DNA of 64,000 bases. Origin: Myxococcales bacterium. Its GTDB lineage: Bacteria; Myxococcota_A; Polyangia; Polyangiales; Houyiibacteriaceae. Below the pieces are notes generated by a model. That model did not search any database. It had not been told where the DNA came from and was given only the letters and a program-made list of their open reading frames with translations. Made by a program: the position numbers and the translations under genes. Of the stretch, positions 1-64,000 are shown piece by piece. The stretch lies in contig JAOTYL010000011.1 in the NCBI GenBank assembly GCA_029861865.1, forward strand, positions 84,517 to 148,516, in the 5' to 3' direction. Within the stretch, counting starts at the first letter, position 1, and each line of letters opens with the position of its first letter.

Positions 1-1314
1 GGCCGTGGTCCATACCGCCGTCTTGGAAATCCCTGGCGCCGACGCGCCGATTGATTTTGCGTACTGCCTGAAAGTCTGAGGGGACGGGTCAGGCGCCTCG
101 CTTTTCGAAAAGGTGTTCAGTATAAACTTTTCCTGTCGCGCACTGTTCCAATTGTCATAGTAATGTGCGCCTACACCGCCCGACGCGCCCAACGCCGCAA
201 GCGACAGCGTGAGTGCACCTGCCAGACGCCAGGACATGAAACGCCCCACGATGAAGAATGAGTACACGCTGAAAACGCCGAGCGTGAACAACAGCACCAT
301 GACATAGCCGAGGGGCAGTCCCGCGCCGTCAAGTATCGCTGCCACCACGACGTCGAAAGCGATCGGAACCGGCAGAAAGATTCCCAGACAGGCAACGGCG
401 ATCATCGCCAACCACATGCGCATCCCCAAACCCGGTGGCAGCAATTCCGCAAGTTTCTCCCACGGCAGCACATTGACCACCAGTGCACCCAGAAACCCGG
501 CCAGCAACATCAGAGGAACGGTGTAGCGAGCAATGAACCAAAGATTTCTGCCGTAGGTCTTTACCAGCCATTTCCCGGCCTCCAACCAGGAAGATGGTGC
601 AACCGGATCGACCTCCTCCAACACCGTGGGCAGCTTGATCATGCCGTGTACTTTTCCGACTCCCTCCCCGAATCGTCCCTCGTCAACGGGGACGTAACGG
701 GTGATCAGAGGGATCAGCACGATCAAGGCCACGAAGGTCATGACAATTTTCGCGATCGCAAGATGCAGCGGGAACAGCGAAAAAAGCATCGTCAGTACGA
801 CGAAGTTCAGCGTTGGGCTACTGATCATGGCAGCGAGAGCGGTTTCGACGGTCGCGCCGGCTGAGCTCAGTCCACAGGCGATCGGCGCCGCACAGTTCAC
901 GCAGACTCCCAGCGGCGCACCAAGCACGGTGCCAGCCAGGCTGTTGCTCAGGCGTCCTCCGAAGTTGAAACTCCTGAACAATGATATGAATGTCATGAGG
1001 GCTGCGGCTATCAACACACCAAACGTCATCCCCTGCTTGTTGGTGTTCACCCAGTTGACGGTGCTGTACAACACCTTCAGCAGGAACGGAGCATCAGCTT
1101 GCTTTGGCACCAGCGCACCAAAGCTCAAACCGTCTTCGAGCAGCGCGGTATCTCCCATGACCGCTTTCTCATTCAACGCAGGCACCCTGCTTCCTATCCA
1201 GAAATTCAAGGCGATAACCAGGCACAATCCCAGTGCGAGAATCGCTCGCTTGTCTTTAAGCAGATCGCCCACGTGGTAATGGCACAATATAGAAGGTTTT
1301 GACGGGAGGAACAC
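1..1314 (-). CDS. Predicted polytopic permease (DUF318/ArsP-like, CxxC-containing); 3' end runs off the window
   Basis: Minus-strand frame (codon low coordinate = 1 mod 3) stays open from about 1314 to position 1. That explains why it is missing from the ORF track. My translation reads ...ALMTFISLFRSFNFGGRLSNSLAGTVLGAPLGVCVNCAAPIACGLSSAGATVETALAAMISSPTLNFVVLTMLF..., followed by several more hydrophobic helices. The start is unresolved (GTG at 1314 or TTG at 1287). Confidence 0.6.
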   Translation of the reverse strand, partial: MFLPSKPSILCHYHVGDLLKDKRAILALGLCLVIALNFWIGSRVPALNEKAVMGDTALLEDGLSFGALVPKQADAPFLLKVLYSTVNWVNTNKQGMTFGVLIAAALMTFISLFRSFNFGGRLSNSLAGTVLGAPLGVCVNCAAPIACGLSSAGATVETALAAMISSPTLNFVVLTMLFSLFPLHLAIAKIVMTFVALIVLIPLITRYVPVDEGRFGEGVGKVHGMIKLPTVLEEVDPVAPSSWLEAGKWLVKTYGRNLWFIARYTVPLMLLAGFLGALVVNVLPWEKLAELLPPGLGMRMWLAMIAVACLGIFLPVPIAFDVVVAAILDGAGLPLGYVMVLLFTLGVFSVYSFFIVGRFMSWRLAGALTLSLAALGASGGVGAHYYDNWNSARQEKFILNTFSKSEAPDPSPQTFRQYAKSIGASAPGISKTAVWTTA

Positions 1315-1345
1315 ACGAACGTTAGAGCAACCCTGCCCTCTACCG

Positions 1346-2101
1346 CTAGACTGGATGGGCCTGTTGGACGTACTCCAGCGCCTGGCCCACCGGGAGAACT
1401 CGGCAGTTCGACCGCACTGCCGTGCGAACGGCGAACTCGAGCAATTGCGGTGTGCATCCGAACGCGTTCGGGTGCGGAATGACCGAATGGCTATAGAAAA
1501 CGAGCCACCCGGCGTCTCGTTCCGCGCGCTCGATGAGGCTAGCGACTTTGCGCTCCGTCAGTTTCCACGAATATAGTGGCACCGCTTTGACGAGTGATCT
1601 GTCGACGGTCCGAGTGTTGATACCGCCAAGAACTCCACGGCAAGAAGCGAACAACTCCGCACAGGCGCGCTTCACGCGCGTGTTCAAGCACCCGTATGGA
1701 TAGGCAAAGCTCTGAAGCGGCCTCTCGAGCCCGAGCTCGGAAAAGAACTGTCTGTTCTTCTCGAGATCTGCCCTCACCTCGTCGATCGAAATCTGTTGGT
1801 AGTTGAGATGACCGTAGCCGTGCGATCCGAGCTCGTGCTCACCACCCATGAGAGACCGCAAATCATCCCAGTCGTGGAAGGGTTCGCCGCCGTCGACCAG
1901 CTTTTGCGTGAAACCGCCGCTGATGTAATAGGTACCTGCGACGTCGAGGCTTTCCAGGATGCCGCGACCTTTTCGGCAGCCACTTTGGGGAACGTCATCG
2001 AAGGAGAAGGAGACGACGCCTGTCGGGTTCGACATGCGAATTCGGCTGGCCGCCGCCACTCTAGCCACGCGGCGCTCGAATCTCTGCCGCAGGGTTCTCA
2101 C
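1346..2101 (-). CDS. Polysaccharide deacetylase (NodB-homology / CE4)
   Basis: 251-aa ORF with a GTG start. It carries the CE4 motifs SFSFDDVP (Asp-Asp) and GSHGYGH (His-x3-His). It lies 31 nt upstream of the permease on the same strand. Confidence 0.8.
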   Translation of the reverse strand: MRTLRQRFERRVARVAAASRIRMSNPTGVVSFSFDDVPQSGCRKGRGILESLDVAGTYYISGGFTQKLVDGGEPFHDWDDLRSLMGGEHELGSHGYGHLNYQQISIDEVRADLEKNRQFFSELGLERPLQSFAYPYGCLNTRVKRACAELFASCRGVLGGINTRTVDRSLVKAVPLYSWKLTERKVASLIERAERDAGWLVFYSHSVIPHPNAFGCTPQLLEFAVRTAVRSNCRVLPVGQALEYVQQAHPV

Positions 2102-2241
2102 TTCGAGGTGTCTAGCAACTCGAAAGAAGCGACGCCACGTGGACTCTTCGCGCTACGGTTTACGGACGAGTCGTCGACGCGGAACAATTAGCTTGGCCGG
2201 GTGGGCTTACGGTCTGCTAAATCAATTACGATCGGGCACCG

Positions 2242-3459
2242 ATGAAGGTTGCATACTTCACAAATTACTATCCGGCCGTTAGCCACACCTTCATCCGAAG
2301 AGAAATCGCAGGACTCGAGGCAAAGGGCGCCGAAATTCATCGCTTCTCCGTTCGCCGATACCCTGGGGAATTAGTCGATCCGGACGACATTGCGGAAGCG
2401 AAGCGCACCACCGTCATTCTTGACGACGGGACACTTGCACTTGTGCAGACGGCGCTTGGCGTCGCGATTGGCAGGCCGGTTCGCTTCGGGAAAGCGCTGC
2501 TGGCGTCGATACGGATGGGGCTGCGCTCAGATCGGGGCCTGCTTCGAAACCTCGCTTACCTCTTGATTGCGTGCAGGCTCCTGTTGCTTCTCACACGAAG
2601 CGGATGTCGTCACCTGCACGTCCACTTCGGCACCAACCCCACCGCCGTCGCATATCTATGTGGTATTCTTGGCGGGCCTCCATACAGTTTCACCGTCCAC
2701 GGACCTGATGAGTTCGACAGGCCGTGGGCGCTCAGCCTCACGGAGAAAATCGAGGGCGCCGCGTTCGTCGTCGCGATCAGCAGCTTCGGAAGAAGTCAGC
2801 TCTATCGACAATGCAGCCTGGAGCATTGGCCCAAAATCAAGATCGTGCGATGCGGCGTCGACCAGGGATTCATCGATGCGAATACGCCACCGATCGCAGA
2901 CCGCCCTCGCTTGGTTTGTGTGGGAAGGCTGTGCGCGCAGAAGGGTCAGCTGCTCCTCGTCCAGGCCACTGCCAGACTCCGCGACGCAGGCGTTACCCTC
3001 GAGCTCATCCTCGTCGGCGACGGCGAGATGCGACCTGAGGTCGAGGCACTGGTTCGAGAGCACCGGCTCGAAGACGTCGTCAAGATAACCGGTTGGGCAT
3101 CGGGCGACGAAGTCCGGAACTACCTGTCGTCCTCGCGTGCATTGGTCTTGCCGAGCTTCGCCGAGGGTCTGCCGGTGGTCATCATGGAGGCGCTCGCCCT
3201 CGGACGACCGGTTCTCACGACCTACGTTGCGGGGATCCCCGAGCTCGTAGAACCGAATCGTTGTGGGTGGCTTGTTCCCGCGGGGTCGGTCGACGTGCTC
3301 GCTGACGCGATGAGGGAGGTGCTGACGACTCCGGTCTCACGGCTCACCGAGCTCGGCCAGGAAGGACGTCGCAGGGTTCTTGCACTCCACGACCCGCGCA
3401 CGGCGACCAGACTGCTCTTTGAAGAGCTGAAAAGAAGCTTGGAGTCGAGCGCGCTATGA
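2242..3459 (+). CDS. Glycosyltransferase family 4 (GT-B, retaining)
   Basis: 405-aa ORF. The C-terminal EGLPVVIMEALALGRPVLTTYVAGIPELVE contains the E-x7-E signature. A 4-nt ATGA overlap joins it to the next gene. Confidence 0.8.
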   Translation: MKVAYFTNYYPAVSHTFIRREIAGLEAKGAEIHRFSVRRYPGELVDPDDIAEAKRTTVILDDGTLALVQTALGVAIGRPVRFGKALLASIRMGLRSDRGLLRNLAYLLIACRLLLLLTRSGCRHLHVHFGTNPTAVAYLCGILGGPPYSFTVHGPDEFDRPWALSLTEKIEGAAFVVAISSFGRSQLYRQCSLEHWPKIKIVRCGVDQGFIDANTPPIADRPRLVCVGRLCAQKGQLLLVQATARLRDAGVTLELILVGDGEMRPEVEALVREHRLEDVVKITGWASGDEVRNYLSSSRALVLPSFAEGLPVVIMEALALGRPVLTTYVAGIPELVEPNRCGWLVPAGSVDVLADAMREVLTTPVSRLTELGQEGRRRVLALHDPRTATRLLFEELKRSLESSAL

Positions 3460-4640
3460 CCGTCAACGCCCTGGGCACAATCGTTGCCATTGCTGCGGTC
3501 GTCCTCCTCATTCCTTCGCTGACTGTCTTTGTCGAGTGCGTCGCAAGCGTGTTTGTGACTAGCGGGCGGTGCATCGCACGGCCGAGCGGAGTTTCCGCAG
3601 CCGTTCTGATCCCGGCCCACGATGAGGAGAACATCGTCGGCGTCACGGTCGAGTCTGTTCGCCAACAGCTAATTGCTTCGGATCGCATCTTGGTCGTCGC
3701 GGACAACTGCCAGGATGGCACTGCGCGAGTCGCATCCGGGGCCGGAGCGGAAGCCGTCGAGCGCCGCGACCCCGACAAGCGCGGGAAAGGTTACGCGCTT
3801 GCGTTCGGCCTGGAGCACCTCGCGACCGACCCGCGCGACGTGCTGATCGTCGTCGATGCGGACTGCTCGCTCACGCCTGGTTCGGTCGACGCGTTGGTCG
3901 AAGGCGCGACGCGTCTTGGACGGCCCGTACAAGCGGACAACGTATCCCAGGCCACCGATCCCTCTGTTGTCGGCAGGATTTCGACCTTTGCAATGCTGAT
4001 CCGCAACCGCGTGCGCCCTCGGGGTCTGCTCAGGCTTGGGTTGCCATGCCACCTCATGGGCACCGGGATGGCATTTCCATGGGATGTGATTCACACGGCG
4101 CCGCGAGTCGGCGCAGAGCTCGCGGAGGACCTCGTGATGGGCATTGAGCTCGCCATGCGCGGCTACGAGCCGGCACTGTGCATTCAAGCAAGCGTTCGAA
4201 GCGAGCTTCCGTCCGAACCGAGCGCCGCTCTTCAGCAACGAGGCCGTTGGGAACGCGGCCACGTCGACACGTTGCTCCAGCACGGCCCCCGCCTCGTCTG
4301 GGCAGGAATAGCAAGGCGTCGACCCTCACTCGTATTCGCAGGGGCCGATCTGATGGTGCCGCCACTCGCGATGCTCGTCGGTTCGCTGAGCTTCCTGCTC
4401 ACCATCGCAGCCGTCGTGTTCGCGTTCGGAGGTCCCATCAATCCCCTCGCGCTTTCCGGAGCTTCGCTCGCTCTGGTCGTTCTCGGCGTGATGATAGGTT
4501 GGGCCCGCTACGGCCGCAAAGTCCTCCCCTTTCGATACCTGCTTCTTGCGCCACTCTATATGCTCTGGAAGATGCCTCTCTATTTGTCGTTTGTCACCGG
4601 AGGACGCGAGAGGGACTGGAAGCGTACACCACGAAACTGA
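3456..4640 (+). CDS. Membrane glycosyltransferase family 2, processive beta-glycan synthase type (NodC/PgaC-like architecture)
   Basis: 394 aa with an N-terminal TM helix. Motifs seen: AVLIPAHDEE, VVDADC (DxD) and QQRGRWERG (QxxRW). The C-terminus has 3-4 TM helices (LMVPPLAMLVGSLSFLLTIAAVVFAF..., LALVVLGVMIGW...). Confidence 0.8.
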   Translation: MTVNALGTIVAIAAVVLLIPSLTVFVECVASVFVTSGRCIARPSGVSAAVLIPAHDEENIVGVTVESVRQQLIASDRILVVADNCQDGTARVASGAGAEAVERRDPDKRGKGYALAFGLEHLATDPRDVLIVVDADCSLTPGSVDALVEGATRLGRPVQADNVSQATDPSVVGRISTFAMLIRNRVRPRGLLRLGLPCHLMGTGMAFPWDVIHTAPRVGAELAEDLVMGIELAMRGYEPALCIQASVRSELPSEPSAALQQRGRWERGHVDTLLQHGPRLVWAGIARRRPSLVFAGADLMVPPLAMLVGSLSFLLTIAAVVFAFGGPINPLALSGASLALVVLGVMIGWARYGRKVLPFRYLLLAPLYMLWKMPLYLSFVTGGRERDWKRTPRN

Positions 4641-4647
4641 GGTCGGA

Positions 4648-5418
4648 TTAGGAAGCCGCGACAAAGTCCACCGCCTCCGCGATCAACGCTTGATCCCGAA
4701 GCAAGGACCGGTGCCCGAGCCCCGAAGTCGTGATCAGACGGGAGCCACTCCAGGCCCGCGCTGTTTCCACGGAGTCTGTATATGGTATCTCGGTATCCCT
4801 GGGGTCGTGGAACAGCAGCGCGGGGATGTCGAGTTGCGGCGCGATTTCGTCCAACGCGGAGTCAAGCCACACCCTGGGGCCGAACAACTCGTCCATGCGA
4901 GCCACGAGCTCGTCCTCTACGGCATCGCCGAGATTCCTACGCGCGACAAACCTGTGCAGGGCTTCTCGCAGCTTGCAGATGGGACACAACAGCACGATTC
5001 GATCGACGACCACCCCACGGCTGACGGCCATCGCTGCGCTGGCAGCGCCCATCGAGTGCGCAATGATCGCATGGACCGGCGCCAAGCGTTGCGCAGCAGT
5101 CTCTACCACCTCGGAGAACTCGAACAAGTTCGAAAGATCCCCGGCGCTTCGGCCGTGCGCCGGCGCGTCCACTGCGACGGCCCGGAAACCGGCCTCGACA
5201 AGCGGCTGAACGAAGGAGCTGAAATGCGACGCGCGGCTGCCCCACCCGTGCATCAGCAAGACCGTTGGGCCGCTGCCCCAAGCGTACGCGGAGAGCGGCA
5301 GGTCTCCATGAGTGATCGTGAATTGCTCCGCCGTGCTCAGAAACCGCTGCTCACGAACGCTTTCCTGACTCCTGGGGGGCGGAGTGAACCATTGGCGCCA
5401 CGCCTCTTCGACAGACAC
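4648..5418 (-). CDS. Alpha/beta hydrolase
   Basis: The ORF is open to 5640, but its first 74 codons are Arg/Gly-rich and overlap the desaturase gene. I propose GTG 5418 as the start. Motifs seen: VLLMHGWGS (HG oxyanion motif) and IIAHSMGA (GxSxG nucleophile elbow). Confidence 0.7.
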   Translation of the reverse strand: MSVEEAWRQWFTPPPRSQESVREQRFLSTAEQFTITHGDLPLSAYAWGSGPTVLLMHGWGSRASHFSSFVQPLVEAGFRAVAVDAPAHGRSAGDLSNLFEFSEVVETAAQRLAPVHAIIAHSMGAASAAMAVSRGVVVDRIVLLCPICKLREALHRFVARRNLGDAVEDELVARMDELFGPRVWLDSALDEIAPQLDIPALLFHDPRDTEIPYTDSVETARAWSGSRLITTSGLGHRSLLRDQALIAEAVDFVAAS

Positions 5419-5498
5419 GCCGCTCGAGCCACCGGCCGGCGTGGCGACCGACCTTGGAACGGCTGAGCCCCTGCCCTTCTTTGGGGAGGCGGGTCGGC

Positions 5499-6488
5499 TC
5501 ACGTGGTGCGTCCCTCGGCGCGAGAGGGTTGGGCGAGCTTGGCAGCGATCTCCTCGGCGCTGGGCTCTCGCACCTTCCACGCCAAACCGAAGGTCTTCAT
5601 GAGCGTGATGAACCCGCCCGCAACGTCGACCTCCCACCACTTCAATCCGAGGTAGGCCGATCGGGGAAAGGCGTGGTGATTGTTCTGTAAGGACGAGCCG
5701 AAAGAGGGTAGCGCGAGCCAGAGGTTATTGGCGCTGTAGTCCCCGGTGTCGAAGGGGCTGGCGCCAAAGCGGTGCGCAAACGACGCAACGCTCCAGGTCG
5801 TGTGGTGGACGAGAAACATCCGTACCATTCCCCCCCAGAGGAAACCGCTCAGCGCGCCTACCCAGGTCCCGGTCGCTACCCAACCGATGACCGTCGGAAT
5901 AACGAGACCCGCCACGACAATCATGCCGTACATGTCGTTGATCTTCCTCAGTGCCGGGTCTTTGTTGATGTCCCTCGCGAACAGCGTGCAGTTCGTCACA
6001 TCGCCCATCAGCATGTGACCGATGTGGGCATGCCACAGTCCTACCATCGGCCCGAGCTTCTGCGGTTTCCCCTCCTTGTGGCGAACGCGGGGAGAGTGTG
6101 GATCGTCGCCAGTGTCGCTGTGGGCATGGTGCCGGCGGTGATCCGCAACCCAGTGCAGCAAGCGACCTTCGGCCGCCATCGACCCCAGGACCGCGAGGAG
6201 GTTCCGCATCCACCGATGCGTTTGGAAGGCCCTGTGTGCAAGGCTGCGATGAAGCCCGACCTCGATTCCGAAGGTCGTCAGCGCGAAGCCCCCGACCATG
6301 AGGCCGATCTCGAGCGCCCCGAAGCCTGTTACTGGGATCAACGCAACTGCCGCCACCGTGCCCAGAAAGGGCGCCCAGACGGTCGCCAGCGCGATTCTTC
6401 TGTGGCGCGGTCGAAGTGCCGCATCGCGTATTACGAGAGGCGGGCGTTTGCGTACGTCCGCCGACCGACTTTGGTTCGTCTCAGGCAT
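5499..6488 (-). CDS. Membrane fatty acid desaturase (acyl-CoA/acyl-lipid desaturase family), paralog 1
   Basis: Three His boxes: HRSLAHRAF, HRRHHAHSD, QNNHHAFP. TM helices lie upstream of box 1. The ATG at 6488 (MPETNQ) overlaps the upstream gene's stop by 8 nt; the ORF track extends to 6536. Confidence 0.85.
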   Translation of the reverse strand: MPETNQSRSADVRKRPPLVIRDAALRPRHRRIALATVWAPFLGTVAAVALIPVTGFGALEIGLMVGGFALTTFGIEVGLHRSLAHRAFQTHRWMRNLLAVLGSMAAEGRLLHWVADHRRHHAHSDTGDDPHSPRVRHKEGKPQKLGPMVGLWHAHIGHMLMGDVTNCTLFARDINKDPALRKINDMYGMIVVAGLVIPTVIGWVATGTWVGALSGFLWGGMVRMFLVHHTTWSVASFAHRFGASPFDTGDYSANNLWLALPSFGSSLQNNHHAFPRSAYLGLKWWEVDVAGGFITLMKTFGLAWKVREPSAEEIAAKLAQPSRAEGRTT

Positions 6489-7458
6489 GTTGAACCCTCT
6501 TGCGTCTGCTTTCGATCTGTTCTTTTGAGGGCACATTCACGTTCCAGGCCAGCCCGAGCCACCGGAACAGTCTGATGAACGCCATGCCGACGTCGGGTTG
6601 ATACCACCGGAATCCGAGCAGTGCTGAGCGCGGGAAGGCGTGGTGATTGTTCTGGTAGGCCGACCCGAAGGTGGGAACGGCGAACACCGGGTTGTTCGTG
6701 CTGAAGTCTTTGTTGTCGTAGGGCTGGCCCCCATACATGTGACTGAATGAACCGTTCGCGTAGTAAATGTGGTGGACGACAAACATCCTCACGAATCCGC
6801 CCCACAGTAGACCGCTCAGCGCTCCGAGCCAGGTTCCCGAGATCACACCACCGAGCACGGTTGGAATCAGGAGTCCGACGACGATCCAGAACCTGTAGGA
6901 ACGGTTGATCCTGGAGATCATGGGATCCCGGATCATGTCTCTCGCGAAAAGCGTACAGTTCGTGGGGAGTCCCTCGTACATGTTGCCGACTTGCGCGTAC
7001 CACAGGCCCTTCGATCGGCCCATCCTCTCGCCTCCCTTCTTGCCGATGCGGTAGTGCGGCGAGTGGGGATCCTCGGGCGTGTCGCTATGAACGTGGTGGC
7101 GTCTGTGCGTGGCCACCCAATAGACGGGACCGCCCTGGGCCGCCATGCAGCCGGCGACGGCGAGAAAGTAACGAAGCCAGGGCTTCGACTCGAAAGCTTT
7201 GTGGGACAGCTGCCGGTGGAAGCTGACCTCGACGCCCGCCATCGTGAGCACGTACATCCCGATCAGGAGACCGATCTCGAGAGCTCCGATTCCCCAGATG
7301 AAGGCGGTCGCGATGGCGATCACGGTGCCGATCGTCGGAACCCAAAGCGTGATCAAACCGAGCCGCCTCTTTGCGGCCATGACCGGCTCCGACTCGATGA
7401 TCGGTGAGGGCTTCTTCCGTGCTGCCGCGGGCGCCGCTTGGGTTGCAGAATTCGTCAC
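6481..7458 (-). CDS. Membrane fatty acid desaturase, paralog 2
   Basis: His boxes HRQLSHKAF, HRRHHVHSD, QNNHHAFP. It aligns along its whole length with paralog 1 (shared TNCTLFARD...DP...IN, LIPTV.GG/W blocks). Its start overlaps the ACP stop (ATGA). Confidence 0.85.
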   Translation of the reverse strand: MTNSATQAAPAAARKKPSPIIESEPVMAAKRRLGLITLWVPTIGTVIAIATAFIWGIGALEIGLLIGMYVLTMAGVEVSFHRQLSHKAFESKPWLRYFLAVAGCMAAQGGPVYWVATHRRHHVHSDTPEDPHSPHYRIGKKGGERMGRSKGLWYAQVGNMYEGLPTNCTLFARDMIRDPMISRINRSYRFWIVVGLLIPTVLGGVISGTWLGALSGLLWGGFVRMFVVHHIYYANGSFSHMYGGQPYDNKDFSTNNPVFAVPTFGSAYQNNHHAFPRSALLGFRWYQPDVGMAFIRLFRWLGLAWNVNVPSKEQIESRRKRVQHA

Positions 7459-7715
7459 CGTGCCTCTTCGCGGAGATGCTCGACGAGGTGCGCCGCCAAC
7501 GCGTCCACCGTGGTGAACTCGGAGGCCAGCGCCGCATCCAGCTTGATGCCCAACCAGTCGCCGAGATCCCCGCTCATGCCGGCCGCGGCGGTGGAATCGA
7601 GGCCGTATGCCTCAAACGACGTTGCGGTGTCGATCTCCTTCGGATCCATGCCCAACAGGTCGCCGAGATACAACACCATCCAATCTCGAATCTCTTCCGC
7701 CGTCGGTGTAGCCAT
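7455..7715 (-). CDS. Acyl carrier protein (stand-alone)
   Basis: MATPTAEEIRDW...FEAYGLDSTAAAGMSGDL, which contains the phosphopantetheine attachment motif GLDS. The ATG at 7715 lies 4 nt after the FAAL stop. The track ORF (to 7847) adds an implausible N-terminal extension that overlaps FAAL. Confidence 0.8.
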   Translation of the reverse strand: MATPTAEEIRDWMVLYLGDLLGMDPKEIDTATSFEAYGLDSTAAAGMSGDLGDWLGIKLDAALASEFTTVDALAAHLVEHLREEAR

Positions 7716-7719
7716 CGTT

Positions 7720-9558
7720 TCAACTCTCTCCAGGCGTCTGCACTCGGTGACTTGCGTGTCTGGCTCCAGCGCGCTGACGATCGACCACCCCGGTTGACTG
7801 GATCTCGGGGTAGACCATCGGAAGCGTCCCGTTGAGGTATTGCTCACACGACGCCCTGCGACGGACTTTGCCGCTCGATGTCTTCGGAAGCGTGCCGGGG
7901 TGGATCAGCACCAGGTCGTGGACCCGAAGACCGTGCTGTCGCACAACTGCCGCGCGCACGGCCAGCGACAGCGCCTCAGCCGCCTGTGATCCCTCGCTCG
8001 CGAGAGCCGCGGCGCCCTTGCGGTCGATTTCCTGGATCACGACCAGCCTATCGTCTTCTCCGTTCGCCTCGAGGGCCACCGCGGCCCCACACCCCGGTCG
8101 AAGAAATGGGTGACTGAGACCGACGGTCCATTCGATGTCCTGCGGGTAGTGATTGCGGCCGCGGATGATGATCAGGTCCTTGAGCCGCCCGGTTACGAAT
8201 AGCTGGCCATCTCGCACAAACCCGAGGTCTCCCGTCCGCAGGAACGGTCCTTCTCCAGTGTCCGCCAGGTGTGCATGGAAGGTCGCTTCGGACAGCCCGG
8301 GTTGATTCTCGTATCCCTGGGCCACGCTTTTCCCTGAGATCCAGATCTCACCGATCTCGTCCGGCTCACAAGCGACCGACGTTGCCGGGTTGACCGCGAT
8401 CACCTTCAGGCCCTTCCATGGTCGGCCGCAACCGACGAGGCGCCGACAGCCACTCGGATCGTCACCAGCCTCGGCTACACGTCGCCTGTTGAGGGCCATA
8501 CCGTCGAACGTCGAAGTGACCGGAGGTGCGTCCGAGAGGCCACCTGTTACGAATAGGGTGGCCTCGGCCAGCCCGTAACAGGGGTAGAAAGCCGCCTCTC
8601 GAAAGCCGTAGGGCCGGAAAGCCTGTGCGAAGCGCTCCATGGTTTCGGGTCGGATCGGCTCCGCGCCGTTGTAGGCGACCTTCCAACTGCCGAGGTCCAG
8701 ACCTTCCCGCCGTTCCTCGGGAACCCGCTTGACGCAAAGCTCGTAGGCGAAATTCGGTGCGCCGCTCGTCGTGCCACCGTAGCGTGAGATCGCTCGAAGC
8801 CAGCGTACGGGCTTCTGTGCAAAGGCTTCCGGTGCCATGAGGGTGCATGGGATGCCGAGATAAAGCGGTTGGAGCACATTGCCGATCAGCCCCATGTCAT
8901 GGTGCAGGGGGAGCCATCCGACGAACACGGTCTCGTCACTATGGCCGAAGGCCTCGGCGATCATACTCTGATTCTCGAGAAGGTTGCCGTGGGTGGCCGC
9001 CACGCCCTTGGGCGATCCGGTCGAGCCCGACGTGTACTGCAGCAACGCCAGGGTCTCGCCGGAGACGTCGGGCTCCTGCCACCGCTCGGCGAGAGCCGAG
9101 GGGAGAGAGTCGGTTGAGAAACATCGAAGCGTGCCCAGCACGGAATCCTCGCGGCAACGAATGTGGGCGTCTTCCAGCAGGGTCTCGGTCGTGAGCACCA
9201 TGGTCGCCTGCGAGTCCAATGCGATCCGATGGAGTTTGGACAATCCCTGGTTGCGGCGCGGTGCGCTGACGGGAACAGGAGTGACCCCGCCATAGAGACA
9301 GCCCACGAACGCCGAGATGAAGTCGAGCCCCGACCCGTAGAGCAGCAGAGCGCGACCGCCTGACAGGCCCGAGGCCTGCAACTGCGCGGCGATCGTGCGC
9401 GCTTCGAGATCGAGCTGCGAGAAGGTCAGAGTGCGGTCCTCAACCTCTCCGTCCCTCAACCAGCGATACGCAAGCTCTGGCCCGCGAACGCTGGCATGGT
9501 GGCGACAGAGTTCTACCAACGTCTGAAACGGCGCCGCCGGGTCCGCCTCTCGGCTCAC
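7720..9558 (-). CDS. Fatty acyl-AMP ligase (FAAL, FadD32-like adenylating enzyme)
   Basis: AMP-binding core LLQYTSGSTGSPKGVAATHGNLL, plus later YGLAE and TGDLGF blocks. About 610 aa and followed directly by an ACP, which is the typical FAAL arrangement. GTG 9558 is preceded by AAGGAG with a 7-nt spacer. Confidence 0.8.
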   Translation of the reverse strand: MSREADPAAPFQTLVELCRHHASVRGPELAYRWLRDGEVEDRTLTFSQLDLEARTIAAQLQASGLSGGRALLLYGSGLDFISAFVGCLYGGVTPVPVSAPRRNQGLSKLHRIALDSQATMVLTTETLLEDAHIRCREDSVLGTLRCFSTDSLPSALAERWQEPDVSGETLALLQYTSGSTGSPKGVAATHGNLLENQSMIAEAFGHSDETVFVGWLPLHHDMGLIGNVLQPLYLGIPCTLMAPEAFAQKPVRWLRAISRYGGTTSGAPNFAYELCVKRVPEERREGLDLGSWKVAYNGAEPIRPETMERFAQAFRPYGFREAAFYPCYGLAEATLFVTGGLSDAPPVTSTFDGMALNRRRVAEAGDDPSGCRRLVGCGRPWKGLKVIAVNPATSVACEPDEIGEIWISGKSVAQGYENQPGLSEATFHAHLADTGEGPFLRTGDLGFVRDGQLFVTGRLKDLIIIRGRNHYPQDIEWTVGLSHPFLRPGCGAAVALEANGEDDRLVVIQEIDRKGAAALASEGSQAAEALSLAVRAAVVRQHGLRVHDLVLIHPGTLPKTSSGKVRRRASCEQYLNGTLPMVYPEIQSTGVVDRQRAGARHASHRVQTPGES

Positions 9559-9565
9559 GCCAGTT

Positions 9566-9571
9566 CTCCTT
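9566..9571 (-). promoter_or_regulatory. Shine-Dalgarno (AAGGAG) for the FAAL gene
   Basis: The minus strand reads GAAAAGAAGGAGAACTGGCGTG, i.e. AAGGAG, 7 nt, then GTG at 9558. Confidence 0.5.
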
Positions 9572-9730
9572 CTTTTCGACAAATGCGACCCAAAAAAAGT
9601 GTCCCCGATGATACGGTCCAATCCAGACAGGCACAAGAGGTTTGTCGGCTTCTGCCAAGGCAAGCAGCCGCCCTGACGACACTGCGCCCGGATCATTCGG
9701 TTGTGTGTGTGTTAGCTTTTCACACGCGTC

Positions 9731-10873
9731 ATGACGGAGTCGAAAGAAGCGGTCTTGCGGATCGCGAACCTGAGCGATGGGCAACGGGTGACCCTTCTGC
9801 TGAAGAGCCTGGGACTCAAGATCGCTACCGAACCGGAAGCCGTCCGTCGTCGTTGGGAAGGACTCTGGAAGAACAACCCCGCGCTCGCGATGGATCGGCC
9901 GTCGCCGCCGCTGGGGTGGGTGCTCGAGGCGGACGAGGAGATCGTTGGGTTCTTCGGCAGTATTCCCATTCGGTACCGGTTTGGGGATCGTGAGCTTCTC
10001 GTCGGCGTCGGTACGGCCTGGGCGGTCCTGAAGCCCTTCCGAAGACAAACAGGCGAGCTCTCGGGGGCCTACTTCGATCAGACCGAGGTCGATCTGCTCA
10101 TGGGAACCACTGGGATCCCTGCCAGCGGCCGCATTTACTTGAGCAACTCCGGCTCGGCCTTGCCGCACCCTGACTGGGATCGAGTGCCCCACTGGGTTCT
10201 CGACGAGACGGCATTCATGCGTGCGGCCCTGCGTAAGGGCAAGGTTCCCTCGGGAGTCGCGAGCGTCGGGGCGGCCGTGCTGTCGCCGTTCCTGAGTGCC
10301 GCTGTTGCCGTGGGCCGTCGTCGACCGGGCCGGCTACACGCCGGAATCGAACCGGAGTCGATCGCGATCGAAAACGTGGGCGATGAGTTCGACGATCTGT
10401 GGAGACGCAAGCTTGCCGAAGGTCATCGGCTCTACGCCGGTCGCGCCTCGGAGGACATCCGGTGGCACTTCGAACCGCGAGATGGCGCGCGCGCGGTCAC
10501 GATGCTGTGCGGCCGCAGAGACGGGCGCCTCGAAGGCTATCTCGTCTGGGAGCGAAAGGAGAACTATCTCATCAGTGGACTGACCGGCGCGAGAATCGTC
10601 GACATGTTGGTGGCGTCGAATGACGAACGTGTCATCGATGCTCTCGTGGCGGCCGCCTACGAGTCCGCGCGCGAACAAGGCTGCCACGTTCTCGAAATGA
10701 AGGGCTTCCCCCGCGAGATTCGCTCGCAGGTGGAGGGGAGCCGAGTCTTTTCCAAAAAGCTCACCCCGAACTCTTTCTGCTTCAGGGCGCAGTCCAGCGA
10801 GCTGCACTCGGCACTACAGCATGAGGACACGTGGTACCCCACCCTCTACGACGGCGACGGCAGTCTCGATTGA
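9731..10873 (+). CDS. GNAT / FemAB-fold acyltransferase-like protein (two-lobed, about 380 aa)
   Basis: Size and pattern resemble BioF2-like/CelD-type GNAT proteins: N-lobe ...WVLEADEEIVGFFGSIPIRYRF...VGVGTAWAVLKPFRRQ, and C-lobe ...DGRLEGYLVWERKE...RIVDMLVASNDERVIDALVAAAYESAREQGCHVLEMKGF. This is recognition by eye only. It is divergent from the FAAL operon. Confidence 0.45.
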   Translation: MTESKEAVLRIANLSDGQRVTLLLKSLGLKIATEPEAVRRRWEGLWKNNPALAMDRPSPPLGWVLEADEEIVGFFGSIPIRYRFGDRELLVGVGTAWAVLKPFRRQTGELSGAYFDQTEVDLLMGTTGIPASGRIYLSNSGSALPHPDWDRVPHWVLDETAFMRAALRKGKVPSGVASVGAAVLSPFLSAAVAVGRRRPGRLHAGIEPESIAIENVGDEFDDLWRRKLAEGHRLYAGRASEDIRWHFEPRDGARAVTMLCGRRDGRLEGYLVWERKENYLISGLTGARIVDMLVASNDERVIDALVAAAYESAREQGCHVLEMKGFPREIRSQVEGSRVFSKKLTPNSFCFRAQSSELHSALQHEDTWYPTLYDGDGSLD

Positions 10874-10958
10874 GACTCTCGCACCCGGGTTGATCATGAA
10901 GTCGAGATGTCACGGGATGTGGAGGAAGGTGTGAGAACTGTCGGCCTGACTCCGGCAG

Positions 10959-11537
10959 CTACTTCACCGAGAAGCCGTACCACACCTGTCCTTGGCTGGT
11001 CGTGCCCCAGCCGGCGTTCGTGCCCTGCACGTCCGGAGAAGCGCCGAGGCTGAATGCGTATTGGCCTGGGGGCAGCTCGACCGCCGACGTGACCTTGTAG
11101 CAGCCTTTGCTGATCTTCTCGAACTTCAACTCGATCGAGCTGTCTTTGGAGTTCTTGTCCTTGGTGCCGCCCCAGTTGTTCATGCCCCCAACCGCAAGCT
11201 CCCGGTATTGTTTCTTCGTAACGAGCGCGTACAGCTTGATCTGTTGGCGGGGATGAACCGCCTCGTTGACAGGCCTAAAGGCGAAGGACGGGGGAGCCTT
11301 CGATGCCTTGATGGCGATCTTGGCGTTTGCGTTGTTCAATCGAATGCTGCTGTCCCAGCCCCTGTAGAGCCCCTTCTTCTCTTGTTTGACAGCGGCGTCT
11401 TCCAAACCGAGCTCGATGCCAGCGGTACCGCCCTTGATGATGGCGTTGACCGAGTTGGCGAACTCTGGACAAACATCTTGCGCACTCGCCGTCGCAGACG
11501 AGAGGACGAGCACCGTGATGACTAGTGAGGGTTTCAT
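10959..11537 (-). CDS. Secreted protein of unknown function
   Basis: Signal peptide MKPSLVITVLVLSSATASA/QD. The mature part is Lys/Gly/Ser-rich and looks beta-rich. The gene is visibly AT-richer than its neighbours. Confidence 0.6.
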   Translation of the reverse strand: MKPSLVITVLVLSSATASAQDVCPEFANSVNAIIKGGTAGIELGLEDAAVKQEKKGLYRGWDSSIRLNNANAKIAIKASKAPPSFAFRPVNEAVHPRQQIKLYALVTKKQYRELAVGGMNNWGGTKDKNSKDSSIELKFEKISKGCYKVTSAVELPPGQYAFSLGASPDVQGTNAGWGTTSQGQVWYGFSVK

Positions 11538-11606
11538 AGGCGCCTCCGTACCTCGGATCAGTATACGAACGCAGCCGCGATTACAACTCGCGTGTAGATA
11601 GCGTGC

Positions 11607-11660
11607 CAGCGTCAGTGCCAGTGTCAGTGCCAGCGCCCGTGGCAGTGTCAGTGCCAGCGC
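11607..11660 (+). repeat. (CAGNGY)n hexamer tandem repeat, 9 units
   Basis: cagcgt cagtgc cagtgt cagtgc cagcgc ccgtgg cagtgt cagtgc cagcgc. It is intergenic, between the secreted-protein start and the giant TPR gene stop. Confidence 0.9.
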
Positions 11661-11678
11661 GGGCGCCCGGCGCCCCTG

Positions 11679-14600
11679 CTACACCTTGATCTGGATGCCC
11701 AGCGTCTCGCGCAGTCTGAAATAGCTCTCGGAGATGCTGTATAGGACGATCTCTTTGACCTTGTCCCGCGGTGGAAGATCGGCGGTCGACTCGGACGCGA
11801 TTTGCTGCGTCATCCGCACGGCGGTGTCGACGTCGTCGCACAGAAGCAGGCCGGCCCGAAGCGAGGTGATCTCCGTCGCCTGCATCCAACGCTTGATGTC
11901 TGCCTTGCCTCCGGCTTCCAAGAACTTTCGCACGACCTTTTTGAGGACGTCCAGGTGAGCCTGATTGATGTGGCGTGCCAGCTGCTTGGCGGTCGAGTCC
12001 ACGGCTGGGTCGGCCTCGCCCATGCCGACGACACGCATCGCTGCCAAGAGGAGCGTACGAAGCTCGGTATGCGATTTGTACATCGTCCGAATGAAGTGCT
12101 CCCCGCGGTAGTAGGAGAGGTGTCGGCCGCACACGAAGGCGAGGTCGACTGGACGGTACCCCGACAGAAGCGTGTACCCGGTGATGATGGCTGGCGGGTT
12201 GCTTCGCGCCTCGTCTCGAAGCGCGCCCGAGAGCTCTTTCTGAATGAAGAGGCGAACTGGGATAGTGATGTTCAAGACGTCCTGCGCGAGCTTGAACTGC
12301 CGTGCGAGCGCGAGGCTCGGGTTGGCGAGATCTTCGGGCTTACGCTTGTGCAGGTTGAGCTTCTTGTCCGTCCAGGCCATCGACGCGCGCACCGCCGGAG
12401 CGATGACCTCCATGATCTTGGAGATGTAGATATCCTGGTCCGGGTGCATGAGATCTTTGACCCACGCCTCGTTGCTGACTCGCGCCCTCGGCTGGATCTC
12501 TCGGTCCTGCCGGTACTGCTGGAAGAACTTCTGCTGCTCCTCGTCCGCTTTGGCAAAATAGGTCAGCGTTCGCGCGATACACCATGCCTTGTCGTACGCG
12601 CGTGCATCGAAGTAGAGCTTGTAGAGCGCTCGATACGACTCGAGTCGATTCGGGTCGTGCCCAAGCAACCATTGGTGCTCCGCGATAGCCTCCGTCGTCT
12701 TGTCCGGCATCGTCGCGTAGAGCTCGGCGAGAATCTGGTGCTCGGTGGCGTCGTCCGGCTTGAGCGCCGCCGCCATCCTGAAGGACTCGGCTGCCGCGTC
12801 GAAATTGCGCTGACGGTCCCTGTAGATGATGCCGAGTGTATGCCAGAGGTTGTGCTCGAGGTCGGTATTGCCTTGGTTGATGATGCGGTGAAGCATCTTG
12901 CGGTAGGCGCGCTCGAGCGCCTTCCAGTCCTTACGACCATTCAGAAGCTTGTTGACCGCCTCGAAGGGCTTGAGCTGCGTGCTGTCGAGGTCGAGTGCCT
13001 CGTTGAACTTCTCGAGCGCAGCATCCTCGTCCTCGAGCTTGTCGCGAAGGATGACGCCCACGGTATATGCGTACTTGGCCTTGGCCTCATCACGCGCCTC
13101 GAGAGAGCTGACGCGCTCGATGACATCGATCGCCTCGGACCAACGCTGGGCAGCCTGGTATGTGCCGAGCAACTTGTGAAGCACCACGTGGTTATCGGGG
13201 TCGAGGTCGAGCGACTCCGTGAAGGCCTCTGCTGCCGCGTCTGGTGAGCCGAGCTTGTCCTGCCAAAGGTCGCCGAGCTCTACGAGCAGTTTGGCGCGGG
13301 CGGTGGGTTCATCGGTGACATCCAGAATGCGCTTCTTGTACTCGACCACCGACTCCCAATCGCTTTCGCGAGCTTGAAGGTCGACCATCGCCTCGAGTGC
13401 AGGCACGTAGTGCGTGTCCTCTTCGAGAGCCTTGTCGAACATGTTGCGCGCCTTCTTGTCCTCGCCCTGCTCACGCTTGATGACGCCAAGCCGGTATAAG
13501 ATCTCGGTGATCTCGTCCCTGCCGAGGGAATCGCGGTGTTGGACCAACAGCACTTGGTGGTATTTGAACGCGTCTTCCCATCGCTCCGCACGGAAGTAGC
13601 TTCCAGCAAGGCCCTTGATCGTCGCCGTGCCATCGGCATCGAGAGCGTGCGCGCGTTCATAGGCCGCCACCGCGGCGTCCGCGCGACCGAGGTTCGTCGC
13701 CGTCTCGCCCAACAAGGAAGCCAGGCGGTGCTGCTCGTCTCGTTCGCGCTTATCCGAACGCTTGACGAGCACCTCGAGAAGCGGGAACGCCTCTTCGTAG
13801 CGACCCTGGGCCACATAAAAGTCGACCAACGGGAGAAGCGCGTCCTCGTTGTCCGGGTCGAAGGCATGTGCCGACTCGAAGGCATCGACGGCTCCGGCCT
13901 CGTCGTCGAGGCGCTCGGCGCGAATACAGCCGAGGTCTACCAATCGCGCCGCTTTGACGCGCTCGTTGTCGGTCTGCTCGACCTCCAGGCCGAGCGTCTT
14001 CGTCGCGGCGATCCAGTCGCCCGAGTCGATGTGGATGCGCCGCATGGCTTCGAGCGACGGCAGGTCCCCCGGATCCAAATCGACCGCGCCCTGGAAGTGC
14101 TCGAGCGCCGACGCGCGGTCCCCGAGCTCCTGGTCGAGGATGCGACCCATTCGGTGCTTGAGAGACACTTGCTCGTCGACCTCGTCCACGACGCGAACCA
14201 ACTGGCCCATCATGTCGAGCGCCGCCGAATGGTCACCCTTGCGCTCATAGAGCTTCGTGAGCGCCTGGAGGCTGAGAATGTCTTGGTCGTCGAGGTTCAG
14301 GGCGTTGAGATAGCTGTCGATCGCTTGCTCGGCGTCGCCCTTGTGCGCGCCATACACCTGCCCGAGCGCGCGGAAGATCTCAATCCGTCGTTCTTGGTCC
14401 ACCGTCGCACTCGCGTGGCGGTCATAGGTCCGCACCAGGTCGTCCCACCGCTGCGTCAACCGATAGAGGTCTTCGAGCTTGCAGAGGGCTTCGTCGTGCA
14501 GCGGGTCGATATCGAGCACCTGTTCGAGGCGCTCGACGGCGTTCTCGGGCTTGCGAAACTCCTCTTCCCACATGCGGGCCAGACGAACCAGGATGTCGAT

Positions 14601-17600
14601 CCGCTCCCGCTCGGTCGCCACCACTTCGTACTGGCGTTCCAGAATACCGACGAGGTCCTGATAGCGCTCGGCTTGCTGATAGAGCCGCTCGAGCCCGCGA
14701 AGTGCAGTCAGATTCGAAGGTGCCAGCTCGGCCGCCTTCTCGAAATTCTCGATGGCTGCCTTTTGGTCGTCGAAGCGCTCCTCGTATGCCTCCGCGACCT
14801 GCAGGAGCGCCGCCACGACGCTATCGACGTCTTCGACAGCCTCGGCCTTGCGCTCGAGGATGTTGAGCAGCTTGTTGGAGCGCCCATCCTCGCGGTAGAT
14901 GCGCTCGAGCGCCTCGAGAGCGCCCACGTGCCTCTCCTTGAGGTGAAGCGCGCGCCGATAGTAGTCCTCCGCCTCTTGTCGCATTCCAAAGCGGTCCTCG
15001 GCGAGATCACCCATGCGCACGTAGGTATTGGCCTTGACGTCGTCATCGTTGGTGAGCTCGACCAGCTTGGCGAGGACTTGAGCGAGATTGTCCCACTGCT
15101 GGGTCGTCTCGTAGAGGTCGCCGAGTTGCCACCACGCCTTGGCGTTGCTCGGGTCGAGCGCTCGAATCTGCTCGTAGTACGGAATCGCGTACTCGGGATG
15201 ACCGAGGTCTTGGCCGTACCACTTGGCGCAGCAGAGGCAGATGGCGATCTGGGTGGCTGGGTCCTCCACCTCTTGGAGAGTCTGGTTGGAGGAGCTGAGA
15301 AGCTCGTTCCACTTGTCGGTCGAGGCTGTGACGCGCTCGAGGTCGAGGATGGTGTCCCGCTTGCTGTAGTCCTCGGTCCAAGCGATGTAGAGCGTATGAT
15401 AGGCCTGCTCACCATCTTCGAGTTTTTCTTCGTAAACCCGCGCAGCTGCTCGCAAAAGCTCGATGCGCTCGTCGCGGTCGTCCGTCGCTTCGATCCGCGT
15501 GACGTAGAGGTCGATCAGCTCATCCCAGCGCTCGGCTTCTTTGTGGAGCGCCTGGAGCTCGGAAAAGGCGTACTCGTGCATCGGGTCGACATCGAGGATG
15601 CGACCGAAGGCGCCCGCAGCACGGTCCTTGTCGCCAACCTCGGTCTCCCAGAGCTCGGTGACGGCGAGGAGCTGCCGCACCTGGTCGTGCGGGTCTGTGA
15701 GCGCCTGAGCGCGCTGCTCCATCACGCCGATGGCTTCCTCCCAGTCCCGCTCTTCACGATGGATGAGCTCGAGAGAGTCGAGCGCCTCGAAAAAGGTCGG
15801 GTCGACTGTCAGCACGTTGCGGTATGCCTCGACGGCGTCCCCTGGCTGCTGTAGCTCGGCACGGTAGATGTGACCGAGCTGCATGTAGACATTGACGAGA
15901 TCCGAGTCTTCGAGGGTCGCAGCGCCGACGTCGATGATGCGATGTAGAGTGTCCGCGCGTTCGCGAGACTGCCCGCTCGCGCGGAGAATCTCTGCAATGC
16001 TGAAGAGCGCGTAGGTGTTTCCCGGGTCTACGTCGAGGACCCGCTCCCAGTTTTCGATCGCATTGCGCTCGCGCTCGAGCTTCTCGTACCAAACCCGCGC
16101 CAAGTCGGAATAGACCTGAATGCGGAAGGAGTCGTCCTCGGCGATGGACGCCTCACGTTCTAGAACGTCGACTAAATCTCTCCAATTGCCCTGTGACGCG
16201 AAGATGTCGCCGAGTGCGTTGAGCGCCTCCGCATCCTCTCCCCGAAGGTCGAGAACCCGCTGCCAGAGCCCAATCGCCCGCTCCGGATCCCGCAGGCGAT
16301 TCGATGAGAGTCGGGCCATCCGCGCGAAAACGTCCGCCTGCTGCGAGTCGCCCAGCGCAATACTCAGCTCCTTTTCGAAGGCGGCAAACAGCTCGGGCCA
16401 CCGCTCGAGCTTCGCATAGATCGCCTGAAGAGCCTGAATGGTCTCGGCGTGCTCCGAATCGTAATCGTTGAGCAGCTTGGTGAAGACCTCGATCGCTCGT
16501 TCCGTACAACCGAGCTTGGTCTCGAGCTCGCGGCCCAATCGATAGTGAAGCTCGATCAGCTCGGAGGTGTTGTTGGACCCGTCGATTCGCTTGCGAAGCA
16601 CCTCTGCCAGTGCCTGATGCGCCTTGTGCTGCGAGTAGATGCGGTCGAGGGCTTTGAGGGCCGCCTCATCATGATCGTCGACGCCCAGCACGAAGCGATA
16701 GGTCGCCTCGGCTCGCTGCACGTCGTCGAGTTGCTCTTCGTAGACCCGCGCGAGCCGGCGACCGAGCTCCGCTTTGCTGAGCGGGTCACCCGTGTGCTGA
16801 ATGCCATTGGCATAGGTATTCGCCAACTGACTCCACCCGTCGACGATGGCCGATAGGCGCTCTGCCTCGCCCAGCGAATGATCGTGACTCGGATCCTCGA
16901 GCACCGCTTTTTGCATCCACTGGAAGGCGCGACCGTGGTCGTCGGCCTTGTCCTCCGCGATTTCGGCGAGTCGATGCATCATGACGACGCGTTCGATCGG
17001 ATCGCTCTGGTGCTCTACTTGAACCTCTTGGATGGACAGCAAGCGGTCCCAGTTGCCCTGCATTCTGTACAGCGGCTCGAGCACCTCACCGATCTGCAGC
17101 GGGCGTACGCCACCTGCGAAGAGATCTTCGAGGGCCGAGACAGCCGGCGAGTACTCGGGCGCAGCAGCGATGATCTCGCGATACTGTTCGATTGCCGAAT
17201 CGACGTTGCCGATCCGGTTCTGGTAAATCTGTCCCGTTCGGAACTGCAGGTTGAGCACATCCTCAGGGGTGGTCGCGATAGCCGCCTCTTTCTTGAGGGT
17301 CGCTGCGAGGTCGTCCCAGCGCTCGGTCTGCTCATAGAGGCGATCCAGCGCTTCGATGGCTGCGACGTCCCCTGCATCGATGTCGACGACGAGCTGATAT
17401 CGCTCGATCGCGGCGTCCACGTCATCGAGCTGAACCTCGTTGATCATCGCCGAGCGCTTTGCGAGGTGAACGATGTCTTCGGGCGTGTCCTCCCGATGGC
17501 GCTCGACCTCGGCATCGTACCGAGAAGCCACCTCGCGCCAACTGCCCGTTTGCTCCGCCAGCCTCTCGAGCGACGAAAGTGTCATGTCGTTTCGGACATC

Positions 17601-20600
17601 GAGCGGCAACGCGCGCGCGAACGCCCCGAAGGCCGAAGGCGGATCCTCGAGCTGAACCTCGTAGATCTCCGCCAGTTGATGGAGCATTTCGACCCGATCG
17701 GCCGGGTCTTCGGTATGCCGGACCTGTACCTCACGCGCTTCGACGAGCTTTTGAAACTCCCCGCCCTCGCGGTACACACGCTCGAGCACTTCAGCTGCTG
17801 CCAGCGGCTCGACTGCATCCCTGGTCATCGTCGTCAACGACTCGAGGGTCGGTTGGTGGTCCGAGGCCACGCTGAGAATGTCACAATAGATCTCGATCGC
17901 CTGCGCGGGGTCGTCGAGGTGACGCCGCCAGAGCTCGCCGATACGGAAGCGAATTTCTAACCGCTCCGCCTCGTCGACCATGAGGTCCGATTGGCGCTCG
18001 AGCACCTGAAGCAAGTCTCGCCACTGCCCAGTCTGCTCGAAAAGCCCGTCGAGCCGGCCCAATGCGCTCAAGTCGTCCGGGTCGATCGCGAGAACGCGCT
18101 GGTACGCTTCGATCGCCCTCTCCGAGTCCTCGAGCTGATCTTCGTGGACGCGGCCGATGGCGGTGAAGAGCTGCTTGCGCACTTCGGCATCCGTGATGAC
18201 CTCGGACTTGCGCTCGTACGTCGCGAGCAGCTCCTCCCACTTGCCAAGCCGCATCTGAAGCTCGATGAGCCGGTCGAGTGATTCGATATCGTCCGGGTCG
18301 ACCTCGAGCACCTGCCGATGGACAGCCATCGCGTCCGTGGGCTTGTCGAGAATGTCCTCGTAGATCGCCGCGGCTTTGATCAACTGTTCACGCTGGTCGG
18401 CTGGCGATGGGAGCATTCGCGCTTTGCGACGATAGATCGAGGCGAGGTCCTCGTACCGCTCCGTCTGTTGGAACAGGCGCTCGAGAGCATCGGCCGAATG
18501 ATGATGCTCCTCGTCGAGCTGCAGCACCTTCTGATAGTGCTCGACGGCGCGATCGACTTGTCCAAGCTCGTTTTCTCGGATCTCCGCGGCTCGCAACAAG
18601 AACCCCACGGCAAGCTCGGGATCGTCGAGAGTGGCGACCACTTGCTCGTAGACGCTCGCCAGCGCATCACCTCCGCCGACGGCTGCGCTCAAGCGCTCGA
18701 GCTCCTCGCGTGTCTGCGGGTGGCCTGGGTCCGCCCGGAACGCCCGCGCGAAGCTCTCGAAGGCCCCGTGGAGATCGCTGACCGAGAACTCCTGGAGCTT
18801 GGCGATCTCGTGGAACAGCTCCACGCGTCGCTCCGGCGCGGTCGCGTGGTGCGCTTGAATCTCGTACACGTCGACCAATCGCGCCGCAGCGCCCACCTCT
18901 TTGTAGATCGGCTCGAGAATGTCTGCGACCGTGGCCTGGTGCTCGGCGGACTCCAGCAGTCGTTCGAGGGCCCCCAAAGCGGCGGGATTGCTAGCGTCGT
19001 TGGCTAGCACATCGCGGTAGATCTCGATGGCGGAAACGGTCGAATCCATCCGTTGCTCTCGCAGGTCCGCAAGTCGCAACAGGAGCGCGGTCTGCTCGTG
19101 CGCGTCGTCGGTCATCGCCAGCTGCCGCTCGACATTGTCGGCGAGGTCGGTCCAGTTGCCCTGGCGAGCCAGGAGGTCGTCCAGAGCGCCCAGTGCCCGT
19201 CGACTCGACGGGTCGAGCTCGAGGATCTCGTTTTGAAGCCGGATCGCCTGCTCGGCGTCTTCGAGCAGGTCGGCCTGGATCCTCGCCATCTCGGCGAGCA
19301 CGCCGATCTTGTCGTCGGGATCCGCCGTTGCCTCGACACGCATCCGTAGAATTCCCACCAGCTCGTGCCAGCGCTGTGCGCCCCGATAGAGCCCCTCGAG
19401 GGCGTCGAGAACCTCGAAGTCGCTGGGGTCGGCCTCGAGCACCTTGCGGTACGCCGCGACCGAAGCGTCCATGTCCTGAAGCTGGGTGTCGTGGATTTGA
19501 GCGGTCTTGATCCACAGCGAACGGCTGAGGGACGCGTCATCCACGCTAGCTGCGAGATCGCCGGTGAGCTCGGCTAGCGTCGAAAATCGCTCATGTTCGC
19601 TCGCTAACATTTCGATGCGATTCAAGGTGTCGGCGTCCGACGGTTGCTCTCGAAACGCCTCGCAAAGAGACGAGAAGCCTCGATCGGCATCTCCGATGTG
19701 CTGGAAATACGTGTCGGCCACCCGAGTGAGCAGCTCGCGTCGCCGCCGGGGCTCGTTGCTGAAGCGATGTTGGACGCGGAGCGCGTTGACGTAGGCCCCC
19801 CAGTCGCCACTCAGCTCGTAGACGGGCTCGAGGACACACGAGGCCTCCGCCGCTACCTCATCGTGGCCGAGGAGCTCTTCGAGTCGCTCTTTTGCACCGT
19901 CGTGTTCCTCGATGAGCGACAGCACCTCACGATAGAGGTCCACCGCACGGGACTTGTCGTCGAGCCGGGTATCGCAAACCCGACCCAGCCGGAACTTCAG
20001 CGCCGCAAGCTCTTCTTCGGATTCAGGGCCGGCCTCGATCCGACGCTCGAGGAGCTGCGCGAGCCCCTGCCAACGGGACTCTGTCTCGTAAAGCTGCTCG
20101 AGATGGCGGCAGGCATCGGCTTGTTCGACCCCGTACTCGTCGATGATGCCCTCGAAACAGGCGATGGCCTCTTCGGTGTCATTCAGCGCATCGGCCCAGA
20201 GCTCCGCGCGCCGGTAGGCGATCTCGAGCCGCGCTTCGGGTTCTTCCTCGAGCTCGATGCGCCGCGCGTAGATCGCGAGAAGGTCGCGATACCGTTCGGT
20301 CTGGAAGTAGAGGTCGCCCAGCGCGGTAATCGCGGCCAGGTTGTCGCTCTCGAGGTCGTATACCAGCCGGAACTGTTCGACCGCATCGTCGATGCGCTCG
20401 AGCGCGGCCAAGGTCTGGCCGTAACTCAGGCGTATCGGCACCGCCTGGTGCGGATCTGCCACCGCTTCGATCGCCGACTCGTAGCCTGACACGAGGCGGT
20501 CCCAACCGTTCATCTCGCCCGCCAACCGCTCGGCATGAACGCGAGCCTCCTCCATCGAAGGCGCCAGCGCGAATGCCTCGAGATAGCGCTCGAACGCTGT

Positions 20601-21734
20601 TTCGGGCTGGCGAAGTCGCTCCTCGAAGACGAGTCCGATCTTGCCCAGAAGCTCGACCTTGGATTCGGTATCGGTCGCGTTTGCCAACCGAATTTCCAGG
20701 ACCGAAACCAACTTCCGAGCGTCATGCGCCTCCTCGTAGATCGGCGTCAGCGCCTCGGCGGCTTGGACGTTGCTCGGATCGGCCGCGAGGATCTTCTCAT
20801 AGACCCGCGCTGCACGATCGCGTTTGTTTTTCTTGTCTTCCCAAAGGCGCGCCGCGCGAAACAACAGCGGAATCCGATCTTCGGAAGACGTCTCCTGCGC
20901 TTCGGCCTGTCGCTCGACGATGCGGATCAGCTCGTCCCACTTTTCGTTTTGGGCGTAGAACATTTCGAGCTCGTCCCACGCTCCAAGCGAGACGTAACGA
21001 CGCTTCAGCTGCTCTTGCGCTCGACGATCTGACGGATCGAGCTCGAGCAGCTTCTTGAACGCGTTGATGGCTCCTTCGTCGTTGCCGACCTTGTCCGCGT
21101 AGATCATCCCGAGCTTTTGAAGCTGCTGCTTCATCTGCACGACGTCGGTATCGCTCTCGATCAGCGTCTCCAGGACGTGGGCGAGCGGCTCCCATTGACG
21201 GGCGCGCTCATAAAGCTGTGCGAGGTTACTAAGCGCGTTCGGGTTTTGCGGGTCTCCGTCGAGGACCTTCTGCCAGAGCTCGATGCACACGTCGGGCTTG
21301 CGCAGTCGCTGTGTCGCGAGCTCGGCCATCTCGGCATATCGAATGAGCTGGTCGTCCTCGGGCAGCAGCTCCACTTCCCGCTGCATCGTGCGAATGAGCT
21401 TTTCCCAGTCGCGGCGCTTCTCATACATCTGCTTGAGACGCCCGAGCGCATCGACGTCGTTGGAATCGAGCTCGAGAAGCCGCTCGAAACACTTGATCGC
21501 CTCTGCCTGGTTGCTTGAACGCTCGAGGTAGAGGGTGCCCGCTTGTCGGAAGAGCTGCGCTTTTTCGTCTTTGTCGACGACGAGCTCGGCCTTTTTGAGG
21601 ATGGACCGGATCATGTCCGACCATCGCTTCTGTTGTTCGAACTTCGCGATGGCGTCGTCGAGCTTTTCGAGCTCTGCGACCTGATCCCGAGTCAGCTCCA
21701 GAACCTCATCCCCCGATTCGTGTTCTTCCGACAT
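11679..21734 (-). CDS. Giant cytoplasmic TPR-repeat protein (3351 aa), GltI/AgmK-like, with a non-TPR C-terminal domain
   Basis: Single uninterrupted ORF with no signal peptide. The motif A(I/V)ExYxxVLxxDPxxxxAL..L..LY....RW..L recurs over about 3000 aa. The last roughly 330 aa (from ...YFAKADEEQQKFF to ...LGIQIKV) lack that periodicity. The gene sits downstream of the GltC-G-like genes. Confidence 0.85.
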   Translation of the reverse strand: MSEEHESGDEVLELTRDQVAELEKLDDAIAKFEQQKRWSDMIRSILKKAELVVDKDEKAQLFRQAGTLYLERSSNQAEAIKCFERLLELDSNDVDALGRLKQMYEKRRDWEKLIRTMQREVELLPEDDQLIRYAEMAELATQRLRKPDVCIELWQKVLDGDPQNPNALSNLAQLYERARQWEPLAHVLETLIESDTDVVQMKQQLQKLGMIYADKVGNDEGAINAFKKLLELDPSDRRAQEQLKRRYVSLGAWDELEMFYAQNEKWDELIRIVERQAEAQETSSEDRIPLLFRAARLWEDKKNKRDRAARVYEKILAADPSNVQAAEALTPIYEEAHDARKLVSVLEIRLANATDTESKVELLGKIGLVFEERLRQPETAFERYLEAFALAPSMEEARVHAERLAGEMNGWDRLVSGYESAIEAVADPHQAVPIRLSYGQTLAALERIDDAVEQFRLVYDLESDNLAAITALGDLYFQTERYRDLLAIYARRIELEEEPEARLEIAYRRAELWADALNDTEEAIACFEGIIDEYGVEQADACRHLEQLYETESRWQGLAQLLERRIEAGPESEEELAALKFRLGRVCDTRLDDKSRAVDLYREVLSLIEEHDGAKERLEELLGHDEVAAEASCVLEPVYELSGDWGAYVNALRVQHRFSNEPRRRRELLTRVADTYFQHIGDADRGFSSLCEAFREQPSDADTLNRIEMLASEHERFSTLAELTGDLAASVDDASLSRSLWIKTAQIHDTQLQDMDASVAAYRKVLEADPSDFEVLDALEGLYRGAQRWHELVGILRMRVEATADPDDKIGVLAEMARIQADLLEDAEQAIRLQNEILELDPSSRRALGALDDLLARQGNWTDLADNVERQLAMTDDAHEQTALLLRLADLREQRMDSTVSAIEIYRDVLANDASNPAALGALERLLESAEHQATVADILEPIYKEVGAAARLVDVYEIQAHHATAPERRVELFHEIAKLQEFSVSDLHGAFESFARAFRADPGHPQTREELERLSAAVGGGDALASVYEQVVATLDDPELAVGFLLRAAEIRENELGQVDRAVEHYQKVLQLDEEHHHSADALERLFQQTERYEDLASIYRRKARMLPSPADQREQLIKAAAIYEDILDKPTDAMAVHRQVLEVDPDDIESLDRLIELQMRLGKWEELLATYERKSEVITDAEVRKQLFTAIGRVHEDQLEDSERAIEAYQRVLAIDPDDLSALGRLDGLFEQTGQWRDLLQVLERQSDLMVDEAERLEIRFRIGELWRRHLDDPAQAIEIYCDILSVASDHQPTLESLTTMTRDAVEPLAAAEVLERVYREGGEFQKLVEAREVQVRHTEDPADRVEMLHQLAEIYEVQLEDPPSAFGAFARALPLDVRNDMTLSSLERLAEQTGSWREVASRYDAEVERHREDTPEDIVHLAKRSAMINEVQLDDVDAAIERYQLVVDIDAGDVAAIEALDRLYEQTERWDDLAATLKKEAAIATTPEDVLNLQFRTGQIYQNRIGNVDSAIEQYREIIAAAPEYSPAVSALEDLFAGGVRPLQIGEVLEPLYRMQGNWDRLLSIQEVQVEHQSDPIERVVMMHRLAEIAEDKADDHGRAFQWMQKAVLEDPSHDHSLGEAERLSAIVDGWSQLANTYANGIQHTGDPLSKAELGRRLARVYEEQLDDVQRAEATYRFVLGVDDHDEAALKALDRIYSQHKAHQALAEVLRKRIDGSNNTSELIELHYRLGRELETKLGCTERAIEVFTKLLNDYDSEHAETIQALQAIYAKLERWPELFAAFEKELSIALGDSQQADVFARMARLSSNRLRDPERAIGLWQRVLDLRGEDAEALNALGDIFASQGNWRDLVDVLEREASIAEDDSFRIQVYSDLARVWYEKLERERNAIENWERVLDVDPGNTYALFSIAEILRASGQSRERADTLHRIIDVGAATLEDSDLVNVYMQLGHIYRAELQQPGDAVEAYRNVLTVDPTFFEALDSLELIHREERDWEEAIGVMEQRAQALTDPHDQVRQLLAVTELWETEVGDKDRAAGAFGRILDVDPMHEYAFSELQALHKEAERWDELIDLYVTRIEATDDRDERIELLRAAARVYEEKLEDGEQAYHTLYIAWTEDYSKRDTILDLERVTASTDKWNELLSSSNQTLQEVEDPATQIAICLCCAKWYGQDLGHPEYAIPYYEQIRALDPSNAKAWWQLGDLYETTQQWDNLAQVLAKLVELTNDDDVKANTYVRMGDLAEDRFGMRQEAEDYYRRALHLKERHVGALEALERIYREDGRSNKLLNILERKAEAVEDVDSVVAALLQVAEAYEERFDDQKAAIENFEKAAELAPSNLTALRGLERLYQQAERYQDLVGILERQYEVVATERERIDILVRLARMWEEEFRKPENAVERLEQVLDIDPLHDEALCKLEDLYRLTQRWDDLVRTYDRHASATVDQERRIEIFRALGQVYGAHKGDAEQAIDSYLNALNLDDQDILSLQALTKLYERKGDHSAALDMMGQLVRVVDEVDEQVSLKHRMGRILDQELGDRASALEHFQGAVDLDPGDLPSLEAMRRIHIDSGDWIAATKTLGLEVEQTDNERVKAARLVDLGCIRAERLDDEAGAVDAFESAHAFDPDNEDALLPLVDFYVAQGRYEEAFPLLEVLVKRSDKRERDEQHRLASLLGETATNLGRADAAVAAYERAHALDADGTATIKGLAGSYFRAERWEDAFKYHQVLLVQHRDSLGRDEITEILYRLGVIKREQGEDKKARNMFDKALEEDTHYVPALEAMVDLQARESDWESVVEYKKRILDVTDEPTARAKLLVELGDLWQDKLGSPDAAAEAFTESLDLDPDNHVVLHKLLGTYQAAQRWSEAIDVIERVSSLEARDEAKAKYAYTVGVILRDKLEDEDAALEKFNEALDLDSTQLKPFEAVNKLLNGRKDWKALERAYRKMLHRIINQGNTDLEHNLWHTLGIIYRDRQRNFDAAAESFRMAAALKPDDATEHQILAELYATMPDKTTEAIAEHQWLLGHDPNRLESYRALYKLYFDARAYDKAWCIARTLTYFAKADEEQQKFFQQYRQDREIQPRARVSNEAWVKDLMHPDQDIYISKIMEVIAPAVRASMAWTDKKLNLHKRKPEDLANPSLALARQFKLAQDVLNITIPVRLFIQKELSGALRDEARSNPPAIITGYTLLSGYRPVDLAFVCGRHLSYYRGEHFIRTMYKSHTELRTLLLAAMRVVGMGEADPAVDSTAKQLARHINQAHLDVLKKVVRKFLEAGGKADIKRWMQATEITSLRAGLLLCDDVDTAVRMTQQIASESTADLPPRDKVKEIVLYSISESYFRLRETLGIQIKV

Positions 21735-21749
21735 GTTGCCTCAGCCCCC

Positions 21750-22619
21750 CTACGGCGATTCGGTCCTCAACTCTGCGAGACGGTCTTTTGCCGCTTTGAC
21801 GTAGTTTTCCGGCGCTTCGGCCCCCGCCATCATCACGTACTTGGTAAGATAGCGCTTCGCCTCCTCGTCGTTGTTTTGAAGGGCATAAGTCCAGCCTAAC
21901 GCGAAGAGCGCATCCGGCATGCCTGGCACGATGCCAAGCGCCGCCTGGAACTCCGCGACCGCGTCGTCGAACTTGCGCTGCTGCTGGTAGACGGTTCCGA
22001 GCAGATGATGGATGTTCGCTTCTTCCTCGGTGCCGGCCATCGCGACCTTGAGCGCCTCGCGCAACACCTGGGCAGCGTTGTCCGGATAGCGCAGGTCAGC
22101 GTACAAGCGACCGAGAGCCGAGTATGACGGGAGGAACCGCGGACCTGTTTTGATGGCGTCCGTGTACTGGTAGAGCGCATTCTGCGGATCCTCGACCTCT
22201 TCGTAGACTCGGCCGAGCTTGAAGTGCGCCTTGAAGAGCGACGGGTCGAGCTCGAGCGCTTCTTTGAATGACGCCTCGGCAGCCTTCCAGTCCTCGAGCT
22301 CGATGAGCACGGTGCCGAGCTTTTCGTGATAGCCAGCCGTATCCGGTTTCGCGATGACGGCTCGCTCGAGCGCCTCGCGAGCTGCGGAGAAGTTTCGCTG
22401 CTCGATCTGGACGATGGCCAGGTTGAAGTAGGCCTGGTGGTTGGTTGGGTCTAGAGCTGCCGCCTTCTCGAGCATCTCCGCGGCTTCGCTATACCGCTTC
22501 AGCTGGGCCAGCTCGACCCCAGCGTTCATCTCGTTCATCGACTCCACGCGGGCGCGCGAACAGTTGCCGCCCATCAGGATTAGACCGGCCAGAACCAAGC
22601 CGATTTTGTGACCTCGCAT
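21750..22619 (-). CDS. Exported TPR-repeat protein
   Basis: N-terminal signal MRGHKIGLVLAGLILMGGNCS, then about 6 TPR units. AGGAGG lies 6 nt upstream of the ATG. It ends 15 nt upstream of the giant TPR gene, so the two are probably co-transcribed. Confidence 0.75.
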   Translation of the reverse strand: MRGHKIGLVLAGLILMGGNCSRARVESMNEMNAGVELAQLKRYSEAAEMLEKAAALDPTNHQAYFNLAIVQIEQRNFSAAREALERAVIAKPDTAGYHEKLGTVLIELEDWKAAEASFKEALELDPSLFKAHFKLGRVYEEVEDPQNALYQYTDAIKTGPRFLPSYSALGRLYADLRYPDNAAQVLREALKVAMAGTEEEANIHHLLGTVYQQQRKFDDAVAEFQAALGIVPGMPDALFALGWTYALQNNDEEAKRYLTKYVMMAGAEAPENYVKAAKDRLAELRTESP

Positions 22620-22825
22620 GCGTGCCTCCTACGCTTGGAAATTCACAAGCACTTCAATCCTACAGCATTTGTCGTGCAGCCAACAACTCTAAACTAAGCT
22701 ATTTTTCAGGCGTTTCCGCCTTTTTGGCGAAGCCGCAGACAGCCCCTCGGCCCTGAACGTGGGAACAGGGCTGGAAATCCGGGATATTAGAGGGAAAACG
22801 CGCTTTTCAGCTGGCGACTCGACCG

Positions 22826-24847
22826 TCACTGGCCTGCGGCGTCGAGAAGGAACGGATAGTTCACGACCACCACACCACCCCCGTCGGGGGCCGGGAAGGT
22901 CCACCTGCGAACCGCGCGCACGATGCAGCTCTCGACCGCCTCGTTGCGGAGGCTCGAGCTCGCCACCATCGCAGACTGGACGGAGCCGGTCGGCGAGATC
23001 ACGAATCGCGTCGTGACCCGGCCCTGAAGGTCGGGGCGTGAGTTGAGCTGCTGCTCGTAACAGAACTTCACCTCATTGATGTGGCGTCGGACCACGCGTC
23101 GAATGACTTCCTTCGAGAGCGAGCCGCGAACCTCTGCGCCGCCACTGCGTACCTGGGGAACACCGGCCGATCGCCCGCGGAACCCGCCCGCGCCCCGGCC
23201 ATAGCCACCCTCGCCTGCACCTCGGCCGCCGCCTCGGCCTATCGTGCCGAAGTTGCCCATGCCGATCGTGCCTTGGCCCAGGCCGCCACCACCTCGCCCA
23301 GTGCCTCTGAGACCGAGGCCGCCGAACCCGAAGTTCTGACCGATGTCGTCGCCCGTCATGGCGCCAAGCGCGCTCATCGGATCATTGCCGAGGGCAAAGT
23401 CGGCACCGTACGGCGATGTCGGAGCGTTGAATGAACCCTGCATGGCTGCCAGCGTCCCGATGATTCCAGCCGTCCTCGCTTCTTGCTCAGCTTGCTCGCG
23501 CGCCATCTGTGGGTCTGGGTTGTCCTCCGGTCCCTGGATGCCGTACTTGTTGCGGTTCTTTTCGGCCTTTTCGTCGCCCATCTGGCCCTGCTCGCCCTCG
23601 TGGGCCTTGCCTGTGCCGCCACCGGACGAATCCGCACCGTTGAGCCACTCGGGCTCTGGCTCTTCGAGCTCCTCAGGCTCCATCAAGAACTGGATCAGAC
23701 GCGAATCGGTGCTGAGCAGATCGGAAGACAGGCCGCGGGGGCGCGGAGGCTGGAAGTAGAACATCGTCAACACAAGGCTCGCGAAGAGCGCTGCGCCAGC
23801 GACGTAGATCATCGGGCGGACGTCGATCTTGGCGTGGCCCGCAACCTTCTTGCCGGCCTTCACGTCTTTGACGATGAACGTGAAGTCGCGGTGCGTCATT
23901 CGAACCGCGCCGCCTTCGGGCACCGGGAATTCCGTCGCACCCGCCATCGCGCTGCTTGGGCGAAGCTCGCCTTGCCCCCGCATCAGGTCGAAGGAACGCG
24001 TCTGCTCACCGATTGTCGCTTCGCCCTTTGCACCTTCTGGAATGATCGCAGTGACGCCTTCGCCCTGTGCAAGACAAAGCGGCATCCGGTCGACTCCGAT
24101 CGCATCGTGGCCGAGTATGAAGTCGACTTTTTCGCCATTGGGCTCGCCGACGTAGTAATCGCGCGCAGGCTTCAGGTAGTCGACGTTGAGGACGCTCTTG
24201 TCCCCCCAGAGCACCGACACCTCGATCGCGCGTTCATTGGTCTCGATCTCGTGCGAAGGCACGGCGCCGGTGGTCGCGATAAGGCGGTACTCATCCCCGT
24301 CTTCACCGACCGTATTGGCAAACGGCGTACGCGAGAGCCGCTTGGCCCCTACCTCGAACGGGTTGAACTTGGGGCCGGAGTCATCCTCTTCCTCTTGGAC
24401 CACGGCTTTTTGTCGCGGCTCAGACTCCTCATCGACCATTGCGGTCATCGCATGCTCGTCGACGACCGGCGTCTGCCGCTCAGCACCCACCGCCATGGCG
24501 ACAGGTGGGCTCGAGGCCATGGCCACTTTGCCCGTGATGATGTCGACGTGGATCCGCTTGTTGCCGATCTGAATGATGTCGCCGGTCTGGAGCTTGCGCT
24601 TGTTGACCTTGTCGCCGTTGACGAGAGTCCCCGAAGCGGAACCGAGGTCGATGATGTACACCTCCCCTGGCGCAGCGACCTCGATGACTGCGTGCATTCG
24701 GCTGACCTTGTCGTCCTCGAGACGAACGTCGCTCGTCTGCAGCCGACCGATCTTGATGATCTCTTGACTCAGCGTTTCAGTGCCAAGCAGCTCGTCCCCG
24801 TCATAGACGGAGAAAGCGACCGAAGTATTGTGACTCGAATCACTCAC
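22826..24847 (-). CDS. FHA-domain / single-TM / Gly-rich / AgmX-PglI-type TonB-like C-terminal domain protein (GltG/PglI- or NfsG-like)
   Basis: N-terminal FHA (IKIGRLQTSDVRLEDDKVSRMHAVIE...IIDLGSASGTLVNGDKV). TM helix MIYVAGAALFASLVLTMFYF. A Gly/Arg-rich linker follows. The C-terminus is GSLSKEVIRRVVRRHINEVKFCYEQQL...VVVNYPFLL, as in the AgmX/PglI C-terminal domain. Confidence 0.8.
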   Translation of the reverse strand: MSDSSHNTSVAFSVYDGDELLGTETLSQEIIKIGRLQTSDVRLEDDKVSRMHAVIEVAAPGEVYIIDLGSASGTLVNGDKVNKRKLQTGDIIQIGNKRIHVDIITGKVAMASSPPVAMAVGAERQTPVVDEHAMTAMVDEESEPRQKAVVQEEEDDSGPKFNPFEVGAKRLSRTPFANTVGEDGDEYRLIATTGAVPSHEIETNERAIEVSVLWGDKSVLNVDYLKPARDYYVGEPNGEKVDFILGHDAIGVDRMPLCLAQGEGVTAIIPEGAKGEATIGEQTRSFDLMRGQGELRPSSAMAGATEFPVPEGGAVRMTHRDFTFIVKDVKAGKKVAGHAKIDVRPMIYVAGAALFASLVLTMFYFQPPRPRGLSSDLLSTDSRLIQFLMEPEELEEPEPEWLNGADSSGGGTGKAHEGEQGQMGDEKAEKNRNKYGIQGPEDNPDPQMAREQAEQEARTAGIIGTLAAMQGSFNAPTSPYGADFALGNDPMSALGAMTGDDIGQNFGFGGLGLRGTGRGGGGLGQGTIGMGNFGTIGRGGGRGAGEGGYGRGAGGFRGRSAGVPQVRSGGAEVRGSLSKEVIRRVVRRHINEVKFCYEQQLNSRPDLQGRVTTRFVISPTGSVQSAMVASSSLRNEAVESCIVRAVRRWTFPAPDGGGVVVVNYPFLLDAAGQ

Positions 24848-24859
24848 CCGAAACCCCCA

Positions 24860-25141
24860 CTACAAATCTTCCACAGATTTCAGCATCTCGGGAATAAAAT
24901 GCTCGCGAATCTGAATTAGCGATGCTCGGCGCCCACGACGCCGAACGATCAATTGCTCGCCATCGGGTCGAACCAAATCGCCAGTGACGAGGTCATCCTC
25001 GAAGTCATAGGTCGTCTCGGGTGCCGGCCCAGCCTGCGCCTGGACAACAGGCCCTGTTGCCACCGAGACTAAAGCCAATAATCCAATGAAAACAAGGGCA
25101 TATAAAGCGAACTTCGAAATTGTATTGCTCATGTTTACCAC
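24860..25141 (-). CDS. Small single-TM protein, GltF/NfsF-like by position
   Basis: 93 aa with TM helix FALYALVFIGLLALVSVA, then an acidic segment (DFEDDLVTGDLVRPDGE) and a basic one (RRRGRR). It sits between the GltE-like and GltG-like genes with 0- and 12-nt spacers. Confidence 0.5.
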   Translation of the reverse strand: MVNMSNTISKFALYALVFIGLLALVSVATGPVVQAQAGPAPETTYDFEDDLVTGDLVRPDGEQLIVRRRGRRASLIQIREHFIPEMLKSVEDL

Positions 25142-26428
25142 CTAACCCGCGACCTGCATGGCCTCGATGGAGATGTTGATGTTCTGCATGCGTCCGGGTC
25201 GACACTTGGGTGCGCCGCGCTTCTTGCTCGGCCTCGGCCCGCATCGATTGTTCACATCGTCCACGCTCGAACGAAACTCGGGCTGGTTGCCGGCCTTTTG
25301 CACGAATTCGGTGAAGTACTGCTTCGCCTTCTTCAGGTCAGCCACCGAACCCGACATGTAGTCTTGGTAGAGCACCCCGAGATTGAAGTACGCCTCGGGA
25401 CGGCGCGGGTCGAGTTTCTGCGCGCGTTCGTATTGGGCCTCGGCCTCTGGGAAGCGCTCTAAGCCTCGAAGGGCGGTGCCGAGCCCGATGATGGCCTCGT
25501 AGTTGTCTGGCTGGAGGGCGACCGCCCGTTCGAAGGCCTGACGTCCGTCCTCGTATCCGCGGAACGAAATCGTCACCTCGCCAAAGTTCATCTGCGCTTC
25601 GAAGAGGTCCGGATCGAGCGTGATAGCCTTTTGAAAGAACCGAAGCGCCGCAATGACATCGCCCTTGTAGACCTTGATCAGGCCCCACGTGTTGTAGATC
25701 GGCGCATAGTCCGCATCGATCATCTGAGCCTGGCGGCAGACGACCTCGGCGAGGTCGAGCTCGGCGGCATTGCCTTTGCGACCGCGGTCATAGTGAAGGA
25801 GCGCCATCTGGTTGAAGGCCGAGAGGTAGTCCGATTCGATGGCGAGCGCGCGACGAAGATTCTTGAGTGCCTCGTCGTCCTGGCCTTGTGCCCGTTGTAC
25901 GATGGCGAGGTTGGTGTAGCCCGACGTGCACTGCGGATCGTCATTGATGGCCCTTTCGAACTCGGACTTGGCTTGGCTGCCCTTTCCGCCCTCCAAGTCT
26001 TCGAGGGCGAGCGCCACCCGGGCCTTGCAGAACTTTGGATCGACTTTGAGAGCCGTCTCGTAGTGCTTCTTGGCTCCACTGTCGTCACCGCAACGTTCGA
26101 GAGCGAGCCCCGCCATGTAGTGAGCCTCGGCGAAGCCGCCACCCTGCGCAGCGGCGGCTTTCTCGAAGTCCCTCGAAGAGGCACCACACTTGGCCGGGGT
26201 CCAGCCCGTCTTCTCATTCCGTTCGAAATCGTCGAGAGCGGACCCCCATCGGTTGTGTGCCTTCTTGCTGACGGCGCTACCGTCGGCGGTCGTGATCGCT
26301 TCACCCCCTGCGGTGCGGGCGACGTCGGCCCTTGGGACGGTTTCCCTCTTCGTCTTTGCGCTCTCGCCACCGCCGCAGCCCATCACGAGCATGGCGACGA
26401 CGACTGCCAGTTTGCGATATCGCATCAC
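25142..26428 (-). CDS. TPR lipoprotein, GltE/AglT- or NfsE-like
   Basis: Lipobox MLVMGC followed by multiple TPR units. ATGA overlap with the upstream gene. Confidence 0.65.
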   Translation of the reverse strand: MMRYRKLAVVVAMLVMGCGGGESAKTKRETVPRADVARTAGGEAITTADGSAVSKKAHNRWGSALDDFERNEKTGWTPAKCGASSRDFEKAAAAQGGGFAEAHYMAGLALERCGDDSGAKKHYETALKVDPKFCKARVALALEDLEGGKGSQAKSEFERAINDDPQCTSGYTNLAIVQRAQGQDDEALKNLRRALAIESDYLSAFNQMALLHYDRGRKGNAAELDLAEVVCRQAQMIDADYAPIYNTWGLIKVYKGDVIAALRFFQKAITLDPDLFEAQMNFGEVTISFRGYEDGRQAFERAVALQPDNYEAIIGLGTALRGLERFPEAEAQYERAQKLDPRRPEAYFNLGVLYQDYMSGSVADLKKAKQYFTEFVQKAGNQPEFRSSVDDVNNRCGPRPSKKRGAPKCRPGRMQNINISIEAMQVAG

Positions 26429-29400
26429 GGCTTCCCCCTTTCCGCGACGGCATCCTTGGACGTCAGCGACGTGTCCTTGATGGCGCCCAGATCCACCGCA
26501 CCGGGCTCTCCGACCGTGTGCTTCACGTAGTTGGGCTCGCCGCGGAGCTCAGCCGCGACGGGATATTGCTTCGGGTTGAGCGCGTTGAGCTCGTGCTCAC
26601 AGGAGCGCGACCACTTGTTGAACCATCGCACCTGGGTGGCGGTCTTCAGGCAGAACTCGAACTTGTCGATCGCCTGCCGCTGAAGCGGCTCGGACGCGTC
26701 GTCGAGAGCACCCACATAGATATCGAAAAGCCCTGGGTCCTTTTCGATTTCGCGTGGAATCGGAGCATCCCGGAACTGATCGACGAAGCTGCGGTACATC
26801 TCACCGGTCCGCGATGCGGCCGCGATCTGCCAGGGGGCCGACTGCATTTTGGCGCCATCTAGGGTGACCGTCATCTTGGCGACCTTGGCGTAATCGGCCT
26901 CGGCGGAGCGGAGCACCCCGAGTTTCTTCGTCATCCACCGTTTGAACTCGGTTTCCGACCACTTCTTCACCTTGGCCGCGCTCTTGCCGCCCGTGTACTT
27001 CGGGAAGGCAATCTTCTCGAACTCGGCGAACTTGTACTCGGACAAGTAGAACTGCGATTCGGCAGCGCTATCGAGCGCTTCTCGCATGAAGGCAACCTTG
27101 CTCTCCTTCGAGGTGTCCTTGAGCGCTCGAATCTTCTTGGGCGCACCCGAAGTCCAACCCTTCACCGCAGTCGAGAAGTACTTCTTGGCTTCGTTCTTCC
27201 TGTTGAGCTGCCAGTAAGCCCGGCCGATGGCGGTGTTCGCCTCAATGATCTGATGCGGCATCCCGACCCTGCCGTACTTCTTCAGATAGTCCTGGTAATG
27301 AGAGATCACCTGGGAATGTCGGTTCTGTCGCTCGTAGATCGAGCCGATCGAAAACATGACTTGCGAAGTCTGCCTCGGAAGCTTGCGCCGATAATTACGA
27401 GCGAAGAGGTCCGAGTCCTCCATGGCTGCTTGGTCGTCACCGAGGCCGATGCGGAAAAAGGTCGCTTGCTCGAGGCCTTCGATGGCGTTTGGACAGATGC
27501 CCGCCTTCTTGTCGTCAGCATCGCACTTCTTGCCGTCTTCGCCGGGGAACTTCCGGGCGAACTGCTCGTAGTACTTGGCGGCCTGCTCGTAGTAGGCCAG
27601 TGCCTGGAAGTTTTGACCGATCAAATAAATGGCCTTCTTCGACAGTGCGCTCTCTGGGAAGCGCTCGATCATCACCGTTCGAACCTGAATGGCCCGACCG
27701 AGAAGGTGAGCTGCCTCGAAATTGATCGCGGCGTTGTAAAGGACTTCGTCCATTTCGCCACATTCTTGGTGACGCCGAAAGATGCGGACGTACGTGGCAG
27801 CTGCCTTCTTGAATTGCTGCGTCTTTTCGTAAGTCTCGGCTTCCTTCCGGCGCACCTGACACTGAAGCGTGCTCAGGGTGCCGCAGAGGTCTGGATGCTC
27901 TTCAGCAAGCTGCTCGGTACCACAGAACGACGCCGACATCGGGTCGATCGAGGCGCCTAGCTCCTGCACGCATGCCACACGCGGCTCTGCGAGCTGCGTA
28001 CCGAGGATATTCAAGCAGTCGAGGTAGAGGTTCGCGGCGTACTCGGAAAGCTCGCTGTCCTTGTGATTGAACGCAATGTCGCGGAACAGGACGGCAGCCT
28101 CCTCGAAGCGGTTCGCCTCATAGTAGATTCGAGCCCGGCGATACTTGATCGTCGCGAGATCCTCGGCCTTATCGACGTAGCAAACGTATCGATTGAAGGC
28201 TTCGAGCATGCCCTTTTGAAGAGGCGTGAACTTCTTTTTCTTGAGCTTGTCTGCCTCGGCAGGCGTGGCGTTTTTCATCGCCTTTTGGTCTCGCTTGCTG
28301 ACGAATTTCGTCTTGGTCTCGCGAGGCACGTACTGCTGCTGGTAAAGGTTGTTGTAACAGAGCACTGCCGCGTAAGCTGCGTCGCTCGTGAACTCACCCT
28401 GCGGGTTCAGCTCGACCACCGAGTCGAAGGCCGGCCCACACTGCCCCCACTCCTCCATCTTCCATAGAAGCTCGGCGTAGAAGTACGAAATCTTGTATTC
28501 AGTCGGCCAATCGCGACGGTCGATGTTCTTGAACTCCATTTGTTCCATGTCTGGAAACTCTTTGAGAAGAGTTCGGTAGAGCACGGAGGCTTGCGACATC
28601 GTCTTCTTGCTCTTGGTGCCTGGAGCCGAGTCCGTCCCCACGGCCTCGCGGTGCCACGACGTGGCGAGCCAAAGAATGGTGGTCGCGGTCTCGACCTTGC
28701 ACTCCTCGACTTTGGCGGTAGGCTTGTTGCTCTCTTTGAACGTGCGGTAGATGTCGACCAAGCGCTTGAGCTCGATGACCTGCTCCTGATTCGAGCGTGA
28801 GGAGATCACCGCGTTGGTGACTTTCGTCTGCCAGTCACAGAGTGAATTGCTGCGAGGCGCGTCGGCCATCAGCTTGTGATAGACCGTAATCGCTTGCGGC
28901 CACTGGCCGGTGTCGAAGTAGAGCTCGGCCAGGTTTTCGAGCATCTCGTGAGCCTCGGCGTCGTTCTTCGCGTACCGACGGAAGAAATCGAGCGCCTTAC
29001 CGGGCGAGCCGTAGTGCGAATACGGAAGCACCAGCTCCTTTCGAGCCTGGCGCGCGAGGTTCTTGGCGTCGTTGGCGTACTTGTTCTTGCGGGCGAACTC
29101 GAGAATGTCGACGAAGCCCTGCAATGACTGGCGATAGCGCTCGCGGTTGTACTCGACCCACGCGACCTTGTAGAGCGCGTAGCCATAGACGGAGTTGTTC
29201 TTTGGCGGAAACTCGAGAACCTTTCGGTAGAACTTTGCCGCCGCCTCCATGTCGCTATCGTTGAAATAATACTCCGCGAACGAGAGATAGGCGTTCGGCA
29301 CGAAGCGACTCTTCGGGTAGTCCTTGATCAACCGCCGATAAACCGCGCGAGCTTTGTCGAACTGGTCCTGCTCTTGGAGCGCGAAGGCCAAAGAGAACAG

Positions 29401-30042
29401 GACTTCATCCATGCGCTTGAAGTTCGGATGGTCGCGAACGAGAGTCGCATAGGTCCGAATGCTGTCGTTGCGGGTCGCATCGAGGGCCGCCGTGGCCTTC
29501 TTTTGACCCTCCCGCGCCTCTTTGCAGCGGGCCTTGTCCTTGTCGCGGGTGCAGGCCTCATAGATCGGGTCGTCGAAGGATCGCACTTTCGCCGTTTGAG
29601 CGATTTGCATCTCGAACTGCGTCTCGGCGAGTCGAAGCAATACCTGAGGCCGCCGCGGATCGTCATCGGAGCTGTTCTTCACGAGGCGCTCGAGGATTTG
29701 GACCTCGCGCTTGAGCAATGCCTCGGTGCGGGCGCGGGTCTGTTCGCGCCCGAGCCGGGTGCTCATGTCGATTTGAAGCGACGGACCCGTAGGCCCTTGC
29801 TTCTTGGTCTGCTTGCGCTCGGCCTCGTGGAACCGAGAGACCGGAACGTTCCCGCCCTCCTTCGCACTCCCTTTCTTGGCACCGGCAGGACAGGCAGCGA
29901 TCGCCTGCGCGGTGGTCTCAGGAATGCAAACAGGCTCGAGGCTCACTGGCGCTTGCTCTGCCGCGGCCTCGCCCCCCATCACGACGACGAGGATTCCGAA
30001 GAGGAAGCTCGTCACGTATTTTGATTTGTTCAACGCGTACAT
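26425..30042 (-). CDS. Large TPR protein with N-terminal signal anchor (1205 aa), GltD/AgmU- or NfsD-like
   Basis: N-terminal hydrophobic helix TSFLFGILVVVMGG, then TPR-like helical repeats throughout. Its size class and its position directly upstream of the TPR lipoprotein and FHA-TonB genes match the gltD-E-F-G order. Confidence 0.65.
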   Translation of the reverse strand: MYALNKSKYVTSFLFGILVVVMGGEAAAEQAPVSLEPVCIPETTAQAIAACPAGAKKGSAKEGGNVPVSRFHEAERKQTKKQGPTGPSLQIDMSTRLGREQTRARTEALLKREVQILERLVKNSSDDDPRRPQVLLRLAETQFEMQIAQTAKVRSFDDPIYEACTRDKDKARCKEAREGQKKATAALDATRNDSIRTYATLVRDHPNFKRMDEVLFSLAFALQEQDQFDKARAVYRRLIKDYPKSRFVPNAYLSFAEYYFNDSDMEAAAKFYRKVLEFPPKNNSVYGYALYKVAWVEYNRERYRQSLQGFVDILEFARKNKYANDAKNLARQARKELVLPYSHYGSPGKALDFFRRYAKNDAEAHEMLENLAELYFDTGQWPQAITVYHKLMADAPRSNSLCDWQTKVTNAVISSRSNQEQVIELKRLVDIYRTFKESNKPTAKVEECKVETATTILWLATSWHREAVGTDSAPGTKSKKTMSQASVLYRTLLKEFPDMEQMEFKNIDRRDWPTEYKISYFYAELLWKMEEWGQCGPAFDSVVELNPQGEFTSDAAYAAVLCYNNLYQQQYVPRETKTKFVSKRDQKAMKNATPAEADKLKKKKFTPLQKGMLEAFNRYVCYVDKAEDLATIKYRRARIYYEANRFEEAAVLFRDIAFNHKDSELSEYAANLYLDCLNILGTQLAEPRVACVQELGASIDPMSASFCGTEQLAEEHPDLCGTLSTLQCQVRRKEAETYEKTQQFKKAAATYVRIFRRHQECGEMDEVLYNAAINFEAAHLLGRAIQVRTVMIERFPESALSKKAIYLIGQNFQALAYYEQAAKYYEQFARKFPGEDGKKCDADDKKAGICPNAIEGLEQATFFRIGLGDDQAAMEDSDLFARNYRRKLPRQTSQVMFSIGSIYERQNRHSQVISHYQDYLKKYGRVGMPHQIIEANTAIGRAYWQLNRKNEAKKYFSTAVKGWTSGAPKKIRALKDTSKESKVAFMREALDSAAESQFYLSEYKFAEFEKIAFPKYTGGKSAAKVKKWSETEFKRWMTKKLGVLRSAEADYAKVAKMTVTLDGAKMQSAPWQIAAASRTGEMYRSFVDQFRDAPIPREIEKDPGLFDIYVGALDDASEPLQRQAIDKFEFCLKTATQVRWFNKWSRSCEHELNALNPKQYPVAAELRGEPNYVKHTVGEPGAVDLGAIKDTSLTSKDAVAERGKP

Positions 30043-31658
30043 AGGTTAGTCACCTGTTGTCGATAGAATCCCAACTCGTCTCGCCAGTACTCCCCATTGA
30101 ACGGCCATAGTTGGTGTTCTTCGTCCACCTCGACGTCGCCGCCCCTCGATTGCTTGGCCAACGCCATCTGCTGTTGAAGCTCCTGATCGATCTGTCCCCG
30201 CCGGAACGTCGCGATCTCGAGCTCGACCGTGTCGACCTGGTTGCTCAGGTCGCGAAGCTCGCGTATCAGTCGGTTGTAGCGCCCACGCGCGAGGTCGCCC
30301 GCCTGATCGACCGCGAAGGCCTTTGCGAGAGAGATGTCTTCGAGGATCTTCTCGCCAACCGGTGAGCCCTGGAACTCCCCGCTCGACTTGTTCAGACGCT
30401 CTTCTTCCTTGTCGAGAATCGAAACGTACTCGAGATGCTGAAGCACGGTGCGGTCGCTCAGAGCGGTGGCCACGATGGGGCGCACACGCTGCGACAGGTC
30501 AGCCTCGCCAACTCGAACCGCCTTTAAGAACTCGAAGAAGTCCGCGTTGTCCTGATGCTTCGCAAGCACCGCGTCGAGCTCGTTTTTGACCGGATCATAT
30601 CGGTCGTGAAACTTGGCTACCGTCGCATCGGCATTGTCGACCTGGCAGTTCACGAAGAACGTAACGGCCTTGAGCACGAGCGCTTCAGGATAGAACGAGT
30701 CCTCGAAATACGGCGAGAACAGGGTGTGAACGTTGCCCAGCGAGCGGGCGTATTCGTCGGCCAGGAAGAACGCCCATGACGATTCGAAGAGCGCGTCGAG
30801 CCAGTACTCGCTTGATTGCGAGACCTTGCTCCAGGACTCGACGGACTGACCAAGCAGCGTTCCATCGATCTTCGTCCCTTGGTTAGCCGCCGTGTAGTAG
30901 ACGCGAGCAAGCGAAATCCAGGCGAGGTTGGTCATCCGGGCTTCGTCGACGCCTTTGGCATCGCCACTGTCGACGACGTCGAGAATGGCACGAAACGAAG
31001 CGATGGCGGGCCGCGCCTGACGCATCCGAATGAACGCAATCCCCTCGAAGAACTTCGCATACGTGTATTGCTTGGAGCCGGGGTCGACTTCCTGAAAGAG
31101 GTCGATGGCCTGACGGAAGTCCGCCTGGGCGTAGAGATGACGCCCCATCAAGTAGAGGAGCTGGTTGTGGAGAGCTGAGTCTTTCTCTTTGAACTCTCCG
31201 AGTGCGCCGATCCCGTACCGGCCGACGATGCCGATGATGCCCGACGACTCTGGAAGCTTCGAAGCGAGCTTGCCGAGCCACTCGAGAGTATCGCCGAAAA
31301 ACAAATGACCGGGGCCCTGCTCGCTGACCTCGTCGAAAACGCTAAGCGCGGACTGGTAATAGCCCGCCGCGTAAAGCGACTGCCCCAACATGAACTGCGC
31401 CTTCTGTCGATTGCCTCGTCCGTCCTTCGACTTCCCCGCAGCGACGCGCTGGAAACCCATCGCCGCCTCTTCGTAGTCCTTGGACTCGAACGCGCTCAAC
31501 GCCGCAGCTAGCCTCTTCGATGGTTTGCCGAGCTTTGCCGGTGCACCGCTCTGCCCCGTCTCTTCGAGACCGAAGCTCATGTCCTGCGCGCCGGCGGGCG
31601 TGCCAACCCACGAGCCGACAACCAACACAGGCACCGCCCACAAATGGATCCACTTCAT
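30030..31658 (-). CDS. Periplasmic TPR-like protein, candidate GltC/NfsC-like
   Basis: I prefer the ATG at 31658 (MKWIHLWAVPVLVVGSWVGTPAGAQD signal peptide), preceded by AAGGAG with a 6-nt spacer. The body is helical-repeat-like. Its 3' end overlaps the next gene's start by 13 nt. Confidence 0.45.
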   Translation of the reverse strand: MKWIHLWAVPVLVVGSWVGTPAGAQDMSFGLEETGQSGAPAKLGKPSKRLAAALSAFESKDYEEAAMGFQRVAAGKSKDGRGNRQKAQFMLGQSLYAAGYYQSALSVFDEVSEQGPGHLFFGDTLEWLGKLASKLPESSGIIGIVGRYGIGALGEFKEKDSALHNQLLYLMGRHLYAQADFRQAIDLFQEVDPGSKQYTYAKFFEGIAFIRMRQARPAIASFRAILDVVDSGDAKGVDEARMTNLAWISLARVYYTAANQGTKIDGTLLGQSVESWSKVSQSSEYWLDALFESSWAFFLADEYARSLGNVHTLFSPYFEDSFYPEALVLKAVTFFVNCQVDNADATVAKFHDRYDPVKNELDAVLAKHQDNADFFEFLKAVRVGEADLSQRVRPIVATALSDRTVLQHLEYVSILDKEEERLNKSSGEFQGSPVGEKILEDISLAKAFAVDQAGDLARGRYNRLIRELRDLSNQVDTVELEIATFRRGQIDQELQQQMALAKQSRGGDVEVDEEHQLWPFNGEYWRDELGFYRQQVTNLCTR

Positions 31659-31977
31659 AAAGTGCTCCTTGGTGTGGAAGCTTGGTTTTCCAAGTTTCCC
31701 CTTGACCCCCAAAATTCGAACGAAACCAACCCCTTGTGTCTCGCCCGGGTACCATCATAGAAACCAGCCGAAGGGGTCGTCAAGGTATAGCGCCATTGAG
31801 CTTTTGATGGGCTGACTGCAATTGGCACTGGAATCTTCCTCGCAGACCTGACAAATTTGGTAAGAGGCGTCGGTTTCGCCGGCATCTCCCTTTTCTGACC
31901 CCCGACGGCGGGGGAAGTTTGGGTGCGATCTCTTATTGCCGTTATGATGAGGGTGACCGGGGGCTTGTTGAGGGGGC

Positions 31978-32412
31978 GTGATGAGCAGAAAATGGCTTGA
32001 ATTACTGGGGTTTGCCGCGATCGCTGCGCTTTTTTTCGTCGCGGGGTGCGCGGAGAGCGCCGTGGGCGATCCGTGTGTTCCAGAGAAGGTGTACGAAGGT
32101 GGGTTCCTCGCCTCCGAAACGTATCTGGAGCTCAGCTCGGTTCAGTGCGCAACTAGGGTCTGTCTCGTCCGAGAACTGGAAGGTGACCCAAATCAGATCT
32201 GCACCGGTGTCGACGACAGCGACGAATGCGTCACCGAAAACGACATCGAACGAAGCGTCTACTGCTCGTGCCGGTGCGACGCGCCCGAAGGTAGTAGCCT
32301 CCCGACCTGCGGATGCCCCGGCGGCTTCATCTGCGAACCGATCTTGGAAACGGGGGGCGACGGCCTCCGCGGAAGCTACTGCGTCCGCGACCCGACCCTC
32401 GAAGTCCAGTAG
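31978..32412 (+). CDS. Small Cys-rich lipoprotein
   Basis: Lipobox FFVAGC. The mature part of about 120 aa has 11 further Cys residues (…CVPEKV…CATRVC…CTGVDDSDEC…CSCRCD…CGCPGGFIC…YC). Confidence 0.65.
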   Translation: MMSRKWLELLGFAAIAALFFVAGCAESAVGDPCVPEKVYEGGFLASETYLELSSVQCATRVCLVRELEGDPNQICTGVDDSDECVTENDIERSVYCSCRCDAPEGSSLPTCGCPGGFICEPILETGGDGLRGSYCVRDPTLEVQ

Positions 32413-32416
32413 AAGC

Positions 32417-32779
32417 GATCTCGCCCGGCGCGGCGAGGACCTCGTCGCGTCGTTATTGACCGAGCGCGGCTTCACCATCATCGGGCGCAATGTGCGCATC
32501 GGTCGATTGGAGCTCGACGTGATCGCGCGACATGGATCCTTGGTCGTCGTGTGCGAAGTGCGCTCTCGACGAAGCGCACGCCCCGTCTTTCCCGCCGAGA
32601 CGATCCGCGGCGAAAAGCTCAACCGGGTACGGCGCGCCACCGCGTTGTGGCTAAGGCAGGAGAAGCTCGGACGAGTGCAGGCGAGGATCGACGCCGCAGC
32701 AGTCGTGTTCGACGGCCGAGCGGGGGAGCCATGCATCGAGTACTACGAAAACGTCTCGTTCCCGTATCGGTCGGTCTGA
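32417..32779 (+). CDS. YraN-family (UPF0102) endonuclease-like protein; start codon unresolved
   Basis: The C-terminal 120 aa of track ORF 31997..32779 read SDLARRGEDLVASLLTERGFTIIGRNVRIGRLELDVIARHGSLVVVCEVRSRRS...AAAVVF..., the YraN pattern. There is no ATG/GTG/TTG in frame between GTG 32207 and TTG 32456. The coordinates given are the extent supported by the domain. Confidence 0.6.
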   Translation, partial: DLARRGEDLVASLLTERGFTIIGRNVRIGRLELDVIARHGSLVVVCEVRSRRSARPVFPAETIRGEKLNRVRRATALWLRQEKLGRVQARIDAAAVVFDGRAGEPCIEYYENVSFPYRSV

Positions 32780-32828
32780 CAGTGCCAGTGTCAGGGCCAG
32801 TGTCAGGGCCCAGCGTCAGCGGCAGTGT
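32780..32828 (+). repeat. (CAGNGY)n hexamer tandem repeat, 8 units with a 1-nt phase slip
   Basis: cagtgc cagtgt cagggc cagtgt cagggc c cagcgt cagcgg cagtgt. It starts on the nucleotide after the yraN-like stop and clips the last codons of the convergent SRPBCC gene. Confidence 0.9.
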
Positions 32829-33369
32829 CTGCTGCGGCGTCATCGCTGGTACCCTCCACGACCTTCTTCAGTCTCCTTAGCCCGTCCTCGTAGTCGGGGC
32901 CGACCCAGCCATCCATCATTTTTGCGAAGTAGCCGCCGACGGGGCCTGATGCCGTGCCGCTCAGGCCCCAGGTTACCTGCGTGCTCTCTCCGCTTGGCTC
33001 GAAGGTCCACTCTGCCCTGGGTTGGCCCATGTCGCCGAAATCGAGATGTGTTTCGATTCGCTTGGGTCGTTCGCTGAAGGTGATCGTTTGACTACCATTG
33101 CCGGAGTCTTCGCTCGTCCAAGTGACCTTCGCACCGACCCCAGCCTCGGGGCCGCTGTAGCTGTTTTCGATGCTGGGGTCCTTGGCCACCCAGGGAGACC
33201 ATGCGTTCCAATTTTTGAGCGTGTTCACCTGATCGAAAACCACTTCCGGGGCGGCTTCGATTTCGATCGATCGCTCGACGCGGTATTCGTTCGGAAGGAA
33301 TAGACCGACTCCGAGAACGATGAGAACGGCCGCGACCAGCAAACCTATGACGACCTTCAATGCACGCAT
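32803..33369 (-). CDS. SRPBCC (START/polyketide-cyclase-like) family protein with N-terminal TM anchor
   Basis: MRALKVVIGLLVAAVLIVLGVGLF, then ...YRVERSIEIEAAPEVVFDQVNTLKNWNAWSPW...TWTSEDSGNGSQTI... I prefer the ATG at 33369 over the track start at 33417. Confidence 0.6.
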   Translation of the reverse strand: MRALKVVIGLLVAAVLIVLGVGLFLPNEYRVERSIEIEAAPEVVFDQVNTLKNWNAWSPWVAKDPSIENSYSGPEAGVGAKVTWTSEDSGNGSQTITFSERPKRIETHLDFGDMGQPRAEWTFEPSGESTQVTWGLSGTASGPVGGYFAKMMDGWVGPDYEDGLRRLKKVVEGTSDDAAADTAADAGP

Positions 33370-33441
33370 GGTGAAAACCTCGACTGCGGAGATACCGCGG
33401 TCAGACCGAATCATCAATAGCGCTATCAGATCCGTCGGGCC

Positions 33442-34029
33442 CTAGTCGACCGTATCGCGGATCCGCTCCAAGAGGGCGCGAAGCTCGGTGATGTAGTCCG
33501 ACTGCACCCCCGCTGCTTCCATCTTCGCGAGCGTATCCTCGAGGCGCGCGATCTCCTCGGAGCGCTGATCTCGCAAGGACTCCACCATGTCTGCAAAAGA
33601 TCGATACAGGTCCTGAAGCTCGTCCCCCTTGCGAATGCCCGTCGTGACCCTGAGCTTCCCTTCGCCGATCCCCTCGAAGAGACGGCGCATCCGATATGCC
33701 GGACCGACGACGCGATGCGTCACCAGAATTCCGGTGAGCGCGAGGGCTAGCGTGAGGAGAAGGACGCCGGTGATGATGGCGTTTCGGATCTTGCGATCCT
33801 CTTGCTGTGCGAAGCGCTCCAAATCGGCCGCGGTCTCGTCGTCCAGATCGGGTTGAGCCGCGATGTGCGCTGTCAACGCTTCGGTCTGCCCCCTCGAAAA
33901 CTGGTAGGCAACGTAGCCCAGGCCGCTTGCGACCGACACCGTCACGAGCACGACCATGCTCGTATACTTGAGCTGGAAACGCCGATCGAGCAGGTAGTTC
34001 CTCAGTTTTCTTTGTCTCTTACTGCTCAT
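33442..34029 (-). CDS. Two-TM protein with HAMP-like linker and coiled-coil tail, no output domain
   Basis: TM1 is MVVLVTVSVASGLGYVAY and TM2 is ITGVLLLTLALALTGILV. Next comes THRVVGPAYRMRRLFEGIGEGKL...GDELQDLYRSFADMVESLR, which is HAMP-like. Confidence 0.5.
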   Translation of the reverse strand: MSSKRQRKLRNYLLDRRFQLKYTSMVVLVTVSVASGLGYVAYQFSRGQTEALTAHIAAQPDLDDETAADLERFAQQEDRKIRNAIITGVLLLTLALALTGILVTHRVVGPAYRMRRLFEGIGEGKLRVTTGIRKGDELQDLYRSFADMVESLRDQRSEEIARLEDTLAKMEAAGVQSDYITELRALLERIRDTVD

Positions 34030-34067
34030 CGCGTTTCTCTCTTCCTACGCTCATCCGTCTTCGCCGG

Positions 34068-34877
34068 TCAAAGGCTTCCTTTCGCATCGGCTGCCGCCAA
34101 CGCCTGTGGGAGCCGGCGAAGTGCGCCGACGAACGCCCCGTGGATGGCCTGTTCTGCTGTCTGCGCGGTGTACCGCCCCGAAGCGGTCGCGGCTCCGCGA
34201 AGCATCGCCCGCATGTCACGACCCGGATAAGTCAGCATGATGATCGACACCTCCGCCCTGACCCCATTCCGTTGAGGCTTGAGGGTGACGATCGAGCTTT
34301 CGAGGTAATAGCCGTGAAGCCGCCGCCGCGTGATCTCACGCTTGGCGTCAGCTGGGCTCAGATCGTCTGGGGCGAGCTCGACCCCAGCGAGCTCGATGAG
34401 CTTGTCGGACAAGAAGATCCGTGCGTCGAAAAGCATCTGGCGGGAAACGCGCTCGGCTCTGGCGCCTGGCATCCCCACGGCGACCAAATGCCTCGGCTGG
34501 CCGGGACCGCGCCGTCGCTCTCCGATCGCTTCGAGCTCAGCGACCGCCTCGGCGGCAGCCCGCCTAACCGACTTGTTACGATCTCGTGTCGCCTGTCTGA
34601 CGGTCGGCAACGCCTCTTTTGCACCTAGTCGGCGTAACGACGAGATCGCCGAGACCCGCACCGCGGGGTGTCTGTCGCGCGCGGCGCGCTCGAGCGCGCC
34701 AACCGACTTGGGGCTCGGCTCCAGCTGACCGAGTGACAACGCGGCTTGGGCACGAACTCGGAAGGCGTCGGAGTTGCGCAAGAGGCGGATGAGGTAGTCC
34801 GGTCGCCCGTCGGCGTGAACCGAGGTGGCGAGCAGCAAGGCGATCACGACCAGTGGTCGCCAACAACGCCATCGCAC
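34068..34877 (-). CDS. Exported HEAT-repeat protein
   Basis: Signal-like WRPLVVIALLLATSVHA. HEAT/PBS-type repeats are present (RVRAQAALSLGQL..., DRHPAVRVSAISSLRRLG..., DRNKSVRRAAAEAV). The start is GTG 34877 or TTG 34892. The track ORF start at 35015 would overlap the ftsY upstream region. Confidence 0.55.
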   Translation of the reverse strand: MRWRCWRPLVVIALLLATSVHADGRPDYLIRLLRNSDAFRVRAQAALSLGQLEPSPKSVGALERAARDRHPAVRVSAISSLRRLGAKEALPTVRQATRDRNKSVRRAAAEAVAELEAIGERRRGPGQPRHLVAVGMPGARAERVSRQMLFDARIFLSDKLIELAGVELAPDDLSPADAKREITRRRLHGYYLESSIVTLKPQRNGVRAEVSIIMLTYPGRDMRAMLRGAATASGRYTAQTAEQAIHGAFVGALRRLPQALAAADAKGSL

Positions 34878-35041
34878 AATGTGCCGCGTCAATAGTCCCC
34901 GCCCTTCCCCAACGTTTCCAGTATCACAGCCTGCTCGGCCCTGGGGCAACCGATTCGACAGGGTCAGTCGCGTTGACGGCGGAGGCCTGGCATCTTTATA
35001 TTGCGGCGGTCCCAACGACCATCGGGGGCAACAGGGGTCGA

Positions 35042-36253
35042 ATGGAGTCTATAGACAGCGTAGTCATCATCATCGCGGCACTCGCCGCGCTCATCGCCGC
35101 GGGGATCGGCATCGGCCTTTGGCGCGGACGCAAGCGGCCCGTGTTACCGCCCGCGCCGCCATCGGAGAGCGCCGTCGGCGACACGGACCTTGCGCCGAGC
35201 GGCCAAACCAAGGAGTCCACCCTACCCTTTGAGCTCGAAGACCTGCTCACCCGGCCGCCAGGTGCACCCGAACGGGGGGTTGCCCCACCGCCGGCTCCCC
35301 CGGCTGATCTCGGGGCGTTTCGAACCGGGTTGAAGTCGACGCGGGGGAATCTGATCTCACGACTGGCTGGGGTTTTGCGAAAGGATCGCGAGCTCGACAC
35401 ATCGATCCTCGACGAGGTCGAGGAAGTGCTGATCACGGCAGACGTCGGCGTGCACACCAGCCGCCGAGTGCTCGAAGGGCTGCGCGCGCAGATGAACGGC
35501 GGCCAACTCGCATCCGCGGACGAGGCTTGGGCCGCGATCCGAGGGGAAGCCAAGGATATTCTCGCGTCAAGTGGTCGTGGCCTGGCACTTGACTCGAAGC
35601 CGACGGTCATCTTGGTCGTGGGTGTCAATGGTGTAGGAAAGACCACGACGATCGGTAAGCTGGCAAGCCGCCTCGAGCGCAAGAACAAGAGCGTCTTGCT
35701 GGCGGCTGGCGACACTTTTCGCGCCGCGGCCGTCACACAACTCGAAGTATGGGGTCGTCGTGTGGGTTGCGAGGTCGTGAAAGGGAAGGACCGGGCCGAT
35801 CCTGGCTCGGTGATCTTCGATGCGATCCGAAAAGCCCAGGACGGCGGCATGGACGTGGTGATCGCCGACACCGCGGGTAGATTGCACACGAAGGTGCCTC
35901 TCATGGATGAGCTCAAGAAGCTCGGCCGGACCGTAGAAAAGGCGCTCGGCCGCCCAGCTGACCACGTTCTGCTCGTGCTGGACGCCACCACAGGCCAGAA
36001 CGCCATCCAACAAGCCCAACTATTCAAAGATGCGCTTCCTTTGAGCGGCATCGTCCTGACCAAGCTCGACGGCACCGCCAAGGGGGGCGTGATCCTCGGG
36101 ATCGTCGATGAGCATCAGGTCCCGATCGAGTTCGTAGGCGTCGGAGAGCGGGTCGAAGATCTGAAGCCATTCGACGCGGACGCCTTTGTTCAGGCGCTAT
36201 TCGAGTCGCCAGAGGCTTTGGAGCCCGCCGAAGAGGCGCAAAACACCGGCTAA
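35042..36253 (+). CDS. ftsY: Signal recognition particle receptor FtsY
   Basis: The ATG at 35042 gives an N-terminal membrane helix (VVIIIAALAALIAAGIGIGLW). NG domain motifs present: GVNGVGKTTTIGKLA, DTAGRLH, TKLDGTAKGG. Confidence 0.95.
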   Translation: MESIDSVVIIIAALAALIAAGIGIGLWRGRKRPVLPPAPPSESAVGDTDLAPSGQTKESTLPFELEDLLTRPPGAPERGVAPPPAPPADLGAFRTGLKSTRGNLISRLAGVLRKDRELDTSILDEVEEVLITADVGVHTSRRVLEGLRAQMNGGQLASADEAWAAIRGEAKDILASSGRGLALDSKPTVILVVGVNGVGKTTTIGKLASRLERKNKSVLLAAGDTFRAAAVTQLEVWGRRVGCEVVKGKDRADPGSVIFDAIRKAQDGGMDVVIADTAGRLHTKVPLMDELKKLGRTVEKALGRPADHVLLVLDATTGQNAIQQAQLFKDALPLSGIVLTKLDGTAKGGVILGIVDEHQVPIEFVGVGERVEDLKPFDADAFVQALFESPEALEPAEEAQNTG

Positions 36254-36422
36254 CCATCCGGGACGATGTCGATATCGGTCGAAAATCGCTACCGGATTTG
36301 GTAGTGCGATATTCGCCATGGTATAGTCTTGTCGTCCGAACGGAAACGGACACTTGTCATGTGATTTCAGCGAGTTGTCACCGGTGGGGGACCGGGCGCT
36401 CCAGGGGGAAGGCCGGCGGCCA

Positions 36423-37337
36423 ATGCGAGAATTTGGGGGGATCACGCTTCTGTTGGCAGCGCTTTGCCTAGCGCTGCCCGCATCGGTGGGAGCCCAAATG
36501 GAGTTCTCCCTCGACGAAGTCGAGGATGAGGAACCAAACCGGGCAGCGCGGGACAAAGCCGGCAAGGACGCCAAGGAAGAAGGCGACCTTATCGAGCAGC
36601 TGGCTGCCGAAAAGGAAGTCGAAGGCCCAGAAGAGCCGGGGCTCGCGCGCGAGGAGACCGTCGAAGAGATCTATGCCGTACAGCAGATCTACGCACTTCG
36701 CCTGAAGCGCTTCGAGCTCGCGCCATCCGCCGCGTTCACGGTCAACGACAAGTACTTGAGGCACCCGGGGCTCGGCGTGTCCGCAAACTACTGGTTCACC
36801 AACGTGCTGGCGATCGGGGTCAACTTCATTTGGTACGACTGGGGGAACCCACTCGAGCGCGGCACCACACTGGTCGAACAGATTCAGCGCTCGTTCCGAT
36901 TGGGCGTGCCGATCAACGAGTGGCAGTTCGGGCTGTGGGCCAACTTCACCTACGTGCCCTTCTACGGGAAGTTCTCGATGTTCAGGAAGTTCCTATTCCA
37001 GTGGGACTCCTATTTGATCGGCGGCGTGGGTTTCATGCGCACCAAGCCGATTCCGGTGTTCGACCCGGAGCTTCGCGAATTCAACTGGGACATGCGAGTG
37101 TCGTTCAACGTCGGCATTGGGCTTCGGATCTTCTTGACGCGCTACTTGACCTTCTTCACCGAGTTCCGCGACTACATGTTTCTCGAGCAATTCGAGAACG
37201 TGAGTGTCGACCCGGCGAATCGTGACGATCCTTCGACTTGGCTCGCAGACAGCTCGACCTTCTTCAACAACTTGACGGTGCAGTTCGGCTTCACCCTCTT
37301 CCTACCGATTAAGTTCGAGTACCGGTTACCGAAATGA
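36423..37337 (+). CDS. Outer-membrane beta-barrel protein, first of a tandem pair (GltA/NfsA-like candidate)
   Basis: Signal peptide MREFGGITLLLAALCLALPASVGAQ and an acidic linker. The rest alternates amphipathic strands and ends in an aromatic-rich C-terminus (FGFTLFLPIKFEYRLPK). ATGA overlap with the next gene. Confidence 0.6.
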   Translation: MREFGGITLLLAALCLALPASVGAQMEFSLDEVEDEEPNRAARDKAGKDAKEEGDLIEQLAAEKEVEGPEEPGLAREETVEEIYAVQQIYALRLKRFELAPSAAFTVNDKYLRHPGLGVSANYWFTNVLAIGVNFIWYDWGNPLERGTTLVEQIQRSFRLGVPINEWQFGLWANFTYVPFYGKFSMFRKFLFQWDSYLIGGVGFMRTKPIPVFDPELREFNWDMRVSFNVGIGLRIFLTRYLTFFTEFRDYMFLEQFENVSVDPANRDDPSTWLADSSTFFNNLTVQFGFTLFLPIKFEYRLPK

Positions 37338-38236
37338 TCAAGCTCGCACCACAAACGCTTTTGCGAATCAGCATCACGGTGGCGGTCGCTTCGTGCCTAC
37401 TGCTCGGCGACGGCCTGCGGTCCGGAACGCACTCGGCTAGCGCACAGGAAGTGCACGTCACCGGCCCGCTTGCGGACAAACCGGCCGTCATGAAGCTTCG
37501 ACTCTGGCGTAAGAACAGGCTCCAGCTCGAGCCGTTTTTCGCGTTCACGTTTGGAGACGACTACTCACGTGCGTTGATTTTCGGCGCAGAGATCCGGTTC
37601 AGTTTCTTGGACTGGCTAGGCATCGGCGGCTGGGGCGGCGGTTCGTTCGTCAACCTCAATACCGACCTCACCCGGCAAGTGCGAGACAAAGGGGTCACCA
37701 CCAACCGCAACCGCTTGAGCCTCCCGAGCCGAGAGAACTTCCCCGACCAGGTCGGTCGAATGAATTGGATGGCCGGTGTCGACGCCCATTTCACGCCCTT
37801 TCGAGGCAAGCTCGCGATGTTCCAAAAGGTCTTCTTCGACGCGGACCTTGACTTCTTCGTTGGGGCTGCCTTTCTCGGGATCAGCGAGCGGTCGGACACC
37901 AGCATCCAGGTTGCGCCAGATGGCACACAGTTCTGCGATCCACCCGCAATGGACACCATGTGCCTCGGCAGCCAATTGGCCCGCTCCAAACGAGTCGCGA
38001 TCGCGCCGTCCTTCGGCGTGGCTTTCACGGCCTACTTCAAGGAGTTCATGGGGCTCGCCATCCGATGGCGAGCCTTCCCCTTCAAGTGGAACACCGGCGG
38101 CACCGACGAAGCGGGCCCAGACGGCAACTTCCCCGACGGCCGAATCGACAGCACCGACCGCCAGGGGCAGTTCAACCAGATGATGAGCATCGGCTTCATC
38201 TTCGTCCTGCCCCCAAAGATCAAGACGACAGACTAG
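37334..38236 (+). CDS. Outer-membrane beta-barrel protein, second of the tandem pair (GltB/NfsB-like candidate)
   Basis: Signal-like N-terminus ending SASAQE. Its core pattern parallels the first barrel (R..RLQLEPFFAFTFGDDY...GAEIRFSF.DWLGIGG). The C-terminus is MSIGFIFVLPPKIKTTD. Confidence 0.6.
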   Translation: MIKLAPQTLLRISITVAVASCLLLGDGLRSGTHSASAQEVHVTGPLADKPAVMKLRLWRKNRLQLEPFFAFTFGDDYSRALIFGAEIRFSFLDWLGIGGWGGGSFVNLNTDLTRQVRDKGVTTNRNRLSLPSRENFPDQVGRMNWMAGVDAHFTPFRGKLAMFQKVFFDADLDFFVGAAFLGISERSDTSIQVAPDGTQFCDPPAMDTMCLGSQLARSKRVAIAPSFGVAFTAYFKEFMGLAIRWRAFPFKWNTGGTDEAGPDGNFPDGRIDSTDRQGQFNQMMSIGFIFVLPPKIKTTD

Positions 38237-38260
38237 CCGCTGTCGCTGGCGCTGTACCCG

Positions 38261-38980
38261 CTACTGCCTCTTCCGAACCTCGCCCTTCTTGCCGAGTGAG
38301 TAGCCGTTCGGTAGCTTCTTCGTGACTTCGTCCTTCGATTCGGTGATCGACCAACCTCGCTCCACGAAGCCGTCTAGGATCATCATTCGCACGCGGACGC
38401 TCTCTTCGGCGAGAAGGGCCTTGGTCAGGGCCTCGATGGCTTGTTGGGCTTCGTCCTGCGCGAAGATCGCGCAGACCGCATGGAAGCGCGCGGTCTCATT
38501 CATGTCCCCGAGAAACCGGGTCACCGCCTCCACGATTCGGGGATCTTTGCGCTCCTCGAAGCTCGCGATGATGTCGATCTTTTTTTGTGGATCCCGCTCG
38601 TACTCGATGTCCATCTTCGACAGGAGCTCGAGGAGGGTCGCCGTGACCTCCTCATCGGTTTGAAGCTCTTTGAGGATCTTCAGCGGCCACGCGAGGGTGT
38701 CGGCGGTCTCGAGGAAGTCGCGGACCGGACCGATCGCCGCATCGCCGTTCTTCACAATGCCCTGAAAGGCGGCATTCTTTTCCTCGCCATCGGTGATGCT
38801 CGGGTCCACCCGAACGGTGAAGCGGGTCAGAAGCGCACGGAGGGCCTCGTCGGAGCCGTCGGCGGCGAGCACCTGGATGGATTCCCAGCGCTCGTGCTGC
38901 TGAGCGCGCTTGTTGGCGACGCGGGCGACGTGCTTCTTAATCCCGCCGCCACCGCCCTTGAAGACATCGAACAACCCCAT
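38261..38980 (-). CDS. Cytoplasmic helical-repeat (HEAT-like) protein of unknown function
   Basis: I prefer the ATG at 38980 (MGLFDVFKGGGGGIKKH...). The protein looks all-helical and acidic, with armadillo/HEAT-like periodicity. Confidence 0.5.
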   Translation of the reverse strand: MGLFDVFKGGGGGIKKHVARVANKRAQQHERWESIQVLAADGSDEALRALLTRFTVRVDPSITDGEEKNAAFQGIVKNGDAAIGPVRDFLETADTLAWPLKILKELQTDEEVTATLLELLSKMDIEYERDPQKKIDIIASFEERKDPRIVEAVTRFLGDMNETARFHAVCAIFAQDEAQQAIEALTKALLAEESVRVRMMILDGFVERGWSITESKDEVTKKLPNGYSLGKKGEVRKRQ

Positions 38981-39052
38981 GACGCGACAAGGCCTAGGCC
39001 GAACGGGCGGCTGGCGCAACGAGATGCATCCCTCGAGCGCAGGACTGCCCGG

Positions 39053-40504
39053 TCAGTGGATGACCACCGGCTTGAGACTTACCTGCCCGCCGATGGTCTC
39101 TACCTTGAAGCGCACCATCCGCGCCCCGTGCTTCTTGAGCAGATGCTCGGCGTTGCCTCGAAGCCGTTCGATAAACCGGTCCTCGGGAATGTTCGAGACA
39201 TCTTCCCCGACTGACTGTTTCGCAGCGATGTAGTCTCGAAAGAGCTGGGTGTAGTACTGGGCCTCGGGCTGCGCGGCGAGCGCTTCCGCGTCGGGATCGT
39301 CGTCTTGTACCGGTCCGCTCGAGCTCGTTGCTGGGAGCTCCTGGCTGTTCGTGCTGATCGCGTCCCAGCCGCCGCTGCTGGTCACAGCCCGACCTTCTTC
39401 GTCTTCCTCTGCGACCCCCATGAACAAATTGATCAACTGGTTCACGCGGTACGACAGGCCACCCAGCTCGGCAGTCTCGATCTCGAGCCGGACGTCGCCG
39501 CGCCCGTTGATGACCGCCAAGATGTCGTCCTCCATCCGCTCGATGGGCTCCATGATGTTGTTGGCTACGATGAACCCATAGATCGCCACGCCGATGAGCC
39601 CGAGCAAGGTCAGCCAGAGGATCATCGTGGCCACACCTGCCAGCTCCGTGCTCTTGCCGTGGTGGGCGAGGATGACGTAGCCCGCTTCTACACCGGACAC
39701 GTCGGGCAAAGACGCGGTCACTCCGACGTAGTCGTCACCCCGCAGCGGTGTCTTCCAAGGCGCCGTCCGCTTGCCCTGAAGCGCTGACTTGGTGGCTTTG
39801 TCGAGGGGGGCCGAGTAGAGCGCCTGCTGCAATGCATCGCGTACGCCGACAGAGGTCGAGGTGCTGTAGATCTTGTCGGAGGTGATGAACAGCAGGTCGT
39901 GCCCTATCAGCTTGGCCTCACGCTGCGCAAATCCGTTCGAAAGGTCGTAACCAACCAGAAGCGTTCCGACGACGCCGCCCTCGTCGTTTCGAACCGCAGC
40001 GACGGCAACCTGCACCAACTTGTCCTGATCGAGCCAAATTCCGTAGCGAGCTGCGCCGCTGGCGAGGACCTGCCGAAGGACGGGGACGGCGTTGAGGAGC
40101 GACTGCCCGACCATACGATTCGGATCGGTGTCTCGCGCGATGACCCGACCCGTCTCGTCGATGACCGCCACGATGTGTGGGCGCCCGCGACGCCCGCGCG
40201 CGGGGTCTTGGAACCACTTGGAAACCTTCTGAGCCGCGGAGAATGCACGGCCACGTCGTTTCTGTTCACCGGACGCCGTAAAGACGTAGCGAACTTGAGT
40301 GCTCGACGCGCGGTCCGAAACCCCTTCGACGAGCCTGGCTCCGTCGGCCCGCCAGGACCGCTCGAACAACTCCGAGTCCTCGTCGATCCGACCCTCGAGG
40401 GCCCTCGAGAGCCCGGTTTGAAGCTGGGTTCGCACCACCAGGTACGACCCCAACCCGACGAGCAACACCACGATGATGTTGCCCGCAATAAGCTTCAGGC
40501 GCAT
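39053..40504 (-). CDS. Sensor-like membrane protein: TM, Cache-like periplasmic domain, TM, HAMP-like linker, conserved C-terminal domain; no kinase/cyclase/MCP output
   Basis: TM1 is IAGNIIVVLLVGLGSYLVV, followed by a periplasmic region of about 250 aa. TM2 is MILWLTLLGLIGVAIYGFIV, then NNIMEPIERMEDDILAVINGRGDVRLE...LGGLSYRVNQLI. An acidic linker leads to the C-terminal ...YYTQLFRDYIAAKQSVGEDVSNI...LLKKHGARMVRFKVETIGGQVSLKPVVIH. Confidence 0.55.
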   Translation of the reverse strand: MRLKLIAGNIIVVLLVGLGSYLVVRTQLQTGLSRALEGRIDEDSELFERSWRADGARLVEGVSDRASSTQVRYVFTASGEQKRRGRAFSAAQKVSKWFQDPARGRRGRPHIVAVIDETGRVIARDTDPNRMVGQSLLNAVPVLRQVLASGAARYGIWLDQDKLVQVAVAAVRNDEGGVVGTLLVGYDLSNGFAQREAKLIGHDLLFITSDKIYSTSTSVGVRDALQQALYSAPLDKATKSALQGKRTAPWKTPLRGDDYVGVTASLPDVSGVEAGYVILAHHGKSTELAGVATMILWLTLLGLIGVAIYGFIVANNIMEPIERMEDDILAVINGRGDVRLEIETAELGGLSYRVNQLINLFMGVAEEDEEGRAVTSSGGWDAISTNSQELPATSSSGPVQDDDPDAEALAAQPEAQYYTQLFRDYIAAKQSVGEDVSNIPEDRFIERLRGNAEHLLKKHGARMVRFKVETIGGQVSLKPVVIH

Positions 40505-40745
40505 GCCGCGTCTCTCCTTAGGATGAGCCCCCCAGGGCTAATTCCCCCGTCGCTCGGGGGATTTGCACCGACCGAGCCCGGCTTATCACCGCGTCGTCGA
40601 GGGCGTCAAGCGCACGGCGCACCAAACTTCAAAGTCGCACCATATTTGAGCTCCAGCGCCCTGTGCTCACTGCCGAATTCCGAGCGTGATTAGGAGTCGG
40701 AGAAGTGGCGCCGGTGCCGGAGGGCGGTATCCTCCGCTGACGGCG

Positions 40746-42059
40746 ATGCCGAAGTCGTGGAGTATGATTTGTGACTGCCCTGAGCTGGCGGTCGATGTGG
40801 CGCGCGACGCCGAACGAATCGGCTTATCTGTCGAGGCGATCGTGGCGGACGAGCCGGCGGAAACGGCGATCGAAGCCATATCGGCGGGCAAGCCCACGGC
40901 CCTAGCACTCGAACGCGAGATCGCGGCCGACCAGGGCGTCCAACTTGCTGAAGCGATGAGAGCGCACGAAGCCACGGTCCCCCTCGCGGTCGTCGGCCCG
41001 CAAGCGCTCGGCCTCTTGCACGACCTGGGGCTGCCGGCCGTCCACGAGACCGGCCCGATGGTGGCGATCGTCGCGCTGCTCGAGCTGCCTACGGAGCACC
41101 CCTGGGCGGCGACCACCAAAGAGCTTCCCCCGGTGGACCGGGTTCGACTGGGCGATAGCGTGAGCCACCGGGCCGAAGGCCGGTTCGTCCGGATCGACGA
41201 CGGGATGATCGCGCACGAAAGCGATGGGGGCCATAGCCGTCCGATCGGTACCCCGCGGGACGTGGCGACGGCTCTTCGAGCGATGCGAGCTTCGCACGGA
41301 GCGTCCCGACCCAAGGTGCCCGTGGTGCGAGGCGTCGAAGCCGACGCGGTGTTGGATACGATCTTGGGGCCTAGGCGCGCGCTTTCTGATCCCGCGAGCA
41401 AAGCAGCCCTCGGTCCCTACGACGTACCCCTACCTGTCGAAGAGCTGTGTGCGACACCCTCGAGGGCCGCCTCCGAAGCCTCACGAATCGGGTTTCCAGT
41501 CCGGGTTGCGCTTGCATCACCCGATCTGCGACTCTGGGATCACCCTGACCTCGCGGCAGAGGTTTTCTCAGCCGCTCAGGCGCGAGACGCGTATCGGCAG
41601 ATTATGGCATTAGCCAGGAGCCGCTCCGAAGCCGCGCGCCTCCTCGGGGTCACCGTGAGCGCGGCGACGATGGCGCGGACCCTGTTGCACGTCCGGATGG
41701 AACCGCTGCCGAGCGGCCCCGTGCTCGCCGACATCGGCTTTGCCGACCCTCACGGTCGGGCGTCAGGGGACACCACGCAAACCGTCTTGCCGGCGACCGC
41801 GCGAGCGCTCGAACAGGTCCTGCTCAGGCTCCGTGGCAGCTCTCTGTTGCTGGAGGGCGGCGCTCAAGAGCGAAAGGAGGCAGTCAGCGCGATCGGCGAC
41901 GTGCTGATGCGACTCGCCGCGTTCGTGCACCAGTGGCGTGACCAAATCGAAGCCGTCGAGGTCAACCCGCTCGCGATCCTCGTCGGTGGCGAGCTCGAGG
42001 TCCGTCAGGCGTGCGTCACCGTAGGCGACGCATTCAGCCGATCCCTCCACGCCAGCTGA
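40746..42059 (+). CDS. CoA-ligase-like / ATP-grasp_5-like protein (ADP-forming acyl-CoA synthetase beta-like), possibly degenerate
   Basis: The C-terminal half shows the pattern ...ASKAALGPYDVPLPVEE...SRAASEASRIGFPVRVALASPDL...VEVNPLAILVGGELEVRQACV. Where family members usually have SP.I.HK.D.GGV, this protein reads SPDLRLWDHPDLAAEV. The start is uncertain (track gives 40686). Confidence 0.4.
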   Translation: MPKSWSMICDCPELAVDVARDAERIGLSVEAIVADEPAETAIEAISAGKPTALALEREIAADQGVQLAEAMRAHEATVPLAVVGPQALGLLHDLGLPAVHETGPMVAIVALLELPTEHPWAATTKELPPVDRVRLGDSVSHRAEGRFVRIDDGMIAHESDGGHSRPIGTPRDVATALRAMRASHGASRPKVPVVRGVEADAVLDTILGPRRALSDPASKAALGPYDVPLPVEELCATPSRAASEASRIGFPVRVALASPDLRLWDHPDLAAEVFSAAQARDAYRQIMALARSRSEAARLLGVTVSAATMARTLLHVRMEPLPSGPVLADIGFADPHGRASGDTTQTVLPATARALEQVLLRLRGSSLLLEGGAQERKEAVSAIGDVLMRLAAFVHQWRDQIEAVEVNPLAILVGGELEVRQACVTVGDAFSRSLHAS

Positions 42060-42060
42060 A

Positions 42061-42210
42061 CAGCGTCAGCGTCAGTGCCAGGGTCAGCGCCAGTGTCAGC
42101 GCCAGTGTCAGTGTCAGCGTCAGTGTCAGTGCCAATGTCAGCGTCAGTGTCAGTGTCAGTGTCAGTGCCAGTGTCGGCGCCAGTGTCAGGGCCAGTGCCA
42201 GTGCCAGTGC
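42061..42210 (+). repeat. (CAGNGY)n hexamer tandem repeat, 25 units
   Basis: Hand-parsed from 42061: cagcgt cagcgt cagtgc cagggt cagcgc cagtgt ... cagtgc cagtgc cagtgc. The array begins 1 nt after the upstream stop codon. The five frames visible in the ORF track, plus the CAG-phase plus frame I translated by eye, contain no stop across the array. Confidence 0.95.
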
Positions 42211-42304
42211 CACCCCGTAAAGCGACTTCGTCGCCACGGGGCAGGGTGCCAGCGGAGCCCCGTGGACGACGCAAAGCGTCGACGTTACGGGGTGCCGGTG
42301 TTAC

Positions 42305-45082
42305 TCAATTCGAGGCGAGGTAGCGGCCGGTGGCGGAGTTTGGGCACGCGGTGATGTCGGCGGGGGTGCCCGAGGCGACGATGCGTCCGCCGGAGGGGCC
42401 CGAGCCTGGGCCAAGATCGAGAATGAAGTCGGCGTTTCGGATCACGTCGAGTTGATGCTCGACGGCGATCACGGTGTGCCCATCGTGGACAAGCTGCTGC
42501 AGAACGGAAACTAGTTGCTCGACGTCTACGAAGTGCAGACCGCGCGTAGGCTCATCGAAGATGTAGAGGGTCGGGCTTCGCGCGGGCTGGGCGAGGTCTC
42601 GGGCGAGCTTGACGCGCTGTGCTTCGCCGCCGCTCAACGTGGTCGACCGGCGCCCGAGCTCGAGGTAACCGAGGCCCACCCGCAACAAAGCGTCGAGCCT
42701 GGACCGGATCGCGGGGACGGCTTCGAAGAGCGCGCGTGCCTCTTCAACCGGCAACGCCAATACCTCGGCGATGTTGAGGCCACGATAGCGAATCTGGAGG
42801 GTTTCGTCGTTGTAGCGGCGGCCACTGCACAGGTCGCATTCGACTTCGGCGTCTGGCAGCAGCTGCATCTCGATACGCTGCACGCCTTCGCCTTTGCATG
42901 CCGCGCAGCGCCCTCCTTTGGTGTTGAAGCTGAAGCGACCGGCGCGGTAGCCGCGCGCACGGGCTTCAGGAAGCCCCGCGAAGAGCTCTCGAAGCGGCGC
43001 GAGAGCTCCGATATAGGTCGCCGGGTTCGAGCGCGCACTCTTCCCGATCGGCGTCGCGTCGACATAAGACACGCGCGCAAGGCCGAGCCCCCCTTCGAGC
43101 ACGACGCCAGGCGGCACTTCTGCCAACAACCCCAGCTTCTCCCGGACCGCCGGAAGCAATGCGTCGACCACCAGCGTGCTCTTGCCGCTTCCACTCACTC
43201 CCGTCACGCAACACAGCGTACGAACGGGAAACTCGGCGCGTATCCCCCGAAGGTTGTGGAGCTTGTCGACGCGAATGCCGATCTTCCCAAACGATGTCGC
43301 GCGGGGCTGCTCCGGGGTGGGAACCCGACGGCGTCCCGAAAGATACGCGCCGGTGAGCGAGGACTCGTCAGCGATCACGGTATCGATGTCGCCCTCGGCC
43401 ACGACTTCACCTCCTCGCTCCCCAGCGCCCGGTCCCATTTCAACGAGGTGGTCTGCCGCGCGAGTAGTCTGTGGGTCGTGCTCGACCACTACGAGGGTGT
43501 TCCCGTTGTCCCTGAGCTCATGGATAGTCGAGACAAGCCGTTCAGCATCGGCCGCATGAAGACCCGCGGTCGGCTCGTCGAGCACGTAGAGCACCCCGGA
43601 GAGACGGGCACCGAGCTGAGTGGCGAGATGCACCCGCTGCGCCTCTCCTGCCGATAGCGAGCTCGCGCCGCGATCGAGGCTCAAGTAGTCGAGCCCGACC
43701 CGCTCGAGGAAGGTCGCACGGTCGGTAATCGATTGAACCAACGGCCGCGCCGCCAGTTCCAGGGGAGCGGGCCAGGTCAGCTCCTGCACCCACTCTCGAA
43801 GACGAGGGAGGTCGAACTCACTGGCGCGATCGATCGTCAGCTCACCGACACGCACCGAGCGCGCATTGGGATTGAGGCGAGATCCATGACACGCAGCACA
43901 CGCCTCCACGCGCGCGAATTGCCCGAGCTCGTCGTCGAGGAACTCAAACACCCGTTCCTCGTCTCCGCCCTCTGCGAGCTTTCGACGCGCGTACTCCCGA
44001 GCGCGTCGATCGAGCCCCGACAACACACCCTCGAAGCCCGCACCCCCTTCTAGGACGATACGTCTGTGTTTCTTCGATAGCTCCTCGAAGGCAGCGTCGA
44101 GGTCGACGCCGGCCTCCCCCACTTTCTCGAGCATCGATCGGTGGTACGCGAGCCCGGGTTTGCCCCACGCGGCGACCGCGCCACGGCGCAACGATCTCCC
44201 GGGGTCTGGAATCACCAGCTCTTCTTTGAACACCCGGGTTCGCCCCAAGCCGTCGCACGCCGGGCACGCGCCAAGCGGCGTGTTGAACGAAAAGAGACGA
44301 GGCGTGACCTTTGGAATCGATGCGTGCCCCTCGAAGCACGCATGGCGCTCGGAGTATCGGTACCGGTGGCCCCCCTCTTCACGGACAACCGCAAACCCAT
44401 CGCTCATCTGGTAGGCAAGCTCGACCGCTTCCGCCAGGCGCGAGTCGACCCCATCTCGAACCGACAGCCGGTCGATCACCACATCCACAGCAACACCCTC
44501 GGGCAGCTCAGACAGGTCTTCGAGATCGACTGCCGCATCGTCTACGCGCAGGCGGACAAAGCCTTTCGCTCGCAGGTTGTCCAGCACACCCTTCGAAACA
44601 CCCTCACCGGCTCGGATGACCGGAGCCAAGACCGAGAACCGGGTCCCCTCTGGGAGCCGCAACGTCTCTTGCACGACTTGGGCGGTCGAGTGCGCCCTCA
44701 GTCGCTCGCCGCACTGCGGGCAGTGGACCTCGCCGAGGGTTGCAAACAGAACCCGCAAGTAGTCTGCGATCTCCGTCAAGGTGCCGACGGTGGAGCGGGG
44801 GTTCCGCGACGACGCCCGCTCCCGTACCGCGATCGCCGGGCAGAGCCCCTCGATCACATCGACGTTCGGACGTGGAAGCTTGGTCAAGATTCGCCGCGCA
44901 TGTCCGCTTAATGACTCAACATATCGTCGCTGCCCCTCTGCGTAAAGGGTGTCGAATACGAGGCTCGACTTGCCGCTTCCGCTGGGCCCAGTGACCACTG
45001 TGAGTTGGCCCCGCGGCAAGCTGACATTCACGTTCTTGAGGTTGTGCTCCCGAGCGCCGCGGATGACGATGTCCGCGCTCAT
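42305..45082 (-). CDS. uvrA: Excinuclease ABC subunit A
   Basis: MSADIVIRGAREHNLKNVNVSLP. Two Walker A sites (GPSGSGKSSL, GVSGSGKSTL) and two ABC signatures (LSAGEAQRV, LSGGEAQRV). Zn-finger Cys pairs CPQCGERL and CAACHGSRL. The ATG at 45082 overlaps the pdxA stop (ATGA). Confidence 0.95.
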   Translation of the reverse strand: MSADIVIRGAREHNLKNVNVSLPRGQLTVVTGPSGSGKSSLVFDTLYAEGQRRYVESLSGHARRILTKLPRPNVDVIEGLCPAIAVRERASSRNPRSTVGTLTEIADYLRVLFATLGEVHCPQCGERLRAHSTAQVVQETLRLPEGTRFSVLAPVIRAGEGVSKGVLDNLRAKGFVRLRVDDAAVDLEDLSELPEGVAVDVVIDRLSVRDGVDSRLAEAVELAYQMSDGFAVVREEGGHRYRYSERHACFEGHASIPKVTPRLFSFNTPLGACPACDGLGRTRVFKEELVIPDPGRSLRRGAVAAWGKPGLAYHRSMLEKVGEAGVDLDAAFEELSKKHRRIVLEGGAGFEGVLSGLDRRAREYARRKLAEGGDEERVFEFLDDELGQFARVEACAACHGSRLNPNARSVRVGELTIDRASEFDLPRLREWVQELTWPAPLELAARPLVQSITDRATFLERVGLDYLSLDRGASSLSAGEAQRVHLATQLGARLSGVLYVLDEPTAGLHAADAERLVSTIHELRDNGNTLVVVEHDPQTTRAADHLVEMGPGAGERGGEVVAEGDIDTVIADESSLTGAYLSGRRRVPTPEQPRATSFGKIGIRVDKLHNLRGIRAEFPVRTLCCVTGVSGSGKSTLVVDALLPAVREKLGLLAEVPPGVVLEGGLGLARVSYVDATPIGKSARSNPATYIGALAPLRELFAGLPEARARGYRAGRFSFNTKGGRCAACKGEGVQRIEMQLLPDAEVECDLCSGRRYNDETLQIRYRGLNIAEVLALPVEEARALFEAVPAIRSRLDALLRVGLGYLELGRRSTTLSGGEAQRVKLARDLAQPARSPTLYIFDEPTRGLHFVDVEQLVSVLQQLVHDGHTVIAVEHQLDVIRNADFILDLGPGSGPSGGRIVASGTPADITACPNSATGRYLASN

Positions 45083-46095
45083 TCGGGGGTCCCACCCGTG
45101 AGGCGTTGCGCCGCACGGATGGCGGCGATCATTCCGCTTTCGGAAGCGGTCCCCGCGGCCGCCGCATCGTAGGCGACCCCGTGATCGACGCTCGTCCGGA
45201 CGAACGGAAGGCCCCAGGTGACATTCACCGCCTGACCCCAATCGAGGAGCTTGGACGGGATCGTGGCTTGGTCGTGAAACATCGCGACGATGCCGTGGGC
45301 ACGACCATCGGCTGCATGGCGGAACGCCGCCTCAGCCGGGGTCGGGCCACGGAGCTCCACCTCGCCGCCCGAAAACCGCGGCTCCTCGCAAAGGTGATCG
45401 AGCGCGGGACTGATGATCGTTTCCTCTTCGGTCCCTAGGAGGCCGCCCTCGCCCGCGTGTGGATTCAGCCCCGAGACCTCGATGCGAAGAGGCCGCTGAT
45501 CGGGAAGCCACCGCATCAATGCCTCGGCGAGATGATGCACGGTGCGTTTGATGTGCTCGGCCGTGATCGTCGACGGCACTCGCTTGATCGGCCAGTGCGT
45601 AGCCACCAGCGCCACCTTGAGCCGCGGCCCGAGGAACATCATCGTGACCCGCTCGACGTGGACCCCGGCTCGTCGAGCCAGGTGCTCAGTCTGACCGCGG
45701 AACGAAACCCCGGAAAGGTACACTGCTTCTTTGCTGACCGGCCCGGTCACAAGCGCCCGAGTGTGCCCGGCGATGGTTGCATCGCATGCCGCATCGAGAG
45801 CGCGGCATTGCATGGCGCCACCGTCGATGGTCGGTGCTCGAGCCTGTACCATGGCCAACGGCCAATCCGCGACGTGAACCAGGCCGACTTGTCCCTGCGC
45901 GAGAGCCGAGGCATCGGCCGACTCGATGCGCTTGACCGACTCCAACCCTAGGGTTCGAAGCGCTTCTTCCATCCAGGCCGCATCGCCGTAGACCACGGCT
46001 CTGTCGGCGCCGATACACTGGGCCAGTGCCGCCGCCGTCACCACAGGGCCCACTCCTGCCGGGTCACCTGTCGAAATCGCGAGCGGTGCGAGCAT
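45079..46095 (-). CDS. pdxA: 4-hydroxythreonine-4-phosphate dehydrogenase PdxA
   Basis: MLAPLAISTGDPAGVGPVV..., GLNPHAGEGG, and TSVDHGVAYD near the C-terminus. The ATG at 46095 shares 1 nt with the upstream stop (TGATG). Confidence 0.85.
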   Translation of the reverse strand: MLAPLAISTGDPAGVGPVVTAAALAQCIGADRAVVYGDAAWMEEALRTLGLESVKRIESADASALAQGQVGLVHVADWPLAMVQARAPTIDGGAMQCRALDAACDATIAGHTRALVTGPVSKEAVYLSGVSFRGQTEHLARRAGVHVERVTMMFLGPRLKVALVATHWPIKRVPSTITAEHIKRTVHHLAEALMRWLPDQRPLRIEVSGLNPHAGEGGLLGTEEETIISPALDHLCEEPRFSGGEVELRGPTPAEAAFRHAADGRAHGIVAMFHDQATIPSKLLDWGQAVNVTWGLPFVRTSVDHGVAYDAAAAGTASESGMIAAIRAAQRLTGGTPE

Positions 46096-46772
46096 CAGGG
46101 TTCCTTCATTTTGTATCCGACCCCGCGCACGGTCTCGAGGTTGCTGACCGAGTGACCGAGCTTCATGCGCAAACGCCGAACGTGGATGTCGACCGTTCTG
46201 CTGCTTCCATAGTAGTCGACTCCCCACACGCGCTCGAGGAGCTGTCGTCTAGAAAAAACGCGTCCGCGGTGTTGGCAAAGAAAACTGAGGAGGGCGAACT
46301 CTTGGTGGGTGAGCTGCCGTGGACGTCCATCGATGCTCACTTCGTGGGCCGCCAAGTCGATGTAGAGCGGGCCCATCTTGATGCGCTCCTGCTGAGCGAA
46401 CTCGCTGCGGCTCCAGTCGACTCGCCGAATTCGCATGTAGAGCTCGGCCGGCACGTAGGGCATCAGAACGAAATCGTCGAAGCCGTCGCCGACGTCGAGG
46501 CGAGAAAGTGCGTTCAACGTGACGCCGATGATGACGGGAACCTCTTGAAGTGGACTCGCGCCCCGGACGCGGACCAAGGCTGCACGACCGGCGTCGGCCT
46601 CGTCTCCTGCCTCGATCAGGACGGCCGCGGGCGGGCTCTTGGCCAGCTCCTCTTCATCGAGGCGGTCCCAGAGCGTGGCGGTCTGGACCTCGCAGCCGAG
46701 CTCATGAAGGCACGCGACCGCGCTTTCCTCGCGGTCTTCGATGCCCTCTCGGCCCACGACGAGGATCCACAT
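46095..46772 (-). CDS. OmpR/PhoB-family winged-helix regulator with atypical (non-phosphorylatable-looking) receiver domain
   Basis: The C-terminal wHTH is canonical (LTHQEFALLSFL...RRQLLERVWG...SRTVDIHVRRLRMKL...TVRGVGYKM). The receiver deviates at conserved sites: ILVVGREG where ILVV(D/E)D is expected, AVLIEAG at the phospho-Asp position, and FVLMPY where KP(F/Y) is expected. Confidence 0.75.
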   Translation of the reverse strand: MWILVVGREGIEDREESAVACLHELGCEVQTATLWDRLDEEELAKSPPAAVLIEAGDEADAGRAALVRVRGASPLQEVPVIIGVTLNALSRLDVGDGFDDFVLMPYVPAELYMRIRRVDWSRSEFAQQERIKMGPLYIDLAAHEVSIDGRPRQLTHQEFALLSFLCQHRGRVFSRRQLLERVWGVDYYGSSRTVDIHVRRLRMKLGHSVSNLETVRGVGYKMKEP

Positions 46773-46843
46773 CGCGGATTACTACACCGCAGCCGCTTAG
46801 GACGCCAGTCGGGAGCGCGACTTCTAGGCCGATCCCCGCTATC

Positions 46844-48157
46844 ATGTCGCCGGCGTTTGCACGGAAACAAGTGGCGACGAAGCACTGGAAAGTCTTGATC
46901 AGCCGACTCGGCACGTCGGATTCGCTGTACGAAGGTACGGTCGACGCGCCGACATGGCCTGCTGCGCTTCAAGCGACCCGCAGTGCGATCGGCGAGGAAG
47001 GCGGCGTGCCCGACGGAGCCAGTTGCAACGTGAGCCCGGACGGCGTCGTCACCATTCACGACTCCCGCGAGCAGCGTCGTTATCGGCTCGCCCCCGCGCC
47101 AGCCCCCTCAGCACCACCCGGCACGAAGAGGCCGGTTCCGAGCCGGCCGGAAGTCGAGGCCGCCACCCCCGCGCAAGCTCGACCGGCCGCGGTGATCGAG
47201 CCGATCCCGGCCCGCAATCCCGTGCCGCCGAGTGTCTCGCCCAGCCAAGGAGTCGCGAACGTGCCCAGGCCGAGCGGCCCTCCCCCAACCGCGATCGAAA
47301 ACAAGCTCATCCTGCTGGCGACCCGGGAGGAACAGCCCACGGGGTCGAGTCCGCTCCACTTTCGTGAGCGAATGTACGCTGTGCCAATTCCTATCGAAGC
47401 GGGAACGGCCGAGAAACTTGCCACCAAGTTGCTCCGCGAAGCCCAAGAGGAGCTTCGGAAACAGCGCGGCGCGAAGTTCGTTCGAATCGAGTTGTTCGAT
47501 CACGTTTGGCGATCGCGCCCTGAACGGCCCGCCGTGGTTCGTGTCGAATGGAAGGACTGGAACAAGGGCATCGATATCGAGTTTCCACTCCAGGACGATA
47601 CGCGGGAGGAGCCGAGGCTCAGCAGCGTGCCGCCTCCCGCGACCGAAGACCGTCTTTCTGTCGCTTTCGAGGCCTGCCAGGACCTGCTGTTCTTGAAGAA
47701 CCGCGCCGAAGCCTTGGAGTTCGGTGTGCATCTCCTCGAGGAGCTCGTTCCGGCGGAAGCGACTGCGGCGTTTCTCCTCGACATCAACACGGACGAGTTT
47801 CGGATGGTCGCTGCACGAGGAACCGGGGCGCACGCGCGCAAGGGAAACGCCTTTCCTTCTTCGGCTGGATTGCTGGGCGCTGCAAGCGCGCTCGCAGAGC
47901 ACGCGGTCTTGGTTCTTGCACACGCCCAAAAAGACCCCCGCTTTCGCCAAGACGTGGACGGCGTGCCCGGGCTCGACGTGCGGGCACTCCTCTACCGGCC
48001 CCTGATTCACAAGGGTCGCCTCTTCGGGTTGCTTCAACTGGCGAACGGCGTCGGTCGCGGGATGTTCAGCGAGGCCGACTGTGAGGTCGTCGACTACGTA
48101 ACGCAGCAGCTCAGCGCATTCGTCGCAAGGGGTGCCACGCCGAGAGCCGCCGGCTAG
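46844..48157 (+). CDS. GAF-domain protein with N-terminal domain and Pro-rich linker
   Basis: The ATG at 46844 (MSPAFARKQ...); the upstream part of the track ORF is antisense junk. A Pro/Ala/Ser linker is present (APAPAPSAPPGTKRPVPSRP...). The C-terminal GAF-like part reads ...TAAFLLDINTDEFRMVAARG...LLYRPLIHKGRLFGLLQLAN... Confidence 0.65.
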   Translation: MSPAFARKQVATKHWKVLISRLGTSDSLYEGTVDAPTWPAALQATRSAIGEEGGVPDGASCNVSPDGVVTIHDSREQRRYRLAPAPAPSAPPGTKRPVPSRPEVEAATPAQARPAAVIEPIPARNPVPPSVSPSQGVANVPRPSGPPPTAIENKLILLATREEQPTGSSPLHFRERMYAVPIPIEAGTAEKLATKLLREAQEELRKQRGAKFVRIELFDHVWRSRPERPAVVRVEWKDWNKGIDIEFPLQDDTREEPRLSSVPPPATEDRLSVAFEACQDLLFLKNRAEALEFGVHLLEELVPAEATAAFLLDINTDEFRMVAARGTGAHARKGNAFPSSAGLLGAASALAEHAVLVLAHAQKDPRFRQDVDGVPGLDVRALLYRPLIHKGRLFGLLQLANGVGRGMFSEADCEVVDYVTQQLSAFVARGATPRAAG

Positions 48158-48684
48158 TTAGGCGGGGATTCGGCCAGCAATGCCTTGACGCGCGCCTCGA
48201 GCTTGCCGGCGTCGTTCTTTCGAAACCCCTCGTGGACGTGGCGGATTTTGCCGTCGCGGCCGATGAAGTACGAGGACGGCATGGTTGAAGGCTCGTACCG
48301 TGAGGCGATCTGAAGCTTCTTGTCGCGCACCTGACGGAAGGTTACGGGTGTGGCCTTCAAGAAGTTGTTCATCTTCTTGTCACTGCTGTCGATGTTGACT
48401 CCGACGATCACGAGCCCCTCGGATGCGTACTTCTTGTGCAGCGTCTCGAGCACCCGCATCTCTTGCTTGCAGGGACCGCACCAGGACGCCCAGAAGTCGA
48501 TCAGGACGACCTTGCCCTCGAGCTTTCCGAGGTCCACCGTCTTGCCGGTTTGGTCCGGGAGACTGATCGGCGGAGGTATGTCACCCGGCGTGAGGGCGTG
48601 CGCGGTGGCGGCCGCGAACGCGATGACGAGCACACCGAGGCTCCAGGTTCTAATGGTCGAGCTCTTCACGGACATACTCGCCAA
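48154..48684 (-). CDS. TlpA/ResA-type periplasmic thiol:disulfide oxidoreductase
   Basis: Signal peptide, then VVLIDFWASWCGPCKQE (a CxxC thioredoxin fold). Confidence 0.85.
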   Translation of the reverse strand: MASMSVKSSTIRTWSLGVLVIAFAAATAHALTPGDIPPPISLPDQTGKTVDLGKLEGKVVLIDFWASWCGPCKQEMRVLETLHKKYASEGLVIVGVNIDSSDKKMNNFLKATPVTFRQVRDKKLQIASRYEPSTMPSSYFIGRDGKIRHVHEGFRKNDAGKLEARVKALLAESPPN

Positions 48685-49570
48685 GCTGTTCAGGCGGAAA
48701 TACGAACCGCCGGTCGTTCACATAGATCGAAGGGGTCGAATCGACACCAACTTTCTTGCCTTCGGCGCGATCGGCGTCGACCTTGGCCTCCACCTCTTTC
48801 GACTTCACGTCGACCCGAAAGCGCTCGAGGTCGAGCCCAAGCTCCTTGGCATAGTTTTCGAAGTTCGCTGTCTCGAGCTTTGCCTGGTTCCTAAAGATCA
48901 GGTCGTGCATCTCCCAAAACTTCCCTTGCCGATCGGCCGCGATCGCTGCCTTGGCCGCTTCCCGCGCCTTGGGATGCCCGGGGAGCGGGTACTGCTTGAA
49001 GACGAGCTTCACCTTTCCGTTCGAGTCGTCGACGATCTTCTTCAAGTAGGGAGCTGCCAGGCGACAATGCGGACACTGAAAATCACTGAACTCGTAGATC
49101 GTGACCGGCGCCATCGGAGAGCCCCGAAACGGAGAGCCCTTGTGGGTGAGCTTCACCTTGGTATCTTCGTCGTACCGAACCCGATAGATCTCGCGAATCT
49201 CGTCACGGGAGTAGCCCTCGTCGACCAACCGCACGACATAGCGAGCCGCCGGTACACATCGCTTGCATTTGCGGTTCTCGACGACACATCGAGCGACGCT
49301 GACGGGATCGCCGCACGGGGACAAGAGCTCGTTCACCATATCGATCCAGATGCTCTGCGAGAAGTCGTCGAGCGCGCTCACGTCGACTTGGGGCAGACTC
49401 GCGATCGGCTCTTTCGACTTGGCGGGCGCAGCTTTGTCCGCTGACCCCTCGTTCTTGGAGCCGTTATCTGCCTCGGAGGAGCGCTCGCAGCCAGCGGCCG
49501 CCAGGGCCATGAGGACGCACAGTGCCAACCAGCGCATGGGAGAGCGGAGCGTAGCAGAGTTTCTTCGCAA
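48650..49570 (-). CDS. DsbA-family thioredoxin-fold lipoprotein
   Basis: Lipobox LAAAGC and active-site motif YEFSDFQCPHCR. The N-terminal extra domain carries CxxxxxxC and CxxC pairs. Confidence 0.8.
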   Translation of the reverse strand: MRRNSATLRSPMRWLALCVLMALAAAGCERSSEADNGSKNEGSADKAAPAKSKEPIASLPQVDVSALDDFSQSIWIDMVNELLSPCGDPVSVARCVVENRKCKRCVPAARYVVRLVDEGYSRDEIREIYRVRYDEDTKVKLTHKGSPFRGSPMAPVTIYEFSDFQCPHCRLAAPYLKKIVDDSNGKVKLVFKQYPLPGHPKAREAAKAAIAADRQGKFWEMHDLIFRNQAKLETANFENYAKELGLDLERFRVDVKSKEVEAKVDADRAEGKKVGVDSTPSIYVNDRRFVFPPEQLGEYVREELDH

Positions 49571-49592
49571 TGCCGTGGCGAGCCCAGGAGCC

Positions 49593-49877
49593 TCAGGACT
49601 CGCTGTAAGTGATGAGCTGAGCCCGAACGATATCCTCGTTGATTCCCGTTCGGATGTATTCCTTCAGGCAATCGGCAATCGTCACCATGAGGTCATCCAT
49701 TCCATTGTCCTCGATGAGCCTGGACAAAAGGGCCCTGGATTCGCGGCTGTCCTCGTCTCGCAAGAACTTGCGGACTTCTTCGATGGTAATTCCACCTTGG
49801 AAGTCGATGTAAGCGTTTTCCATGAGGTAACGCGCCAACTCGTTCACATGACCCTCCGTATCGCCTGATCCGGTCAT
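49593..49877 (-). CDS. Small acidic cytoplasmic protein, unknown function
   Basis: 94-aa ORF, 22 nt upstream of the DsbA-like gene on the same strand. It has a plausible helical composition and matches no motif I recognise. Confidence 0.4.
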   Translation of the reverse strand: MTGSGDTEGHVNELARYLMENAYIDFQGGITIEEVRKFLRDEDSRESRALLSRLIEDNGMDDLMVTIADCLKEYIRTGINEDIVRAQLITYSES

Positions 49878-49907
49878 GTATTAGACACCCGAACGCCCAA
49901 ACGGCAA

Positions 49908-50375
49908 GTGCTAAAGGCCCTCATCGAGGCATCGAGTCGCTTTTCTGGACGAGCGGGTCGTGTAATCGTCCCGACGGTGAAGCCTCGAACCCATCTAAAC
50001 GCAGATCAGAGCTTGTGTGGCTCGCCGCTCGAGCTCGGCGATGGGAGGGCTTCGGTGGCCCTCGACACCACGAATCGAATGGCGGTAGACGAACAAGGGT
50101 TGGTCCACGGAGGTTTCGTGTTCGGCCTGGCTGACTATGCCGCCATGCTCGCCGTCAACGACCCTAACGTGGTGCTCGCGGGCGCGCAGAGCAGGTTTCT
50201 GAAGCCGGTCAGGCGCGGCGACCGCGCGATCGCGCATGCTCGAACCGTTGCGACCGAAGGACCGAAACACGAAGTCGCGGTGCAAGTCAGCGTCGGGGCC
50301 ACCAGAGTTTTCGAAGGGATGTTTACGTGTTTTGTGCTCGGGCGCCACGTGCTCGAGGGAACCGGGAGCGAGTGA
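49908..50375 (+). CDS. PaaI/hotdog-fold thioesterase
   Basis: LELGDGRASVALD...DEQGLVHGGFVFGLADYAAMLAVN...ARTVATEGPKHEV... GTG start; the stop shares 1 nt with the next start (TGATG). Confidence 0.7.
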   Translation: MLKALIEASSRFSGRAGRVIVPTVKPRTHLNADQSLCGSPLELGDGRASVALDTTNRMAVDEQGLVHGGFVFGLADYAAMLAVNDPNVVLAGAQSRFLKPVRRGDRAIAHARTVATEGPKHEVAVQVSVGATRVFEGMFTCFVLGRHVLEGTGSE

Positions 50376-52123
50376 TGACTCAAGACGGCGGCGCCATCAT
50401 CGGAAAGACACTTGCTGCACGCGGGGTGAAGCAGCTCTTCACCCTCTGCGGCGGACACATTTCCCCGATCCTCATCGGAGCCAAAGCAAGCGGGATCGAC
50501 GTGGTCGACGTGCGAGACGAAGTCAGCGCCGTATTCGCCGCGGACGCCGTAGCACGCATGACGGGTATCCCGGGCGTCGCGGCCGTGACCGCGGGCCCCG
50601 GTGTCACCAACACCATCACCGCGGTCAAGAACGCGCAACTCGCTCAGTCGCCGCTCCTGATCTTCGGAGGCGCCGCCGCCACCCTGCTCAAGGGGCGCGG
50701 AGCGCTCCAGGACATCGACCAGATCTCCCTGATGGAGTCGATCACCAAATGGGCGGTATCTCTGAAGACGGTCAACAGCATAGGTCCGGCCGTCGAGAAA
50801 GCGCTCGACCTCGCGCAGGACGGCGTGCCGGGGCCCGTGTTCATCGAGGTGCCGATCGATCTGCTCTACCCCGAGGATCTCGTGCGGGACATGTTGATGA
50901 AGGAAAGTGGCGTCAAGGACGCCAAAAACCTCGGGTCAAAGGCACTCGAGCTCTACATGCGCGGGCACCTGTACCGCCAGTTTCATCAGCCGCACGTGAG
51001 CATCGTCCCCCCGATTCTGGAATCTCTGCCGCCAAAACCGAACCTGAGGGGCCCCCATGTGGACAAAGTCGGGTCGCTGCTCCGAGAAGCACAACGGCCG
51101 GCGCTGATCATCGGAAGTCAGGCGTTGGTCAACTGCCGCGATCCTGAACCGCTCGCTGACGCCGTGCGGGCGCTCGGAATGCCGACTTGGTTGGGTGGCA
51201 CCGCGCGTGGATTGCTCGGAAGGCGCAGCGAGATTCAGTTTCGCCACAAGCGAAGCGCCGCGCTCAAAGAGGCGGACTTGGTCATCGTCGCGGGCTTCCC
51301 GTTCGACTTTCGACTCGGTTACGGCAGAAGCATCTCGAGCCGGGCGACACTCGTGGCCGCCAACCTCAGCGCAAGCGAAATGAAGAAGAACCGCCGCCCT
51401 GAAATCCCCGTTCACATGCACGCCGGTGAGTTCCTGCGAGCGCTCGCAGCCAGCGTCGGCCGGAGCCTCGGCCCTTGGGACGATTGGTTTGAAACTCTGC
51501 GCGATCGAGAGGCCCAGCGAGATCAGGAAATCCAAGACCAGGCCAAGGCTCCCTCGGAGCTCGTCAATCCGCTCGAGCTATTTCTGAAGCTGGAAGACAG
51601 GATGAGCGATGACGCCGTCCTCGTCGTCGACGGTGGGGATTTCGTGGCGACTGCGGCGTACATCTTGAGGCCACGCAAACCACTTTCCTGGCTCGACCCC
51701 GGGGTGTTTGGAACTTTGGGCGTTGGGGGCGGCTTTGCGGTAGGAGCGTCGAAGGTGCGTCCGGGCAAGGAGGTCTGGTTGATCTATGGAGATGGCTCCT
51801 GCGCCTATAGCCTCGCCGAGATCGACACATACGTGCGGCACGGGCTTGCGCCCATCGCAGTCATCGGCACCGATGGGTCCTGGGCGCAAATTGCTCGCGA
51901 GCAGGTCCCGTTACTCGGCGATGACGTCGGCACGGTCCTTCGGCGGACGGCTTACCACGACGCTGCCCAAGGATATGGCGCGGTGGGCTTACTGCTCGAC
52001 GATCCGTCGAAGATCGACGACACCCTTGACAGAGCCAAGGAGGTCGCGGCTTCCGGAAAGCCGGTCGTCATCAATGTGCACATCGGGAGCTCGGAGTTTC
52101 GTAAGGGCTCGATTTCGATGTAA
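50375..52123 (+). CDS. Thiamine-pyrophosphate enzyme (acetolactate synthase large subunit / 2-hydroxyacyl-CoA lyase / oxalyl-CoA decarboxylase superfamily)
   Basis: N-terminal PYR domain [31 protein letters not shown]-terminal TPP-binding motif [32 protein letters not shown]. The ATG at 50375 reads MTQDGG. Confidence 0.85.
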
Positions 52124-53973
52124 TGGCGACCTGGATCCAGAAGCGCCGGGCGCGACGACGCCTGCAAGACACCGTGGGCCTTTGGTACCATCCGCAATAC
52201 AAGGCTGAGGCACTCGCCGAGAGCGCGCGCGTGCCAGGAATCGAGATAGCCCGAGGGGAAAGGATCCTCGGCGCGCTCGCTAGCGAGGACCTGATTCGCC
52301 CGAAACAAGTGCGACCGGCGCCGTTGGCCAAGCTCGCAAGCCTCGCGATGGTGCACTCCGATGCCTATCTCGAGAGGACCGCAAGGCCGGAGGACTTGGG
52401 CCAGATTTTCGGCCTCGAGCCCGCGCTGGTCGATGTCGACCCCATCCTCATCGCGCAGCGTCGCCAGGTGGGTGGGACCGTCGATGCCGCGCGCTGGGCC
52501 GCTCGCGAGCCTGGCCATCTGGCCTTCAACATCGGAGGTGGTTTTCATCATGCCGAGCCCGAGCAGGGTAGTGGCTTTTGCGTTTACAACGACATCGCGG
52601 TCGCCATCGCGTTGTTGCGTTCTGAAGGCTTCGATGCGCCCATCGCGATCATCGACCTCGACTACCATCAAGGCAACGGCAACATCGTCACCTTCGAAGA
52701 GGACGAGACAGTCTTCACTTACTCGATCCACGGTTCGGTATGGAGCCACGTCGAGGCAGCCGCCGACCAGCAGTTCTTGATGCCGTCGTATACCGATGAC
52801 GCCGCATACCTCGCCAAGCTCGACGAGACATTGCCAGCCGCGCTCGACGCCCATGAGCCCCAGCTATTGTTCTACATCGCGGGTAACGACGTGCTTCGAG
52901 GAGATCGCCTGGGCGAGTTCGCCATGACGCGAGAGGGGGTCCTCGCGCGGGATCGCCGGGTCATCGACCTGGCGCGGGCGCGGGGGTGCAATGTCGTGGC
53001 GACGCTCGGCGGCGGTTATAGCGAGGAAGCTTGGCTTTCGTCGAAGGACTTCATCCGGTGGCTCCTCACCGACGACGCCCAGATCTCAGTGGAGCCCGAG
53101 GTGAGCTTGTTCGAGCAGTACGAGGAGATCGCACGCGAGCTCGACCCATACGAGCTTCAGCGTACGAGCGGCGACTGGCAGATCACCCAGGCCGACTTGC
53201 TCGGAGACCTCGAGGGACCGCGCTACAAGTCGACCCGCATCCTCGACTTTTACTCGAAACACGGCCTCGAGTTCGCGCTCGAGAAGTACGGCCTGATGAG
53301 AGAGGCGCGCGAACGGGGCTTCGTGGAGCCGCGACTCACAGTCGACCCCACGGACCCCGAGCGACAGCACATCACCCTTCACGCCAAGAAGAACGGTCAG
53401 GAATGGTTGCTGGTAGACCTCGTGCTTCGCCGTATCCACATGGCAGCACCCAAGGGCCTCGACCCTCCTGATGATCTCGAATTTCTCTCGATCGAGTGGA
53501 TGTTGCTCCAGAACCCCACGACGGAGTTCTCGCTTCGGCAGCCCAAGTGGCCCGGACAGGATCACCCGGGGCTCGGAGTTGGCGAACAGCTCATGCACAT
53601 GTTTTTTCAAGGGGCGAAGCGGCTCGAGCTCGATGGGGTGATCAACCATCCTTCGCGCTATCACATCGCGTTCATCGGCGGCGCTCAGTTCTTCTTCTTG
53701 GATCCTGAGGTGCAGGGGCGTTTCGAGGCCATCCGCGAAGCGCTTGCCAATCTCGATCTCGCCGAAGCGGCTTGGAAGATGGAGCGGGGTGAAGTCCGCT
53801 GGGCCGATGATGGCACTCCGGTTGTGTGGGAAGCCGAGGACATCGTCGTCCCCACCAGCGATCGCCTTTTTGCCTACCTCGGCTCCCGCAACTACCAAGA
53901 ACCCCGCGCCCAAGCCCAGGCAGTGGCGAGAGCGCGAGGCATCGTTTTCGAACCTACTCGTAAGTCGTCGTAG
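52123..53973 (+). CDS. Histone deacetylase-family (arginase/deacetylase fold) enzyme fused to a roughly 290-aa C-terminal domain of unknown function
   Basis: The N-terminal approximately 320 aa carry GGGFHHAEPEQGSGFCVYNDIAVAI, IIDLDYHQGNGN and TLGGGYS. The C-terminal part (from about TDDAQISVEPEV to the end) matches no motif I recognise. The start shares 1 nt with the upstream stop (TAATG). Confidence 0.8.
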   Translation: MATWIQKRRARRRLQDTVGLWYHPQYKAEALAESARVPGIEIARGERILGALASEDLIRPKQVRPAPLAKLASLAMVHSDAYLERTARPEDLGQIFGLEPALVDVDPILIAQRRQVGGTVDAARWAAREPGHLAFNIGGGFHHAEPEQGSGFCVYNDIAVAIALLRSEGFDAPIAIIDLDYHQGNGNIVTFEEDETVFTYSIHGSVWSHVEAAADQQFLMPSYTDDAAYLAKLDETLPAALDAHEPQLLFYIAGNDVLRGDRLGEFAMTREGVLARDRRVIDLARARGCNVVATLGGGYSEEAWLSSKDFIRWLLTDDAQISVEPEVSLFEQYEEIARELDPYELQRTSGDWQITQADLLGDLEGPRYKSTRILDFYSKHGLEFALEKYGLMREARERGFVEPRLTVDPTDPERQHITLHAKKNGQEWLLVDLVLRRIHMAAPKGLDPPDDLEFLSIEWMLLQNPTTEFSLRQPKWPGQDHPGLGVGEQLMHMFFQGAKRLELDGVINHPSRYHIAFIGGAQFFFLDPEVQGRFEAIREALANLDLAEAAWKMERGEVRWADDGTPVVWEAEDIVVPTSDRLFAYLGSRNYQEPRAQAQAVARARGIVFEPTRKSS

Positions 53974-53994
53974 CGCGTTCGCAGTTCCGTCCTC

Positions 53995-54031
53995 CAAAAA
54001 ACAGCGCGGCGCCCTGCCGAAACAGGGCGCC
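53995..54031 (-). terminator. Rho-independent terminator downstream of rnpB
   Basis: The minus strand reads GGCGCCCUG-UUUCGG-CAGGGCGCC, i.e. a 9-bp GC stem, followed by GCGCUGUUUUUUGG. Confidence 0.75.
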
Positions 54032-54032
54032 G

Positions 54033-54417
54033 TGGTTAGAGGGTTCGTAAGCCGAGTTTTGTTCCCGTGCTCGTCGCCGAAACACGGGTCGCGATCATTC
54101 TTCTGGGACCGATGTCGCCATCGGCCTCGAGCGACGTTACCCGGAGACTCGGGCGGAACCACCCTGAGCGCCTCCCTATTTCGTCTTGCTTCGGATGGGG
54201 TTTGCCGTGCGACCGACGTTACCGCCAGCCCGGTGAGCTCTTACCTCACCCTTTCACCCTTACCGCGCGGCCTTTCGACGGCACGGCGGTTTGCTTTCTG
54301 TGGCACTTTCCTCGGGGTCACCCCCACCAGGAGTTACCTGGCATCCTGTCCTGTGAAGCTCGGACTTTCCTCCCGTGTGCAGAGCACACAAGCGATCGCT
54401 TGAACCTGTCTAACCGA
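54033..54417 (-). ncRNA. rnpB: RNase P RNA, bacterial type A
   Basis: The minus strand contains:
- GGGAGGAAAGUCCGAGCUUCACAGG (CR-I)
- CCACAGAAAGCAAACCGCC
- GGUAAGGGUGAAAGGGUGAGGUAAGAGCUCACC
- ACAAAACUCGGCUUAC (CR-V)
P1 can form between 5' GGUUAGACAGGUUC and 3' GAACCCUCUAACC. No credible CDS lies in this 470-nt gap. The ends are good to within a few nt. Confidence 0.9.
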
Positions 54418-54449
54418 CAGAGGGTAAGGCCGCTCGCAAGGCCCTGCAA

Positions 54450-54983
54450 CTAGATGGCCATGCCGCCTGCGCCACCTGCGCCACCTGCGCCACCTGCGCC
54501 GCCTGCGCCGCCCACGCCTCCGACTCCGCCCGCACCGCCAGCGCCTCCGACGCCGCCCGCACCGCCAGCGCCTCCGACGCCGCCCGCACCGCCAACACCG
54601 CCGACGCCGCCCGCACCGCCAGCACCGCCGGCGCCGCCCGCACCGCCCGCACCGCCGGCGCCACCTACGCCTCCAGCACCGCCGGAACCACCTGCGCCGC
54701 CTGTCCCGACATTGCCATCAGGGACGTCCGCGTCGGGCAGCCCCGCGTCAAGCACGATGACACGCTCGCAGACCTGGGTCTGGCACTCCGCGCGGGCAAG
54801 ACTGCTGCACGGCACGATGCGCCCGTCCGCGCATTTGAATTCCTGACAGCAAGCGAGGGTGTCGCTTGGATCGTTGCACAAGGCCACCTTGCCGCTCGGG
54901 CACACCGTTTCGATACCGCTGGCGCTCGAGCACCCGATCAGGAGCGCGGCAATCCCCACCAGCACGCGTGCGTACAACCTCAT
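54450..54983 (-). CDS. Lipoprotein with Cys-rich N-domain and C-terminal (Gly-Gly-X)n tail
   Basis: Lipobox LLIGC and a Cys-rich module of about 70 aa with 8 Cys residues after the lipobox Cys. About 27 consecutive GGX triplets follow (X = A/V/S/T), and the protein ends GGMAI. Confidence 0.7.
   Translation of the reverse strand: MRLYARVLVGIAALLIGCSSASGIETVCPSGKVALCNDPSDTLACCQEFKCADGRIVPCSSLARAECQTQVCERVIVLDAGLPDADVPDGNVGTGGAGGSGGAGGVGGAGGAGGAGGAGGAGGAGGVGGVGGAGGVGGAGGAGGVGGAGGAGGVGGVGGAGGAGGAGGAGGAGGMAI
54458..54700 (-). repeat. 9-nt (GGX-coding) tandem repeat inside the lipoprotein gene
   Basis: The plus strand reads gccacctgc gccacctgc gccacctgc gccgcctgc gccgcccac ..., an imperfect 9-mer array of about 240 bp. 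Confidence 0.9.
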
Positions 54984-55084
54984 CCCCTCGCAATTCTAGG
55001 CCATCGGGGTGATAGGCTCAAATCCAGCGCAAAACCCCTAGAAAATCGGTCGGGGGGGCGCGAAGCCCCGGGGGGGCGTCGCCT

Positions 55085-57454
55085 TTACGGGGCTGCCGCC
55101 GACGACTCGGGAAACGGATGGAGCACGACATCGATGATGATGTAGAGCAGCGCGATCAGACAAGCTGCTGTCTCCCACAAGTACTGCTCGTCGTACCAAC
55201 CGGCGAAGAACTGGATGATCAACCCGGCGATGACCATGGCGACCAGCGCTGCGGTATAGCGCAACCGCTCGATCGCAAGCGGGGCCATCAAGACGACGAA
55301 GCTGTAGTAGTAACAGGTCAGCTCAAAGAACCCGATGATCAATATCGTGCTGCTTGCCAAGACAGCCCATCCCGCCATGCGCCGGCCTGCCAACGCCAAC
55401 AGCACGAACATGCCGAGCAGGATCAGGCGGTGGAGCCACCGCCGGTCATGCTTCGTGTCTTTGCGGAACTGCTTCCAATGAGCCCACGGGTCTTCGAGGC
55501 TCTGATCTTTGGTGTGACGGCCGACTGTGCTCGGACGGTACGAGAGCAGGGTCGGAAGCCCCATGTGATTGGTGAGCGGGGTTTCGGCGTGTTTGAAGGT
55601 ATTGCCGAGAAATCGGGTGTGTGCGTCTACCCCGTTGATCGCCACGCTTGCCGAGCACAGCACGAGCAACCCGGCCATCCCGCCCGCGATGAAACGTTTG
55701 TCCTCGGGGCGCAGCCACGGCCCTCCGAGCTTGTTGCGTCGGACGAAACGGTCGATGATCGCTGCGCCCGGTCCGCCCGCCAACGCGGCAGGGAACAACC
55801 GCAGCAGCGCGCTCCACGACAACGCGAACCCCGAGAGCACAGGGAATCCCTTTTTCAGCAGACATACCGCGGCGACCGCCATGAAGAACCACGGAACACG
55901 CGCAAAGCTCCCGCCGGTCCAAAAGTATGCCCACGGATAGCCGGTCCCCCACACGACCACAGCAAGGGTGCACGCCCGCAGACCGAACGCCCATAGAATG
56001 AAGAGAAACGCGCCGGCGTAGAGCCCCAGGTCGATCATCGCGTAGCGAAGGATGCGCTTTCGAAATTTCTTCATCACGCCCTGGTCGACGCGCACGCTCG
56101 GGGCGTCGGGAACTTGCTTTCTCCAACCAATGTTCGTCAGGGCGGCCGCAACCATGTTGGAGATCGGGCTCGCGTTGTAACCGTGGTCCATGAGCATGTC
56201 CCGCCACCACGACGTACCCATCACGGTACGGAAAGACCGTGCATCCTGTTTGAACGCTTCCCAACGCTGCGGGGAAAAGTGCTCTTCGCAAGTCTTCGCA
56301 TAGGCAATGGCGTCATCCTCCGAGAGGTAGTGAAGCCGATTGTCGACGAGGTCTCGGATCTTCCGCCTCTGGAGATCGGCCTTTCCGCGGTCTTCGTAGT
56401 CCGCGGCGAGGACGCACTGGTAGAGCCGCTCGTACTCGTTCTCCTCGAAATACTTCGAGCCGATATAGTAGTGGAAGGTGTCCCAGTAGTGGACGATTCG
56501 CGAGCTATGGTACGTGCCAAAGTTCACCCACGCAGCGCCGCACGCGAGGATTACCCACACCAGTGCCCCGCGCTCCCACCAAAGCGATGCACCGCCGCCC
56601 TTCGTTGCGAGCCAAAGGCCGCGTATACCCCAGGCAGCGACCAGGCCCCCCAACAGGTAAAGGCCCCAGTCTGCAAACCACGGGGCGTGTCGCGCGTAGT
56701 AGAACCGGTAGCTAGCGATCGCCAACATCGCGAGGGCCAACGACACCGCGACCCCGAGCGCAGTCTTGCTCCGCTCTACACGAAAGAGGGCGATGAAGAA
56801 CATGAGACCAAGGAAGGCGAGACCAAGCCGGTAGCGATGGTCGCGCTTCTGCATGATCCCCTTCCACCAGCCACTCGCGGTGGCCTTGACCTCGACCGGC
56901 GGAGGCCACTTTGCGGGCTGCTGGCAGAAGACCTGGACCTCACTGAGGCTGTAGTAGCCGTCACCCCCTTCCGCGCGCAGTCGAACGTAGCGGCCTTGGG
57001 CATCGAGGGTTCTCGAACCACGTCGACGCATGCCTTGGCCTGAAGCGGGGTCTGCGGTCCAGAGGCGCACGAAGGTCTCGCCGTCTTCCGACGACTCGAG
57101 GATGTAGTCGTCGTTGTTGTCGCCTTGGAGGTCGACCGCGGTGATTCGCACCGGCTGCCCGAGGTCATAGACCACGTGACTGGTGGCGTCGGTCAAGATC
57201 GCCGTCAGGTCGCTCTCCCACACGTCGCCCTCGGCGGTCATGACGCCGTTGGTAAGCCGACGAGCGAAGCGCGCTCCCTTGGTGGCGGAAGGCGATTTAC
57301 CCGCAAGCAAGTTCCCAGGCGGGCACGAACCCTCCTGTGCGTCCGCGGACGCCGCCGTTGCCGTCAAGCAAAGCAAGAAAATGATGGCCCCTCGCACCAC
57401 GACGGCGCGCACCGTAGGCAACGGATCGGCTGCTGACAAGCCGGCAACGCTCAT
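55085..57454 (-). CDS. Discoidin (F5/8 type C) domain fused to a large polytopic membrane domain (GT-C-like?), unknown function
   Basis: Signal/anchor, then ...VVYDLGQPVRITAVDLQGDNNDDYILESSEDGETFVRLWTA...GRYVRLRAEGGDGYYSLSEVQVF, which is the discoidin pattern. The remaining approximately 590 aa contain at least 12 hydrophobic helices. Confidence 0.6.
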   Translation of the reverse strand: MSVAGLSAADPLPTVRAVVVRGAIIFLLCLTATAASADAQEGSCPPGNLLAGKSPSATKGARFARRLTNGVMTAEGDVWESDLTAILTDATSHVVYDLGQPVRITAVDLQGDNNDDYILESSEDGETFVRLWTADPASGQGMRRRGSRTLDAQGRYVRLRAEGGDGYYSLSEVQVFCQQPAKWPPPVEVKATASGWWKGIMQKRDHRYRLGLAFLGLMFFIALFRVERSKTALGVAVSLALAMLAIASYRFYYARHAPWFADWGLYLLGGLVAAWGIRGLWLATKGGGASLWWERGALVWVILACGAAWVNFGTYHSSRIVHYWDTFHYYIGSKYFEENEYERLYQCVLAADYEDRGKADLQRRKIRDLVDNRLHYLSEDDAIAYAKTCEEHFSPQRWEAFKQDARSFRTVMGTSWWRDMLMDHGYNASPISNMVAAALTNIGWRKQVPDAPSVRVDQGVMKKFRKRILRYAMIDLGLYAGAFLFILWAFGLRACTLAVVVWGTGYPWAYFWTGGSFARVPWFFMAVAAVCLLKKGFPVLSGFALSWSALLRLFPAALAGGPGAAIIDRFVRRNKLGGPWLRPEDKRFIAGGMAGLLVLCSASVAINGVDAHTRFLGNTFKHAETPLTNHMGLPTLLSYRPSTVGRHTKDQSLEDPWAHWKQFRKDTKHDRRWLHRLILLGMFVLLALAGRRMAGWAVLASSTILIIGFFELTCYYYSFVVLMAPLAIERLRYTAALVAMVIAGLIIQFFAGWYDEQYLWETAACLIALLYIIIDVVLHPFPESSAAAP

Positions 57455-57643
57455 TCAAAGGAGGCGAGGTCGATCCGGTAGATTCGGAACGGTGGGCTGA
57501 GCGGACTGCCGGAGATCGACGCGAGGATATCGCTATAGATCGCGTAAAGCTCCCCTTCCGCTGGCCGCACCGTCGATGTCCCTTGGTTCATTCGACGGAC
57601 ATTGACAGAGCGACTGCCCGCAGATCCAGCCTCCCCGAGCGAT

Positions 57644-57675
57644 TAAAAAGGGTGCCGCCGAATGGCGACACCCTC
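57644..57675 (-). terminator. Rho-independent terminator after the sigma-region-4-like gene
   Basis: The minus strand reads AGGGUGUCGCC-AUUC-GGCGGCACCCU followed by UUUUUAAUC. A T-run on the other side (CCCCCTTTTG) could make it bidirectional. Confidence 0.7.
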
Positions 57676-57700
57676 CCCCTTTTGCCCTTGGAGTGGCTCG

Positions 57701-58231
57701 TTACGTCACGTAGTCCTTTAAGCGATCGACGGCTTGGTAGTCCTGTAAGCGCGCAAGGCCCGCGGTCTCGACTTGGCGTACGCGTTCGCGGGTGAGGTTC
57801 ATGATCTCGCCCACCTCTTCGAGTGTGATGCCCCCGCGGTCTGCCACGTCGAGCGCGCAGGTTTCGGTCATCTCCCAGATTTCGAGATCGGGGAAGTTGA
57901 GCTTGATCGAGCCACGCACCGGGTGAACGTCGATGTACAGGTGGTACTTGCACGATACGAACGGGCATGGCCGCTCCATATCCTTGCACTCCGACCGGCT
58001 TCTTGGCTTCCAGTAGTCGGTCTCCGGATAGAGCTCACGACCACGGTTGAGCTCTGCCTTGCTCAGGCGACGAATCGAGATGGTGCGTGCACGGGCCCTC
58101 GATCGACGCTTGCGCCGCCCCCGACGCTCTTCCTGGTCCGGTTCTTGTAGAGCGTCCGCCAACGACTCCCGTTCTTCGCCCTCGGAGCTCGCTTCTGCGT
58201 CCACGGCGTTCGTGCTTGCTGCGTCCTTCAT
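57701..58231 (-). CDS. Sigma-70 region-4-only HTH protein with charged N-terminus and Cys cluster
   Basis: The C-terminal [28 protein letters not shown] matches the region 4.2 HTH pattern. It is preceded by [19 protein letters not shown]...ETCALD (4 Cys) and by an Asp/Glu-rich then Arg-rich N-terminus. No sigma regions 2 or 3 are present. Confidence 0.6.
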
Positions 58232-58254
58232 TGGAATCTCCCCCTCAAACCTCT

Positions 58255-58812
58255 CTAGACAGCTGCTCGAGCCATGCGAGCGCGCATCGTGAGCCGCCGC
58301 TCGATGACTTCGAGCTTTTCAACGAGCTCCTTGCCGAGCTCGCGCACTTCGTGGAGCGCGTCGTGGACCCCCGGATCCTCGGTGGCCGCGCGCTGCTGGT
58401 CGTCAATCGCGTTCTCGATCGCCTGATAGACGCGGTCGAGCTGCCGGCTCAACGCATCGATATCGCCTCGCACGAAGAGGAACTCCTTTTGAATTTCCTC
58501 CATCGTGAAGCCCTGATGCATCAGCCGACGGATGTGATCGATTTGGCGAACCGCCGTCGCTGGGTAGAGACCTTGAGACCCTCGGTGCTTGCCCTTGCGG
58601 CCGACGCGCACGCTTCGCGGCAACAAGCCGAGCTGCACGTACTTGCGGAAGGTCGCCTCCGTGAGGCGAGAGCCGCGCGCGGTGAAGGCATCGACGATCT
58701 GCTGGACGCTCATCCCATTGGCGTGGGCGCGCTCGATCTCTTCGAGCTCCTCGCTGGACCAGCTCTTTTCTGGTTCCCGATGCGGCCTATGTTGTCCTCT
58801 TGGTAGAGTCAT
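58255..58812 (-). CDS. MerR-like HTH protein with C-terminal coiled coil
   Basis: [10 protein letters not shown]...[15 protein letters not shown]...[28 protein letters not shown] resembles a MerR wing plus dimerisation helix. It lies 23 nt upstream of the sigma4-like gene. Confidence 0.45.
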
Positions 58813-58946
58813 TTGAATAGCTTATAGCGAATGTATTCCATTGAAGAGAATCACGTCAACGCAAAAAGACATCGTATTGCTAAGTTTGCGAAATTGCTTG
58901 TTTTTTGTCGCAGCTTTTCAAGCTGCCGGCCCTCTTTGACGAAAAA

Positions 58947-58978
58947 TGCCGATCGTAACTAGCTACTGACGATCGGCA
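58947..58978. other. Perfect 10-bp inverted repeat TGCCGATCGT-N12-ACGATCGGCA in an AT-rich divergent intergenic region
   Basis: Read directly from the sequence. It lies between the MerR-like gene start (58812) and the ABC permease start, directly abutting the hexamer repeat. Confidence 0.6.
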
Positions 58979-58993
58979 GCGACGGCGATCTCG

Positions 58994-59065
58994 GCACTGC
59001 CGCTGACACGGACACTGTCGCTGGCACTGCCGCTGACTCTGCCCCTGACTCTGCCCCTGACTCTG
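58994..59065 (-). repeat. (CAGNGN)n hexamer tandem repeat, 12 units, inverted orientation
   Basis: The plus strand reads gcactg ccgctg acacgg acactg tcgctg gcactg ccgctg actctg cccctg actctg cccctg actctg. This is the reverse complement of CAGTGC/CAGCGG/CAGTGT/CAGAGT/CAGGGG units. Confidence 0.9.
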
Positions 59066-59110
59066 GGGAAATTGACTGCCCCCCCCGAACCCAGTACCTC
59101 CTGCGAACGC

Positions 59111-59965
59111 ATGGATTCTCGGGCTTTTCGGCGGTTTCGGCGCAATAAGGGGGCTCTCGCCGGGCTAGTGCTCGTCGTAGCGGTGACCGTGCTTGGCATC
59201 CTGGGCCCCTGGCTCGCCCCCTTCGACCCGGTGGACCAGTTCACCGACGCACTGCTCCTGGACAGCGGCCTTCCTGCGGGGCCCCGCGCCGTGGCCGGAC
59301 ACTGGCTCGGGGGCGACCCGCTGGCGCGCGACGAGCTCAGCAGGCTCCTGAGTGGCGCCCGAGTTTCGATGTTGGTCGCCTACATCGCCACCGCGATTGC
59401 CGTCCTGATCGGGGTCGGTCTCGGGCTGATCTCCGGCTATGTCGGCGGGCGGGTCGACTCCATTTCGATGCGATTCGTCGATGTCGTGTTGTCGATGCCG
59501 TTCCTGCTGCTCGCCATCGTCATGCAGCGCGTGTGGGACGCTCCCGGCATTTGGACCATCTGCATCGTGCTCGGTGTGCTCTCGTGGACGACCCTTGCCC
59601 GCGTTACGCGCGCAAAAACGATGGAAGCGCGAGAGCTCGATTACGTCCAAGCTGCACGCGCACTCGGCTTGCGCCACTCTCGCATACTGGCCCGACACGT
59701 GCTTCCCAATGTCGCCGGCCCGATCGTCGCAATCGCCACGATTCTCGTCGCGCGGATGATCATCGCGGAGAGCGCGCTTTCATTCCTCGGACTCGGTGTT
59801 CGCCCACCGACAGCGAGTTGGGGCTCGATGCTCAACGACAGCCAATCGCTGCTTCTCGGCGTGCCTCGACTGACGCTGTATCCGGCCGTCCTGATCAGCA
59901 TGGCGGTGTTCGGCTTCAACCTCTTTGGAGAAGGGCTCAGAGATGCGTTCGACCCCAAAGACTAG
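59111..59965 (+). CDS. Peptide/nickel ABC transporter permease (DppC/OppC type)
   Basis: I prefer the ATG at 59111 (MDSRAFRRFRRNK); the track uses TTG 59072. EAA-loop motif: YVQAARALGLRHSRILARHVLPNVAGPIV. Confidence 0.85.
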   Translation: MDSRAFRRFRRNKGALAGLVLVVAVTVLGILGPWLAPFDPVDQFTDALLLDSGLPAGPRAVAGHWLGGDPLARDELSRLLSGARVSMLVAYIATAIAVLIGVGLGLISGYVGGRVDSISMRFVDVVLSMPFLLLAIVMQRVWDAPGIWTICIVLGVLSWTTLARVTRAKTMEARELDYVQAARALGLRHSRILARHVLPNVAGPIVAIATILVARMIIAESALSFLGLGVRPPTASWGSMLNDSQSLLLGVPRLTLYPAVLISMAVFGFNLFGEGLRDAFDPKD

Positions 59966-61673
59966 AACGCGCGCTCACCGCTGGGTCGTGGGAATCGTGA
60001 CGGTCGCCATAGCGTCCGTTCTTGGCGGTTGGGTGATCACCCATTTTCCAAAGGCGCCCATCGGACCACGCTTCGTCGGCGCAGGTCATGAGACTCCGCG
60101 GTCGGGAGGCATTTTTATCTTCTCAGCCGGCAGCAACATCCACACCCTCGATCCGCACTTCGCGTACGACACGTTATCGACCGCCGCCTGCCGACTCCTA
60201 TACGATGGTCTTCTCGACTACGACTACGACGGCAAGATGATCCCGAGCCTTGCTGCCTCGCTCCCCGAAGTCTCGGATGACGGTCGTGTGTTTCGCTTTA
60301 CCTTGCGGGAAGGGATCAAGTTTCACAACGGCCGCGAGGTGATGGCCGAAGACATCTCTTGGTCGATGCACAGATTGCTAAGCGAGCGGATCGGCTCTCC
60401 TGGCTACCCGTTCTTCAAATCGATCGAGGGCGCCCCCGACTACCACGAAGGCAAGACCGACGCGATCGAGGGGATCGTCGTCCTAGGACCCAAGACGATC
60501 GAGTTTCGGTTGGACGAAGCTGATCAGACTTTTCTGAACGCGATCGCGATGCCCTTCGCCTACCCAATGGCCCGCGAGCATGTCGAAGCGCTCGAGAAGG
60601 CCGAGGGACGAACCGCCGTCGGCCGAAATCCGATCGGTGCGGGCCCATTCTCCCTCGGGCGTTGGGAACGGGGCGTCCAAGTCGAGCTCGTGCGCTTCGA
60701 GGACTACTGGGACCCGAGGGCCCGCCCCGACCAAATGGTGTTTCTCGAGAACATCTCCTCCGACGTAGCGAGCGCGCGTTTCCGCAATGGTGGGATCGAC
60801 ATCATCTACCGCCCGAGCAAGGTCAACCGGCTCTTTCTGCGCGCGTCGAAGGCATGGGCACCGTATCGAGCGGAGGCTCCGAGCCCATCGGTCTTTGCGC
60901 TTGGCCTCAACTGCGAGCTCCCGCCTTTCGATGACGTCCACGTGCGGAGGGCGATCGCGTTTGCCATCGACCGCTCGAAACTCGAGCGCCTCGACCCGGG
61001 CAAGGTGATCGCCGCCAGTCAAATCTTGCCGCCGATGCTTCCTCCGTACGACCCCGACCTCCCGGAGCGCCAGGTTTTCGACCTCGCACGCGCCAAGGAG
61101 GAGATGCGTCTCGCGGGGTACCCCGACGGCCTGCCCGAGCCCGTGACCCTCTGGGTGCGGGGCGAAGGTGAGGTCCAACTTGCGCAGTTCTTTCAGCAGG
61201 ATCTCAAGGCGATCGGGATCGACATCGAGCTCAAGTTGGTGACCTTTGCGACCTATTTGAAAGAGACGGGACGGCCGCGCGTCGCCCAGGCGGCGTTCAC
61301 GGGCTGGCACCAAGACTTCCCAGATCCCTCGAACTTCATGGACATCCTGTTCCACAGCAGGTCGATCCATCCCGAGAACTCCGAAAACCGCTCCTTCTAT
61401 CGCAACCCCGAGCTGGACGCGATCCTCGACAAGGCGCGTCCCGAGGTCGACGGAGCGGTGAGGCTCGAACTCTACGCAAAGGCCAATGCGATCCTCGCCG
61501 CCGATGCACCGTGGGCGTTTCTCTACTATCCGATCGAGATGTTCGTCTGGCAGCCCTACGTGAAGAACTTTCGTCCCCATCCGGTTTGGCTCAACGAGTA
61601 CCGCAACATCTGGCTCGACCTCCCACGAAAGCGCGTGAGCCAGAGTATCTATTCAGAGGAAACCTCTCGATGA
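59943..61673 (+). CDS. ABC transporter substrate-binding protein, family 5 (peptide/nickel)
   Basis: Signal anchor WVVGIVTVAIASVLGGWVI. Family-5-like blocks are present (FRFTLREGIKFHNGREVMAEDISWSMHRLL, GAGPFSLGRWERG). The start is ATG 59943 or TTG 59925. Confidence 0.8.
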   Translation: MRSTPKTRTRAHRWVVGIVTVAIASVLGGWVITHFPKAPIGPRFVGAGHETPRSGGIFIFSAGSNIHTLDPHFAYDTLSTAACRLLYDGLLDYDYDGKMIPSLAASLPEVSDDGRVFRFTLREGIKFHNGREVMAEDISWSMHRLLSERIGSPGYPFFKSIEGAPDYHEGKTDAIEGIVVLGPKTIEFRLDEADQTFLNAIAMPFAYPMAREHVEALEKAEGRTAVGRNPIGAGPFSLGRWERGVQVELVRFEDYWDPRARPDQMVFLENISSDVASARFRNGGIDIIYRPSKVNRLFLRASKAWAPYRAEAPSPSVFALGLNCELPPFDDVHVRRAIAFAIDRSKLERLDPGKVIAASQILPPMLPPYDPDLPERQVFDLARAKEEMRLAGYPDGLPEPVTLWVRGEGEVQLAQFFQQDLKAIGIDIELKLVTFATYLKETGRPRVAQAAFTGWHQDFPDPSNFMDILFHSRSIHPENSENRSFYRNPELDAILDKARPEVDGAVRLELYAKANAILAADAPWAFLYYPIEMFVWQPYVKNFRPHPVWLNEYRNIWLDLPRKRVSQSIYSEETSR

Positions 61674-62671
61674 TTCGATTCATCGCTCAGCGCGCGCTTT
61701 GGGGCTTCCTCGTCGTCGTCTCGGTCGTCACCTTGGTTTTCTTTTTGATCTTCGTGGCAGGCGACCCGGCGGTCACCGTCCTCGGGCCGCAGGCGCGCGC
61801 CGAGCAGATCGCGGATTTCAATGCCAAGAAGGGTCTCGACCGCCCGGTGGGCGAGCAGTTCCTCAGCTATCTAGGCATCCTCCCCTGCGTACGAAAAGAC
61901 TCGCCGAAGTACGAACAAGGAGACGGCTCACGAGGGTATTGCGGCGTTCTTCAGGGCGACCTGGGTGAGTCCTATTCGCATCACGAATCTGTCGCGAGCG
62001 TGATCGGGTTCCGTCTGCCTCGAACACTGCTCCTCGCATCGATGGCGGTGTTGTTCGAGCTCTTCATCGGCCTCACCGCCGGCGTCATCGCAGCCCTCCG
62101 GCGAAACCGTTGGTCCGATACCCTCATCATGTTTGGCACGTTCGTCGGAATCAGTTTGCCGACGTACGTGACCGGCCCGATCGCGCTGCTTGTATTCTCG
62201 TTCTTGCTCGGGTGGTTTCCGTTCGGTGGGTACGGGATCGATCCCTTGGACCACATCTACCACGCATTGCTTCCTGCCTTCATCTTGGCGATCGCTGGCG
62301 CCGCGACTTATGCACGCGTCATGCGTGGCGAGCTGATCGAAACCCTCCGGCACGACCACGTCCGCACTGCGAAGGCCAAGGGCATGCCGCCGAGTCAGGT
62401 CGTCCTCAGGCACGCGATCAGAAACGCGTTGCTTCCCGTGGTCACCCTCGTCGGCCTGAGCCTTCCATTCCTCGTCGGCGGCGCCATCATCACCGAGAAG
62501 ATCTTTGCGTGGCCAGGCCTTGGGCTGCTGACCATCGAATCGATCGAATCACTCGATGCCCCCGTCATCATGGCCGTCGTCCTAATGTTTGGCGTCGCCG
62601 TACAGGTCGGAAACCTGCTCGCCGACATTGCGGTGGCTGCGCTCGACCCGCGCATTCGCTTGAACGATTGA
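61670..62671 (+). CDS. Peptide/nickel ABC transporter permease (DppB/OppB type)
   Basis: The ATG at 61670 (MIRFIAQRALWGFLVVV) overlaps the SBP stop (ATGA). EAA-loop motif: DHVRTAKAKGMPPSQVVLRHAIRNALLPVVT. Confidence 0.85.
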   Translation: MIRFIAQRALWGFLVVVSVVTLVFFLIFVAGDPAVTVLGPQARAEQIADFNAKKGLDRPVGEQFLSYLGILPCVRKDSPKYEQGDGSRGYCGVLQGDLGESYSHHESVASVIGFRLPRTLLLASMAVLFELFIGLTAGVIAALRRNRWSDTLIMFGTFVGISLPTYVTGPIALLVFSFLLGWFPFGGYGIDPLDHIYHALLPAFILAIAGAATYARVMRGELIETLRHDHVRTAKAKGMPPSQVVLRHAIRNALLPVVTLVGLSLPFLVGGAIITEKIFAWPGLGLLTIESIESLDAPVIMAVVLMFGVAVQVGNLLADIAVAALDPRIRLND

Positions 62672-62725
62672 GCTAGGCGATAGCGTGGGGGCGATGGAGA
62701 GGGACCAACCGAGGCCGCAGGCCGT

Positions 62726-63472
62726 CTAGGGTTTCGGTTTCGGGCGCACCGGAAACACCTTGCGGGTCCCGTCCTGCCGGGGTGCGAGGATCTGGAGCGC
62801 TCCGATTTGGATCTTTTTTCGCTGCGCATTGGGGAGCTTGATGATGCAGACACCGTCGCCGGAGAGCCCTTCGATCTTGCAGAGACCAAACTTCGGGTGA
62901 TCCAGCCACTCGCCTCTGACCGGCATGGTTTCAGGGTCCTCGGCGGGCCCGACCTTGGATGCCTCCGCGGCCACTGCCCAGGTGATCGGCCGATCCACGG
63001 CGACCTCCGCGGTCGAGTCAGACGTCCCTTCGGCCTTCGACCAAAGATGAAGCCCGGTCGCCTCGTCATGGCTTCGAGAGAGCGCGAGGTCATCGAAGCA
63101 ATCGATCCGAAACTCGAGCGCGAACACGACTGCATCGACGACGTGGCCGCCATAGGTGACGTCACGACCGTCCTCGCGGCGCGAAACGGTCGCGTGCAAG
63201 TGCCAGAACGGCTCTTTGTCGCGTTCCGAGAGGTTGCCCTGCATCGCCAGGAGCTCGCACTGCTCGAAGCGGTGAGGCTCTTCGTACTTCTGCCCCGACT
63301 GGCTGTACTCCGTAAGGTCGATCCACTCGAAAGCGCCAAGTGCGTTGAGCCACGCTGTTTGAAGGCGGTGCTCATCGACCAGCTCGCGGAGCGCTTCTTG
63401 CAACCCGCGGCCACGAAACACCCGTCCCACGATGCAGCGTGACGCATTGGTCTCAGCCGAAATTATCGTCAT
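62726..63472 (-). CDS. PPC (DUF296)-like domain protein with extra C-terminal domain
   Basis: The N-terminal approximately 130 aa (…GRVFRGRGLQEALRELV…AWLNALGAFEWIDL…LLAMQGNLS…HLHATVS…GGHVVDAVVFALEF) resemble the PPC fold pattern. The C-terminal part reads GEWLDHPKFGLCKIEGL...IKLPN. Assignment by eye only. Confidence 0.4.
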   Translation of the reverse strand: MTIISAETNASRCIVGRVFRGRGLQEALRELVDEHRLQTAWLNALGAFEWIDLTEYSQSGQKYEEPHRFEQCELLAMQGNLSERDKEPFWHLHATVSRREDGRDVTYGGHVVDAVVFALEFRIDCFDDLALSRSHDEATGLHLWSKAEGTSDSTAEVAVDRPITWAVAAEASKVGPAEDPETMPVRGEWLDHPKFGLCKIEGLSGDGVCIIKLPNAQRKKIQIGALQILAPRQDGTRKVFPVRPKPKP

Positions 63473-64000
63473 TCTTGCGATGTCGCACGCGCCAGTCGCT
63501 CATCCTTCGCATCTACTGCGTCGACGAACAGCTTGAAGTACTCTCCTCCGCTCTTGAGCGCGAAGAAAAGGCTCAGGTACAGCAATACGAGGCCCGCGCC
63601 CGCGAAGTCGAGCTCGGTTTGGTAGAAGCCGAAGTCGATGAGGTAGCGGTGGTGGACGATCAACATCAGGATCGCGACCATCTGCAACGCCGTCTTGTCT
63701 TTGCCGGCCCGCATCGCCTCCATCACCAGCCCTTCGCTCATCGCAATCGTTCGAAGCGCCGTGACGGCGAGCTCACGTCCGACCATGATGACGACCGCAA
63801 CGACACCGAGAAACGGCAGGCGGCCGAGGTACGCCAAGAAGACGAGGGTCGCCATCACCAGCAGCTTGTCCGCCAGCGGGTCGAGAAACTTCCCAAGCAC
63901 GCTGATCTGCCCCCACCTCCTCGCCAGATAACCATCGATCAAGTCGGTGAGCGCCGTACCGATGTAGACCATGGCCGCCCAGAAGTTCGCCCTCGGGGTT
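63469..64000 (-). CDS. pgsA: CDP-diacylglycerol--glycerol-3-phosphate 3-phosphatidyltransferase (5' end beyond window)
   Basis: CDP-alcohol phosphatidyltransferase motif DLIDGYLARRWGQISVLGKFLDPLADKLL plus 3 further TM helices. The frame stays open upstream of the M at 63972 to the window edge (…TPRANFWAAMVY). ATGA overlap with the downstream gene. Confidence 0.85.
   Translation of the reverse strand, partial: TPRANFWAAMVYIGTALTDLIDGYLARRWGQISVLGKFLDPLADKLLVMATLVFLAYLGRLPFLGVVAVVIMVGRELAVTALRTIAMSEGLVMEAMRAGKDKTALQMVAILMLIVHHRYLIDFGFYQTELDFAGAGLVLLYLSLFFALKSGGEYFKLFVDAVDAKDERLARATSQE

Follow-up and report, generated by a model that had tools for sequence, protein, structure and literature searches.

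The TtuABC and JamABC cassettes (Teredinibacter turnerae; Moorea producens) combine a FAAL-type ligase, a dedicated ACP and a membrane desaturase or acetylenase acting on the ACP-bound chain; TtuB of T. turnerae is a characterised decanoyl-ACP acetylenase. In NodB/NodA (with NodC and NodFE) and in LpxC/LpxD, deacetylation is followed by re-acylation of the sugar amine with an ACP-borne fatty acyl chain, and the folds of NodA and LpxD differ from a tandem GNAT. N-myristoyltransferase, Eis and FemX-type enzymes have two GNAT domains in one chain and use acyl-CoA or aminoacyl-tRNA donors; the substrate amine of N-myristoyltransferase receives a long acyl chain. Bacterial polyyne cassettes (cay, pgn, cepacin and collimonin, and that of Streptomyces sp. 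Mg1 pSMg1-1) encode a FAAL, an ACP, several desaturases and an alpha/beta-hydrolase thioesterase (PMC8406139, PMC9828172). The mechanism of TtuABC/JamABC/polyyne-type cassettes has been demonstrated experimentally (PMC9828172, PMC8341276, PMC8406139), and the ttu locus has a second desaturase (PMC8341276). In the Caulobacter holdfast system, HfsH is a cytoplasmic CE4 and HfsK a tandem-GNAT protein of ~370 aa, for which acylation of exposed amines has been proposed (PMC5362036).

We compared positions 1-10873 of the window (the whole 64-kb stretch of DNA analyzed) with these systems. Pfam and NCBIfam searches assigned the genes beside the 380-aa ORF to the classes listed in the earlier note, and the gene classes, motifs and junctions it described were all confirmed in the sequence. 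The analysis assigned gene families, showed homology to TtuB and to proteins of such cassettes, predicted folds and compiled neighborhood statistics. Our joint reading, with a probability of about 0.55, is that the locus comprises two units: unit A, a TtuABC/JamABC-type cassette with a putative acyltransferase, and unit B, an independent envelope-glycan unit. Unit A (4648-10873) and unit B (1-4640) lie side by side only in this genome. The earlier interpretation is partly supported. The kind of cassette is known, and the double-GNAT family of the 380-aa protein, which faces the cassette in five independent lineages, is unannotated.

Homology identifies the lipid arm (4648-9558, minus strand) as a known type of thiotemplated fatty-acid desaturation cassette. 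The earlier suggestion that this composition has no characterised counterpart overlooks the kinship with TtuABC/JamABC/polyyne-type cassettes. All its genes are on the minus strand: a FAAL (7720-9558; AMP-binding and AMP-dom_DIP2-like C-terminal domain), a dedicated ACP with its serine in an LDS motif (7455-7715; PP-binding, 47 bits), the membrane desaturase Des1 (6481-7458; FA_desaturase), its TtuB-like paralogue Des2 (5499-6488; FA_desaturase) and a 284-aa alpha/beta-hydrolase (4648-5502; Abhydrolase_6, Hydrolase_4), a putative cassette thioesterase whose GTG start overlaps the Des2 stop. This order, and the 7 nt separating the stops of the hydrolase and the GT2, had been given correctly, but the FAAL is probably shorter: the ORF as listed extends to 9696, and the start is most likely GTG 9558 rather than ATG 9696, because AAGGAG precedes the former and the close relative L080 does not keep the reading frame of the extension.

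The nearest annotated relatives are members of FAAL-Des-Des-ACP cassettes. The top NCBIfam matches of the FAAL are FAAL models, and its identity is 38% with TtuA and 38-45% with FAALs from such cassettes; the ACP shares 32% identity with TtuC and 32-49% with its counterparts in the Ttu, Polaromonas, B. gladioli and Mg1 cassettes. Over 305 aa, Des2 and TtuB share 51% identity, and an NJ tree places Des2 inside the TtuB clade. Des1 (45% identical to TtuB) is sister to the TtuB/Des2 clade, and shows 37-47% identity with desaturases from plasmid-borne FAAL-Des-Des-ACP cassettes of Burkholderia, Polaromonas and Streptomyces. Both enzymes have QNNHH instead of HxxHH as their third His box; TtuB and one of the desaturases in the polyyne cassette of Streptomyces Mg1 share this QNNHH box. 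An identity of 51% with TtuB is no proof that Des2 is an acetylenase or prefers the same chain length; a triple bond is possibly formed. The counterpart of the hydrolase in the canonical polyyne cassette of pSMg1-1 is an alpha/beta-hydrolase with 35% identity (E 1e-29), and the FAAL, desaturases and ACP of that cassette are 38%, 37-39% and 42% identical to those of the window. In L005, L007, L075 and L076 the hydrolase is kept at 50-82% identity. The window differs from Ttu/Jam in its two tandem TtuB-like paralogues, its thioesterase homologue, the divergent tandem-GNAT gene present in most lineages, and the absence of a PKS or NRPS downstream. It differs from polyyne cassettes in having only two desaturases, with no rubredoxin or other dedicated electron donor found in the 64 kb.

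Beyond a divergent intergenic region of 172 nt (9559-9730), in which no sigma-70 consensus promoter was found, the plus strand encodes the 380-aa protein (9731-10873), predicted to be cytoplasmic. No Pfam or NCBIfam model matched this protein above threshold, and Acetyltransf_1 appeared below threshold in 19 of 37 members of its family; the evidence for a GNAT fold is an AlphaFold model (pLDDT 91) and its Foldseek matches. The confident model is a tandem GNAT with N-myristoyltransferases, Eis and 3N7Z as top matches, which supports the GNAT fold described earlier. The fold search proposed at that time gave only moderate similarity (TM 0.5-0.6, 10-14% identity), and at the sequence level the protein did not match N-myristoyltransferase, Eis or FemX-type enzymes; these predicted fold matches leave donor and acceptor unspecified. 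WYPTxYDGD(T/G)SL is a conserved C-terminal motif. The family has 4013 representatives at E<=1e-3, and every sampled name is 'hypothetical' except for one 'VCBS repeat-containing protein'. We regard the 380-aa protein as a putative acyl-ACP-dependent N-acyltransferase, belonging to a large family without database annotation.

A CE4 gene lies directly upstream of the family gene in about 23 of 60 loci, and no more than six genes away in 28. Distant members are found in polysaccharide loci, directly downstream of a CE4, and others adjoin an ACP and an acyl ligase. This X380-ACP-acyl ligase module is recurrent in Acidobacteriota, and therefore indicates ACP-bound donors for the family. Most members have no FAAL arm; those linked to one are monophyletic, and their sister group consists of CE4-paired members in Wzx/Wzy loci. 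These contexts support the proposed transfer of a custom acyl-ACP to a freed amine, and because of them the idea of a special acyl chain passed from a dedicated ACP by a GNAT protein to a deacetylase-freed amine fits the family; it is the CE4 of the window that does not belong to the partner subfamily. The chemical logic would be that of the Nod and Lpx enzymes, with no orthology. The pairing with CE4 also resembles HfsH/HfsK, and HfsK is not known to have a dedicated acyl-ACP supply. Unlike in that system, the CE4 of the window is not adjacent to the GNAT gene, and the CE4 partner of the 380-aa family is another subfamily.

The 380-aa gene is divergent from the FAAL gene in five independent lineages only (the window, L005/L078, L006, L007 and L081), all of them on short metagenomic contigs, and this adjacency is kept while the proteins are only 55-64% identical. 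Co-occurrence as a block, suggested earlier as a check, was thus found for the 380-aa gene and the arm, but for GT4-GT2 and the arm in this genome only. From these neighborhoods, the conserved unit appears to be a desaturation (possibly acetylenation) cassette, usually with a double-GNAT putative acyltransferase and excluding the sugar-polymer genes. In L080, the closest relative of the arm (FAAL 84% and ACP 95% identical), the 380-aa gene is absent at the divergent position, and pairwise alignment showed that homology covers the intergenic region and stops exactly where the 380-aa gene starts, at its first codon. The cassette can therefore exist without this gene. L091 likewise has a minimal FAAL-ACP-Des cassette (Des2 homologue 60% identical) and an AurF-like gene, with no GNAT protein.

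Such loci would suit a different explanation, in which the product of the cassette by itself is a free fatty acid, unsaturated or acetylenic, that the thioesterase releases as a specialised metabolite, and the 380-aa protein is merely co-located or co-regulated and does something else, e.g. glycan acetylation or aminoacylation, or self-protection. The presence of a thioesterase homologue, the release of free acids by polyyne cassettes (PMC9828172), and the lack of a FAAL arm in most family members are in line with it. Nevertheless, we consider this explanation unlikely, given the divergent adjacency over five lineages with such diverged proteins, the single clade that these lineages form within the 380-aa family, and the independent link to ACP and acyl ligase in Acidobacteriota.

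In the preferred two-unit reading, the FAAL would adenylate a free fatty acid and load the dedicated ACP, and the two TtuB-like O2-dependent membrane desaturases would unsaturate the chain on the ACP, with a triple bond as one possible outcome. As a homologue of the polyyne-cassette thioesterase, the alpha/beta-hydrolase could release the chain; since the cassette has its own thioesterase homologue, the free acid could be the end product, which counts against this reading. The divergent tandem-GNAT protein most likely takes the modified acyl group from the ACP and N-acylates an amine acceptor. Based on the contexts of other family members, the most plausible acceptor would be an amino sugar that has lost its N-acetyl group and is part of a glycan or glycolipid intermediate in the cytoplasm; unit B might supply it here. 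Acyl transfer by this protein, the kind of acceptor and the formation of an alkyne are all inferred.

Unit B would be an independent envelope-glycan unit, made up of an HfsH-like CE4, an ArsP fusion and an overlapping GT4/GT2 pair. The GT4 (2242-3459, plus strand; Glyco_trans_1_4, Glycos_transf_1) has E-x7-E at residue 308, and its best NCBIfam match is EpsE with 214 bits (cut-off 400). As described previously, it is coupled through an ATGA overlap to a membrane GT2 (3456-4640, plus strand; Pfam GT2 families) with a DxD motif (DAD at residue 134) and QQRGRW at residue 260. The GT2 has one N-terminal helix and C-terminal helices, and the best Foldseek matches of its AlphaFold model (pLDDT 89) were BcsA (TM 0.69-0.72) and hyaluronan synthases, which supports a predicted fold of processive membrane synthases. 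The proposal of a processive hexosamine synthase is borne out to this extent only: the GT2 scored 26 bits against the PgaC_IcaA model (cut-off 422) and did not match the NodC model of NCBIfam. Its best named NCBIfam match is EpsU (181 bits, cut-off 700), a glycosyltransferase of a Wzx/Wzy-dependent pathway (PMC7484181).

The deacetylase gene (1346-2101, minus strand; Polysacc_deac_1, 61 bits), for which the source gene call starts at 2035 (229 aa), encodes SFSFDD at residue 31 and HGYGH at residue 94. The product is a CE4 as proposed, but HfsH-like instead of NodB-type: it scored 20.6 bits against the NodB model (cut-off 240), and HfsH is its best named NCBIfam match, with 139 bits far below the cut-off of 400. 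Its assignment to the partner subfamily of the 380-aa family was rejected, as it scored 38 bits against the partner-CE4 HMM and true members 220-399 bits. The permease sequence (1-1314, minus strand; Pfam ArsP_1, 51 bits) has the CxxC motif noted earlier (CVNC) and starts 31 nt after the CE4 stop, but forms the N-terminal portion of a longer protein, a 1067-aa ArsP/FG-GAP/ASPIC fusion that leaves the window at its left end; the full gene is present on the source contig L082. No permease homologue was found in any related locus, and the fusion is probably outside the conserved unit.

The earlier note had assigned all ten genes to one pathway, in which GT2 and GT4 make a hexosamine oligomer and the GNAT protein transfers an unsaturated acyl group from the ACP to an amine exposed by the CE4, to give a Nod-factor-like lipo-oligosaccharide or an N-acyl hexosamine glycolipid. 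Close packing, with the stops of GT2 and hydrolase 7 nt apart, the BcsA/HAS-like fold with QxxRW, a cytoplasmic CE4, and the ties of the 380-aa family to CE4 enzymes and ACPs elsewhere speak for this pathway, as does the recurrence of DUF3179 and CE4 near the arm in L005/L078 and on the contig of the window. However, the two DUF3179 proteins are only 29% identical, compared with 50-69% for arm genes, the CE4 is not of the partner subfamily, and the GT2 fails the NodC and PgaC models. Moreover, the glycan and lipid arms are not conserved neighbors, a result that the earlier note itself had named as a refutation. GT4-GT2 adjoins the arm in this genome only (L082-L084 are the same sequence), L075, L005/L078 and L007 carry other genes in its place, and L008, another Myxococcota contig, has the same overlapping pair (GT4 69% identical) without the lipid arm. 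MAGs of Polyangiales and Myxococcales contain many members of the GT2 family, which has more than 7000 homologues at E<=1e-10 versus a handful of arms. A single pathway thus appears quite improbable. Beyond the hydrolase, other lineages have a radical-SAM gene or DUF3179 together with a CE4, and the gene after the hydrolase in L075 (desaturases ~90% identical) differs from that in the window. In L005, a CE4 of the partner type lies two genes away from the arm.

A housekeeping operon that recycles exogenous fatty acids and desaturates them for membrane fluidity would agree with the source annotation of the desaturases as delta-9 stearoyl-CoA desaturases and with DesA as their best NCBIfam family, but is very improbable, because the DesA scores are only 86-98 bits (cut-off 400), the closest characterised enzyme is the acetylenase TtuB, the architecture of dedicated ACP, FAAL and thioesterase is that of the Jam, Ttu and polyyne cassettes, and the arm is patchily distributed with synteny lost at both ends. 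Among the relatives, L076, L081 and L079 have a third desaturase and share the ttu-like order FAAL-Des-ACP-Des; this enzyme is of the HNNHH Ttu type, not of the distinct 367-aa Mg1 DesC type.

Gene content across the first 11 kb, which derive from a metagenome-assembled "Myxococcales bacterium", was established by six-frame ORF listing combined with profile searches against Pfam and NCBIfam. An earlier note, made from the sequence alone, had proposed a Nod-factor-like system here; every gene class that it named is present, and all of the motifs and junction distances that it quoted were found in the sequence. An ArsP_1 permease fragment (1-1314) and a CE4 deacetylase (1346-2101) lie on the minus strand, followed on the plus strand by a GT4 (2242-3459) and a membrane GT2 (3456-4640) that overlap at an ATGA. 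Convergent with this pair is a minus-strand operon (the lipid arm) encoding a FAAL (7720-9696 as an ORF), an ACP (7455-7715), two FA_desaturase proteins, Des1 (6481-7458) and Des2 (5499-6488), and an alpha/beta-hydrolase (4648-5502). The ORF listing also gave a plus-strand ORF of 380 aa (9731-10873), divergent from the FAAL operon; a sigma-70 promoter scan of the intergenic region between them found none. FAAL translation most likely starts at GTG 9558 rather than ATG 9696. The GTG is preceded by AAGGAG and matches the FAAL start in a close relative (L080), in which the 46-codon upstream extension (9559-9696) is out of frame; the source gene call is 658 aa, and homologues are 589-606 aa, in agreement with the GTG start.

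On the source contig (L082), the permease forms the N-terminal part of a 1067-aa ArsP/FG-GAP/ASPIC fusion, followed by DUF3179, TsaE and CarB genes. The fusion, of which window 1-1314 is a part, joins a CxxC permease to FG-GAP/ASPIC repeats and, together with the DUF3179 gene, lies within L082 3502-7859. Downstream of 10873, genes for a small secreted protein and a 3351-aa TPR protein are followed by more TPR and FHA genes, beyond which housekeeping genes begin, including those for an SRP54-family GTPase (FtsY-like), UvrA and PdxA. All of the genes at 11679-31712 are on the minus strand: that of the 3351-aa protein, which consists of TPR repeats over nearly all of its length, and after it those of four more TPR proteins (289, 428, 1205 and 560 aa) and of an FHA/TonB_C protein (22826-24847).

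We compared the lipid arm with known alkyne cassettes, taking the operational definition from PMC8406139. As judged by Pfam and NCBIfam, FAAL, fatty-acid desaturase and ACP are co-located in the window, and their genes follow one another on the same strand, overlapping or separated by only a few bases. In a homology search, Des2 was 51% identical over 305 residues to TtuB, the decanoyl-ACP acetylenase characterized in Teredinibacter turnerae, and Des1 was 45% identical. In a neighbor-joining tree, Des2 fell inside the TtuB clade and Des1 was its sister. Des1, Des2 and TtuB also share a third histidine box, QNNHH, in which Gln replaces the first His. By identity, clustering and this shared box, the window desaturases are homologous to a characterized acetylenase. 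The window falls within this operational definition of an alkyne cassette. QNNHH is also present in one desaturase of the Streptomyces Mg1 polyyne cassette and in two homologues (from Chitinivorax and a Myxococcota MAG), and the accompanying "extra" desaturases retain HNNHH; the QNNHH box may thus mark the acetylenase lineage. Among the loci collected, QNNHH in place of HNNHH occurs in the window (5499-7458) and in L005, L007, L076, L081, L088 and L090.

In tblastn searches against plasmids, Burkholderia gladioli and Polaromonas plasmids gave the nearest annotated relatives of Des1, which lay in FAAL-desaturase-desaturase-ACP cassettes. A further relative lay in a textbook polyyne cassette on pSMg1-1 of Streptomyces sp. 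Mg1, with the order FAAL-Des-Des-ACP-Des-alpha/beta-hydrolase-rubredoxin-P450. Identities to the Mg1 cassette were 38% for FAAL, 37-39% for the desaturases, 42% for ACP and 35% (E 1e-29) for the hydrolase, indicating that the window hydrolase is a homologue of the polyyne-cassette thioesterase. The window nevertheless fails the definition of a canonical polyyne cassette, because it has two desaturases rather than the triad, and a tblastn search with the Mg1 rubredoxin gave no significant match within the 64 kb. Three desaturases are encoded in the related metagenomic loci L076, L081 and L079, yet none of them is of the Mg1 DesC type. These three loci instead have an order like that of the ttu locus (FAAL-Des-ACP-TtuB), with an additional HNNHH desaturase inserted between the FAAL and ACP genes; Des1, Des2 and the hydrolase come next if the contig is long enough.

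The mechanism of such cassettes is established: once a ligase has loaded a fatty acid onto the ACP, desaturases modify the chain while it is attached there, and a thioesterase then frees it (PMC9828172, PMC8341276, PMC8406139). The lipid arm is a TtuABC/JamABC/polyyne-type cassette, a kind already known, and the novelty of composition claimed in the earlier note does not hold for it. It combines two tandem TtuB-like desaturases with a thioesterase and has no PKS or NRPS. In a literature search for clusters combining FAAL, desaturase, GNAT and N-acyl products, none with this set of components had been described. Terminal-alkyne and polyyne cassettes attract interest because they can supply genetically encoded click handles and antifungals, and this variant from an uncultured member of the Myxococcota extends their known range.

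The GT4-GT2 pair adjoins the lipid arm only in this genome. The gene after the hydrolase is the GT2 in the window, as against a convergent AMP-binding gene in L075, where Des1 is 90% and the hydrolase 82% identical; in L005/L078 it is a DUF3179 gene followed by a CE4, and in L007 a B12 radical-SAM gene. L008 also has this overlapping GT4-GT2 pair (69% and 61% identical), with no arm, CE4 or GNAT nearby, and in L009 the GT2 belongs to an ordinary polysaccharide locus. At E≤1e-10, more than 7000 proteins belong to the GT2 family, and Polyangiales and Myxococcales MAGs contribute many of them. These neighborhoods contradict the proposal that synthase, deacetylase, acyltransferase and acyl supply are co-inherited as one locus, and on present evidence the glycan genes are bystanders rather than part of a conserved unit. 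DUF3179 recurs near the arm, after the ArsP fusion in L082 and after the arm in L005/L078; this recurrence is suggestive, with the two proteins only 29% identical.

The Nod-type identities of the glycan enzymes were likewise not borne out. For the GT2, NCBIfam gave no NodC match at E≤0.01, the PgaC_IcaA model scored 26 bits against a cut-off of 422, and the best named match (181 bits) was EpsU, a glycosyltransferase of the Wzx/Wzy-dependent EPS pathway of M. xanthus (PMC7484181). Sequence searches of the PDB with the GT2 yielded only weak GpgS and BcsA matches. The structural class had been recognized correctly, since the GT2 model (pLDDT 89) most resembles BcsA (TM 0.69-0.72) and hyaluronan synthases, a fold that does not specify the sugar. 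The window CE4 scored 20.6 bits on the NodB model (cut-off 240) and 19 bits on pepcterm_polyde (cut-off 276), and is a general CE4 member only; its best NCBIfam match was HfsH, over the full length, at 139 bits against a cut-off of 400.

We then focused on the 380-aa protein. It matches no Pfam or NCBIfam model, and neither its sequence nor its profile found anything significant in the PDB; a sub-threshold Acetyltransf_1 signal is present in 19 of 37 relatives. Its AlphaFold model, built with 37 homologues and of high confidence (pLDDT 91, pTM 0.90), shows two GNAT domains, in line with the fold predicted in the earlier note, and the best Foldseek matches were N-myristoyltransferases, Eis and 3N7Z, with TM scores of 0.5-0.6. 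At the C-terminus (10843-10873), family members show hardly any variation in WYPTxYDGD(T/G)SL, which only 1-2 further residues follow. N-myristoyltransferase uses its C-terminal carboxylate as catalytic base; by this analogy, the tail of the 380-aa protein may be catalytic too. A word-indexed homology search had suggested a family of only 41 proteins, but this was an index artefact: an exhaustive profile search recovered 4013 representatives at E≤1e-3 and 559 at E≤1e-30, corresponding to at least 559 clusters at 50% identity. Names were available on seven of ten sampled clusters, six "hypothetical protein" and one "VCBS repeat-containing protein". The family is thus large and unannotated.

The closest relatives of the 380-aa protein (55-64% identity) are all encoded divergently from a FAAL/ACP/desaturase/desaturase/hydrolase operon. 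This arrangement is found in L005, L006, L007 and L081, which together with the window make five independent lineages (L078 and L077 duplicate L005 and L081, respectively, and were not counted). The five form one clade, with L003 and L004 as its sister group. In L003, L004 and many other members, the gene lies directly downstream of one for a 280-aa cytoplasmic CE4, and such pairs are found in Wzx/Wzy-type polysaccharide loci or stand-alone in Rhodospirillales. By gene clustering, this partner CE4 is directly upstream in about 23 of 60 loci and within six genes in 28 of 60. The window CE4 reaches only 38 bits on the partner-family HMM; in L005, a divergent member of that family (220 bits) lies two genes from the arm. 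In Acidobacteriota, genes for an ACP and an acyl-CoA-type ligase come after that of the 380-aa homologue, and in some cases the CE4 is present too.

These three recurrent partners of the family (a CE4, an ACP with an acyl ligase, and the FAAL/ACP/desaturase cassette) all suggest that an acyl group is passed from a carrier to an amine exposed by a deacetylase. They agree with the central inference of the earlier note, with an amino sugar as the most plausible, putative acceptor; the logic of an acyltransferase with its acyl supply survives, and the proposed unit with the glycan genes does not. In the most likely mechanism, a fatty acid would be desaturated, and possibly acetylenated, while thiotemplated, and the chain would then be released by the thioesterase or moved by the tandem GNAT to the amine. 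A bolder reading, at a probability of roughly 0.2, is that the 380-aa family is an unrecognized class of acyl-ACP-dependent N-acyltransferases that re-acylate amino sugars deacetylated by the partner CE4, and that the Myxococcota clade recruited a TtuB-type cassette, so that the cell would make a glycan or glycolipid with an acetylenic or polyunsaturated N-acyl chain. N-acylation of a freed amine from a carrier-bound acyl group is a testable function for a large family of "hypothetical proteins" and, if confirmed, would explain a common, unnoticed modification of polysaccharides or glycolipids in Rhodospirillales, Acidobacteriota, Gemmatimonadota and Myxococcota. The function of this tandem-GNAT family is a more interesting lead than the cassette.

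The same deacetylate-then-acylate logic operates in LpxC/LpxD and NodB/NodA, from which independent evolution is envisaged. HfsK presumably belongs to Acetyltransf_6, a Pfam family matched by 0 of 37 members of the 380-aa family. The pairing of CE4 with a tandem GNAT echoes HfsH/HfsK, as proposed for the Caulobacter holdfast (PMC5362036). The PEP-CTERM/XrtA set of FemAB-like protein, deacetylase and ligase was rejected, as the 380-aa protein did not match the NCBIfam FemAB-like model and the partner CE4s did not match pepcterm_polyde. Ornithine-lipid OlsHI, suggested by the best NCBIfam match of the Acidobacteriota ACP, was also rejected: OlsH is GH3-like rather than a GNAT, and the ACP score was sub-threshold. 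MetA and MetY were dismissed as parts of the Acidobacteriota module because both pass their own equivalog/subfamily cut-offs and are housekeeping neighbors.

The Acidobacteriota module, found in MAGs L034, L046, L053, L056, L060, L062-L064, L069 and L070, comprises the 380-aa homologue, an 86-aa ACP and a 523-aa acyl-CoA-type ligase, often near genes for an AsnB-like amidotransferase, a ThDP enzyme, a P450 and an SDR. In Rhodospirillales MAGs (L019-L051), the CE4 and 380-aa pair stands alone after hemC/hemD/hemX-hemY-like genes, outside any polysaccharide locus. In L001/L002 (9148-12655), CTP_transf_like and CDP-OH_P_transf genes come after the pair, and genes for GDSL lipases, a sulfotransferase and a GH123-like protein are close by, a neighborhood that suggests a phospho-alcohol-decorated glycan.

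Several observations count against a link between the cassette and the GNAT protein. The cassette carries its own thioesterase homologue, and L091 has a 60% Des2 homologue in a minimal FAAL-ACP-desaturase cassette, alongside an AurF-like gene. In L080, the arm is 84-95% identical to that of the window and the 5' region of the FAAL operon is retained; between L080 1-540 and window 9480-9800, all similarity breaks off precisely where the 380-aa gene starts, at its first codon, which, judged from the two sequences, is a clean rearrangement breakpoint. L080 and the minimal L091 cassette thus indicate that the cassette is a module that can also occur in the absence of the GNAT protein. In L091 (6195-11065), the gene preceding the cassette encodes the AurF-like di-iron oxygenase. 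Upstream in L080 is a perfect hairpin (AAAGAAGAAAGCCCGC...GCGGGCTTTCTTCTTTC) that resembles a bidirectional terminator.

Follow-up and report, generated by a model that had tools for sequence, protein, structure and literature searches.

Arrays of one degenerate hexamer recur at gene boundaries in a 64-kb stretch of myxobacterial DNA (the window), and they raise the question of where such a repeat comes from and why it lies where it does. An initial annotation had listed four arrays. We recovered all four at the same coordinates and with the same unit counts, together with a fifth that had been overlooked, a 3-unit stub (Table 1). The initial annotation had also seen no flanking inverted repeats. 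This does not hold for the 25-unit array, which is directly followed by a hairpin with partial relatives elsewhere in the genome.

Table 1. Hexamer arrays and the adjoining hairpin in the 64-kb window.
Feature	Position	Strand	Remarks
Solo (CAGYGY)n array, 9 units, one degenerate	11607..11660	+	
Solo array, 8 units, 1-nt slip	32780..32828	+	
3-unit stub, CCGCTG TCGCTG GCGCTG	38237..38254	-	Between stops of convergent genes
Solo array, 25 units	42061..42210	+	Between convergent genes
86-nt near-perfect hairpin	42210..42296	.	-55.6 kcal/mol, z -4.9; directly adjoins the 42061-42210 array
Degenerate solo array, ~12 units	58994..59065	-	Divergent spacer

The 9-unit array lies 18 nt past the stop (11679) of a minus-strand gene of 3351 aa and sits at the right-hand boundary of a ~15-kb island that only this genome has. 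The 8-unit array follows a plus-strand gene (32456-32779) without any gap after its stop at 32779, and the stop of the convergent gene (32803-33417) falls within the array itself. Both arrays are absent at the matching junctions in G005, G021, G012 and G024. At the junction matching the stub, the closest relative, G014, carries ~8-10 units. The 25-unit array begins 1 nt past the stop at 42059. The same spacer contains a shorter, identically oriented array in G014, oppositely oriented arrays at other positions in G046, G004 and G012, and none in the other 22 species. A conserved GGAAATTGAC box follows just downstream of the degenerate array, which lies 45 nt ahead of an ATG at 59111 that is conserved in relatives. 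This array is shared with G014 alone, where the orientation is the same and the units differ, and it is absent in G005 and G021. These four distances to gene ends agree with those first annotated. The window arrays are mostly species-specific, and one spacer has been colonized several times at differing positions and in differing orientations.

The same hexamer is dispersed throughout the genome. We found 89 arrays on a strict definition (CAGNGY, 5 units or more) and 132 on a looser one (CAGNGN, 5 units or more), the latter totaling 11.65 kb. Comparison with random expectation, proposed in the initial annotation as a check, excludes chance, as three genomes simulated with a 5th-order Markov model contained 0 arrays against these 132. 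Array length ranges from 5 to 40 units, with no mode at four. Within the unit, invariance reaches 99% at positions 1, 3 and 5 and 94% at position 2, a pattern unlike neutral decay. Positions 4 and 6 vary freely, mostly by transitions.

With genes called by our own codon-model caller rather than by a standard annotation, 74% of the 132 arrays are intergenic along their whole length, against a coding share of 92% for the genome, and arrays are over-represented between convergent genes. The median distance from an array is 14 nt to a stop and 83 nt to a start, and 50 of 107 facing 3' ends lie within 10 nt of an array. This closeness to stop codons arises in part because the spacers are small. We rejected phase-variable contingency repeats as a model, since the arrays occupy 3' ends, not promoters or 5' coding sequence, and copy-number changes of a 6-nt unit stay in frame. 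The early suggestion that the repeat is tolerated only outside coding sequences was right in that most arrays are intergenic and wrong in its "only": 24 of the 132 lie in-frame inside predicted genes, where they read as (D/G/A)T or (S/A)(V/E) linkers.

At other sites in the genome, the arrays flank a gene cassette. Its 834-bp core is present in 7 full and 4 truncated copies, none of them within the window. A complete cassette starts with a (CAGYGN)n array, followed by a conserved linker, a ~80-nt hairpin and gene A. Gene A converges on gene B, beyond which lie a ~75-nt hairpin and a second (CAGYGN)n array in the same orientation as the first. The two genes are paralogous and encode proteins of 108 aa (A) and 109 aa (B). 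These score 47.2 and 65.2 bits, respectively, against PF05635 (cut-off 33.8) and 47 and 64 bits against TIGR02436 (cut-off 24). All copies that are not cut by a contig end are bracketed by arrays. These arms are 60-240 bp long and variable in length, their orientation relative to the convergent pair is fixed, and both arms are direct in all copies. The cassette-array junctions are fixed as well (...CAGTGT/GATCTA and AAGGAGTGC/CAG..., the slash marking the junction). Each gene has its own conserved 5' hairpin, predicted to hide the ribosome-binding site, and compensatory changes occur at 10 of 24 pairs of the cassette 5' hairpin. The dN/dS ratios of 0.14 for A and 0.07 for B, at a dS of about 0.47, indicate purifying selection. 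Cassettes sit between protein-coding genes, mostly convergent pairs. We found no transposase, recombinase or target duplication; an IS200-like ORF at C6:480-1379 has no Pfam match. Arrays and cassette had no match in an Rfam search, in which RNase P was the sole match in the window.

These data suggest that the arrays are not plain microsatellites but the cognate tandem-repeat arms of genus-specific PF05635/TIGR02436 cassettes, a reading that we favor with modest confidence. The four-helix-bundle proteins of these cassettes are S23p/Avd-like, and genes of this type were originally discovered within 23S rRNA intervening sequences. The four window arrays and the stub would then be solo arms of an intervening-sequence-type selfish cassette, remodeled by slippage. 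Such a cassette would settle in short spacers at gene 3' ends. Because the arms are direct repeats of the length given above, homologous recombination between them could delete the genes, and would leave one clean solo array. Solo arrays would afterwards lengthen, shorten or decay through slippage or unequal exchange, and would persist only where harmless, beside stop codons or in-frame as hydrophilic linkers. Most of the solo arrays, of which there are ~110 compared with ~11 cassettes, probably descend from cassette arms. The C-A-G-x-G-x core may be maintained because A and/or B read the repeat. How cassettes colonize new sites, including by means of which mobility enzyme, is a part of the model that we infer.

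Alternatively, the arrays may serve the host as binding sites, for A and B or for some other protein, and act at gene ends as punctuation of transcription or replication. The short distances to stops, the enrichment in convergent spacers and the four near-invariant unit positions are consistent with this proposal, as are the basic isoelectric points of A (9.6) and B (9.3). However, orthologous sites are unconserved even between species at ~80% protein identity, and five congeners are array-free. With respect to the upstream gene the arrays are randomly oriented (19 with, 24 against), and array strand has no link to local GC skew or gene-strand bias; neighboring arrays are on the same strand at a rate only a little above chance (p about 0.02-0.03). 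The arrays also lack terminator-like structure, and their single strands gain no folding stability over shuffled sequence (z -0.8 and +0.16). A conserved punctuation role, as raised in the initial annotation, is therefore unsupported, as are the CAG/CTG-type slipped structures it had envisaged, and we regard a host function as quite improbable. Its view that the arrays are neither CRISPR-like nor REP-like stands, since the units are contiguous without spacers and the strands have no self-structure above shuffles.

Across the genus, arrays and four-helix-bundle genes are distributed together. As first proposed, the family is lineage-specific: arrays occur in 19 of 24 congeners and in none of 16 other families in the same order. 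Array matches and four-helix-bundle gene matches correlate among 25 genomes of the genus (Spearman 0.76, p 9e-6, kinship ignored). Four of the five array-free congeners have no four-helix-bundle gene, and the fifth has only stop-broken copies. Arrays bracket cassettes in other species of the genus too. At orthologous sites the arrays are mostly species-specific, indicating gain and loss between species. A series from gene plus array to stub is directly visible at only one orthologous junction, w30/w31. Gene A is present there in G021, along with the hairpin of the gene and an array of 17 units; in G005 and G024 the junction has degenerate stubs only, and in G000 and G014 it is empty.

A parallel system with a different hexamer exists in another family of the same order. 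The genome G036 carries convergent four-helix-bundle gene pairs flanked by (GARCGK)n. There, this repeat has 308 matches, dispersed over many loci that lack four-helix-bundle genes; six other genomes have 0. We also sampled PF05635 ORFs across Myxococcota, and 47 of 68 lie within 250 nt of an array of period 5-9, with motifs that differ by lineage. This makes the arms look like an inherent part of the gene family. Single-gene PF05635 relatives elsewhere in the phylum have inverted arms. Among 118 genomic-contig loci with at least 8 units, the cassette is present in myxobacterial ones only. We rejected carriage by phage, as none of 87 viral contigs with (CAGYGY)6 has a four-helix-bundle ORF nearby. 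Single matches in Shewanella, Acetobacter, Streptomyces and others were judged unrelated.

The association of arrays with cassettes could also arise in the reverse order. If (CAGYGN)n were a self-propagating or otherwise seeded microsatellite, the cassette and a second repeat, E2, would merely home into existing arrays, for example when RecA recombination of an excised one-array circle splits the target into two direct halves. Insertion into a pre-existing array would give exactly the direct flanks of variable length that we observe. E2 likewise adjoins arrays in a fixed orientation, so arrays could be general landing pads. There are about ten solo arrays for each cassette, one plasmid-like segment bears an array, and G019 and G020 have many arrays with the PF05635 gene absent from their assemblies. 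These two are fragmented short-read MAGs, and 1-kb repeat-flanked cassettes could easily be lost from such assemblies. Against this order of events, it provides no mechanism for seeding one hexamer at ~130 loci, with 0 expected by chance. The composite at C6:495494-496633 is absent from 29 of 29 other species, and those sites are also array-free, so no visible array predates this cassette. In addition, PF05635 genes across the phylum have private arms, with no dispersed family seen in those genomes. Finally, cassettes and solo arrays share one hexamer in each of two independent lineages, although homing by homology could produce the same match. Taken together, we think it unlikely that the arrays came first.

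The cassette resembles several known elements. ORF-bearing 23S rRNA intervening sequences of the S23p type occur in Coxiella burnetii and Leptospira (Warrier et al. 2016, PMC4990558). In Coxiella, 2-4 GACAGAT heptamers lie directly beside the S23p ORF and vary in number by strain. A long stem in these intervening sequences hides or removes the ribosome-binding site, and their mobility has long been suspected, with no enzyme known (PMC4990558). Our cassette likewise has a PF05635/TIGR02436 four-helix-bundle ORF, adjoining short tandem repeats and a stem predicted to hide the ribosome-binding site. Unlike the 23S intervening sequences, it lies between protein-coding genes and not in a 23S rRNA helix, each of its genes has its own hairpin, and ~110 solo arrays are dispersed genome-wide. 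Its arms are direct rather than inverted and are thus unable to pair around the genes into an ORF-enclosing stem. It further differs from the Coxiella element in its hexamer unit, its arrays of up to 40 units and its two convergent paralogous genes. The Coxiella heptamers are the only case that we found in the literature of S23p or four-helix-bundle genes linked to tandem repeats.

Repeats with a cognate gene are also familiar from the REP/REPIN-RAYT systems, which reportedly comprise lineage-specific intergenic repeats, mostly at gene 3' ends, that flank that gene. Our arrays are similarly dispersed, lineage-specific and intergenic, mostly at gene 3' ends, with a repeat-flanked cognate gene. 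They differ in being a tandem hexamer and not a palindrome, and in the multi-copy state of the cognate gene, which, unlike RAYT, encodes a 108-aa helical bundle without HUH/Y1 motifs. Cyanobacterial STRR are dispersed, lineage-specific heptamer arrays, and we know of no gene reported to be associated with them. Our arrays resemble STRR in their short unit, dispersal and lineage specificity and differ in being hexamers.

GGGNATC heptamers in Xanthomonas and Nostoc occur genome-wide, are over-represented in non-coding DNA, concentrate <50 bp from stop codons, are rarer between divergent genes and number 2-26 units per array (Rehm et al. 2015, PMC4692102). Our arrays match them in being genome-wide and non-coding, in lying near stop codons, in their depletion between divergent genes and in their variable unit number. 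GGGNATC heptamers are G-rich, form quadruplexes and prefer four units (PMC4692102), whereas CAGYGN has no G tract, no self-structure and 5-40 units. The terms S23, intervening and XCC0516 do not occur in PMC4692102, and it mentions no S23p or four-helix-bundle genes.

PF05635 is an Avd-like family (PMC10053308), and this affiliation, together with a reverse-transcriptase gene located between two arrays (C6:2742-3746), points to another possible source of the repeats, templated synthesis. An Avd-like protein and a reverse transcriptase would add hexamers in a telomerase-like or DGR-like manner. Avd, the accessory protein of DGRs, is a small, basic member of the four-helix-bundle superfamily (PMC10053308), as are A and B, and the predominance of transitions at the variable unit positions would also fit. 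However, RVT_1 is found in only 5 of 31 genus genomes, is absent from the array-rich G004, G005, G012, G014 and G021, and is uncorrelated with arrays (rho 0.11). G000 has a single reverse transcriptase, which is group-II-intron-like, fails to reach any curated cut-off and is not DGR-type. Unlike in DGRs, no reverse transcriptase adjoins a cassette in G000, and we found no template/variable repeat pair. The distribution of RVT_1 across the genus largely refutes a reverse-transcriptase mechanism, and templated synthesis seems to us highly implausible.

Beyond the origin of the arrays as cassette arms, PF05635 proteins and their cognate short tandem arrays may form one self-propagating system, comparable to REPIN-RAYT and without a canonical transposase. 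We put this forward tentatively, with more doubt than conviction. The proteins would read the repeat, perhaps with one strand read by A and the other by B, since upstream of either gene the array runs in the opposite sense. Host recombination or replication would move or amplify arms and cassettes, and solo arms would accumulate into the scattered arrays. Such a system, if real, would account for unexplained bacterial repeat families with units of 6-9 nt, among them GGGNATC in Xanthomonas and Nostoc and the cyanobacterial STRR, and would assign a function to a large protein family that so far lacks one.

To our knowledge, the large PF05635 family, for which a structure has been solved, has no assigned function except in retroelements, and the intervening sequences that bear it have been suspected of mobility for 30 years with no evidence of movement. 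The solved structure, 2GSC, comes from X. campestris. We also know of no source proposed so far for the dispersed bacterial arrays of 6-9-nt units. Such arrays have been described in bacteria (PMC4692102). The genus studied here offers a single genome with many intact, selected cassette copies, orthologous sites in both occupied and unoccupied states, a decay series from gene plus array to stub, ~110 solo arms and an independent replicate with a different hexamer. Taken together, this material makes the link between the gene family and short-unit repeats directly testable. The arrays also have practical consequences: they break short-read assemblies, accounting for 7 contig ends here, and they generate spurious ORFs as well as in-frame linker insertions in real proteins.

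The initial annotation had described four CAGNGY hexamer arrays at gene boundaries in the window, and the positions, numbers of units and distances from gene ends that it gave were all borne out on re-checking. It had overlooked a fifth array, a 3-unit stub. Its statement that the arrays lack flanking inverted repeats is not quite right, because an 86-nt hairpin adjoins the array at 42 kb. A 79.5%-identical copy of this hairpin lies at C23:291947-292029 (C-numbers denote contigs of the genome under study, G000; the window is C14:84517-148516), and half-copies occur at other places in G000. The stop codon of the window gene 32803-33417 is a TGA contributed by the array. The 9/27-nt tandem repeat of the window lies within a predicted minus-strand ORF (54450-54977) adjoining the RNase P gene; this ORF had no ortholog at the equivalent position in five relatives.

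Features of the window and in-frame arrays in real genes elsewhere in G000
Location	Strand	Feature	Remarks
window 11603-11660		period-6 array	Tandem Repeats Finder
window 32780-32829		period-6 array	Tandem Repeats Finder
window 38237-38254	-	3-unit array stub	between two stop codons
window 42061-42209		period-6 array	Tandem Repeats Finder
window 42210-42296		near-perfect 86-nt hairpin	directly after the 25-unit array at 42061; -55.6 kcal/mol, z -4.9
window 54032-54413	-	RNase P RNA class A, bacterial	Rfam RF00010, 298.7 bits
window 54462-54703		9/27-nt tandem repeat	GCCGCCTGC, ~27 copies; 27-nt unit ~8 copies
window 59011-59065		period-6 array	Tandem Repeats Finder
C3:18985-19158		in-frame array	ribosomal protein S6 C-terminal tail
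C5:61121-61228		in-frame array	TonB-type receptor linker
C23:93353-93412		in-frame array	FHA/sigma-54-type regulator N-terminus

We counted 89 CAGNGY arrays of at least five units (46 plus strand, 43 minus) in the G000 assembly (4.23 Mb, 23 contigs, 62% G+C), and none arose in three 5th-order Markov simulations of the genome. With the sixth position left free there were 132 arrays of 5 to 40 units each, 11.65 kb in sum, and seven contig ends fall inside arrays. Invariance within the unit is 99% at positions 1, 3 and 5 (C, G, G) and 94% at position 2 (A). T (62%) and C (31%) are the main bases at position 4, and C (41%), T (38%), A (12%) and G (8%) all occur at position 6. This sharply uneven conservation suggests continuing sequence-specific constraint.

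Gene calling with a self-trained codon model gave 3616 genes and a coding fraction of 92%. On these calls, 98 arrays lie wholly between genes, 24 within predicted genes, and 10 touch a gene end. Arrays within genes use just two reading frames, giving (D/G/A)T or (S/A)(V/E) linkers; the TonB-type receptor carries its array as a (DT/GT)n linker following the signal peptide. Convergent spacers hold 38% of solo intergenic arrays (those without cassette genes beside them), compared with an 18% share among all spacers, and divergent spacers are depleted. The median distance to an array is 14 nt from a facing 3' end (10 nt or less in 50 of 107 cases) and 83 nt from a facing 5' end. Arrays are also clustered, with 16 neighbour gaps below 3 kb against 6.4 expected. 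Array orientation is random relative to the upstream gene (19 vs 24) and unrelated to GC skew, and single strands of the arrays fold no better than shuffles.

Paired arrays in G000 flank a repeated convergent pair of small genes, A and B, of 108 and 109 aa respectively, that share 58% identity. Each scores above the curated cut-offs for PF05635 (23S rRNA intervening-sequence protein) and TIGR02436 (four helix bundle protein), and among solved structures the closest to them is Xanthomonas 2GSC, cited as a homopentamer (PMC4990558). Copy alignment gives the left side of this cassette as array, GTGATCTA..GATCATC linker, ~80-nt hairpin and A from ATG to TAG, followed on the right by B, a ~75-nt hairpin, AAGGAGTGC and array. 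In both flanking arrays CAG reads in the sense direction of A. The strong hairpins (-60.5 kcal/mol, z -7.1; -64.7 kcal/mol, z -9.8) bury the ribosome-binding sites, and across species the A hairpin shows compensatory changes at 10 of 24 pairs. The 834-bp core is present in G000 as seven full copies (85-91% nucleotide identity) and four deletion derivatives, and every copy not cut by a contig end adjoins arrays. Composites occupy entire spacers of convergent host genes, with arrays abutting both stop codons. At a dS of ~0.47, dN/dS is 0.14 for A and 0.07 for B, indicating purifying selection; dS for ordinary orthologs between G000 and its closest relative, G014, is 0.55-0.69.

Cassette arms are the best-supported interpretation of the arrays. 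If the two direct arms recombined, the cassette genes would be removed and a solo array left, which could then be remodelled by slippage, and selection would retain arrays at harmless places only.

We compared orthologous sites in 80-kb stretches of four congeners (G005, G021, G012, G024) and 25 kb of G014. Among these stretches, the arrays at 11607 and 32780 occur only in G000. Those at 42061 and 58994 (59011 in the Tandem Repeats Finder call) are common to G000 and G014 only, in equal orientation with unlike units and lengths, and the 3-unit stub site has ~8-10 units in G014. In the spacer past the gene ending at 42059, five of 27 species carry an array, variously placed and in either orientation. 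Only G000 has the cassette composite at C6:495494-496633, with neither cassette nor array at the site in 29 other species; the stop of the host gene (gene end at C6:496634) was remodelled in G000 from VRRE-stop to VRREQ-stop, and the array starts at the next base. At another gene junction (w30/w31), gene A is present in G021 together with its hairpin and an array of 17 units that reaches the stop of the neighbouring gene; only degenerate array stubs occur in G005 and G024, and nothing in G000 and G014. This is one direct example, and the only junction, of a series from gene-plus-arm to solo relic. A conserved host function for the arrays is unlikely, since they are not conserved at orthologous sites.

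The array at 11607 marks the right edge of a ~15-kb G000-specific island. The island spans window ~1-11600 plus the preceding 3.5 kb (C14:80950-96100); in G005, G021 and G024 the 3351-aa gene next to this array is directly followed by the ortholog of C14:77550-80903.

The hexamer is present in 19 of 24 other congeners and in 0 of 16 other families of the order; the compared genomes are mostly MAGs. Four-helix-bundle copy number correlates with array load (Spearman 0.76, p 9e-6, a statistic that ignores phylogeny). Four of the five array-free species have no four-helix-bundle gene, and in the fifth (G015) the only copies are interrupted by stop codons. The exceptions are G019 and G020, both fragmented short-read MAGs, which have many arrays while the PF05635 gene is absent from their assemblies. 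The main rival explanation, that arrays came first and cassettes home into existing ones, accounts for these exceptions, for the direct flanks and for E2, a second repeat adjoining arrays, but it leaves the seeding of ~130 arrays unexplained and fits the empty orthologous sites more poorly than arrays as cassette arms.

Unit flavour differs by species: the arrays listed for G011 are nearly all CAGCGY, those of G002 chiefly CAGTGT, and cassette arms share the flavour of their species' arrays. Species-wide flavour likewise suggests continuing sequence-specific constraint, for which putative recognition of the hexamer by A and/or B would be the simplest candidate; alternatively, it could stem from a recent common origin of one genome's arrays.

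A reverse-transcriptase route is excluded because the distribution of RVT_1 mismatches that of the arrays: it occurs in five of 31 genomes, in none of the most array-rich, and its presence does not correlate with array load. The sole reverse transcriptase of G000 is group-II-like.

PF05635 genes of other families in the order are also flanked by period-6 arrays, with different motifs: (GARCGK)n in G036, (CTCGGN)n in G032, (RCCGYG)n in G028 and further motifs elsewhere. Convergent gene pairs flanked by direct arms occur in G036 too, and its hexamer gave 308 matches, spread over many loci that lack four-helix-bundle genes, and no matches in six other genomes including G000. In a sample of the phylum Myxococcota, an array of period 5-9 lies no more than 250 nt from 47 of 68 PF05635 ORFs; where the PF05635 gene is single, its arms are usually inverted, with a period of 7 or 8. 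At one G036 locus (L202, 2273-2380), a second hexamer, a perfect (CCACTC)18, adjoins a (GGGAAC)n cassette arm.

ORF-bearing 23S rRNA intervening sequences are among the nearest relatives in print. That of Coxiella combines the cassette's gene family with variable-number tandem heptamers and a stem removing the ribosome-binding site (PMC4990558). GGGNATC heptamers dispersed in Xanthomonas and Nostoc match the arrays in genomic distribution, in a paper that does not mention S23p genes (PMC4692102). REPIN-RAYT systems are alike in working mode, but the array/cassette system lacks their defining features. New relative to these known kinds are the direct orientation of the hexamer arms, the convergent paralogous gene pair, the massive build-up of solo arms and the evidence for gain and loss between species.

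E2 is a ~160-nt hairpin-forming repeat at C6:420838-421010 and ~27 further G000 sites (copies 88-94% identical), with the terminus CCTACTCCTCGAGAA and no match in Rfam; in 13 of 28 matches it abuts an array in a single fixed orientation, and in G017 a related hairpin occupies a spacer. A plasmid-like 5.9-kb segment (C6:1-6189) has an identical 44-nt sequence plus array at its two boundaries, and may be a circular element fused to the chromosome contig via a common array. Its genes include relaxase-like and MobC-like ones and, at 2742-3746, a group-II-like reverse transcriptase; a further ORF contains an HSHEVV motif and had no match in Pfam. A further GC-rich repeat (..CACCGCCCCGCCCACCCCCACCCGTAATCC..) is found repeatedly between convergent genes in several congeners (stretches L173 and L174, and those of G021, G012 and G005).

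Follow-up and report, generated by a model that had tools for sequence, protein, structure and literature searches.

A Glt-type gene cluster in a Polyangiales genome with a joined, probably ancestral gene order

Seven consecutive genes on the minus strand of a 64,000-nt stretch of DNA (the window) from an uncultured, metagenome-assembled 4.2-Mb genome read, in the nomenclature of the gliding machinery of Myxococcus, as C-D-E-F-G-(TPR lipoprotein)-I. The initial annotation had recognized a trans-envelope machine of the Glt/Nfs type in them, had called its organization intermediate between the Glt and Nfs layouts of M. xanthus, and had left it open whether this was an ancestral arrangement, a hybrid or a third functional variant. 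We therefore asked which machine the locus encodes and whether its layout is unusual. Homology, gene order, the conservation of that order and the presence of partner genes are all observed, and we consider it likely that the region encodes the envelope-spanning Glt ("gliding transducer") complex in its Polyangiales form, with the genes in their ancestral joined order.

The coordinates of the seven genes (Table 1), their overlaps and spacers, the gap between the gltG-like gene and the gene that follows it, and the annotated domains were all reproduced. The C and D genes overlap by 13 nt and the D and E genes by 4 nt, E and F abut without a spacer (0 nt), and 12 nt separate F from G; 15 nt separate the TPR-lipoprotein gene from the giant. 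AGGAGG was read directly from the gap, 5 nt 5′ of the ATG of the TPR-lipoprotein gene, and no terminator or promoter turned up there in a consensus scan. Across the cluster, the promoter and terminator scan gave no signal above shuffled expectation, and the TTGACG-18 nt-TATGAT element 5′ of the gltC-like gene is a possible promoter by its match to the consensus. For that gene, ATG 31658 (542 aa) is a more likely start than TTG 31712, because AAGGAG lies 7 nt upstream and the protein then opens with an N-terminal signal peptide. Signal peptides are carried by the C, D and F proteins, and lipoboxes by the E protein and the TPR lipoprotein.

Table 1. Features of the Glt-type locus (window positions, strand and details).
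Feature	Position	Strand	Details
gltI-like cytoplasmic TPR giant	11679-21734	-	3351 aa; last ~400 aa form a non-TPR domain
TPR lipoprotein gene	21750-22619	-	289 aa
Intergenic gap, gltG-like to TPR-lipoprotein gene	22620-22825	-	206 bp
gltG-like, inner-membrane protein	22826-24847	-	673 aa
gltF-like, small exported / single-TM protein	24860-25141	-	93 aa
gltE-like, TPR lipoprotein	25142-26428	-	428 aa; lipobox LVMGC
gltD-like, exported TPR protein	26425-30042	-	1205 aa
gltC-like, periplasmic TPR protein	30030-31712	-	560 aa from TTG 31712
Putative sigma-70-like promoter 5′ of gltC-like gene	31754-31783	-	TTGACG, 18 nt, TATGAT; ~96 nt before ATG 31658
gltB-like outer-membrane β-barrel protein	36354-37337	+	327 aa; TIGR04565 OMP_myx_plus 71.8 bits, cut-off 60
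gltA-like outer-membrane β-barrel protein	37334-38236	+	300 aa; TIGR04565 34 bits, below cut-off

Curated family models identified four of the first five proteins. The C protein matched NF033756 (GltC) at 5e-86 with 290 bits, across positions 118-619 of the 622-position profile (cut-off 450), the E protein NF033758 (GltE) at 3e-34 and 119 bits (cut-off 225), the F protein, encoded between E and G, NF033764 (CglF, which is GltF) at 4.7e-17 and 61.8 bits (cut-off 90), and the G protein NF033760 (GltG) over its full length at 4.7e-117 and 392 bits (cut-off 650). The G protein also matched NF033768 (115 bits) and the FHA family PF00498 (1e-18), and has the order cytoplasmic FHA domain, TM helix, Gly-rich linker and periplasmic AgmX/PglI (TonB-C-like) domain. 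All of the Glt family matches fall below the NCBIfam equivalog cut-offs, and the proteins are therefore distant, not close, orthologues. Corallococcus genomes, reached via an MglA query whose identity was confirmed by PDB matches and by an NCBI protein 97% identical to it, provided the yardstick: GltC scored 1060 and NfsC 208 on the GltC model, and GltG scored 1033, NfsG 352, and the G proteins of the G4 and G5 clusters 183 and 163 on the GltG model, so that the window proteins lie far below the true orthologues. The F protein aligned with both gltF and nfsF of Corallococcus at 43-44% over its C-terminal 51 residues (tblastn). For the D protein, NCBIfam and Pfam gave generic TPR/YbgF matches only; in Sorangium sp. 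So ce1000, the D gene of the syntenic slot is colinear with it (32%). The D protein is nested within the Polyangiales in the D tree and, among the four Corallococcus clusters, matched GltD best (221 bits, against 189 for G4 and 162 for Nfs). The C, D, E and G genes, the core that Luciano et al. (2011) termed "Group B", are thus all present, contiguous and on one strand.

The giant was colinear from end to end, C-terminal domain included, with that of Sorangium (41% over 3345 aa), and likewise with the giants of six other genomes. It and the 4121-aa Corallococcus GltI were reciprocal best hits, aligning at 26% identity along 3302 aa as far as the C-terminus. No signal peptide was predicted on it, and it does not have the N-terminal extension of ~450-650 aa that is present in other GltI homologues. 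When Corallococcus GltI, GltG, GltE, GltC (177 bits), GltB and GltA were used as queries, the top match in the genome was in each case a window gene. For GltB and GltA, these were the two members of a gene pair that the initial annotation had not mentioned among the contents of the window, although it was right that a GltJ-like gene and aglRQS are absent from it. The pair lies 4.6 kb from the cluster on the opposite strand, not contiguous with gltC, and its genes overlap by 4 nt. The gltB-like protein shares 44% identity with a 310-aa, sce2907-like protein in syntenic position in Sorangium sp., and phmmer matched it to Corallococcus GltB (1.2e-15) and GltA (7.4e-14); the gltA-like protein matched Corallococcus GltA (1.3e-10) and the product of the gene that immediately precedes the gltC-like gene in another genome, G024 (3.6e-13). 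A 244-aa minus-strand ORF at 32002-32736, also considered as gltA/B, was rejected as a spurious frame (rich in Arg, Ser and Ala, no matches, poor codon bias); the actual gene of that region is a divergent plus-strand ORF of 144 aa. The genes upstream of gltC in genome G111 were likewise discarded as gltK-B-A, their translations, judged by eye, looking like rimM, trmD and rnhB.

The most serious rival to a Glt assignment is that the cluster is functionally Nfs-like and moves or wraps secreted polysaccharide (a spore coat or capsule, for example) rather than moving the cell. It shares with the M. xanthus nfs operon (nfsA-H) the order C-D-E-F-G and a G protein with FHA and TonB-like domains, its E and G proteins matched Corallococcus Glt and Nfs about equally well (tblastn), and Agl, Glt and Nfs have been described as versatile surface transporters (PMC3858216). 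The FHA domain was dropped as a discriminator because NfsG has one too. In a tree of D, E and G combined, which includes one Myxococcaceae genome only and has long branches, the window cluster grouped with other giant-linked clusters in a clade with 100% support, within which the branching order follows taxonomy. The sister group of this clade was Corallococcus Glt, at moderate support (SH-aLRT 92), with Nfs outside in no resolved position; a tree in which the window clade was forced to join Corallococcus Nfs was not rejected by the AU test (p=0.17). The phylogeny proposed in the initial annotation for telling Glt from Nfs therefore pointed to Glt in its best tree but tolerated the Nfs-joined alternative. 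The samples from the window's phylum comprised 151 genomes for the GltG model and 401 for the CglF model, Myxococcaceae not being among them. Several observations nevertheless argue against an Nfs-like role. Among 80 related genome loci, found with a 9-sequence GltG alignment, the giant lay downstream in 57 of 64, and this colinear GltI orthologue has no counterpart in Nfs. The window C and G proteins outscored NfsC and NfsG on the Glt models. In the nfsA-H operon, A and B directly precede C, and H follows G, a pattern that the window cluster does not share, its A/B-like genes being detached from C and an H-like gene being absent. Finally, the literature places the glt/nfs duplication on the terminal branch that holds Myxococcus, and Nfs identity of a Polyangiales cluster is therefore unlikely. 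Taken with the tree, we regard an Nfs-like function as improbable.

The preferred reading, a Glt complex, must also account for the layout, which differs from both M. xanthus arrangements: C adjoins D-G, I belongs to the cluster, and H, J and K do not. These features, together with the extra conserved TPR lipoprotein in the gltH slot and the shorter N terminus of the giant, could be taken as marks of a true hybrid or intermediate, or of a third functional variant distinct from Glt and Nfs. The layout, however, has been published. Table S3 of Luciano et al. (2011) lists sce2914-2921 of Sorangium cellulosum So ce56 as C-D-E-F-G-x-I, a gene order identical to that of the window, together with sce2906/2907, sce2991-2996 and sce5940-5945, and gives a fuller joined layout for Anaeromyxobacter (Adeh_3310-3326), where K-B-A-C-D-E-F-G-H…I-J are contiguous. 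In the 80-locus survey, C-D-E preceded G in 51 of 56 loci. Over 50 independent genomes share the cluster order, which puts it far beyond chance; it is identical in Sorangium sp. So ce1000, So ce134 and So ce1014, Byssovorax, Polyangium sp. 6x1, Sandaracinus and many metagenome-assembled genomes, and the same in seven further genomes (G013, G059, G080, G095, G076, G106 and G111). It is the norm in Polyangiales and is present in other Myxococcota families too. That the layout is conserved and congruent with the tree across Polyangiales and beyond indicates an old arrangement inherited vertically and not the product of two recombined systems, and the analysis of D, E and G detected no different phylogenetic origin for any part of the cluster. 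A hybrid or third variant is accordingly very unlikely, and of the explanations first offered it is the ancestral arrangement that fits: tabulated for Sorangium in 2011 and conserved across the order, C-D-E-F-G-x-I is the common, vertically inherited and probably ancestral arrangement. In keeping with this, Luciano et al. (2011) described an ancestral core in which gltC, D, E and G were linked with aglRQS, a linkage lost in Myxococcus. The joined order is the usual state, and the split layout of Myxococcus, with gltD-J in G1 and gltK-B-A-C in G2, is derived and the exception.

Sorangium is among the closest known parallels, and it too has a small TPR gene between G and GltI. In So ce56, the C to G proteins have 568, 1289, 497, 90 and 681 aa, near the lengths in Table 1; the gltB/A-like pair of Sorangium is likewise found a few genes upstream of the cluster, with ftsY, HEAT and HAMP-only genes intervening; and its genome, like the source genome, holds two divergent aglRQS-like triads (sce2991-2996) and a second G-F-E-D-C cluster (sce5940-5945). 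The proteins are only 32-42% identical to those of the window, the Sorangium giant extends ~520 residues further at its N-terminus and appears in the So ce56 annotation as two genes, and the source genome, from an uncultured lineage, is three times smaller. The Anaeromyxobacter locus shares with the window a gltC contiguous with gltD-G and a GltI in the same locus, but, unlike the window, it has K-B-A immediately before gltC, an H that follows G, a J that follows I and six genes separating H from I. Compared with the Agl-Glt system of M. xanthus and Corallococcus (G1, G2 and M1, aglRQS), the source genome has homologues of GltA, B, C, D, E, F, G and I, the same GltG domain plan, a cytoplasmic GltI, MglA/MglB and TolQR-type triads. 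Myxococcus joins gltC to gltK-B-A, whereas the window joins it to gltD, and gltJ, which follows gltI in Myxococcus, is missing at that place in the window.

Of the partner genes that the initial annotation proposed to search for, aglRQS-like triads, gltJ-like genes and mglBA were found on other contigs. Four MotA/ExbB loci are present in the genome; two of them are divergent, aglRQS-like TolQ-TolR-TolR triads (C5:141719-145666), the same pair as sce2991-2996 in S. cellulosum, and separate from these are a Tol-Pal operon (contig C8) and an ExbBD locus (C18). Two GltJ-like proteins, each with ZnR, GYF, TM and AgmX-tail segments, are encoded at C21:102631-104478 and C11:8182-9867, unlinked to the cluster; their matches to NF033761 are weak (8.8e-27 and 1.3e-25, 94 and 91 bits against a cut-off of 450). 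MglA is encoded at C18:226559-227149 (346 bits to M. xanthus MglA; PDB 6hjh, 5ymx), with a gene for a 160-aa MglB-like protein directly upstream. A second C-to-G cluster, on contig C1, is orthologous to the Myxococcus G4 cluster (MXAN_1919-1923), with which it forms a 100%-supported clade and shares flanking genes; G4 differs from the window cluster in a G protein without FHA, a C protein of ~800 aa, the absence of a giant and adjoining polysaccharide-export genes. This second cluster is thus of the G4 type and not a canonical glt or nfs locus, and because the window locus is strongly co-conserved, the Glt assignment is not weakened by it. A generic identity of the window proteins, as TPR, TonB and FHA proteins of the envelope (Tol-Pal or TonB accessories, for instance) with no specific Agl/Glt relation, would suit the TPR-only matches of the D protein and the giant and the sub-threshold scores, but it is hardly credible in view of the full-length GltC and GltG model matches (1e-86 and 1e-117), the GltF and AgmX/PglI-tail matches specific to the Agl/Glt system, the reciprocal best hits with Corallococcus Glt proteins, GltI included, and the separate canonical Tol-Pal operon and ExbBD locus. 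Together, these results show that a Polyangiales lineage with a small genome retains the greater part of the known gliding equipment, with Glt, two Agl-like motors, MglAB and also a paralogue of the G4 type.

By analogy with Myxococcus, the proteins would form a physical complex coupled to one or the other aglRQS-like triad. GltG would be the TonB-like coupling protein of the inner membrane, with its FHA domain facing the cytoplasm and its AgmX/PglI domain the periplasm, and GltI a cytoplasmic TPR scaffold. GltD, GltE, GltF, GltC and the extra TPR lipoprotein would make up the periplasmic part, and the gltB/gltA-like β-barrels the outer-membrane part. Power would come from TolQR-type proton channels, the two triads on contig C5, steering from the mglBA polarity module, and the two GltJ-like proteins would be supplied from elsewhere in the genome. 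The motor would push the Glt complex along the cell, and outer-membrane parts bound to the surface would thereby set in motion either the cell or a surface polymer. Surface gliding is the output that this analogy makes most likely; "core" Agl/Glt-like systems also occur in non-gliding bacteria, so that homology alone is no proof of motility (Luciano et al., 2011).

As a discovery the locus is of small importance: it is an ordinary further case of a known system, in a layout tabulated in 2011, and its sole mildly new point is the conserved TPR lipoprotein between gltG and gltI, a useful flag in the place of GltH. Corallococcus GltH and NfsH queries gave no match anywhere in the genome (tblastn, E<=1e-4), and GltH is a late, lineage-restricted addition according to Luciano et al. 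(2011). A 192-aa secreted protein encoded after the giant was dismissed as gltH or gltJ, having no family matches and being missing at that position even in a genome of the same genus. The TPR lipoprotein matched the GltE model NF033758 (5.5e-14) and is a GltE paralogue. We tentatively suggest that it could be an unrecognized, lineage-wide structural component of Glt machines outside the Myxococcaceae and might replace GltH as the link between periplasm and outer membrane, although the odds are somewhat against this; were it so, the textbook list of 11 Glt proteins would be specific to Myxococcus. Homologues are present in 59 of 62 related loci with a giant, from Polyangiaceae, Sandaracinaceae and several other Myxococcota families, and every one inspected keeps the Cys after the hydrophobic N-terminus. 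The Haliangium counterpart is Hoch_5625 (296 aa), listed beside Hoch_5627 in Table S3 of Luciano et al. (2011).

The seven minus-strand open reading frames of the window cluster lie where the initial annotation had placed them, as read from the window coordinates, and their junctions are also as it described: overlaps of 13 nt between the C- and D-like genes and of 4 nt between D and E, no spacer between E and F, 12 nt between F and G, and a 206-bp gap 3′ of G, in which AGGAGG stands just upstream of the start codon (ATG) of the gene for the 289-aa TPR protein. A spacer of 15 nt separates that gene from the 3351-aa giant. The probable start of the C-like gene is ATG 31658, with AAGGAG 7 nt upstream, rather than TTG 31712. 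In the translated sequences, the C-, D- and F-like proteins carry signal peptides, the E-like and 289-aa TPR proteins carry lipoboxes, and the G-like protein combines an FHA domain with a TM helix, a Gly-rich stretch and a tail of the AgmX/PglI type; the giant has no signal peptide. Third-position GC of the gltF-like gene is 0.54, far below the 0.76–0.79 of its neighbours. The 192-aa secreted protein encoded beyond the giant, probably a recent orphan insertion, gave zero family matches and was not found at the equivalent position even in G080, a genome of the same genus.

Both family-model matches and reciprocal best matches show that the cluster was correctly assigned to Glt. Beyond the NCBIfam matches (Table), Pfam added FHA and TonB_C for the G-like protein and only TPR families for the others, and no specific NCBIfam or Pfam model matched the D-like protein or the giant. 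Scores were calibrated on two Corallococcus genomes, reached via MglA. The GltG model gave 1033 bits for the Corallococcus orthologue, 352 for Nfs, 183 and 163 for the paralogous G4 and G5 clusters, 392 for the window protein and 173 for the second cluster, a paralogous C-to-G set on contig C1 of the same genome; the corresponding GltC values were 1060, 208, 75, 64, 290 and 75. The window proteins thus match the Glt models slightly better than Nfs paralogues do, and the second cluster scores G4-like on both models. In reciprocal searches of the kind that the initial annotation had proposed, Corallococcus GltI, GltG, GltE and GltC each found the corresponding window gene as their best match in the genome, GltI aligning to the giant at 26% identity over 3302 residues and reaching its C-terminus, and GltD was the top match of the window D-like protein among the four Corallococcus clusters.

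Positions and database matches of the features discussed (coordinates without a contig name refer to the window; C1 to C21 are other contigs of the same genome)
Feature	Position	Strand	Match or context
Window cluster, seven genes	11679-31712	-	
Secreted protein, 192 aa	10959-11537	-	directly after giant
GltI-like giant, 3351 aa	11679-21734	-	
TPR lipoprotein, 289 aa	21750-22619	-	
GltG-like		-	NCBIfam GltG, full length, 4.7e-117, 392 bits, below equivalog cut-off
G-like AgmX/PglI C-terminal domain		-	NCBIfam, 115 bits, below equivalog cut-off
GltF-like	24860-25141	-	NCBIfam CglF/GltF, 4.7e-17, 62 bits, below equivalog cut-off
GltE-like		-	NCBIfam GltE, 3e-34, 119 bits, below equivalog cut-off
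GltC-like		-	NCBIfam GltC, 5e-86, 290 bits, below equivalog cut-off
gltB-like β-barrel, 327 aa	36354-37337	+	TIGR04565, 71.8 bits (cut-off 60)
gltA-like β-barrel, 300 aa	37334-38236	+	Corallococcus GltA, 1.3e-10
dCache + HAMP + MXAN_5187-family C-terminal domain	39053-40504	-	just past gltB/A-like pair and HEAT-repeat gene
Two TolQ-TolR-TolR triads	C5:141719-145666		divergent, back to back; aglRQS-like
GltJ-architecture protein	C21:102631-104478		unlinked to any glt cluster
GltJ-architecture protein	C11:8182-9867		unlinked to any glt cluster
Second TPR giant, 3747 aa	C6:613413-624656		surrounded by housekeeping genes
Second cluster	C1:138200-150960 (L012:2205-14960)		

The layout C-D-E-F-G-x-I is the norm and is already in print. 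Luciano et al. (2011, PMC3169522) described an ancestral core of linked gltC, D, E, G and aglRQS, a linkage that Myxococcus lost, and Anaeromyxobacter has the G1 (gltD-J) and G2 (gltK-B-A-C) clusters joined, with Adeh_3326-3310 reading K-B-A-C-D-E-F-G-H…I-J (their Table S3). The same table lists, for Sorangium cellulosum So ce56, C (sce2914, 568 aa), D (sce2915, 1289 aa), E (sce2916, 497 aa), F (sce2917, 90 aa) and G with FHA (sce2918, 681 aa), then a gap at sce2919 followed by GltI (sce2920/2921), together with A/B-like sce2906/2907, two divergent aglRQS triads (sce2991-2996) and a second cluster in the order G-F-E-D-C (sce5940-5945), a configuration that matches the present genome gene for gene. 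In a conservation survey of one genome per species, 80 loci encoded G-like relatives, at 85–89% identity in MAGs, about 50% in Sandaracinaceae/Sandaracinus and 35–37% in Sorangium, Byssovorax and Polyangium. Searches of these loci by tblastn with the seven window proteins found C-D-E in order upstream of G at 51 of the 56 loci with sufficient flank, and the giant downstream of G at 57/64. The order was the same in comparison genomes G013, G059, G080, G095, G076, G106 and G111, from other Myxococcota families. The initial reading of the cluster as a Glt/Nfs intermediate, a hybrid or a third functional variant is thus not borne out, since its order was tabulated for Sorangium in 2011 and recurs across the survey loci, and the alternative of an ancestral arrangement, also raised then, gains support from the ancestral linked core and the wide conservation of the order. 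The window cluster is a further case of a known, previously tabulated arrangement.

Whether the cluster branches with Glt, with Nfs or outside both, the other question raised by the initial annotation, was answered in part by trees of the D protein and of concatenated D, E and G (2203 columns), which agree in their overall picture. The window cluster falls inside a Polyangiales clade (support 100%) whose branching follows taxonomy, through close MAGs, Sandaracinaceae and Polyangiaceae; the giant-linked clusters from G013 and from G076, G106 and G111 group with this clade, again at 100% support. With Myxococcaceae represented by a single genome and long branches, the giant-linked clade was sister to Corallococcus Glt (SH-aLRT 92); Nfs fell outside, where its branching relative to G5 and to the A/B-C-D-E-F-G-H-type clusters of G012, G024 and G042 was not resolved, and the G4-type clusters, including the second cluster of the present genome, formed a separate clade (support 100%). 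Forcing an exclusive Glt+Nfs clade cost 13.7 log-likelihood units (AU p=0.042). Grouping the window clade with Nfs cost 9.1 units and was not rejected (p=0.17), but Wartel et al. (2013) assign the duplication that gave glt and nfs to a terminal branch, which argues against an Nfs identity of a Polyangiales cluster, and physical linkage to GltI tips the balance towards Glt. On these trees we read the window cluster as outside both and nearest to Glt. The G012, G024 and G042 loci (L026, L035 and L041/L042), from Myxococcota genomes of 5–6 Mb and 50–60% GC, form a separate well-supported clade whose gene order, (A/B-like)-C-D-E-F-G-(H-position gene), resembles that of nfs, and no giant was found within the 35–60 kb around each.

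The mildly new element at the locus is the conserved TPR lipoprotein in the gltG-gltI interval, the position taken by gltH in Myxococcus. A homologue of about 290 aa was found by tblastn at 59 of the 62 giant-bearing loci, across Polyangiales and other families, and the lipobox Cys was kept in every homologue inspected. Only the Haliangium copy, Hoch_5625, had been listed, as a GltE homologue, and sce2919 was left unassigned (Luciano et al. 2011 Table S3, PMC3169522). The protein may represent a lineage-wide component absent from the Myxococcus-based parts list. The giant itself, together with its roughly 400-residue non-TPR C-terminal domain, aligns colinearly from end to end with gltG-adjacent giants of Sorangium sp. 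(41%) and six other genomes. It starts at about residue 450–650 of other GltI homologues (Sorangium, G095, G076, G106 and G111) and so lacks their N-terminal extension, as does the G059 giant. The second TPR giant, on C6, shares 26% identity with it over about 3000 residues, the C-terminal non-TPR domain not aligning.

The gltB- and gltA-like genes are translationally coupled. The gltB-like protein, recognized by TIGR04565, a model of a myxobacterial outer-membrane β-barrel domain, is 44% identical to a sce2907-like Sorangium protein and matches Corallococcus GltB (1.2e-15) and GltA (7.4e-14); the gltA-like protein matches the product of a gene directly upstream of a gltC-like gene in another genome (3.6e-13). 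The pair lies 4.6 kb from gltC on the opposite strand, with ftsY, genes for HEAT, HAMP-only and SRPBCC proteins and small divergent genes in between, and the neighbourhood around the β-barrel genes is the same in Sorangium sp. So ce1000, where a divergent small gene, HAMP-only, HEAT and ftsY genes and then a β-barrel gene are syntenic upstream of the cluster. A search of the remaining genome (4.23 Mb) for the components missing from the window recovered aglRQS-like triads, GltJ-architecture proteins and mglBA; Corallococcus GltH and NfsH queries gave no tblastn match in the genome. Four MotA/ExbB loci are present, namely Tol-Pal (C8), ExbBD (C18) and two in the C5 triads, whose back-to-back divergent arrangement is that of Sorangium sce2991-2996. 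The two GltJ-like proteins each combine a zinc ribbon of the MJ0042 type with a GYF-like region, a TM helix and an AgmX/PglI tail, and MglA from the mglBA operon scored 346 bits to M. xanthus MglA structures.

From the homology, gene order, conservation and partner-gene presence, which were observed directly, we infer a mechanism by analogy with Myxococcus, in which a TolQR-type proton motor would be coupled by GltG both to D, E, C and F, the TPR proteins of the periplasm, and to B and A, the barrels of the outer membrane, and GltI, controlled by MglA, would serve as the scaffold on the cytoplasmic side. The expected output would be gliding, because cultured Polyangiales that carry the same locus glide.

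The second cluster encodes a 237-aa protein, C (796 aa), D (1293 aa), E, F (89 aa), G without FHA (551 aa) and a 225-aa protein; directly after it come genes for EpsL-like and Wza-like proteins of polysaccharide export. It is orthologous, flanks included, to Myxococcus/Corallococcus G4 (MXAN_1919-1923); the 237-aa protein is 53% and the Wza-like protein 41–42% identical to the Corallococcus counterparts, and Sorangium and Sandaracinus likewise have a G4-type cluster. No motility role was found for G4 (Luciano et al. 2011, PMC3169522). In Corallococcus as in the present MAG the G4-type cluster is linked to polysaccharide export, a conservation that hints at a polymer-handling role.
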